28,096 nt of DNA, from positions 1-28,096 of IMG/VR virus record IMGVR_UViG_3300017754_001493, one strand, 5' to 3'. Below the pieces are notes generated by a model. The model worked only from the letters and a program-made list of their open reading frames with translations, searched no databases and had not been told where the DNA came from. The DNA comes from a virus. Its lineage: Duplodnaviria > Caudoviricetes. The translations under genes and the position numbers were made by a program. How positions within the stretch are numbered: the first letter of the stretch is position 1; every line of letters starts with the position of its first letter. Below, one piece after another: positions 1 through 28,096 of this stretch.

Positions 1-624
1 ACATCTGAGAACTCCGCGCTGGTGTCGCGCAAGCACTGGCGCATCTGGGATAGTGACTCGCCGCCTCGGTGCGACTACATCCTGCAGAGCTGGGACACGG
101 CCCATGAAGTGAAGAACACCTCGGACTACAGTGCCTGCACGACGTGGGGCGTGTTCTACAACGAGGAAGAGGGCGACAGCCCGCAGGTGATCCTGCTGGA
201 TGCGTTCAAAGACCGCATGACCTTCCCCGAACTCAAGCAAGTGGCCCTCAAGCACTGGAAAGAGTGGGAGCCCGATGCGTTCATCGTCGAGAAGAAGGCC
301 GCTGGCGGGCCGCTGATCCAAGAGCTGCGGGCGATGGGCATCCCTGTACAAGAATTCAGCCCCAGCCGAGGCAACGACAAGATGGTGCGTCTGAACGCCG
401 TGGCCGATCTGTTCACCTCTGGTAAAGTATGGGCTCCTGACACGCGCTGGGCGCGGGAAGTGATTGAAGAGATTGCCGCTTTCCCTGTCGGGGAGAACGA
501 CGACTACGTGGATACTACGACCCAAGCCTTGCTGCGCTATCGCCAAGGTGGGTTTATTTCGTTAGACTCGGATGAGCAGGACGACCCGCTCCGATATGCC
601 CGTCGTCCGACTGCATACTACTAA
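1..624 (+). CDS. terL: Terminase large subunit, C-terminal RNase H-like nuclease domain (5'-truncated by the window)
   Basis: Frame is open from base 1. Motifs SWDTA, DYSAC, EKKAAG and DDYVDTTTQAL are typical of TerL nuclease domains. Lies directly upstream of the portal. Confidence 0.92.
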   Translation, partial: TSENSALVSRKHWRIWDSDSPPRCDYILQSWDTAHEVKNTSDYSACTTWGVFYNEEEGDSPQVILLDAFKDRMTFPELKQVALKHWKEWEPDAFIVEKKAAGGPLIQELRAMGIPVQEFSPSRGNDKMVRLNAVADLFTSGKVWAPDTRWAREVIEEIAAFPVGENDDYVDTTTQALLRYRQGGFISLDSDEQDDPLRYARRPTAYY

Positions 625-633
625 GGACACCAA

Positions 634-3177
634 ATGGCTGTTGATAAAGGCTTGTACCAAGCCCCCCAAGGACTCGAAGCTCTGTCTCAGGACGAAGAAC
701 CGATCGAAATTGAGATCGTAGACCCCGAAGAAGTGCACATCACTGCCGGTGACTTGGAAATTGACATCGAACCGGGCGAAGACAGCGACTTTGGCATGAA
801 CTTGGCCGAAGAACTGGACGAAGGTGCCCTGACAAAGCTGGCCGGTGAGCTGTCCAGCGACATCGACAACGACCGAAACAGCCGCAAGGACTGGGAAAAG
901 ACGTACACCGAGGGCCTGAAGCTGCTCGGTTTGAACTACGAAGAGCGTACGGAGCCTTGGAACGGGGCGTCTGGCGTGTTCCACCCCATGATTACCGAGG
1001 CTGTGGTGCGGTTCCAGAGCGAAACCATCACTGAGATGTTCCCAGCCGCCGGGCCGGTGCGTACGAAGATCATCGGCAAAGAGACCCCCGACAAAATTCA
1101 GGCAGCGCAGCGTGTCGAGGCTGACATGAACTACGAGCTGACGGAAGTTATGCGCGAGTTTCGGCCTGAGCAAGAGCGCATGCTCTGGAGTCTACCCGCA
1201 ACGGGCTCGGCTTTCAAGAAGGTGTACTTCGACCCCAGCCTTGACCGGCAGGTTTCGATGTTTATCCCCGCAGAGGACATCATTCTGCCGTACGGAACGA
1301 CCGATCTGGACACTTGCTACCGCATCACGCACGTCATGCGCAAGACCAAGAACGAGATCATCAAGCTGCAGAAGGCCGGGTTCTACCGCGACTGCGACTT
1401 GGAAGAGTCCACCAAGCAATCGACCGACATTCAGAAGGCCAAGGACAAGGAAACTGGCTTCACGGACATCAACGACGACCGCTACACCCTGTACGAAGTC
1501 CACGTTGACCTCGACATCGACGGTTACAACGACGAAGAAGATGGCGAAGAGACCGGCATCGCCCTGCCGTACGTCGTGACAATGGTTAAGGGTACCAATC
1601 AGGTACTCGCAGTGCGCCGTAACTGGCTGGAAGAAGATGACCTCAAACTCAAACGCCAACACTTTGTCCACTACCAGTACATCCCCAGTTTTGGAGCGTA
1701 CGGCTTCGGCCTCTTCCACCTCATCGGTGGGTTCGCGAAATCGGCTACCAGTATTATGCGACAGCTCGTGGACGCGGGCACACTTTCCAACCTCCCCGGT
1801 GGCCTCAAGTCTCGTGGACTTAGGATTAAGGGCGATGACACGCCAATCGCTCCGGGAGAGTTCCGAGACGTAGACATCGGCTCGGGCGCACTGCGCGACA
1901 ACATTCTGCCCCTGCCGTACAAGGAGCCAAGTCAGGTTCTGTACACGCTGTTGGGCAACATCGTTGAAGAAGGTCGCCGCTTCGCCTCGACGGCGGACAT
2001 GAACGTCAGCGACATGTCGGCGCAAGCACCGGTGGGCACGACTCTGGCCCTGCTGGAGCGCCAGTTGAAGGTGATGTCGGCTGTCCAAGCCCGTTTGCAC
2101 TATAGCTTCAAGCAAGAACTGCGTCTGCTGGCAGGCATCATCCGCGACTACACGGACACCAACTACGAGTACGAGCCCGATGGCGACATCGACGCTGCTC
2201 CCGCCCAAGGCGCGAAGAAGGAAGACTACGACCATGTGGACGTAATCCCCGTCAGCGACCCCAACGCGGCCACCATGAGCCAGCGCGTTGTCCAGTACCA
2301 AGCGGTCATGCAAATGGCTCAGGCGGCACCGGACATTTACAACATGCCCCAGTTGCACCGCAACATGCTTGAGATTCTGGGCATCAAGAACGCGGACAAG
2401 TTGGTGCCCCTGCCGGACGACATGAAGCCGAAAGACCCGGTGACCGAGAACATGGCCATCCTCAAGGGTGAGCCGGTAAAGGCGTTCCTGCAGCAAGACC
2501 ATCAGGCCCACATGCAGGTGCACATGTCCATGCTGCAAGACCCAGTGGTCATGCAGGCGATTGGTCAGAACCCGAACTTCCCGAAAATCCAAGCGGCATT
2601 GATGGCGCACGTCGCCGAGCACACCGGCTACCAGTACCGCAAGCAGATCGAAGCGCAGTTGGGCATGCCCATGCCTGCCGAAGACGAGAAGCTGCCGCCC
2701 CAGATCGAACAGGCCCTGTCGCAGATGTTGGCGCAGGCCGCTCAGCAGTCGTTGCAGCAGAACCAGCAGCAGGCGGCTCAGCAACAAGCCCAGCAGCAGG
2801 CGCAAGACCCGTTGGTGCAGATGCAGCAGCAAGAGCTGCAGCTCAAGCAAGGCGCTTTGCAGATCGAACAGGGCAAACTGCAGTTGGAGCAGCAGATCGC
2901 GATGGCCGACCAGCAGTTCAAAGAGAAGCAGTTGGCGATGGAAGCGGCTGCGAAAGCGGACACGAACAAGCTGAAACTGGCCGAGTTGCAGGCAAAAATG
3001 CAGCTCGACGGCACCAAGATCGGTGCGCAGATCAAGGAAAGCCAGCAGAAACAAGCCTTTGAGCAGGAGCACGCCGGTATCCAAATCGGTGCGCAGATCG
3101 CCAAAGTCAATCGAGATCAGGCGCTGCAAGCGCTACATTCGTCCCAACAGGCTGCATCTAAAGGGGAAACCGAGTGA
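634..3177 (+). CDS. Portal protein (P22-like) with long Gln-rich C-terminal coiled coil
   Basis: 847 aa, AAGGA RBS, follows TerL. Contains GSAFKKVYFD and FGAYGFGL segments typical of this portal family, plus a Q-rich helical C-terminus. Confidence 0.88.
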   Translation: MAVDKGLYQAPQGLEALSQDEEPIEIEIVDPEEVHITAGDLEIDIEPGEDSDFGMNLAEELDEGALTKLAGELSSDIDNDRNSRKDWEKTYTEGLKLLGLNYEERTEPWNGASGVFHPMITEAVVRFQSETITEMFPAAGPVRTKIIGKETPDKIQAAQRVEADMNYELTEVMREFRPEQERMLWSLPATGSAFKKVYFDPSLDRQVSMFIPAEDIILPYGTTDLDTCYRITHVMRKTKNEIIKLQKAGFYRDCDLEESTKQSTDIQKAKDKETGFTDINDDRYTLYEVHVDLDIDGYNDEEDGEETGIALPYVVTMVKGTNQVLAVRRNWLEEDDLKLKRQHFVHYQYIPSFGAYGFGLFHLIGGFAKSATSIMRQLVDAGTLSNLPGGLKSRGLRIKGDDTPIAPGEFRDVDIGSGALRDNILPLPYKEPSQVLYTLLGNIVEEGRRFASTADMNVSDMSAQAPVGTTLALLERQLKVMSAVQARLHYSFKQELRLLAGIIRDYTDTNYEYEPDGDIDAAPAQGAKKEDYDHVDVIPVSDPNAATMSQRVVQYQAVMQMAQAAPDIYNMPQLHRNMLEILGIKNADKLVPLPDDMKPKDPVTENMAILKGEPVKAFLQQDHQAHMQVHMSMLQDPVVMQAIGQNPNFPKIQAALMAHVAEHTGYQYRKQIEAQLGMPMPAEDEKLPPQIEQALSQMLAQAAQQSLQQNQQQAAQQQAQQQAQDPLVQMQQQELQLKQGALQIEQGKLQLEQQIAMADQQFKEKQLAMEAAAKADTNKLKLAELQAKMQLDGTKIGAQIKESQQKQAFEQEHAGIQIGAQIAKVNRDQALQALHSSQQAASKGETE

Positions 3178-3368
3178 TATCCGAATTCGCAGACGTACTG
3201 CGCCAGAAAATACGTACGGATATGAACAATTACGCGGACGACTTGGCTGGTGGGGCCTGTCGTTCCTTTGACGAGTACCAAAAACTTTGCGGGGTTATTC
3301 AGGGCCTAGCCTACGCAGAGTCTCACCTAATGGCCCTGCTAAAGAAAGTTGAAAACTCCGATGAGTGA
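3174..3368 (+). CDS. Small helical protein downstream of portal (hypothetical)
   Basis: GTGA overlap with the portal stop, AAGGGG RBS, 64 aa, FDEYQKLCGVIQGL. Confidence 0.7.
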   Translation: MISEFADVLRQKIRTDMNNYADDLAGGACRSFDEYQKLCGVIQGLAYAESHLMALLKKVENSDE

Positions 3369-3795
3369 AATCCTACTACCGCCCGGCATTGTTTTGCCAA
3401 AAGCCTATCAGCCGTCTGAAAAGCCGGATGAGAACGCAACGGAAGAAGAGAAAGCCAAAGTCTTGCCTGTACCTACCGGCTACAAGATGCTGTGCATCGT
3501 CCCTGAAGTCTCCAAAAAGATCGACGGTACGGAGCTAGACCTTGAGAAGCCGTGGGAAACCGCGCACCGTGAGGAGCAGACCACCTCGGTTTTGTTCGTC
3601 CTGCGTGTCGGCCCCGATGCGTACAAAGACACCAACAAGTTCCCCAATGGGCCTTGGTGTAAAGCCGGTGACTTCGTGATGGTGCGCACCTACACAGGTA
3701 CGCGTTTCCGTATGTTCGGCAAAGAGATGCGGCTCATCAACGACGACCAGATTGAAGCTGTCGTCCAAGACCCCCGTGGTATTTCACACGTCTAG
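3361..3795 (+). CDS. groES: Phage-encoded co-chaperonin GroES/Cpn10
   Basis: PTGYKMLC...VLRVGPDAY...WCKAGDFV...YTGTRF...MRLINDDQIEAVV matches the Cpn10 pattern. ATG at 3361 preferred over the TTG at 3349. Confidence 0.85.
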   Translation: MSEILLPPGIVLPKAYQPSEKPDENATEEEKAKVLPVPTGYKMLCIVPEVSKKIDGTELDLEKPWETAHREEQTTSVLFVLRVGPDAYKDTNKFPNGPWCKAGDFVMVRTYTGTRFRMFGKEMRLINDDQIEAVVQDPRGISHV

Positions 3796-3804
3796 GAGTA
3801 AAAC

Positions 3805-4728
3805 ATGCCTGAAGCATTCAAGTTTCCCCACGAAAAAGAAGACGAGAACATCGAGATCGAAGTCACCGACGGTGATGTAGAGATCGAAGTTATCGACGAC
3901 ACCCCCGAACAAGACCGTGGCCGCAAGCCGCTCGACCGTGAAGTGGCCGACCCGACCGACGAAGAAATCGAGTCGTACTCGGAAAAAGTCCGCAACCGCA
4001 TCAAGGAGCTGACCCACGCCCGTCACGACGAGCGCCGTGTCAAGGAAGCCACCCTGCGTGAAAAGCAGGAGCTGGAGTCCTTCGCCCAGCGCATCTTGGA
4101 AGAGAACAAGACCCTGCGCGGATACGTTGACAAGGGTACGCAGCAGGTGGTCGCATCCAATCTAAGCGCAGCCGAAGCCGAAGTGGCCCAAGCCCGCCGC
4201 GCCTACAAGGAAGCACAGGAAGCCTTCGACACGGACGGCATCATTGCCGCCCAAGAAGCCCTGACCGATGCCAAGTTTAAGTTGGAGGCGATCAAAAATT
4301 ATCGCCATACCCCTTTACAGGCTCAAGAAAATACGGTACAAACTCACCAACCAGCACCCCAAAAGGTGCAACCCGACGAAAAATCGCTGCGCTGGCAGGC
4401 AAAAAACCAGTGGTTCGGGGCTGATGGGTTTGAAGACGTAACCAGCTACTCATTAGGGCTGCACCAAAAACTAGTGAATTCGGGTCTTGATCCGCGTAGT
4501 GATGAATATTTCGAGCAAATTGATGCTCGTGTGAGAAGTAAGTTCCCGGAAGTTTTCGGAAACAGCAAGGTTGAGACCAGCAAGCGTCCTGCGTCTGTTG
4601 TCGCCCCAGCGACACGTTCGTCAGGAGTTCGTAAAGTCCAGCTTACGAAGTCGGCGCTCGCGTTGGCTAAGAAATTTGGAATGACACCGCAACAATACGC
4701 TGCTCAGGCAGCAAAACTGGAGGCTTAA
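3805..4728 (+). CDS. Probable capsid scaffolding protein
   Basis: Acidic N-terminus, long coiled coil, basic C-terminal helix (ALAKKFGMTPQQYA). Lies between portal and capsid, with a GGAG RBS. Confidence 0.7.
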   Translation: MPEAFKFPHEKEDENIEIEVTDGDVEIEVIDDTPEQDRGRKPLDREVADPTDEEIESYSEKVRNRIKELTHARHDERRVKEATLREKQELESFAQRILEENKTLRGYVDKGTQQVVASNLSAAEAEVAQARRAYKEAQEAFDTDGIIAAQEALTDAKFKLEAIKNYRHTPLQAQENTVQTHQPAPQKVQPDEKSLRWQAKNQWFGADGFEDVTSYSLGLHQKLVNSGLDPRSDEYFEQIDARVRSKFPEVFGNSKVETSKRPASVVAPATRSSGVRKVQLTKSALALAKKFGMTPQQYAAQAAKLEA

Positions 4729-4729
4729 C

Positions 4730-5182
4730 ATGGCTGATTCTCGTACATCTCGTGATCTCTCTTCCCGCGACAAAAGTGCTCGCATTGTGTATACCCCTTC
4801 GAGCACCCTGCCCGACCCAACGCCTGAGCCCGGCTACACCTACCGGTGGATTGGAACTCACGTACTGGGACAAAGTAATCCGACCAACGTGTCAGCAAAA
4901 CTGCGCGACGGCTGGGTTCCTGTAAAGGCAGCAGACCACGAAGAGCTTATGCTTGTGGGTAATGAGAAGACTGGCAACGTCGAAATCGGGGGACTCATGC
5001 TTTGCAAGATGCCTACCGAGCGTGCACAAGCCATTGCTGATTATTACAACCAAGCAGCGCAGGCCAATATGGAGTCTGTGGACAACAACTTTATGCGCCA
5101 ACAAGACCCACGTATGGCGACTTTGTTCTCTGAACGTAAGTCAACATCCACTCGTGGAAATTTTGGTTCCGGTTCTAAATAA
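4730..5182 (+). CDS. Head-cluster hypothetical protein
   Basis: 150 aa, GGAGG RBS, coupled to the scaffold stop. Contains PGYTYRWI and GWVPV. Confidence 0.7.
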   Translation: MADSRTSRDLSSRDKSARIVYTPSSTLPDPTPEPGYTYRWIGTHVLGQSNPTNVSAKLRDGWVPVKAADHEELMLVGNEKTGNVEIGGLMLCKMPTERAQAIADYYNQAAQANMESVDNNFMRQQDPRMATLFSERKSTSTRGNFGSGSK

Positions 5183-5196
5183 TTGGAGTTTTTTAT

Positions 5197-5823
5197 ATGG
5201 CATCAACTGCTTCTCCCTACGGGTTCAAACCCGTAAATGAGCTGGGTGGCCTACCTTACGCAGGTAGCACACGCAGCTTCCCCATCGCCTCTGGCTATGC
5301 CACGAACATCTACAATGGTTCGTTGGTTTACGTCCAGTCTACGGGCTATCTGGCAATCGCTACCGCTACCGGTGCAGACGCTACTACCAATGCCTTCCCG
5401 GCTGGTACTACGTTGACTGGTTGCATCGGCGTGTTTGTCGGCTGCTCTTACACCAACCCAAGTACCAAGCAAAAAGTGTTTGCTCAGTACTGGCCCACTG
5501 GTACCGTCGCTTCTGACGCCGTTGGTTACGTCGTTGATGACGACCGCGCTGTGTTCCAAGTTCAAGCTGCTGGTTCTATGACCATCGCTGATCTGGGTTC
5601 CAACGTGTACCTGAACGCCGCTCAGTCTACCTCCACCGGTAGCACCACCTCTGGTAACTCCAACACTGCTGTGAACGCAACTGCCATCCAGACTACCGCC
5701 GCTTTCCGCGTCGTTGGTTTCGTGGACATGGTTGGCTTCTCGCAAGTCGGCGACGCCTACACTGATATTCTGGTGAAGTTCAACCCCGGATACCACGCTT
5801 ACAGCAATGCTGTCGGTCTGTAA
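5197..5823 (+). CDS. Probable capsid decoration/cement or minor head protein
   Basis: 208 aa, beta-rich and Gly/Ala/Thr-rich, immediately upstream of the major capsid gene, GGAG RBS. Function inferred from position. Confidence 0.55.
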   Translation: MASTASPYGFKPVNELGGLPYAGSTRSFPIASGYATNIYNGSLVYVQSTGYLAIATATGADATTNAFPAGTTLTGCIGVFVGCSYTNPSTKQKVFAQYWPTGTVASDAVGYVVDDDRAVFQVQAAGSMTIADLGSNVYLNAAQSTSTGSTTSGNSNTAVNATAIQTTAAFRVVGFVDMVGFSQVGDAYTDILVKFNPGYHAYSNAVGL

Positions 5824-5836
5824 TAGGAGCTAAATC

Positions 5837-6754
5837 ATGGCTGTTTCACGCGCACAACTACTTAAAGAACTGCTCCCCGGCTTGAACGGACTTTTTGGTC
5901 TGGAATATGCCCGCTACGGCGAAGAGCACAAGGAAATTTACGTGACCGAGACCTCGGAGCGTAGCTTTGAAGAAGAAACCAAACTGGCGGGCTTCGGCGC
6001 TGCACCGGTGAAGAACGAGGGCCAAGCCATTGCTTATGACAATGCGCAGGAAGCCTTCACTGCACGGTACAACCACGAAACCATCGCTTTGGGCTTCGCC
6101 ATCACCGAAGAGGCGATGGAAGATAACTTGTACGACTCCCTGTCGGCTCGTTACACCAAAGGTCTGGCTCGCGCTATGGCGTACACCAAGCAAGTTAAGG
6201 CTGCTGCTGTTCTGAACAACGGCTTCACCAACTCTGCTCAGTACTACGGCGGCGACGGCGTGCCTTTGTTCTCCACGGCTCACCCCTTGGTTAACGGCGG
6301 CACCAACTCCAACCGTCCCACTACTGGCGCTGATCTGAACGAGACTTCCTTGGAAGCCGCCGTTATCCAGATCGCTCAGTGGGTGGATGAGAAGGGCCTG
6401 TTGATCGCTGCTAAGCCCAAGAAGCTCATCATCCCGACGTCTCTGATGTTCGTTGCTACTCGTCTGTTGGAAACCAGCCTGCGCGTTGGTACTACCGACA
6501 ACGATATCAACGCCCTGAAGAACAACGGTTCGATCCCTGAAGGCTACACTGTCAACCACTATCTGACGGACACCAACGCATGGTTCCTGACGACGGACGT
6601 GCCAGACGGCTTGAAGCACTTCGAGCGTGTGGCTTTGGACACCAAGATGGATGGCGACTTTGATACCGGCAACGTCCGTTACAAGGCTCGCGAGCGTTAC
6701 AGCTTCGGCTGGAGCGATCCATTGGGTGTGTACGGTTCGCCCGGTTCGACCTAA
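5837..6754 (+). CDS. Major capsid protein (HK97 fold, Mu gpT-like)
   Basis: 305 aa. Contains SERSFEEE, ITEEAMEDNLY, KPKKLIIP and NVRYKARERYSFGWSDPLGVYGS. Strong RBS, followed by a terminator. Confidence 0.9.
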   Translation: MAVSRAQLLKELLPGLNGLFGLEYARYGEEHKEIYVTETSERSFEEETKLAGFGAAPVKNEGQAIAYDNAQEAFTARYNHETIALGFAITEEAMEDNLYDSLSARYTKGLARAMAYTKQVKAAAVLNNGFTNSAQYYGGDGVPLFSTAHPLVNGGTNSNRPTTGADLNETSLEAAVIQIAQWVDEKGLLIAAKPKKLIIPTSLMFVATRLLETSLRVGTTDNDINALKNNGSIPEGYTVNHYLTDTNAWFLTTDVPDGLKHFERVALDTKMDGDFDTGNVRYKARERYSFGWSDPLGVYGSPGST

Positions 6755-6824
6755 GTCGGATAGTCGCTTACCTGTACGCGACTCTAAAGGACAGAAACAG
6801 CGAGGGGGTGAGATACCCCCTACT

Positions 6825-6848
6825 AAGGCACCTTCGGGTGCCTTTTTT
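6825..6848 (+). terminator. Rho-independent terminator after the capsid gene
   Basis: AAGGCACC-TTCG-GGTGCCTT with the T run continuing to 6848; cUUCGg tetraloop. Confidence 0.88.
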
Positions 6849-6849
6849 A

Positions 6850-6878
6850 TTGCACCCCTCACAAATTGGTGCTATATT
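6850..6878 (+). promoter_or_regulatory. Sigma70-type promoter with extended -10
   Basis: TTGCAC (6850-6855), 17 nt spacer, TATATT (6873-6878) preceded by TGn. Predicted start near 6884-6886. Confidence 0.7.
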
Positions 6879-6884
6879 GCAGCC

Positions 6885-6960
6885 ATCTGGGTTTTCCAGT
6901 GCGCCAAACCGCCCCAGCGGACGACATACCGATTGACGCACTTAGCTTGTATGTAAGGAC
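6885..6960 (+). ncRNA. Multi-pseudoknot structured RNA, probably the Mu-gpT-DE motif
   Basis: Four interleaved helices: CTGGG 6887-91/CCCAG 6913-17; AGTGCGCCAA 6898-6907/TTGACGCACT 6933-42 (1 mismatch); CCG 6909-11/CGG 6918-20; ACATAC 6924-29/GTATGT 6949-54. Lies downstream of a gpT-like gene. Family name is from recall, not a search. Confidence 0.65.
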
Positions 6961-6967
6961 ACACATC

Positions 6968-7438
6968 ATGGGATTCGCAACTCACCTCGGCCCTTGGCTG
7001 CTCGGCACCGTTAAAAACACCACCGGCACAACTGCTGGTACCGTGCAAAACACCGGCGCAACCATCGTCGCCCAAACCTTCAACCTGACCGCCGCCCAAG
7101 TGGCTACCGGCAGTATTTCCGCTGGTTACATCCCTGCAGGCGCAGCCATCACCGCTGTGCAAATCTTGACGACCACCCTGTTTGCCTCGGCCACCACGCT
7201 GAAGGTGACCATTGGCGGCACGGACGTTGCAACGGCCACTACCATCACTTCTGCTGGCACGTACCCAGTTACTATTGCCGCTACGTTTACGCCAACTCAG
7301 GCCAACGTGGGCACTACGGACGCCGCAATCACTTTCACCACCACCGGCTCTTCGTCTACTGGTGCTGTGACCGTGTTGATCGCCTACATGGTGCGCGACT
7401 CTAGCGGCAACATGTCGCCTCCTGCCAACCAACAGTAA
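6968..7438 (+). CDS. Thr/Ala-rich virion structural protein (possible head fibre/decoration)
   Basis: Likely start is ATG 6968 (MGFATHLGP) after AAGGA; 156 aa, beta-rich. Confidence 0.7.
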   Translation: MGFATHLGPWLLGTVKNTTGTTAGTVQNTGATIVAQTFNLTAAQVATGSISAGYIPAGAAITAVQILTTTLFASATTLKVTIGGTDVATATTITSAGTYPVTIAATFTPTQANVGTTDAAITFTTTGSSSTGAVTVLIAYMVRDSSGNMSPPANQQ

Positions 7439-7445
7439 TTAGTCT

Positions 7446-7463
7446 CGGGGGCTTCGGCCCCCG
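7446..7463 (+). other. Stable cUUCGg hairpin without U-tract (mRNA stabiliser, pause site or weak terminator)
   Basis: CGGGGGC-TTCG-GCCCCCG in the intergenic gap. Confidence 0.65.
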
Positions 7464-7481
7464 CTTCATAGGAGATTGATT

Positions 7482-8000
7482 ATGACGATGCAATACGACG
7501 TCAAACAGGCGCACCTAAACCAGACTGGCCAGATGGTCACCTTTCGTACCCGCGTCAAGGCGGTTGCGTTTGTAGGCACGGCGTCAGCAGGGCAGTTTGT
7601 TCTTTTCGATACGACGACCGCACCGGTTTCTAGCAGCGTTACTTACGCACGTTCTGGCACCACCATCACCGTCTCAAAAACAGCGCATGGCTTGGTAGCA
7701 GGGCAAGCAATCGGCATTGACTTTGATGCAGGTACTGGCGGCTCGGCCACACCCGGTAACTACGTCATAGACACCGCAAGCGCCAACAGCTTCACAATCA
7801 CGGACATCAACTCTGGAAGCATCACCGGCACCCCAGCCGCTGTGTACACAACAGGCCGCTGGATGATGACTTTTGATGTTGCTGCAGGTGACACATACAA
7901 CAACGGAACCAGCACCCTCCCCGGCGAAGGTTTGTTGGCCCAAAACGGTGTGTATGCGTATATGTCCAATATGGCAGCAGTGAGCGTCTTCTATGGCTAA
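7482..8000 (+). CDS. Virion structural protein with small beta-domain insert
   Basis: ATG 7482 after AGGAG. Contains a YARSGTTITVSKTAHGLVAGQAI segment of a type common in phage structural proteins. Confidence 0.65.
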   Translation: MTMQYDVKQAHLNQTGQMVTFRTRVKAVAFVGTASAGQFVLFDTTTAPVSSSVTYARSGTTITVSKTAHGLVAGQAIGIDFDAGTGGSATPGNYVIDTASANSFTITDINSGSITGTPAAVYTTGRWMMTFDVAAGDTYNNGTSTLPGEGLLAQNGVYAYMSNMAAVSVFYG

Positions 8001-8247
8001 GAAAAACCCATCCCTCGCAGTAGGTCGCGGCGAAAAGCTTCCGGTCTCCAAAGGGGCTGGGCTGACCGCCAAAGGACGTGCCAAGTACAATGCGGCTACA
8101 GGGTCTAACCTGAAGGCTCCACAGCCCCAAGGTGGCCCGCGTAAGAAGTCATTCTGCGCACGCATGTCCGGTATGCCCGGCCCGATGAAAGACGAAAACG
8201 GTAAGCCAACCCGCAAGGCGGCTTCTTTAGCACGGTGGAAATGCTGA
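7993..8247 (+). CDS. Small basic phage protein (RKKSFCARM...ARWKC; DUF6321-like)
   Basis: 84 aa, very Lys/Arg-rich, overlaps the previous stop. Family label is from recall. Confidence 0.7.
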   Translation: MAKKNPSLAVGRGEKLPVSKGAGLTAKGRAKYNAATGSNLKAPQPQGGPRKKSFCARMSGMPGPMKDENGKPTRKAASLARWKC

Positions 8248-8248
8248 T

Positions 8249-8443
8249 ATGACTGAACATCAAGACACCATCAAGCACGTCATCGACGTAGTTGCCCCGT
8301 TGGCGGCAATAGGCTCATTTTTTGAGGTAATTTCACCCGTGTTTGGATTTATTGGAGCTGTGCTTGCCTTGATGCGCATTGCCGAAATGGTGACGGGCAA
8401 GAACTTCTCTGAGCTGATCCGAAAGAAGCCCGATGCCGAGTAG
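8249..8443 (+). CDS. Small membrane protein (holin-like)
   Basis: 64 aa with a long hydrophobic stretch (VVAPLAAIGSFF...VFGFIGAVLALM) and a charged C-terminus. Confidence 0.6.
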   Translation: MTEHQDTIKHVIDVVAPLAAIGSFFEVISPVFGFIGAVLALMRIAEMVTGKNFSELIRKKPDAE

Positions 8444-8825
8444 CTCAAAAAAGCAGCACAATTTCATGGCGGCGATAGCGCACAACCCTGCGTTTGCCAA
8501 GAAAGTGGGAATCCCACAGTCTGTGGGGAAAGATTTCAACGAGGCCGACAAAGGCCGCAAATTTTCAAAAGGTGGTAACACTATGGCTAAAAGCGACATG
8601 AAAGAAGACATGAAGATGGACAAGTCTCAGGACAAAGCCATGATTCAAAAGGCCTTCAAACAGCACGATGCTCAAGAGCACAAAGGCGGCAAGGGCACAA
8701 CCTTGAAGCTGGCCAAGGGCGGCTCTACCGGTTCGTACCGTTCTGCTGCTGACGGCATTGCCCAGCGCGGCAAGACTCGCGCCCAGCAGTTCTGCATGGG
8801 CGGCATGACCAAGGGCAAGAAGTGA
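8433..8825 (+). CDS. Small Lys-rich protein with three xxxGG motifs; possible nested start at 8583
   Basis: 130 aa. Contains FSKGG, LAKGG, FCMGG and AADGIAQRGKT. Confidence 0.75.
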   Translation: MPSSSKKQHNFMAAIAHNPAFAKKVGIPQSVGKDFNEADKGRKFSKGGNTMAKSDMKEDMKMDKSQDKAMIQKAFKQHDAQEHKGGKGTTLKLAKGGSTGSYRSAADGIAQRGKTRAQQFCMGGMTKGKK

Positions 8826-9067
8826 TTGCCAGCCGTGGTATGGGGGACATCAACCCCGCCAAAATGCCAAAGGGCAAACGCATGGCCAAGGGCGGCTCCA
8901 CGAACTGGATCGCCGGTGCCATCAAGAAGCCGGGTGCATTGCGCTCGGCTCTCGGTGCCAAGGAAGGCCAACCGATCCCAGCCAAGAAATTGGCAAGCGC
9001 GGCTGAAAAGCCGGGCATCATGGGAAAACGCGCTCGACTGGCGCAGACACTTAAAGGCTTGAAGTAA
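8822..9067 (+). CDS. Small Lys-rich protein (WIAGAIKKPGALR...RARLAQTLKG)
   Basis: GTGA overlap with the previous stop, 81 aa, MAKGG motif. Confidence 0.72.
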   Translation: MIASRGMGDINPAKMPKGKRMAKGGSTNWIAGAIKKPGALRSALGAKEGQPIPAKKLASAAEKPGIMGKRARLAQTLKGLK

Positions 9068-9069
9068 TC

Positions 9070-9516
9070 ATGGCGACAAAACTCGGTTCCGACGAAACGT
9101 ACATGAAGAAGTACGACCAACTGTCGCCTGCAGAACAAAAAGCAGCAGACGCTACAAAAGCAGCACGTATCAAAGCTGCCCAAGACGAAGTGGAATCCGG
9201 TGACTCCATAGGGCAGCGTGTCAGTGATGTTGCAGGACGCTTGGTTAGAAGCTTCGGCGGCTCCAGTGCCAGTGCGCAACAGCAGGCTGCAGACGAAGCG
9301 GCGGCTAAAAGGACAGCAACGCGTCAAAGCAAGTTAGACGCAGCACAGGCCCCGGCGGGCCGTAACGCTAGGTACGTCTCCGAAACTCCCGGTAAAGCCG
9401 CCGACAACTTCAAACGCGGCGGTCGCGTTAAGAAAATGGCCACCGGTGGCGCTGTCAAGGCAACCGCACAACGTGCAACCGGCTATCGCGGCTACGGCAT
9501 CGCTAAGAAAGTTTAA
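9070..9516 (+). CDS. Ala/Lys-rich low-complexity protein with FKRGG/MATGG motifs
   Basis: 148 aa, starts 2 nt after the previous stop, C-terminal RGYGIAKK. Confidence 0.7.
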   Translation: MATKLGSDETYMKKYDQLSPAEQKAADATKAARIKAAQDEVESGDSIGQRVSDVAGRLVRSFGGSSASAQQQAADEAAAKRTATRQSKLDAAQAPAGRNARYVSETPGKAADNFKRGGRVKKMATGGAVKATAQRATGYRGYGIAKKV

Positions 9517-9518
9517 TC

Positions 9519-10211
9519 ATGGCTGTCTCTGGAACCACCACGTTTAACCTAGACCTCACCGAACTGGTGGAGGAGGCGTTTGAGCGCACGGGTTCTGAGC
9601 TGCGCACCGGTTACGACTTGAAGACCGCCCGCCGGTCTTTGAACCTTTTGTTCGCCGACTGGGCCAACCGTGGCGTCAACATGTGGACGTTCGAGCAGGG
9701 GTCGATTACTTTGACCCCCGGCGTAGCCACCTACGACCTTCCTGCTGACACCGTGGACTTGCTGGAGCACGTGATCCGCACCGGTGCCGGTAGCGCGTCC
9801 ACACAGGCCGATTTGACGATCACGCGCATCAGCGTGTCCACGTACGCCACCATCCCCAACAAGCTGCAGCAAGCCCGTCCGATTCAGGTCTGGATTGAGC
9901 GCCTGCAGTCTGCACCGCGCTTTACGGTGTGGCCAGTGCCGGACAGCTCCCAGACGTACACGTTCGTGTACTGGCGCATGCGCCGCATCGACGACGCTGG
10001 TACCGGCGTGAACACGATGGATGTCCCGTTCCGGTTCATCCCTTGCATGGTGGCCGGGCTGGCGTACTACCTGTCGCTGAAGGTGCCAAACGGCATGCAG
10101 CGCACTGAGATGCTGAAACAACAGTACGATGAAGCTTGGCAGTTGGCCAGCGACGAAGACCGCGAAAAGGCTTCGATTCGCTTGGTTCCCCGTCAGATGT
10201 TCATCAACTAA
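9519..10211 (+). CDS. Head-tail adaptor / tail tubular protein A-like
   Basis: 230 aa: helical N-terminus, ITLTPGVATYDLP beta-insert, VWPVPD, GLAYYLS helix. This is an adaptor-type layout. Confidence 0.65.
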   Translation: MAVSGTTTFNLDLTELVEEAFERTGSELRTGYDLKTARRSLNLLFADWANRGVNMWTFEQGSITLTPGVATYDLPADTVDLLEHVIRTGAGSASTQADLTITRISVSTYATIPNKLQQARPIQVWIERLQSAPRFTVWPVPDSSQTYTFVYWRMRRIDDAGTGVNTMDVPFRFIPCMVAGLAYYLSLKVPNGMQRTEMLKQQYDEAWQLASDEDREKASIRLVPRQMFIN

Positions 10212-10214
10212 GCT

Positions 10215-10604
10215 ATGGGCAATAGGTTTTCTTCCGGCAAAAATGCGGTCGCCATGTGCGACCGTTGCGGTCAGCGCTATAAGCTGACCGAGCTGAAGAA
10301 GGAAGTGCAGAAGCAGCGGATTTTCAATCTGCTAGTTTGCCCGCAGTGCTGGGACCCCGACCACCCCCAGTTGATGCTGGGCACCTTCCCTGTTGACGAC
10401 CCGCAGGCCGTGCGAAACCCTCGTACGGACAGCACTTACGAAGTAGCAGGCCCAATGACAGACGGGTACAATAGTGGCGGCTCTAGAAATATTCAGTGGG
10501 GCTGGAGGCCAATCGGCGGATCGTCTTATTTTGATGCTGTCTTGACCCCGAACAACTTGGTGGCGACAACAAGCTTAGGCACAGTAACCGTAACGGTTTC
10601 ATAG
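10215..10604 (+). CDS. Zinc-ribbon protein
   Basis: CDRC...CPQC pair followed by WDPDHPQ; 129 aa. Confidence 0.72.
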   Translation: MGNRFSSGKNAVAMCDRCGQRYKLTELKKEVQKQRIFNLLVCPQCWDPDHPQLMLGTFPVDDPQAVRNPRTDSTYEVAGPMTDGYNSGGSRNIQWGWRPIGGSSYFDAVLTPNNLVATTSLGTVTVTVS

Positions 10605-10613
10605 GAGTAAATC

Positions 10614-10799
10614 ATGGCGTACAAAAAAGCAGCAGATGGTGTAGTGTCGAAAGGCAAAACCGATGCTAAAGTCCTCCCCAACAGCGGCCCCAACGCCAAA
10701 GCCACCGCAGGCGGCAAGAAAAGCGCTGGCGTGAAAAGCGCAGCGATGGTCAGTGTCGGTCGTAACATGGCCCGCGTTGCAAACCAAAAAGGCGGTTAA
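10614..10799 (+). CDS. Small Lys-rich protein
   Basis: AGGAG RBS, 61 aa, AADGVVSKGKT, ends QKGG. Confidence 0.7.
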   Translation: MAYKKAADGVVSKGKTDAKVLPNSGPNAKATAGGKKSAGVKSAAMVSVGRNMARVANQKGG

Positions 10800-10801
10800 T
10801 C

Positions 10802-11044
10802 ATGGCGATCAACAACAAACCGGCTTCGGCGTACGCTAAGCCGCACACCATGTCTGGCAAGGCCGTGCGTATGGAGTCCAACCCCGGTTCGATGCCCAAC
10901 CGCAGCAAGGCGGATTCACTGGACATGAGCATTGGCAACATCAGCAAGTCCGCTGGTAATGAGCCAACCAAGACTTCGGGCATCAAAGTCCGTGGTACTG
11001 GCGCGGCCACCAAAGGTCTGATGGCACGAGGCCCGATGGCATGA
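10802..11044 (+). CDS. Small basic protein
   Basis: 80 aa, C-terminal IKVRGTGAATKG, ATGA overlap with the next gene. Confidence 0.7.
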   Translation: MAINNKPASAYAKPHTMSGKAVRMESNPGSMPNRSKADSLDMSIGNISKSAGNEPTKTSGIKVRGTGAATKGLMARGPMA

Positions 11045-11700
11045 ACTACGCTGCTCTAGTCACAGCGATCTCCCAGTACACGGAGAACACGTTTCCGACA
11101 TCTGCGATGAACACGTTCATCACGCAGGCAGAGCAGCGCATTTACAACACCATCCAGTTCCCCTCGCTCCGCAAGAACGTCACGGGTACCGTGAGTGCGA
11201 ACAACAAGTACCTGTCGGCACCGAGCGACTACTTGGCCACGTACTCCTTGGCGGTCATCGACGACGACGGTGCGTACACCTTCTTGCTGAACAAGGACGT
11301 GAACTTCATCCGTGAAGCGTACCCAGTCCCAACAAGCACAGGCTTGCCCAAGTATTACGCCTTGTTTGGCCCGACCACAAGCGGCGGAGTCCCCACCACC
11401 GAGCTGTCTTTCATCGTTGGCCCGACTCCTGATGCGCTCTACTCCGTAGAGCTGCACTACTTCTACTACCCCGAGTCGATCACTACCGCAAGCACAACAT
11501 GGCTGGGCGACAACTTTGACTCCGTGCTGCTGTACGGCTCCTTGGTGGAAGCCTACACCTACATGAAGGGTGAGCAGGACATCATCGGCCTGTACGACGC
11601 CAAGTTCAAAGACGCCATCATTTTGGCCAAGCGTTTGGGCGACGGCATGGAACGCCAAGACGCCTACCGCAACGGGCAGTACCGTCAACAGGTGACATAA
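11041..11700 (+). CDS. Second adaptor/neck ring protein
   Basis: 219 aa. Contains FITQAEQRI, GLPKYYA, VGPTPD and LLYGSLVEAYTYMK. Confidence 0.68.
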   Translation: MNYAALVTAISQYTENTFPTSAMNTFITQAEQRIYNTIQFPSLRKNVTGTVSANNKYLSAPSDYLATYSLAVIDDDGAYTFLLNKDVNFIREAYPVPTSTGLPKYYALFGPTTSGGVPTTELSFIVGPTPDALYSVELHYFYYPESITTASTTWLGDNFDSVLLYGSLVEAYTYMKGEQDIIGLYDAKFKDAIILAKRLGDGMERQDAYRNGQYRQQVT

Positions 11701-11701
11701 C

Positions 11702-12115
11702 ATGGCAATCGTCCAAGGTCAAACCACGAGCTTCAAGAAGGAGCTGTACCAAGCAGTCCACGATCTGTCCACGGACACGATCAAGATGGCTTTGTACACG
11801 GGCGCTGCCAGCTTGAATTTGGGGACAACGGAGTACACGACCTCCAACGAGGTCGTCGCCACTGGGTATACTGCCGGGGGCAATACGCTTACTGGCGTGA
11901 CCGTCAGCGATGCAAACTACACAGCCTACGTCAACTTTGACAACACGAGCTGGACGGCTGCATTGACGGCCCGCTGCGCTCTAATCTACAATGCCAGCAA
12001 GGGCAACAAGTCCATTGCGGTAATTGACTTTGGGTCTGACAAAATGTCCACTACGACGTTCTTGGTTACAATGCCCGCCAACACTTCAACCACCGCGCTG
12101 ATCCGTAGCGCATAA
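11702..12115 (+). CDS. Tail/appendage structural protein
   Basis: 137 aa. Contains DTIKMALYT, GYTAGGNTL and ARCALIYN; coupled within the tail cluster. Confidence 0.65.
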   Translation: MAIVQGQTTSFKKELYQAVHDLSTDTIKMALYTGAASLNLGTTEYTTSNEVVATGYTAGGNTLTGVTVSDANYTAYVNFDNTSWTAALTARCALIYNASKGNKSIAVIDFGSDKMSTTTFLVTMPANTSTTALIRSA

Positions 12116-12124
12116 GGAAACAGT

Positions 12125-12715
12125 ATGTCCAACGAAAAAATCCGCTCTGCCGATACCGTGTCCAGCGGCTTGACTGCCGGTACCCGCTCAGGCGAAGAGA
12201 TGCTGGCGCTTGGCAAGTTCACCCTGACATGCTACGACAAGGACGGCAAGGTGAAGTGGACTGAAGAAAACCACAATCTGGTGGTGAACCAAGGTCTGCA
12301 GTACATGGCAAGCTGCGCACTGACCGCAGGTGCTACCGCTGTTACCCAGTTGACCGCTTGGTACATTGGCTTGTACGGAGCTGGCGCATCCAATACCCCC
12401 GCCGCTGGCGACACGATGTCGTCTCACGCTGGCTGGACAGAGATCGTCCCCTACAGCAACTCGACTCGCCCCGCTTGCACGTTCGTTGCGGCCACCACGG
12501 CAAACCCCTCGGTGGCTACCAACTCTGCGTCTCCTGCAGCGTTTACCATCAACGCCACGGCCACTGTTGGCGGCGCATTCTTGGTCAGCAACAGCACCAA
12601 GTCCGGTACGACCGGTACCCTGTTCTCTGCGGCTGACTTCTCCAGCCCCGGCGACCGTAGCGTGGTTAGCGGTGATACACTGAACGTAACCTACACGATG
12701 TCTCTCGCTGGCTAA
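12125..12715 (+). CDS. Tail/appendage structural protein
   Basis: 196 aa, AAGGA RBS. Contains HNLVVNQG and GDTLNVTY, a pattern seen in fibre/baseplate attachment domains. Confidence 0.65.
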   Translation: MSNEKIRSADTVSSGLTAGTRSGEEMLALGKFTLTCYDKDGKVKWTEENHNLVVNQGLQYMASCALTAGATAVTQLTAWYIGLYGAGASNTPAAGDTMSSHAGWTEIVPYSNSTRPACTFVAATTANPSVATNSASPAAFTINATATVGGAFLVSNSTKSGTTGTLFSAADFSSPGDRSVVSGDTLNVTYTMSLAG

Positions 12716-12739
12716 TTAACGGGCTGAACCTTGGTTCGT

Positions 12740-12770
12740 AAGTACCCGCTTCGGCGGGTATTTGTCTTTT
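12740..12770 (+). terminator. Probable rho-independent terminator/attenuator before the fibre genes
   Basis: AAGTACCCGC-TTCG-GCGGGTATTT followed by GTCTTTT. Confidence 0.7.
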
Positions 12771-12780
12771 GGAGCTACGC

Positions 12781-12957
12781 ATGAAGATCGACTTTTTCTT
12801 TGATACCCAATATGGCAGGTTTGGGGACGCGCTTTGGTTTTCGGATACAGAGCCGCTGCCAAGCGATGTGGAGATTGAGGCCATGAAGCAGCAACGCCTG
12901 ACCAACTGGCTGGCCCTCATCGAGAACCCACCTGAAGAAACCACTGGAGCTCAATAA
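12781..12957 (+). CDS. Small acidic protein, possibly fibre-associated
   Basis: ATG 12781 after GGAG, 58 aa, TAATG overlap with the next gene. Confidence 0.65.
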   Translation: MKIDFFFDTQYGRFGDALWFSDTEPLPSDVEIEAMKQQRLTNWLALIENPPEETTGAQ

Positions 12958-13832
12958 TGGCACTCATCCTTGCCGACCGCGTACAAGAAACAACCAACAC
13001 TACCGGTACAGGTACGCTGACCCTTGCCGGAGCCGTGTCGGGATTCCAGTCGTTCTCCGTTATTGGTAACGGCAACACCACGTATTACACCATTGTCTCT
13101 GGCTCTGCGTGGGAAGTGGGTATTGGCACCTACACCTCGGTAGGAACAACCCTTGCACGTACCACTATCCTGTCTTCGTCCGCTGCGGGCGCAGCCATCA
13201 CTGTAGCTGCTGGCGCAAGCGTGTTTGCCACCTACCCAGCAGAGCGCTCTGTGAACTTGGACGGCGGAGGCAACATCCCTCAAGCCGTGACGGCAGGTCT
13301 TGGAACTACGGTGCTTCCGGGCGAAGTGTTTTACCGGTTGAACTCCACAGTTGCAGGAGCTAATGCAACGGGCGCTCAAAGTATTCTTGGAGTTGGCGTG
13401 ACTTTGGCTGGCTCCACGGTTTATCAATTTGAAGGGGTGTTTGCATTCAGCAAGGCAGCAGGAACCACATCGCACACCTTTGGTGTTGGCTTTGGTGGAA
13501 CGGCCACCCTGAACAACATTGGCTACGAGTTAACCGGTCAAATGAATGCAACCGGTCTTACAACCACAACTACAGCTATTGCAAACATCTTACCTTGGTA
13601 CATTCAGACCGCATCAAACACACCGTTTACCAGTGCAATCACAACGGCTGCTGAATACATAATGATGGTTGTGAAAGGCACTGTGTCAGTAAATGCAGGC
13701 GGCACATTTATACCCCAATACACTTTGAGCGCTGCTCCGGGCGGTGCATACACAACCGCGCTTGGTAGCTATTTCAAGCTATCCCCGCTTGGCGCTTCCG
13801 GTGCTAACACCAGTATCGGTACTTGGGCCTAA
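12957..13832 (+). CDS. Tail fibre/appendage protein
   Basis: MALILADRVQETTNTTGTGTLTLAGA anchor-type N-terminus; C-terminal beta-sandwich-like region with lower GC. Confidence 0.7.
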   Translation: MALILADRVQETTNTTGTGTLTLAGAVSGFQSFSVIGNGNTTYYTIVSGSAWEVGIGTYTSVGTTLARTTILSSSAAGAAITVAAGASVFATYPAERSVNLDGGGNIPQAVTAGLGTTVLPGEVFYRLNSTVAGANATGAQSILGVGVTLAGSTVYQFEGVFAFSKAAGTTSHTFGVGFGGTATLNNIGYELTGQMNATGLTTTTTAIANILPWYIQTASNTPFTSAITTAAEYIMMVVKGTVSVNAGGTFIPQYTLSAAPGGAYTTALGSYFKLSPLGASGANTSIGTWA

Positions 13833-13841
13833 AGGGTAGCC

Positions 13842-16800
13842 ATGTTCGGTTTTACCCCCATCGCAGCCGCTCCTATAGGGAGCAATACTTCGGTTGCCGG
13901 TTCGTTCCCGGCAGGCCGCTACTGGGTCGGGGGGTCTGGAACTTGGGACGCAACAACCACAACGAACTGGTCAGCTACGTCTGGTGGCGCAGGCGGGGCC
14001 TCCGTGCCGACGAGCACGGATGATGTCTTTTTTGACCAAGCAAGCACCTATACCGTGACAATTGCAAGCGGGACAAGGGTGTGCAAGGACTTTACACTTG
14101 TGACGGGCGCGGTTACCTTTTCGGGAAACCCCAACCTTACAATTTCTGGGTCGCTTCTTTGGATGCTACCGCCTACCAGTTTTACTTCTGGAATATCGTT
14201 GATATTTAACGGCGCAGGCAGTCAAACTATGGCCACCAGTGGATTTTCTACTGGAAGTGCGATCAGTTTTACGGGCAGTACGCTTACGATGTCCTTGGCA
14301 GGAGCGCTCACCAATACAAATACCTCCGGTATTAGCGTAACGGGTAGTGGTGCAGTACTCAACACCGCAGGGTACACTGTCACTGCTAGTAAGCTTGCGG
14401 GTACCGCTGGTACCATAAATCTTGGCGCATCCACGGTTACGCTATCCAACCAAAACCCACTCACATATTCGGGGACTTTGAATGCCGGAACCTCTCAGCT
14501 TAACTTATCGAGTTCAAGCACAACCCTAACACTGGGCGGCTCAAACACTACGCTTTATAACGTAACCTTTACTTCAACGTCCCCTGCAGTATCCATTACT
14601 GGGGCCTACACCTTTAATACACTCTATATTACCGGGGCGGGTGGAACTGGGTTGTTTACAGTGGCCTTTGGTGCTAACCAAACAATTGGAACACTGACTC
14701 TTGCTAGTAGTGGGCTTGCCTATGCTCGCGTAATGCTTATGTCCAGCGTATTTAACACGCAAAGAACCCTTGCCGTTACTACACTTACAGCGGGTGCAGG
14801 TGACGTAGATTTTCAAGATATTGCAGTTACAGGAACTACGTTAACAGGCACTAGGTTTGGGGATGCAGGCGGTAATAGTGGCATCACTTTCCCCGCCGCT
14901 AAAACAGTGTATTTTCGCGCCACTGGCAGTGCGAACTGGGGTAGCGCAACCTCATGGTCTGCGACTTCTGGTGGGGCGGCAGCTTCGAGTAGCTTCCCAT
15001 TGGCGCAAGACACCGCCGTATTCCCGGCTGCTACATATCCAGCATCAGGGGCTACTACTACGGTAAACGCAGCGTACAACATTGGAACCATAGACATGAG
15101 TCTTCGTACTGCAAATACGATGACCTTAGTAACAGGTTCAAACAGTCCGTATTTCTACGGGGGCTGGATTAACGGCACGGGCATTACACTTACGGGCTCT
15201 GGGGTTCTTACGTTTGCAGGCAGGACTACACAGAATATAACTAGCGCCGGAAAGTCTTTTGCAGCGAGCGTAACTGTTAACACGCCCGGCGGTACTGTCG
15301 TGCTGCAAGATGCGTTTGTTTTGGCTGCTGGGGGCGGGGCGGACTTTGTACATAACAACGGAACCATAAACCTCAACGGGCAGACGCTTACTATTGCAGG
15401 CGCTACTAACGCTACGTACACCACAGGGGTTGGAACTAAGAACCTAGCGTTTAACGGCGGGTCGTTGGTGATTAACTCTACCTCCGGGTTTAACAATGCT
15501 GCGCCAACTGGGTTTACTACGACTGCGGGCACGGGTACCGGAACAATTAGCTTGACAAGCGCAAGCACCAAGACTTTTGTTGGTGGCGGGTCTACCTTTA
15601 ACTGCACACTGAACCAAGGTGGCGCGGGTCAGTTGAGCGTGTCTGGCTCAAATACGTTTCTGGATATTACCAACACGTACTCCGCCACAGGCGCTACCTC
15701 AGTTAAATTTACTGCTGGCGCAACCAACATCTTTACCGCCTTCAACCTGACTGGAACGGTCGGTAAGGTCTGTACGCTCGGCTCTTTGACTGCCGCACAG
15801 ACCACCCTGCAAAAAGGTACGGTATGGCAGATGGGTGCCAACTCCACCGACGGCGGCAATAACTCAGGGCTGTCGTTTGTCGCTGGTGGCGGTATTGACT
15901 ACTTGTCGGTTAGCTATATCAATGGAACAGTTGTAGGTGGAGGGACTGTATATAACGTCAATCTGTCGGACACCGCTACAGCTACAGATGCGATATCGGC
16001 TATATTTAACGCCTACTCCGCACTCACTGAAACCACCACGGGTACGGACGCCATCACGGTTACCTATACCGCCAACCCTGCGGTATCCGAGACAGGCACG
16101 GCGACCGACGCCGACACTGCGCAGTACGTAGCCAACCCGAACATTACAGAGACCGCCACGGCAACGGACACCGTTGACCCACAATCTACGGCCAACGCCG
16201 CAGTCTCGGAAACCGCAACCGCCACTGACTTCTTGGCAGTATCTGCTGCATGGGCGGCAATCGTTGCTGAGACGGGCACTGCTACCGACTTGGTGTTTGG
16301 GTTCAGCGGGAACCTTTATCTTGTCAGTATCGACGAGTCTGCCTCTATTGCGGATGTTGCTGCTGCAGCCATCAGCTTCCGGGTAACCGTGGCAGAGACA
16401 GCGACCGCAACGGATAGCCTGACAACACTCGCGACATTCAGGTCTACCGTAGTTGGGACGGCCACCGCCACTGACTCCCCTCGGGCGGCTCAGGTGTTTA
16501 GGGGGACGTTGGCCGAAGCGGCTACCGCCTCGGACGCTATCAGTAGGGTCGTTGCCTTTTACGTGCAAGTTGCTGAGGGCACAACCGCTACCGATGCCAC
16601 CGCTATCGCGGCGTCCATATTCAACGCTCCGTTTGAGGACACCATCGGTGTTATAGATACCGTAGTAGCAAGCAGTACGTATAATGCCTCGGTGCTCGTG
16701 GCGTTGGTTGCTTCAGACACAATTGTCGGCGCGTTTCTGTGGAACCTGATAGACGACGCTCAGACCGCAAACTGGCAAAATATTGGCACCAACCAGACGC

Positions 16801-16859
16801 CCAACTGGGTTGTCATTGATACCGCCCAAGTCCCCGGCTGGACAGGCATCGACACATAA
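13842..16859 (+). CDS. Large fibre/adhesin-like protein: duplicated Gly/Thr/Ser-rich beta domain, 20-aa repeat stalk, Trp-repeat end
   Basis: 1005 aa; internal duplication and repeats are directly visible in the translation. Confidence 0.75.
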   Translation: MFGFTPIAAAPIGSNTSVAGSFPAGRYWVGGSGTWDATTTTNWSATSGGAGGASVPTSTDDVFFDQASTYTVTIASGTRVCKDFTLVTGAVTFSGNPNLTISGSLLWMLPPTSFTSGISLIFNGAGSQTMATSGFSTGSAISFTGSTLTMSLAGALTNTNTSGISVTGSGAVLNTAGYTVTASKLAGTAGTINLGASTVTLSNQNPLTYSGTLNAGTSQLNLSSSSTTLTLGGSNTTLYNVTFTSTSPAVSITGAYTFNTLYITGAGGTGLFTVAFGANQTIGTLTLASSGLAYARVMLMSSVFNTQRTLAVTTLTAGAGDVDFQDIAVTGTTLTGTRFGDAGGNSGITFPAAKTVYFRATGSANWGSATSWSATSGGAAASSSFPLAQDTAVFPAATYPASGATTTVNAAYNIGTIDMSLRTANTMTLVTGSNSPYFYGGWINGTGITLTGSGVLTFAGRTTQNITSAGKSFAASVTVNTPGGTVVLQDAFVLAAGGGADFVHNNGTINLNGQTLTIAGATNATYTTGVGTKNLAFNGGSLVINSTSGFNNAAPTGFTTTAGTGTGTISLTSASTKTFVGGGSTFNCTLNQGGAGQLSVSGSNTFLDITNTYSATGATSVKFTAGATNIFTAFNLTGTVGKVCTLGSLTAAQTTLQKGTVWQMGANSTDGGNNSGLSFVAGGGIDYLSVSYINGTVVGGGTVYNVNLSDTATATDAISAIFNAYSALTETTTGTDAITVTYTANPAVSETGTATDADTAQYVANPNITETATATDTVDPQSTANAAVSETATATDFLAVSAAWAAIVAETGTATDLVFGFSGNLYLVSIDESASIADVAAAAISFRVTVAETATATDSLTTLATFRSTVVGTATATDSPRAAQVFRGTLAEAATASDAISRVVAFYVQVAEGTTATDATAIAASIFNAPFEDTIGVIDTVVASSTYNASVLVALVASDTIVGAFLWNLIDDAQTANWQNIGTNQTPNWVVIDTAQVPGWTGIDT
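15963..16720 (+). repeat. About 13 degenerate 20-aa repeats (VxETATATD...)
   Basis: LSDTATATD, LTETTTGTD, VSETGTATD, ITETATATD, VSETATATD, VAETGTATD and others at about 60 nt spacing. Confidence 0.85.
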
Positions 16860-16868
16860 GGAAATTGT

Positions 16869-18848
16869 ATGGCAGTCACTCAAACAACCAACCTCGGCTT
16901 GCCGATCATCACCACGGGTACGGAATCTGGTAACTGGGGTGACATCGTTGACAACGGGCTGACCTCTTACATGGACATCGCAGTTACCGGCACCCTGTCG
17001 CTGACCTCCGCGTCGTTCACGGCCAACGCGCTCACGCTCGCCAACACGTTTGGTACAAGCTCAGCCACCAATATTGCCGCGTCCACCGCGCAGTACGCCA
17101 TCCTCAAGCTGAGTTCTTTGGCAGCAAACGTCACCATCACCGCGCCCAGCGTCAGCAAGACCTACGTGGTGGCCAATACGGATTCGTCCTACACAGCGAC
17201 TATCAAGGCATCCGGCCAGACCGGCGTCATTGTTGCGGCTGGGGAGATGGCAGTTGTCTGGTTCAACGGCACCGACTACGTTAAAACCATGTCGCAGTTG
17301 GTGTACGCAAGCTACCGTATCCCTTACGGCAACGGGTCGATGAACTTCAGCTCGACCGACAACCTGTCCTACAACGGCACAACGCTGCGCGTCGGGGCAA
17401 ACTCTTTGTTGGGCGGCGCTACCAACCCCATCGTGGGTATGACAGGCTCTCAGGACAACTACATCCAGAGCTACATCTACAACGCCGCCAGCACAGGCAA
17501 CGCCTCTTCTGACTTCGTAGCCTACGCAGACAATAGTACGGATGCCGCTGGTTGGGTGGACTTGGGTTACACCAGCTCGACCTTCTCCGCTGCAGCTTAC
17601 ACGGTCACCGGCCCCAATGAGTCCTACCTATTTGCCTCCGCGCTGAACTCCAGCTTCACGGGCAACATGGTCTACGCCACCGATAGCACCGGCTCGGAGA
17701 ACGCGCATCAATGGTACGTCGATGGTTTCGACAAGGCCAAAGGCGCGTGGAGTATGCAGCTCGACTCTACCGGTTTGCAGTTGGAGACCGCGCTAAGCAA
17801 GTCTTATGGTGGTACCGGCCTTACTTCTGCCGGAACTGCGGGCAACGTGCTGGTGTCCGATGGAACCAACTGGACAAGCGCTGCCGTCTCCACGAGCAAA
17901 ATCCAGTCCATTTCTGCATCGGTAGCCACAAGTGCACTGACCATTTCTGCCTCTGCACTGACGCTGGACTTCCGCTCGGCTACCCTTAGTAGCGGTACTG
18001 TTACCACGGTATCGGGAACTCCGTCAAACTTGGTTGTTCCGTCTGGTACTACGCTGGGGACAATCGCGGCAACGCAATCCCGTCAGGTGGTTTTGGCGCT
18101 GAACAACGCTGGCACTATCGAGCTTGCGGTGTCTAACATTGCTGGTGGCACTGACCTTACTGAGACGGGACTCATAACTACCAACGCTATCGCGGCAACA
18201 TCTTCCTTTACCGGCACTATTGCAGTCACGACGGGCATCCTGACGTTGAACAGTACGGCTACCGGCACCTTCGCGTTGGGGCAAGCAATATCGGGCACCA
18301 ACGTAAGTGCTGGCACGTACATCATCTCTAAGCTGTCTGGAACTCTTGGCGTTTCAGGTTCTACGTACCAGACCAATCAATACACAGCCGCATCCGCTAC
18401 AACTATGAATGCAGTGGCAGGTATGGGGGCCTACTCCACCACTGCCCGCACAAACGTCGCGTACCGTGTGCTGGGGTACATTGAGTCTACGCAGGCCACT
18501 GCGGGTACTTGGGCAACTGCGCCATCTACTATCCAAGGTGTAGGCGGTCAGGCACTGACGGCCATGAGTTCTTTGGGGTACAGCCAAACTTGGCAGGATG
18601 TGACTTCAGCCAGAGCACTCAGTACTACGTACTACAACACTACGGGTCGTCCCATCTACATATACGCTTGGAATAATCTTGGGTCAAGCGGTAATAATAT
18701 TTTGTACATCAACGGGGTAGGTTTTATCTCTAACTACGGCTCTGCGTCCAACCAAGTCTGGGTTTGCCAGAATATCATTCCCCCCGGCGCTAGCTACTCT
18801 ATCACTATGGCCAATGGTGGCCCTGCCTCTTGGTTTGAACTTCGCTAA
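16869..18848 (+). CDS. Tail fibre / receptor-binding protein
   Basis: 659 aa mosaic. N-terminal TGTESGNWG anchor; C-terminal QTWQDVTSAR...YYNTTGRPI...IPPGASY...WFELR tip. Confidence 0.78.
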   Translation: MAVTQTTNLGLPIITTGTESGNWGDIVDNGLTSYMDIAVTGTLSLTSASFTANALTLANTFGTSSATNIAASTAQYAILKLSSLAANVTITAPSVSKTYVVANTDSSYTATIKASGQTGVIVAAGEMAVVWFNGTDYVKTMSQLVYASYRIPYGNGSMNFSSTDNLSYNGTTLRVGANSLLGGATNPIVGMTGSQDNYIQSYIYNAASTGNASSDFVAYADNSTDAAGWVDLGYTSSTFSAAAYTVTGPNESYLFASALNSSFTGNMVYATDSTGSENAHQWYVDGFDKAKGAWSMQLDSTGLQLETALSKSYGGTGLTSAGTAGNVLVSDGTNWTSAAVSTSKIQSISASVATSALTISASALTLDFRSATLSSGTVTTVSGTPSNLVVPSGTTLGTIAATQSRQVVLALNNAGTIELAVSNIAGGTDLTETGLITTNAIAATSSFTGTIAVTTGILTLNSTATGTFALGQAISGTNVSAGTYIISKLSGTLGVSGSTYQTNQYTAASATTMNAVAGMGAYSTTARTNVAYRVLGYIESTQATAGTWATAPSTIQGVGGQALTAMSSLGYSQTWQDVTSARALSTTYYNTTGRPIYIYAWNNLGSSGNNILYINGVGFISNYGSASNQVWVCQNIIPPGASYSITMANGGPASWFELR

Positions 18849-18856
18849 GGAAAATC

Positions 18857-19123
18857 ATGTACTACAAAGCACCGGACAATTCAGTCCACTTTCTTGATTC
18901 TGCGGAGTTCGAGTACCTGCTTCCTGCCGGTTCTGTGGCTATTACAGATGCCGAGGCTAATGCGCTGCGTCCTACAACAGAACTGACCTATGCACAGAAA
19001 CGTGCTGCGGAATACCCGCCCTATACCGACTATCTGGACGGTGTGGTGAAAGGTGACCAAGCGCAGATCGACGCATACGTTGCTGCTTGCTTGGCGGTTA
19101 AAGCCAAGTATCCTAAGAGCTAG
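18857..19123 (+). CDS. Probable tail fibre assembly chaperone
   Basis: 88 aa directly after the fibre gene. Contains YAQKRAAEYP...VKAKYPK. Confidence 0.65.
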   Translation: MYYKAPDNSVHFLDSAEFEYLLPAGSVAITDAEANALRPTTELTYAQKRAAEYPPYTDYLDGVVKGDQAQIDAYVAACLAVKAKYPKS

Positions 19124-19125
19124 CC

Positions 19126-19605
19126 ATGATCGACCCGATCACCGCCTTTGCTACGGCCCAAGCGGCCATCAAGGGAGTCCAAGCCGCGATCAAAATGGGC
19201 AAGGACTTGCAAGGCATCAGCGGTGATCTGATGAAGTTCTTTGAGCACAAGGACGTTGTTGCTAAGGCCGCGTCTGAACCGAAGAAGGGTTTTGGCAAGT
19301 CCGATACCGCTCAAGCCTTTGAAACCGTACTGCACGCCAAGATACTGCAAGACGCCGAGAACGAATTGAAGCAACACCTGATCTGGTCTGGTCAGGCTGA
19401 CGTGTGGCAGGCAATCCTGCTGGAACGAAACAAGATTGTGCAGAAGCGCAAAGCAGACGAGGCAGCTATGGAAAAGGCAAAGGCCAAGCGTAAGAAAGAG
19501 ATTGAAGAGGTGGTTGAGCTGGTACTACTGGTGATCGCCGCCGCTGGCTTCATCACGCTGCTTGCTTGGGGCACGATGGAATACATTGCATTCATGCGGA
19601 GGTAA
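19126..19605 (+). CDS. Coiled-coil protein with C-terminal transmembrane helix (lysis-cassette associated)
   Basis: 159 aa; MIDPITA N-terminus, basic coiled coil, hydrophobic LVLLVIAAAGFITLLAWG. Confidence 0.65.
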   Translation: MIDPITAFATAQAAIKGVQAAIKMGKDLQGISGDLMKFFEHKDVVAKAASEPKKGFGKSDTAQAFETVLHAKILQDAENELKQHLIWSGQADVWQAILLERNKIVQKRKADEAAMEKAKAKRKKEIEEVVELVLLVIAAAGFITLLAWGTMEYIAFMRR

Positions 19606-19606
19606 T

Positions 19607-20011
19607 ATGCTACTTGACTCAGTTCTTGGTATCGGCAATAAGCTGATCGACAAACTCATCCCCGACCCCGAGGCCAAAGCCAAGGCGCAGTTGGAGTTGG
19701 CAACCCTTGCGCAAAATGGTGAACTGGCCAAGATGGCCAACGAGACCGACATCTACAAAACGGAACAAGCCAATGTTACAGACCGCTGGAAATCTGACGA
19801 TGCTGCTGATAGTTGGCTTGCTAAAAATATTCGCCCTCTGTCTCTGGTTGCTATTTTTGTTGGCTATTTTTTGTTTGCTCTCATGTCTGCTTTTGGCTAC
19901 AACGCCAATGAGGGTTATGTCAATTTGCTGGGGCAGTGGGGTATGCTCATCATGTCGGCGTACTTTGGCGGCAAAACTCTTGAGAACATCATCGCGATGA
20001 AGACCAAATGA
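19607..20011 (+). CDS. Holin (3TM GTA-type family)
   Basis: ATG 19607 after GGAGG. Contains LIDKLIPDP, SWLAKNIRP, TM helices and AYFGGKTLE; overlaps the endolysin start. Confidence 0.78.
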   Translation: MLLDSVLGIGNKLIDKLIPDPEAKAKAQLELATLAQNGELAKMANETDIYKTEQANVTDRWKSDDAADSWLAKNIRPLSLVAIFVGYFLFALMSAFGYNANEGYVNLLGQWGMLIMSAYFGGKTLENIIAMKTK

Positions 20012-20439
20012 CCCAGTTGACAGAGCACTTTACCCTTGAAGAGCTGACGCGCACCGACCACCGTCAGTTCGACAACACGCCCGATGCCTTGGAAACAAGC
20101 AATCTGAAGCGTCTGGCCGAGTTTTTGGAGCAGGTCAAAGCTACCCTCGGGGGCAAGCCGATCATGGTGAACAGTGCCTTTCGCAGTCACGCCGTCAACA
20201 ACGCCGTGGGCAGCAAGGAAACTTCCCAGCACCGCGTGGGCTGCGCTGCGGACATCCGCGTGCCGGGCATGACGCCTGACCAAGTGGTTCGCGCCGTCAT
20301 TGCTGCCAACCTGCCGTTTGACCAGATCATCAGGGAATTCGACTCTTGGACGCACATCAGCGTCCCCAACTTGCCAACCTTTACACCAAGGAAGCAAGCA
20401 CTCATCATTGACAAAGCTGGCACTCGACCTTTTGCCTGA
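20008..20439 (+). CDS. Endolysin, Zn peptidase family M15
   Basis: HFTLEEL, SAFRS, SQHRVGCAAD (SxHxxGxAxD) and WTHIS Zn-ligand motifs. Confidence 0.88.
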   Translation: MTQLTEHFTLEELTRTDHRQFDNTPDALETSNLKRLAEFLEQVKATLGGKPIMVNSAFRSHAVNNAVGSKETSQHRVGCAADIRVPGMTPDQVVRAVIAANLPFDQIIREFDSWTHISVPNLPTFTPRKQALIIDKAGTRPFA

Positions 20440-20457
20440 TCCGTGGGAGAATGAGCC

Positions 20458-22590
20458 ATGCCTTTACAGAAGATCGTCCTCAAGCCCGGAGTAAACCGGG
20501 AGAACACTCGGTACACCAATGAAGGTGGCTACTACGAGTCGAACTTGGTTCGCTTTCGTCAAGGCACGCCCGAGAAGATTGGCGGCTGGCTGCAGATTTC
20601 CGGCAACACGTTCACAGGCATTTGCCGTTCGTTGTGGAACTGGATAACACTGGCAGGCGCTAATTTGATTGGCGTTGGTACTGAGGTGAAATTCTACGCG
20701 TCTCAAAACGGCGCTTACTACGACATCACCCCTGTAGTTAGTACCGAACTGCTTGGAACCGACCCAATTACCGGTAGCGGCACGACCACTGTCACCATAA
20801 CAGACCTGAACTACCACCCTGCCGTAGGCGACTACGTTATTTTTCATGGCGCGACTGCCGTGGGCGGTGTCACAATTAGCGGTGAGTACCAAGTCACTTC
20901 GCTGCCGTCATCGACTACGTACACCATCGTTGCAGCAAGTGCAGTTACGGGTACAGGCGGCGGCTCCGTCATGTACGCCTCGTACCTGCTCAGCGTTGGT
21001 ACAAGCACGTCCAGCACTTTCTTGGGCTGGGGTAGCGGTACATGGGGCAGCGGCACTTGGGGCGGTATCGGACAGGTTGTGAACCAAACCGGCCTGAAGC
21101 TGTGGACGCAGTACAACTTTGGCGAGAACTTGCTGTTCGGCCCCAAGCGCGGAGCCATGTACTACTGGAACGCGACAACCGCGCCGACTCTGGTAGCGCC
21201 CACTACGGTGACCATTTCTAACGGGGGCGGTGCCTCCGATGCGGTTATGACGGTCACGTCGAACACGACCACGACTTTGCCGGACAACACGGCCATCATG
21301 TTTGAGACCACGGCAGCGCTGCCGCTTCCATTGAAGCCGCTGACCATCTACTACACGACCAGTACCGGCTCCACTACATACAAGCTATCGGCTACATCTG
21401 GCGGGGCGTTCATCAAAACGACAACTGCCGGTTCGGGCGACCAAACGCTTTCCATCCGTGCTGTTCCAGTAACATCGCTCAGCGGTGCCTCTGACGTTCC
21501 CTTGACCCAGAACACGTTGCTGGTATCTGACGCCAGCCGCTTTACGCTCGTGTTTGGCTCCAATGACTACGGCAACGACACGTACGACCCGATGCTTGTG
21601 CGCTGGTCTGACCAAGAGAGCGTTACCAACTGGACGCCAGCAATCACCAATCAGTCCGGCAGCTTACGCCTGTCCCACGGGTCGCAGATTCAGGCTGTCC
21701 TGCAGTCCCGCCAAGAGATTTTGGTGTTCACCGATGCGGCGCTCTACTCGCTGCAGTATCTTGGGCCTCCGTACGTTTGGGGTTCTCAGCTTCTGTCGGA
21801 CAACATCTCCATCGTCAGTATCAATGCTGCCGCGTACACCAGCGGCATGGCGTTCTGGATGGGTGCAGACAAGTTCTACAAGTACGATGGCCGGGTGCAA
21901 CCCCTGCGCTGTGACCTGCGCCAGTTCATCTACAACGACATCAACCGAACCCAGTTCGGCCAGATTTTTGCTAGCACCAACGAGGGCTTCAACGAGGTCT
22001 GGTGGTTCTACTGCACCCAAAATAGTAACGTCATCAACCGATACGTGGTGTACAACTACGTCGAAGACGCTTGGTACTACGGCTCTATGGGGCGCACCGC
22101 TTGGCTAGACTCCTCATTATTGGACTACCCGATTGCTGCCACGTACTCAAACAACATTGTTTACCACGAGTACGGCGTGGATGACGGCACTCTGTTGCCT
22201 GCTACGGCAATGGAGTCGTCTATCACAACCTCGCAGTTTGATATTGGCGATGGTCACAACTTTGCGTTTGTGTGGCGTATGCTGCCCGACTTGACCTTCC
22301 GTGGGTCTACCGACGGCACCACACCTAGCTTGACCATGCAGCTCCAACCCCTGCAGAACTCCGGTTCGGGGTACAACGACCCCAAGTCCGTCGGCGGCAC
22401 AAGCTCGGACGCTACACAGACCGTCGCGGCAACGCAGACATACCCCATCGACTTGGACACCTTCACCGGCCAGTTGAACATCCGTGTGCGCGGTCGCCAG
22501 ATGTCTATGCGGATTGCCTGCAACACCCTCGGCACCCAGTGGCAGCTCGGAGCGCCCCGCATCGACATGCGCCCTGACGGAAGGCGCTAA
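20458..22590 (+). CDS. Tail nozzle / tubular protein B (P22 gp10-like beta-propeller)
   Basis: 710 aa. Contains VRFRQGTPEKIGGW, LVRWSDQE, FNEVWWFY, NRYVVYNY and RVRGRQ; precedes the internal proteins. Confidence 0.75.
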   Translation: MPLQKIVLKPGVNRENTRYTNEGGYYESNLVRFRQGTPEKIGGWLQISGNTFTGICRSLWNWITLAGANLIGVGTEVKFYASQNGAYYDITPVVSTELLGTDPITGSGTTTVTITDLNYHPAVGDYVIFHGATAVGGVTISGEYQVTSLPSSTTYTIVAASAVTGTGGGSVMYASYLLSVGTSTSSTFLGWGSGTWGSGTWGGIGQVVNQTGLKLWTQYNFGENLLFGPKRGAMYYWNATTAPTLVAPTTVTISNGGGASDAVMTVTSNTTTTLPDNTAIMFETTAALPLPLKPLTIYYTTSTGSTTYKLSATSGGAFIKTTTAGSGDQTLSIRAVPVTSLSGASDVPLTQNTLLVSDASRFTLVFGSNDYGNDTYDPMLVRWSDQESVTNWTPAITNQSGSLRLSHGSQIQAVLQSRQEILVFTDAALYSLQYLGPPYVWGSQLLSDNISIVSINAAAYTSGMAFWMGADKFYKYDGRVQPLRCDLRQFIYNDINRTQFGQIFASTNEGFNEVWWFYCTQNSNVINRYVVYNYVEDAWYYGSMGRTAWLDSSLLDYPIAATYSNNIVYHEYGVDDGTLLPATAMESSITTSQFDIGDGHNFAFVWRMLPDLTFRGSTDGTTPSLTMQLQPLQNSGSGYNDPKSVGGTSSDATQTVAATQTYPIDLDTFTGQLNIRVRGRQMSMRIACNTLGTQWQLGAPRIDMRPDGRR

Positions 22591-22592
22591 GC

Positions 22593-22892
22593 ATGGCACA
22601 GAAAAACGTAGCCGCCCCTCGGCTCCCCGGTGCCACGGATCAATACGATCCGGTGATGCTGAACGAGCTTATCAATATCTTGCGGCTGTACTTCAATCGG
22701 TTGGATAATGCAGGGCCTATCGCAGGGGCGTCCCAGTTCAACGGCACAGCCGTCGTGTCAGGGTTGAGTTTCCCGCCCAACCCCGGATCAACAACGCCCA
22801 GTTTGCCAACTCAAGCCGATCTCGCTAATCTACGCTCTGGGGACATCTACTACGACACCTCGGCAAGCAACGTACTGAAAGTAAAACTATGA
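22593..22892 (+). CDS. Small tail protein after the nozzle
   Basis: 99 aa; APRLP...ILRLYFNRLD helix, LRSGDIYYD C-terminus. Confidence 0.68.
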   Translation: MAQKNVAAPRLPGATDQYDPVMLNELINILRLYFNRLDNAGPIAGASQFNGTAVVSGLSFPPNPGSTTPSLPTQADLANLRSGDIYYDTSASNVLKVKL

Positions 22893-24889
22893 GCCTCCAA
22901 CACGTCGCCAACCATTTAGCCTCTCAGGGTCGCAACGGCGACTCTATGCTGATGCACGTCACACCGAATGAAGTGGCCGGTTTGCAGTCGCTTGCGCAGC
23001 AGCACGGCGGCTCTTTGACCGTCAACCCCAATACGGGTTTACCCGAAGCCAACTTCTTGGATGACATCGGCTTGGGCGCAGTCAACAAGTTTGTACCTGC
23101 TATTGCTGGCGCTGGGCTGTCTTTCTTTACGGGTATTGACCCGATGACAGCGGCGGGCATGGTGGGCGGCTTGGCAGGACTCAGCTCCGGCAGTCTTTCA
23201 GAAGGTATTAAGGCAGGTCTCGGCGCGTACGGCGGCGCAAGTTTGACTGGTGCTTTGAGTTCTGCGGGAGAAGCAGCGCAAGCGGCGGCGGACGGCGTGA
23301 GTGCCAGCGGCCCGGTAGGGGCTTCCAAAATTGCTGCGGCTTCCACCGAACCCATGAGCGTGCTGGACAAGCTAGGCGCGGGCGCAAGCGCTGCGGCAGA
23401 ACACCCAATGGACTTCATTAAGGACAACAAGTTTGCCCTAGGCGCTATCGCACTCCCCGCGCTAGCAGACATGGCCACTCCCGGCGCTGGCCCGACACCG
23501 CTCAAAAACACGGGCTACATCCGTCGCTACGCCAAGAACCCTGAGACTGGCGCACTGGAGCAAGTCGAAGCCGTGCCTGTTGACGATTGGGGCAGTCGGT
23601 CAGCCGTTTCGTTCGGCGGCGTTGGTCAGCCCGTCAAGTACATGGCTGGCGGTGGGATTACGACCGACCCGTTTACGGGCGAGGTAACGTACGTCGGTGA
23701 TGGCACTGAGACCGAGACAACGCCAGCAACACCAACTGCGACACCTAGTGGCACATATCGGGTCTACAACCCGGACACTAAAAAATACGACACCGTGAAT
23801 GCTTCCGGCACTCCGGTTGGCCCCGTTACGTTTGGCGGTGTTGCACGAACTACGCCAGTGATGCGCAACCCTAATGACACCCGTTCTGACTCCCAAAGTG
23901 CCTACGACTACCTGATGGGAAAGCCCGGCGCTCAGAACCCGATGTTGTTCTACCACCAGCAGGCCCCTGCCGCTTCTAGCGTTTTGGCCCCGTTGGACTT
24001 GGAGACTCGTACCGGTGGACACTACGTTCTCAATGCAGCCAAGACTGGCTACGATTGGATTCCCGATACCGCCGCTACGCCAGCCGCCGCAGACGCAGGC
24101 ATCGCCGCACTGGCCGCTGGCCGTGGCCAAGCCAACCCCAACAATGCTACTGACGGCAGCGCAGGCATCCCTGACAACGCAGGTACTCGCGCAGCGGTTG
24201 TAGCAGGAAACCAACTGGGTACGCTCGGAAATATTGCACTGGGCAAGATTGCCAATCTATTTGCCCCTGAGAAAACCCAAGCTGAAATAGATGCCACGGA
24301 TGTTGTGGACAAGTCATTCACACCACTTGCTCCCGGCGATTTTGGTTTTATGGGGCCACCCGCGCCCGATGGAAACGATAACGGCTTTATGGGGCCACCT
24401 GACCCGAGCGGGAGAGATGTAGGTCCGCCCGCTCCAGATGGAAGAGATGTAGGACCGCCTGCCCCCAGCCCAAATGGTGACGGTGGTGACGGTGGTGATG
24501 GTGGGGGCGGAGAGGCACGCGGCGGATTGAACCTGCACGGCAAATACTTCCCCCCTCAGTACGCCCAAGGCGGGATTGCTGCGCTGGCCGGTGGCGGTCT
24601 CGGTTCGCTGGGTGGATATTCTGATGGTGGTCAGCTACTTAAAGGCCCCGGTGACGGTGTGTCCGACAGCATCCCAGCTACAATTGGCCAAGGTCAACCA
24701 GCACGTTTGGCAGACGGAGAGTTTGTGATTCCAGCACGTATCGTGTCTGAACTGGGCAACGGTTCTACCGAGGCAGGCGCTAAGCAACTGTACGCAATGA
24801 TGGCACGCATCCAAGCAGGACGCGCTAAGACAACCGGTAAAAACAAAGTGGCAACGGACAGCAAAGCTGATCGTCACCTCCCCGCATAA
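22889..24889 (+). CDS. Internal virion/ejection-type protein with tape-measure-like GPG..SD..GEFV module
   Basis: 666 aa; N-terminal GRNGDSMLMHVTPNE...NPNTGLPEA, hydrophobic Gly/Ala segment, disordered middle, conserved-looking C-terminal module. Confidence 0.7.
   Translation: MSLQHVANHLASQGRNGDSMLMHVTPNEVAGLQSLAQQHGGSLTVNPNTGLPEANFLDDIGLGAVNKFVPAIAGAGLSFFTGIDPMTAAGMVGGLAGLSSGSLSEGIKAGLGAYGGASLTGALSSAGEAAQAAADGVSASGPVGASKIAAASTEPMSVLDKLGAGASAAAEHPMDFIKDNKFALGAIALPALADMATPGAGPTPLKNTGYIRRYAKNPETGALEQVEAVPVDDWGSRSAVSFGGVGQPVKYMAGGGITTDPFTGEVTYVGDGTETETTPATPTATPSGTYRVYNPDTKKYDTVNASGTPVGPVTFGGVARTTPVMRNPNDTRSDSQSAYDYLMGKPGAQNPMLFYHQQAPAASSVLAPLDLETRTGGHYVLNAAKTGYDWIPDTAATPAAADAGIAALAAGRGQANPNNATDGSAGIPDNAGTRAAVVAGNQLGTLGNIALGKIANLFAPEKTQAEIDATDVVDKSFTPLAPGDFGFMGPPAPDGNDNGFMGPPDPSGRDVGPPAPDGRDVGPPAPSPNGDGGDGGDGGGGEARGGLNLHGKYFPPQYAQGGIAALAGGGLGSLGGYSDGGQLLKGPGDGVSDSIPATIGQGQPARLADGEFVIPARIVSELGNGSTEAGAKQLYAMMARIQAGRAKTTGKNKVATDSKADRHLPA
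24338..24511 (+). repeat. Tandem Pro/Gly repeats (GFMGPP x2, RDVGPP x2, DGG x3)
   Basis: TTTATGGGGCCACC at 24347 and 24386; AGAGATGTAGG at 24413 and 24443; GGTGACGGT units. Confidence 0.85.
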
Positions 24890-24898
24890 GGAACAGTC

Positions 24899-25963
24899 AT
24901 GGCAGACCCAACATCAACAGTCCAGCAACAGGTAGGCTTTGCCCCCGAAATTGCCCCGTACGGGCAAGGCGTCTTGGCCGGTGCCGCGCAGGCGGTTGCC
25001 ACCCCATACCAAAGCTACGCTGACTGGGCAAAAACCCAAGGACTCAGCGGCGATCAAGTTGCGCAGTTCACCGACCTGCAGAAGCAGGCGTTCCAAGGCG
25101 CTCAAGGTTTGGGGCAGAACCAGTACTCCCAACAGGCTGCAGCAGGCTTGGCAGGCTTGTCTCAACAAGCAGGCAACGCCCAGTACAACCCGAACCAGTT
25201 CAACACGCAGAGCTTCAACGCCGCCGGTACTGCTGACCAGTACATGAACCCGTACATGCAGAGCGTGGTGGACATCCAGAAGCGCGAAGCACAACGCCAG
25301 TCCGGTATCCAAGGAACGCAACAGCAGGCCCAAGCCGCACAGGCCGGTGCCTTCGGCGGTAGCCGCGACGCCATCATGCGTGCCGAGCGCGAGCGCAATC
25401 TGGGAACCCAGATGAACGACATCCAAGCCCAAGGAAGCAACGCTGCATTCCAACAGGCGCAGCAGCAATTCAACGCCGAGCAGAACCGCAACCTGACCGC
25501 CCAACAGGCAACAGAGCAGTCGAACCAGTTCGGTGCAAATCTCGGTCTTCAGGGCACCCAAATGGGTCTGCAGGGCTACTCGGCGCTGGGTTCTCAGGGC
25601 CAGAACCTGTATGGCCAGACCACCGGCAACTTGGGAATTCAGAACCAAATGGGCACGCAGCAACAGCAGCAAGTCCAAAACATGCTCAACACTGGGTACC
25701 AAAACTACACCAACGAGCAGAACTACCCGTACAAGCAGATCGGCTTCATGTCCGACATCGTGCGCGGTTCGCCCATGTCCGGTCTCGGTTCAACGGTATA
25801 CCAACAGCAGCCGTCCATGCTTAATCAGGTGGCCGGTCTGGGCACCGCTGCAGCAGGTATGTACGGCGCGTACAACAAGTCCCAAGGAAACGCCAAGGGC
25901 GGCGAGATCAAATCTAAGAAACCTGCTGGACTGCCTGCGTTGCTTGTCCACAGCATGGCATAA
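24899..25963 (+). CDS. Gln-rich DNA ejection/pilot-type protein
   Basis: 354 aa. Contains YMNPYMQSVVD and AGAFGGSR, Q-rich helices and a C-terminal Gly/Ala segment; AAGGA RBS. Confidence 0.7.
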   Translation: MADPTSTVQQQVGFAPEIAPYGQGVLAGAAQAVATPYQSYADWAKTQGLSGDQVAQFTDLQKQAFQGAQGLGQNQYSQQAAAGLAGLSQQAGNAQYNPNQFNTQSFNAAGTADQYMNPYMQSVVDIQKREAQRQSGIQGTQQQAQAAQAGAFGGSRDAIMRAERERNLGTQMNDIQAQGSNAAFQQAQQQFNAEQNRNLTAQQATEQSNQFGANLGLQGTQMGLQGYSALGSQGQNLYGQTTGNLGIQNQMGTQQQQQVQNMLNTGYQNYTNEQNYPYKQIGFMSDIVRGSPMSGLGSTVYQQQPSMLNQVAGLGTAAAGMYGAYNKSQGNAKGGEIKSKKPAGLPALLVHSMA

Positions 25964-25972
25964 GGAAACATC

Positions 25973-28009
25973 ATGGCTTTTCATCCTTCTACGGGCGGCA
26001 TCGGAGCCTTGGGCGCTCTGAACAAAGCCTCTGTCAGCGGTGTGGGCGAACCGATGAGCACCGACGCTCTGATTGCCAACTTGATCGGCATGACCCCTGC
26101 AGAACGGCAGCAATTTGCGTCCATCAACGCAAACGACCCGATGAAGCTGTCCGCCGCCAAGTACGTGGACAACCAGCTCAAAACACAAGCCAGCCAGTTG
26201 GTGGCGCAACAGAACCGGACGGCACCCCCACCGGTGAACCAACAGACCGTGGCCAGCATGGCCGGAGCCTCGCAAGGACAACCCGCACCGCAACAGATGG
26301 CTCAGGGTTTACCCGAAGAGACCGGCATCGGCGCTTTGCCCGTGCCTGAAATGAAGCACATGGCCGCTGGCGGCATCGTTGCTTTTGCCGACGGCGGGTT
26401 CAACAGCGAGCTGTTCCGCAAGTTCTTGGAGAGCGTCGGTAAGACAGGTTCCGACTTTGCAAATGCTGACTCCGCCACTAAAAAAGGCTTAATGGATGCC
26501 TTTGGTCGAGCCACATCTGGGCCACAACTCCCCCCATCTGCACCCGTCACCAACGTCCCAGCTGCCGCACCGGTTAATCCCTACGCCCCAGCAACACCCG
26601 GCACAAGTTACGCAGACACAAAAAGCCCTCTGCAGCGTTTAATGTCGGGGCCGAAGGGTAATATTATGGGCGCTCTTGCCGTTCCTGCGGCTGTGGCGTA
26701 CGGCGGGGGGAAACTTAGTTCTGCTGCGGCAAACACTTTGAACGCCATGAGCGACGAAGATTTGGGAACCCTATCTAATGTAGGCGGCGGAGATGACACA
26801 GCGCTTGCTGCGGCTATTTTGCGCGAAGGGCGAAATAACCCCACTCCGGCCACACCCGCAAAACCGGGCGACTATCGCGGCTCAAAAGATGTTCCCTACA
26901 CAGGTTCAGGTGTGCCGTCGGCATCTGCCGCAGCCGCACGTAGCGGCGCTTCCACACAAGCGGGAGCAAACGCACAAGCCGCGCGTGCCGCCGCACCCCA
27001 AAGTGATACCGGAGCCGGAGCCGGAGCCGGAGCAGGAGTACCCCGTACAGGTGCAGGCACAGCTCCGAGCAGCAACACCCAAACGGGCATGCCGAATGCG
27101 GCAGCGACCTATGCGGGCATGTTGAAGCAGTTGCCCCCAACAGTAGTCCCGCAAGAGTACCGGGATATTGAGCAGCTTCAAGTGGAGCAAGCAAACAAAG
27201 GCTTGGAGTCGGATCAAGCCGCAGCGGCAAAACTGCAAGAATATTTGGGCAAGCGCGGTGAACGCCTTGACCAACGGGCAGCGCGTCTTAAAGACAAGAG
27301 CGACAACGACATCAACATGTCCCTTATCGACGCAGGTTTGGCAATGATGCAGTCTCGCGGCCAAGGGCTGGCGGGTATCGCCGAAGGCGCTGGTGTGGGT
27401 ATGAAGCGCTATACCGAAGAATCTCGCCTGACAGAAGCCGCACGTCAGAAGATTGAAGAAGCCCGCGACGCATATGACGACCTGAAGTTCAACCGCGAAG
27501 ACATGTCCCGCAAGGAAATCCTTGCACGGAAAAAAGAAATTTCCGATGCGCACATTGCACTCAAAAAGAACAATGTGGACTATATGGTGGCACACGAAGG
27601 CATGGATCGCAAAACGGCAGATCATATGTACGACTCTGCTATGAACTTTGCACTGGAAGGCCAACGTCAACAGTACCAAAGCAAAGAAAACGTCCTAGAC
27701 AGGGCAAACCGCCTGCAAGCTGCAGCCGCGCCGTTGAATGCACAGCTAGGAATTCTTTCCGCGTTGGGCAACGCCGAGCCGGGAAGCCCCATTGCAAAAG
27801 GGTTTAAGCTACAGAAGCTGGAAGCCCAAGAGCCTGCGATGTTCAAAAACTATATTGACCTTGTCAACGACCCAATCAAAGGTGACAAGTTCAAAGCGCA
27901 GTACCCAGATTTTTCTTCGTACTTGGCGGACTTCAACAAGCGTGGCGGTATTGCTGCGCTGCCGGGAGGCGGTGGTGCTGCCACCGCGCCGGTTGTCTTG
28001 CCTCGCTAA
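25973..28009 (+). CDS. Large internal virion/ejection-type protein
   Basis: 678 aa; MAAGGIVAFADGG, low-complexity middle, coiled-coil C-terminal half; AAGGA RBS. Confidence 0.7.
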   Translation: MAFHPSTGGIGALGALNKASVSGVGEPMSTDALIANLIGMTPAERQQFASINANDPMKLSAAKYVDNQLKTQASQLVAQQNRTAPPPVNQQTVASMAGASQGQPAPQQMAQGLPEETGIGALPVPEMKHMAAGGIVAFADGGFNSELFRKFLESVGKTGSDFANADSATKKGLMDAFGRATSGPQLPPSAPVTNVPAAAPVNPYAPATPGTSYADTKSPLQRLMSGPKGNIMGALAVPAAVAYGGGKLSSAAANTLNAMSDEDLGTLSNVGGGDDTALAAAILREGRNNPTPATPAKPGDYRGSKDVPYTGSGVPSASAAAARSGASTQAGANAQAARAAAPQSDTGAGAGAGAGVPRTGAGTAPSSNTQTGMPNAAATYAGMLKQLPPTVVPQEYRDIEQLQVEQANKGLESDQAAAAKLQEYLGKRGERLDQRAARLKDKSDNDINMSLIDAGLAMMQSRGQGLAGIAEGAGVGMKRYTEESRLTEAARQKIEEARDAYDDLKFNREDMSRKEILARKKEISDAHIALKKNNVDYMVAHEGMDRKTADHMYDSAMNFALEGQRQQYQSKENVLDRANRLQAAAAPLNAQLGILSALGNAEPGSPIAKGFKLQKLEAQEPAMFKNYIDLVNDPIKGDKFKAQYPDFSSYLADFNKRGGIAALPGGGGAATAPVVLPR

Positions 28010-28021
28010 ATATCGCATAAT
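27993..28021 (+). promoter_or_regulatory. Possible sigma70 promoter
   Basis: TTGTCT (27993-98), 17 nt spacer, CATAAT (28016-21), ahead of a ~45 nt leader. Confidence 0.4.
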
Positions 28022-28073
28022 CTAAGGGTGCGTTACAAGGGCCTCGCACAGCCCATAACACTGCTAAGAGACT

Positions 28074-28096
28074 ATGGCTAATTACATCCAACTACC
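28074..28096 (+). CDS. Start of next gene (MANYIQLP..., truncated)
   Basis: ATG after AAGAG; open to the window end. Confidence 0.5.

Follow-up and report, generated by a model that had tools for sequence, protein, structure and literature searches.

Six proteins of the window, the whole 28,096-nucleotide stretch of viral DNA analysed here, share a short tag peptide (a bulky residue, Ala/Ser, any residue, Gly, Gly). We propose that this motif is a maturation cleavage site, cut as x|[A/S]-x-G-G, and that a conserved module of ~90 residues is the likely enzyme, acting via a conserved Glu, a reading that we advance tentatively and judge nearly as probable as its negation. The module would free its own N-terminus first, would then split the other ejection proteins into individual fragments, and would convert the small basic proteins into positively charged peptides of 10–60 residues inside the particle. 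For this likely short-tailed phage, we infer the cut itself, the protease activity, its action in trans and the virion location of the small proteins. No description of such a motif system was found in the literature. The relevant features are the following.

8433..8825, + strand: 130-aa basic protein; motifs FSKGG 8562, LAKGG 8709, FCMGG 8790
8822..9067, + strand: 81-aa basic protein; short leader, motif MAKGG 8882, then a 60-aa module
9070..9516, + strand: 148-aa protein, also among the small basic proteins; paired motifs FKRGG 9409 and MATGG 9436, then a basic tail
22889..24889, + strand: first ejection-block protein, 666 aa; motifs MAGGG 23642, YAQGG 24560, LAGGG 24584, YSDGG 24617; variant EARGG 24512
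24617..24886, + strand: ~90-aa module (GPGDG-SDSIPA...LADGEFV) beginning at motif YSDGG; predicted mature start 24620
24665-24667, + strand: Asp17 of the module, candidate partner of the Glu
24719..24721, + strand: Glu at residue 35 of the module (611 of the protein), conserved and a candidate for catalysis
24899..25963, + strand: second ejection-block protein, 354 aa; variant NAKGG 25889 close to the C-terminus
25973..28009, + strand: third ejection-block protein, 678 aa; paired motifs MAAGG 26360 and FADGG 26384 behind a ~130-aa leader; variant NKRGG 27935

Enrichment of the motif in the window and in related loci

The 12 core and three variant sites listed in an earlier note on this DNA lie exactly where it placed them, all in frame and on the + strand, and the near-absence of the motif that it described from terminase, portal, scaffold and adaptors is borne out: no site falls in the terminase fragment, the portal, the scaffold, either of the two SU10-type adaptors or the capsid. 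Outside the six proteins, two more matches are present (LAAGG 15321 and MANGG 18807), both in Gly-rich fibres. Per-protein shuffles predict 1.35 occurrences of [FYML][ASK]xGG in the six proteins versus 11 observed, a count reached in 0 of 3000 shuffles, and 2.24 in the remaining 29 proteins versus 2 observed; the strict form [FYM][ASK]xGG is found 9 times in the six proteins versus 0.78 expected. Expressed per GG run, the motif occurs at 11/32 in the six proteins versus 2/54 elsewhere in the window. As the pattern was picked after inspecting this very window, relatives are the proper test of enrichment, and there 163 distinct homologues have 1202 GG runs, 341 of them with the motif, versus 63 of the 2298 GG runs in 1217 classified proteins of other kinds, the enrichment persisting across 160 related loci. 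Gly-rich controls gave 0/156 GG runs for the decoration protein, 0/149 for the capsid and 10/589 for the nozzle. Two of the checks proposed in the earlier note favour the motif: it survives the control for Gly/Ala/Lys composition, which the shuffles, the relatives and the Gly-rich capsid and tail proteins rule out as its source, and it is retained in homologues. Furthermore, synonymous codons differ across 222 sites, which makes the motif a feature of the protein rather than a repeat in the DNA. The 354-aa protein of the window carries the variant NAKGG alone, with no core motif, and the large fourth ejection-block ORF, which in relatives follows past the window end, mostly has no motif.

Small basic and ejection-block proteins

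The 130-aa protein would be divided into pieces of 44, 49, 27 and 10 aa, each net positive; in its family, the motif stands at 124 of 177 GG runs, and the N-terminal 44–60 aa of the protein match PHROGs 16759, 22033 and 25121. The 60-aa module of the 81-aa protein starts its own ORF in relatives and is N-terminal in 8 of 9 profile matches. The Ala form of the motif (YAKGG, FAEGG, MASGG) is common in the small proteins, where it swaps with the Lys form. By eye, the modules of the small proteins resembled the cassettes of crAss gp45 and suggested homology, but no profile match was obtained at E 0.05.

Among the ejection-block proteins, the 666-aa protein keeps its place after the nozzle gene in relatives, and gene order points to an ejection role for it. 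As a whole it gave no tape-measure match, nor does it sit as a ruler among tail-tube or tail-tip genes, its neighbours being the SU10-type adaptors, a nozzle-like gene and an ejection PHROG; the 354-aa protein matches PHROG 4287 'DNA ejection protein' (E 3.5e-7). Four homologues in which the second and third ejection proteins are fused carry motifs at the seam, the full motif standing where the 354-aa protein has NAKGG.

A conserved module at the C-terminal end of the 666-aa protein

The module, which the earlier note does not mention, is the best-conserved portion of a variable protein of 340–1200 aa and occurs once per locus in 38 of the 39 loci that are anchored on the nozzle and reach at least 6 kb downstream. 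Its position shifts between ejection genes, and in three loci (L088, L146 and L160) it lies inside the next gene, flanked by the motif on both sides. The window copy is C-terminal, has the motif upstream and ends in HLPA, aligned to the YMPGG/FMPGG of internal copies; in another locus (L114), duplicated half-modules read MEDGGFV. The module is matched by 17,483 clusters at 50% identity, and a tree of 135 module rows, built by a quick method on 61 columns, is mostly unresolved.

The tiny core of the module holds one constant acidic residue, the conserved Glu, in alignment rows that are partly anchored on that residue, and the partner varies, Asp17 being found in 105 of 135 rows. His is absent from the module in this clade, and the lambda type has one close by. 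An AF2 model reached pLDDT 73 and pTM 0.56; a Foldseek search with this medium-confidence model matched no solved fold, 7QOG chain M not being among the returns, and no Pfam, NCBIfam or PDB match linked the module to an established peptidase family (M14 HxxE; Asp, Cys and Ser prohead proteases).

Outside this clade, the co-occurrence of motif and module is weak. Four relatives without the module have 1 motif versus 4.8 expected, and five named genomes with it have 15 versus 7.1 expected, ~5 of those lying at the flank of the module itself; in Caulobacter RW that flank is the sole site, and L148, L168 and L171 have single motifs though no module was detected. The hosts of motif and module, which travel together, are proteobacteria, actinobacteria and bacteroidetes. 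CRP-901, QDWS535, ct2G2228 and ct2os315 have GroES and no module, and a GroES-like gene was accordingly rejected as a component.

The module recurs in siphophage tape measures

The earlier note had likened the motif to that of lambda gpH, a link that proves right and stronger than claimed because the whole module is shared and not the peptide alone. Indeed, the module recurs, bracketed by the motif, in siphophage tape measures including gpH, whose sequence reads F733-ATGG..HRGEFV..YATGG. Direct matches from the window module to tape measures are weak (E 0.02–0.07), and the homology of its core (G-x-G..G-E-F-V, helix) to the lambda gpH type is established via relatives and iteration: the module of locus L159 as query matched 362 confirmed prophage stretches, an iterated profile search reaches lambda gpH, and module members match tape-measure PHROGs. 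Among 57 distinct long tape-measure-like matches, 52 have x[AS]xGG upstream and 45 have it downstream, with 40 flanked by it on either side, versus 2.9% of control windows. The cleavage of gpH has been known since 1974, its site and catalyst being stated as unknown in November 2025 (PMC12617516), and the fragment predicted here is of 12.5 kDa versus ~14 kDa reported (PMC12617516). Papers on JBD30, Sf11, TLS, phiTE and DT57C yielded no measured tape-measure cut site, position 1066 of JBD30 being a speculation of its authors.

Boundaries in T5 pb2 and crAss001 gp45

T5 pb2 is reported to be cut after R1127 (PMC10038345), that is, at VPR|AEGG, and the mass computed for residues 1128–1219 (9702) equals the reported intact mass of 9702 (PMC11937500). 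This site is disputed: earlier work placed it at V1148+/-1, and trypsin, too, cuts at R1127 (PMC11937520). In the cargo protein C1 of crAss001, gp45, A-x-G-G is present at 207, 261, 330, 425, 560 and 827. The resolved parts of gp45 are a portal-bound domain (425–552) and a tail piece (214–245), 420 A apart, the domain occupying the portal wing in 12 copies (PMC10172136), and this cryo-EM domain starts at A425 of N|AFGG. Such a density boundary can mark order and not a chain end, and the portal binding of the domain fits an anchor role. Length variants of gp45 show a motif-to-motif deletion in 74 of 82, in three distinct forms, which recombination without cleavage could also generate. We infer that the T5 and crAss regions are homologous to the module; profile comparisons with T5 pb2 and, by hhalign, with gp45 were not significant (E 0.09–0.3), the crAss link drawing also on an Atlas lead (0.85), and 0 of 135 module alignment members match Pfam PF25725 above its cut-off.

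We also re-analysed the crAss001 MALDI peak lists (bands 4–13 of 13, trypsin autolysis peaks removed by hand). Fully tryptic gp45 peptides numbered 0 of 26 in bands 4–10 and 12–13, band 11 yielded 2 versus 0.9 expected, and the equimolar portal gave 4 of 38 peptides in band 5. The result would agree with there being no intact 91-kDa gp45 but is uninformative, because gp46 was also missed and band 10 is nearly empty.

Where the earlier note had seen a code for either cleavage into polyprotein pieces or encapsidation, the first half is backed by T5 pb2, crAss001 gp45, the fusion seams and the motif-to-motif indels; the second is without direct support, and tape measures have the motif yet stay out of the head. 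A wider claim, possible although we lean against it, is that a Glu-dependent protease module of 50–90 residues, belonging to no known family and cutting x|A-x-G-G, is common to tape measures (lambda, JBD30, T5), crAss cargo and abundant aquatic podophages, being the catalyst of lambda gpH cleavage (F733|A734, E755), making gp45 a polyprotein and acting in trans on at least six proteins here.

Alternative explanations

The same bond may be cut by a protease of the host or by some other protein of the phage, with the module serving only for docking or portal anchoring and its N-terminus being incidental. This is unlikely in our view, even if the crAss001 domain does sit in 12 copies on the portal wing, the module has no catalytic fold match and the window is only part of a genome, given that motif and module move together through hosts of three phyla, that relatives without the module have few motifs and that a tail-tip module in tape measures cannot bind a portal.

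With equally low probability, the motif may stay uncut and act as a docking peptide for the module, or for a portal or scaffold site, which loads cargo into the prohead. The cut within the motif in T5, the tape measures, which are not head cargo, and the fourth ejection ORF, which must be packaged and mostly lacks the motif, all speak against it. Its attractions are the restriction of the motif to probable internal proteins, the pairs spaced 8–9 residues apart, which suit avid binding, and the module itself, whose sequence opens with the motif and has a similar stretch at LADGE, along with the duplicated half-modules that read MEDGGFV; this is expected if the motif completes a fold.

It is quite improbable that two unrelated things are at play, namely a structural turn of the module, of which ejection proteins keep decayed copies, and a low-complexity habit, rich in Lys and Gly (MKKGG), of small DNA-binding proteins. 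The small proteins do contain 10–15% Gly and prefer Lys at position 2 (MKKGG, LKKGG, FKRGG) where tape measures have Ala; however, equally Gly-rich proteins have almost no motif at their GG runs, unlike the 130-aa family, and the Ala form interchanges with the Lys form within the same small proteins.

A cysteine protease such as those of the adenain, ULP or C39 families, cutting after Gly-Gly, is highly improbable: the invariant GG behind a hydrophobic residue would suit it, but both external boundaries (T5 and crAss001) precede Ala, where the cut likely falls instead of at the Gly-Gly, and Pfam and PHROGs scans of the window proteins revealed no such protease, nor did the annotation available for cultured relatives (partial genomes).

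Implications and comparison with known systems

If the motif is a cleavage site and the module its enzyme, the lambda tail-protein cut that still lacks an explanation would acquire one, at F733|A734 with a fragment of 12,522 Da and E755 as the residue involved, a prediction testable in a laboratory phage; Y778|A779 might be cut as well (7,716 Da). Furthermore, crAss001 gp45, with its pieces 420 A apart, would have a simpler reading, and internal proteins would undergo polyprotein processing in a very abundant phage family, ~18,000 IMG/VR stretches being estimated for the capsid query.

Lambda gpH has its GEFV module between FATGG and YATGG, with cleavage near that region (PMC12617516), but has His where the module has Ala/Ser, three positions ahead of the Glu, and lacks the Asp of SDSIPA; in lambda-type tape measures, the motifs lie only beside the module and on no other genes. 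T5 pb2, matured to pb2* and pb2C, would through its reported cut gain an A-E-G-G N-terminus followed ~20 residues on by H-G-T-E-V-V, like the module Glu behind its motif, and differs as a siphophage tail protein with a single site and an Arg before the Ala, in which its authors see a downstream muralytic metallopeptidase and not a self-cutter (PMC10038345). As for gp45 (PF25725 crAss_CARG1, PDB 7QOG), it is likewise a podophage cargo protein with several A-x-G-G motifs, a folded domain beginning at one of them and a similar L-V-E-x-G-E-V core; however, it is described as a single uncut chain threaded via the portal (PMC10172136), its domain is longer with an invariant His, and its motifs are mostly in one protein.

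The GroES-encoding podophages HTVC023P, CRP-901 and Pra-JY27 are close to the window phage, with capsids 56–70% identical and the same head gene order, but CRP-901 has neither module nor motifs, and in HTVC023P the module is divergent and the motif takes an Asn form.

In T4 and phiKZ head maturation, and in the targeting of T4 internal proteins, one short motif is likewise common to many internal proteins, and a separate prohead protease cuts after Glu. The system proposed here departs from this scheme in that its motif differs and its candidate enzyme sits inside a cargo protein.

A motif enriched in six proteins

The motif [FYML][ASK]xGG (strict form [FYM][ASK]xGG) is concentrated in six proteins of the window, three small basic or neighbouring proteins of 130, 81 and 148 residues and three ejection-block proteins of 666, 354 and 678 residues. 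The 15 positions listed in the earlier note are all correct, and its proposal of a signal common to these proteins withstands a composition check by per-protein shuffles, with 11 motifs observed for 1.35 expected, versus 2 for 2.24 in the remaining 29 window proteins. Because the pattern had been chosen on the window itself, 160 related loci were tested as well, and the motif is conserved there: window included, the strict motif occurs at 1.9–16.5 per 1000 residues across the six classes, at 0–0.3 in capsid, portal, scaffold, adaptors, decoration protein, fibres and nozzle, and at intermediate rates (0.7–2.8) in a few small neighbouring proteins. Moreover, 341 of 1202 GG runs in the six classes carry the motif versus 63 of 2298 in the others, and in an unbiased residue profile around GG, position −3 is taken by Tyr/Met/Phe and position −2 by Ala. 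The encoding codons vary. For the sites in the small proteins, a low-complexity origin is possible.

A conserved module in the first ejection protein

The final 90 residues of the 666-aa protein form a module, overlooked in the earlier note, that begins at the motif YSDGG and is conserved far above the rest of the protein.

24617–24886, + strand: C-terminal module of the 666-aa ejection protein

It occurs in single copy in 38 of the 39 loci with enough downstream DNA, none being found in the remaining one (L148), and in some genomes lies within the next gene with a motif on either side. Its profile matched 17,483 clusters. Gly5 and Glu35 are present in 135/135 module rows, the invariance of Glu35 being partly by construction since the rows were anchored on it; in an un-anchored search, Glu35 is found in every row among the matches listed. 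The AF2 model (pLDDT 73) has a beta-hairpin and two helices, its N-terminus being loosely positioned, and a Foldseek search with it returned no match.

Three relatives carry one and a half copies (L151:15300-15737, L139:9960-10382 and L114:10514-10855), the half copy beginning at the (G)FVIPA strand and the full copy coming next. The L114 half copy reads MEDGGFV, so that LADGEFV within the module is itself motif-like. A divergent module (EDTMLAQLADGEFV) is found in L161:37799-38749 and in HTVC023P-like loci (L188-L261), with an Asn-form motif (FNQGG, YNQGG, FNKGG) and an insert of ~25 residues upstream.

Genome setting and co-occurrence

The window is an entire contig and represents the late region of a phage, with a terminase fragment, portal, GroES-like gene, probable scaffold, capsid, two SU10-type adaptors, fibres, lysis genes, a nozzle-like gene and three ejection-block ORFs, one of which matches the PHROG 'DNA ejection protein'. 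Profile matches and gene order suggest a short-tailed morphology and the putative names scaffold, nozzle and ejection protein. Capsid identity reaches 69.5% with MinM2/Pra-JY27, 62.5% with pelagiphage HTVC023P and 56% with CRP-901. The GroES-like product is likely a capsid-folding co-chaperonin; its gene is retained in all named relatives, module-less ones included.

3349–3795: GroES-like gene, between portal and scaffold

Many relatives (within L081-L160) have an additional ORF of 113–211 aa between the ejection genes, which the window does not.

Among nine named genomes of the same head type, the five with the module have 15 ejection-block motifs for 7.1 expected, about five of the 15 being the module's own flank, versus 1 for 4.8 in the four module-less ones. 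Caulobacter phage RW has no motif besides the module flank, and some CRP-901-like loci in which no module was detected hold single motifs. Action of the module in trans is therefore well motivated only in the window's freshwater clade.

Modularity of the motif-bearing proteins

Relatives differ in how many small basic ORFs they have in the capsid-adaptor interval and in how long these are, but the motif is retained. The C-terminal 60 residues of the 81-aa protein, placed after MAKGG in the window, are at the ORF start in 8 of 9 profile matches. Many homologues of the 354-aa protein reach 730–990 aa, and four long ones contain both 354-aa and 678-aa parts by BLAST, with motifs at the junction. 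The window also encodes a DUF6321 protein:

7993–8247: DUF6321 basic protein

Its homologues in two relatives (L044, L074) are longer and have FAKGG at residue 44, where the 130-aa protein has its first motif, which suggests fusion. In another relative (L087, 12831-14309), the first ejection protein's C-terminal region contains a stretch ending in YVNGLLVHN, directly followed by LAAGG, which we take to resemble the end of a Hint/intein-type domain.

A possible processing system

The most economical reading is that x|[A/S]xGG is a cleavage code read by the module. The module would release itself first and then process neighbouring proteins, giving ejection proteins in separate pieces along with short basic peptides, which might, as a guess, neutralise DNA charge. 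That the cut falls at the x|[A/S]xGG bond appears fairly probable; that the module is the enzyme is a tentative prediction, with chances slightly below even. A host enzyme may be responsible instead, and it is also possible that the motif is an uncut docking tag. Our search found no literature match for the shared motif, for catalysis by the module or for podophage cargo processing; as most subscription papers and the primary reports of 1974–2008 lay outside it, earlier mention in print is possible.

Comparison with known systems

Tape-measure cleavage as such is already known. With a relative's module copy as query, prophage tape-measure-like proteins from many phyla were matched, and lambda gpH was reached by iterated profile search after lambda-like loci were added. 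The 135-row profile matches the tape measures 8ZDO and 8RK3; its match to that of lambda, 8IYK, is circular. Among 57 distinct long tape-measure-like matches, 52 have a motif upstream and 45 have one downstream (control windows, 2.9%), for a query that itself opened with a motif, had none downstream and was mostly matched over residues 11–41; Phe precedes the Ala in 21 and Arg in 7. Some such proteins (L392, L417, L367, L389 and PDB 8ZDO chain S) have two complete motif-bracketed modules. For gpH, a 2025 paper describes removal of a ~14-kDa peptide and calls site and catalysis unknown (PMC12617516); a cut at F733|A734 would give a computed 12.5 kDa. Lambda gene H also appears at 94–100% identity in unrelated bacterial assemblies (L262-L289), probably as spike-in contamination.

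The nearest named Atlas cluster to the module is crAss_CARG1 (0.85), a lead only. The crAss001 cargo protein gp45 has six A-x-G-G copies. Bayfield et al. resolve residues 425–552 on the portal and 214–245 in the tail, 420 Å apart, and assume a continuous chain (PMC10172136); the string 'cleav' is absent from the main text and one supplement. In N-AFGG the Ala is residue 425; 214–245 sits between two motifs. Among the matches listed, 6 of 7 diverse homologues have AFGG upstream of the domain. Of 120 close homologues, 82 are length variants and 74 of these have motif-to-motif deletions (266–375 in 61, 330–424 in 11, 261–329 in 2), which correspond to few independent events, about three; other indels do not track motifs. 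By hhalign, PNLVEQGE of gp45 aligned to ARLADGE of the module, not significantly. Our re-analysis of published gel-band spectra (PMC6235969) found no gp45 at 70–100 kDa, a result too weak to count. In crAss phage cr112_1 (L480:939-3988), annotation splits the homologue of this cargo protein (C1) into three overlapping ORFs, of which the last begins 22 residues upstream of the domain-opening AFGG.

Module profiles gave no significant match to the T5 tape measure pb2. Its cut was placed after R1127 by Linares et al. (PMC10038345), that is at VPR|AEGG, with EHGTEVV further on, and RAEGG is conserved in the 6 T5-like loci listed of 12. A reply counts against R1127, giving an older site at V1148±1 and noting that R1127 is also tryptic (PMC11937520). 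The computed mass of pb2 1128–1219, 9702 Da, equals the intact mass from the R1127 authors (PMC11937500).
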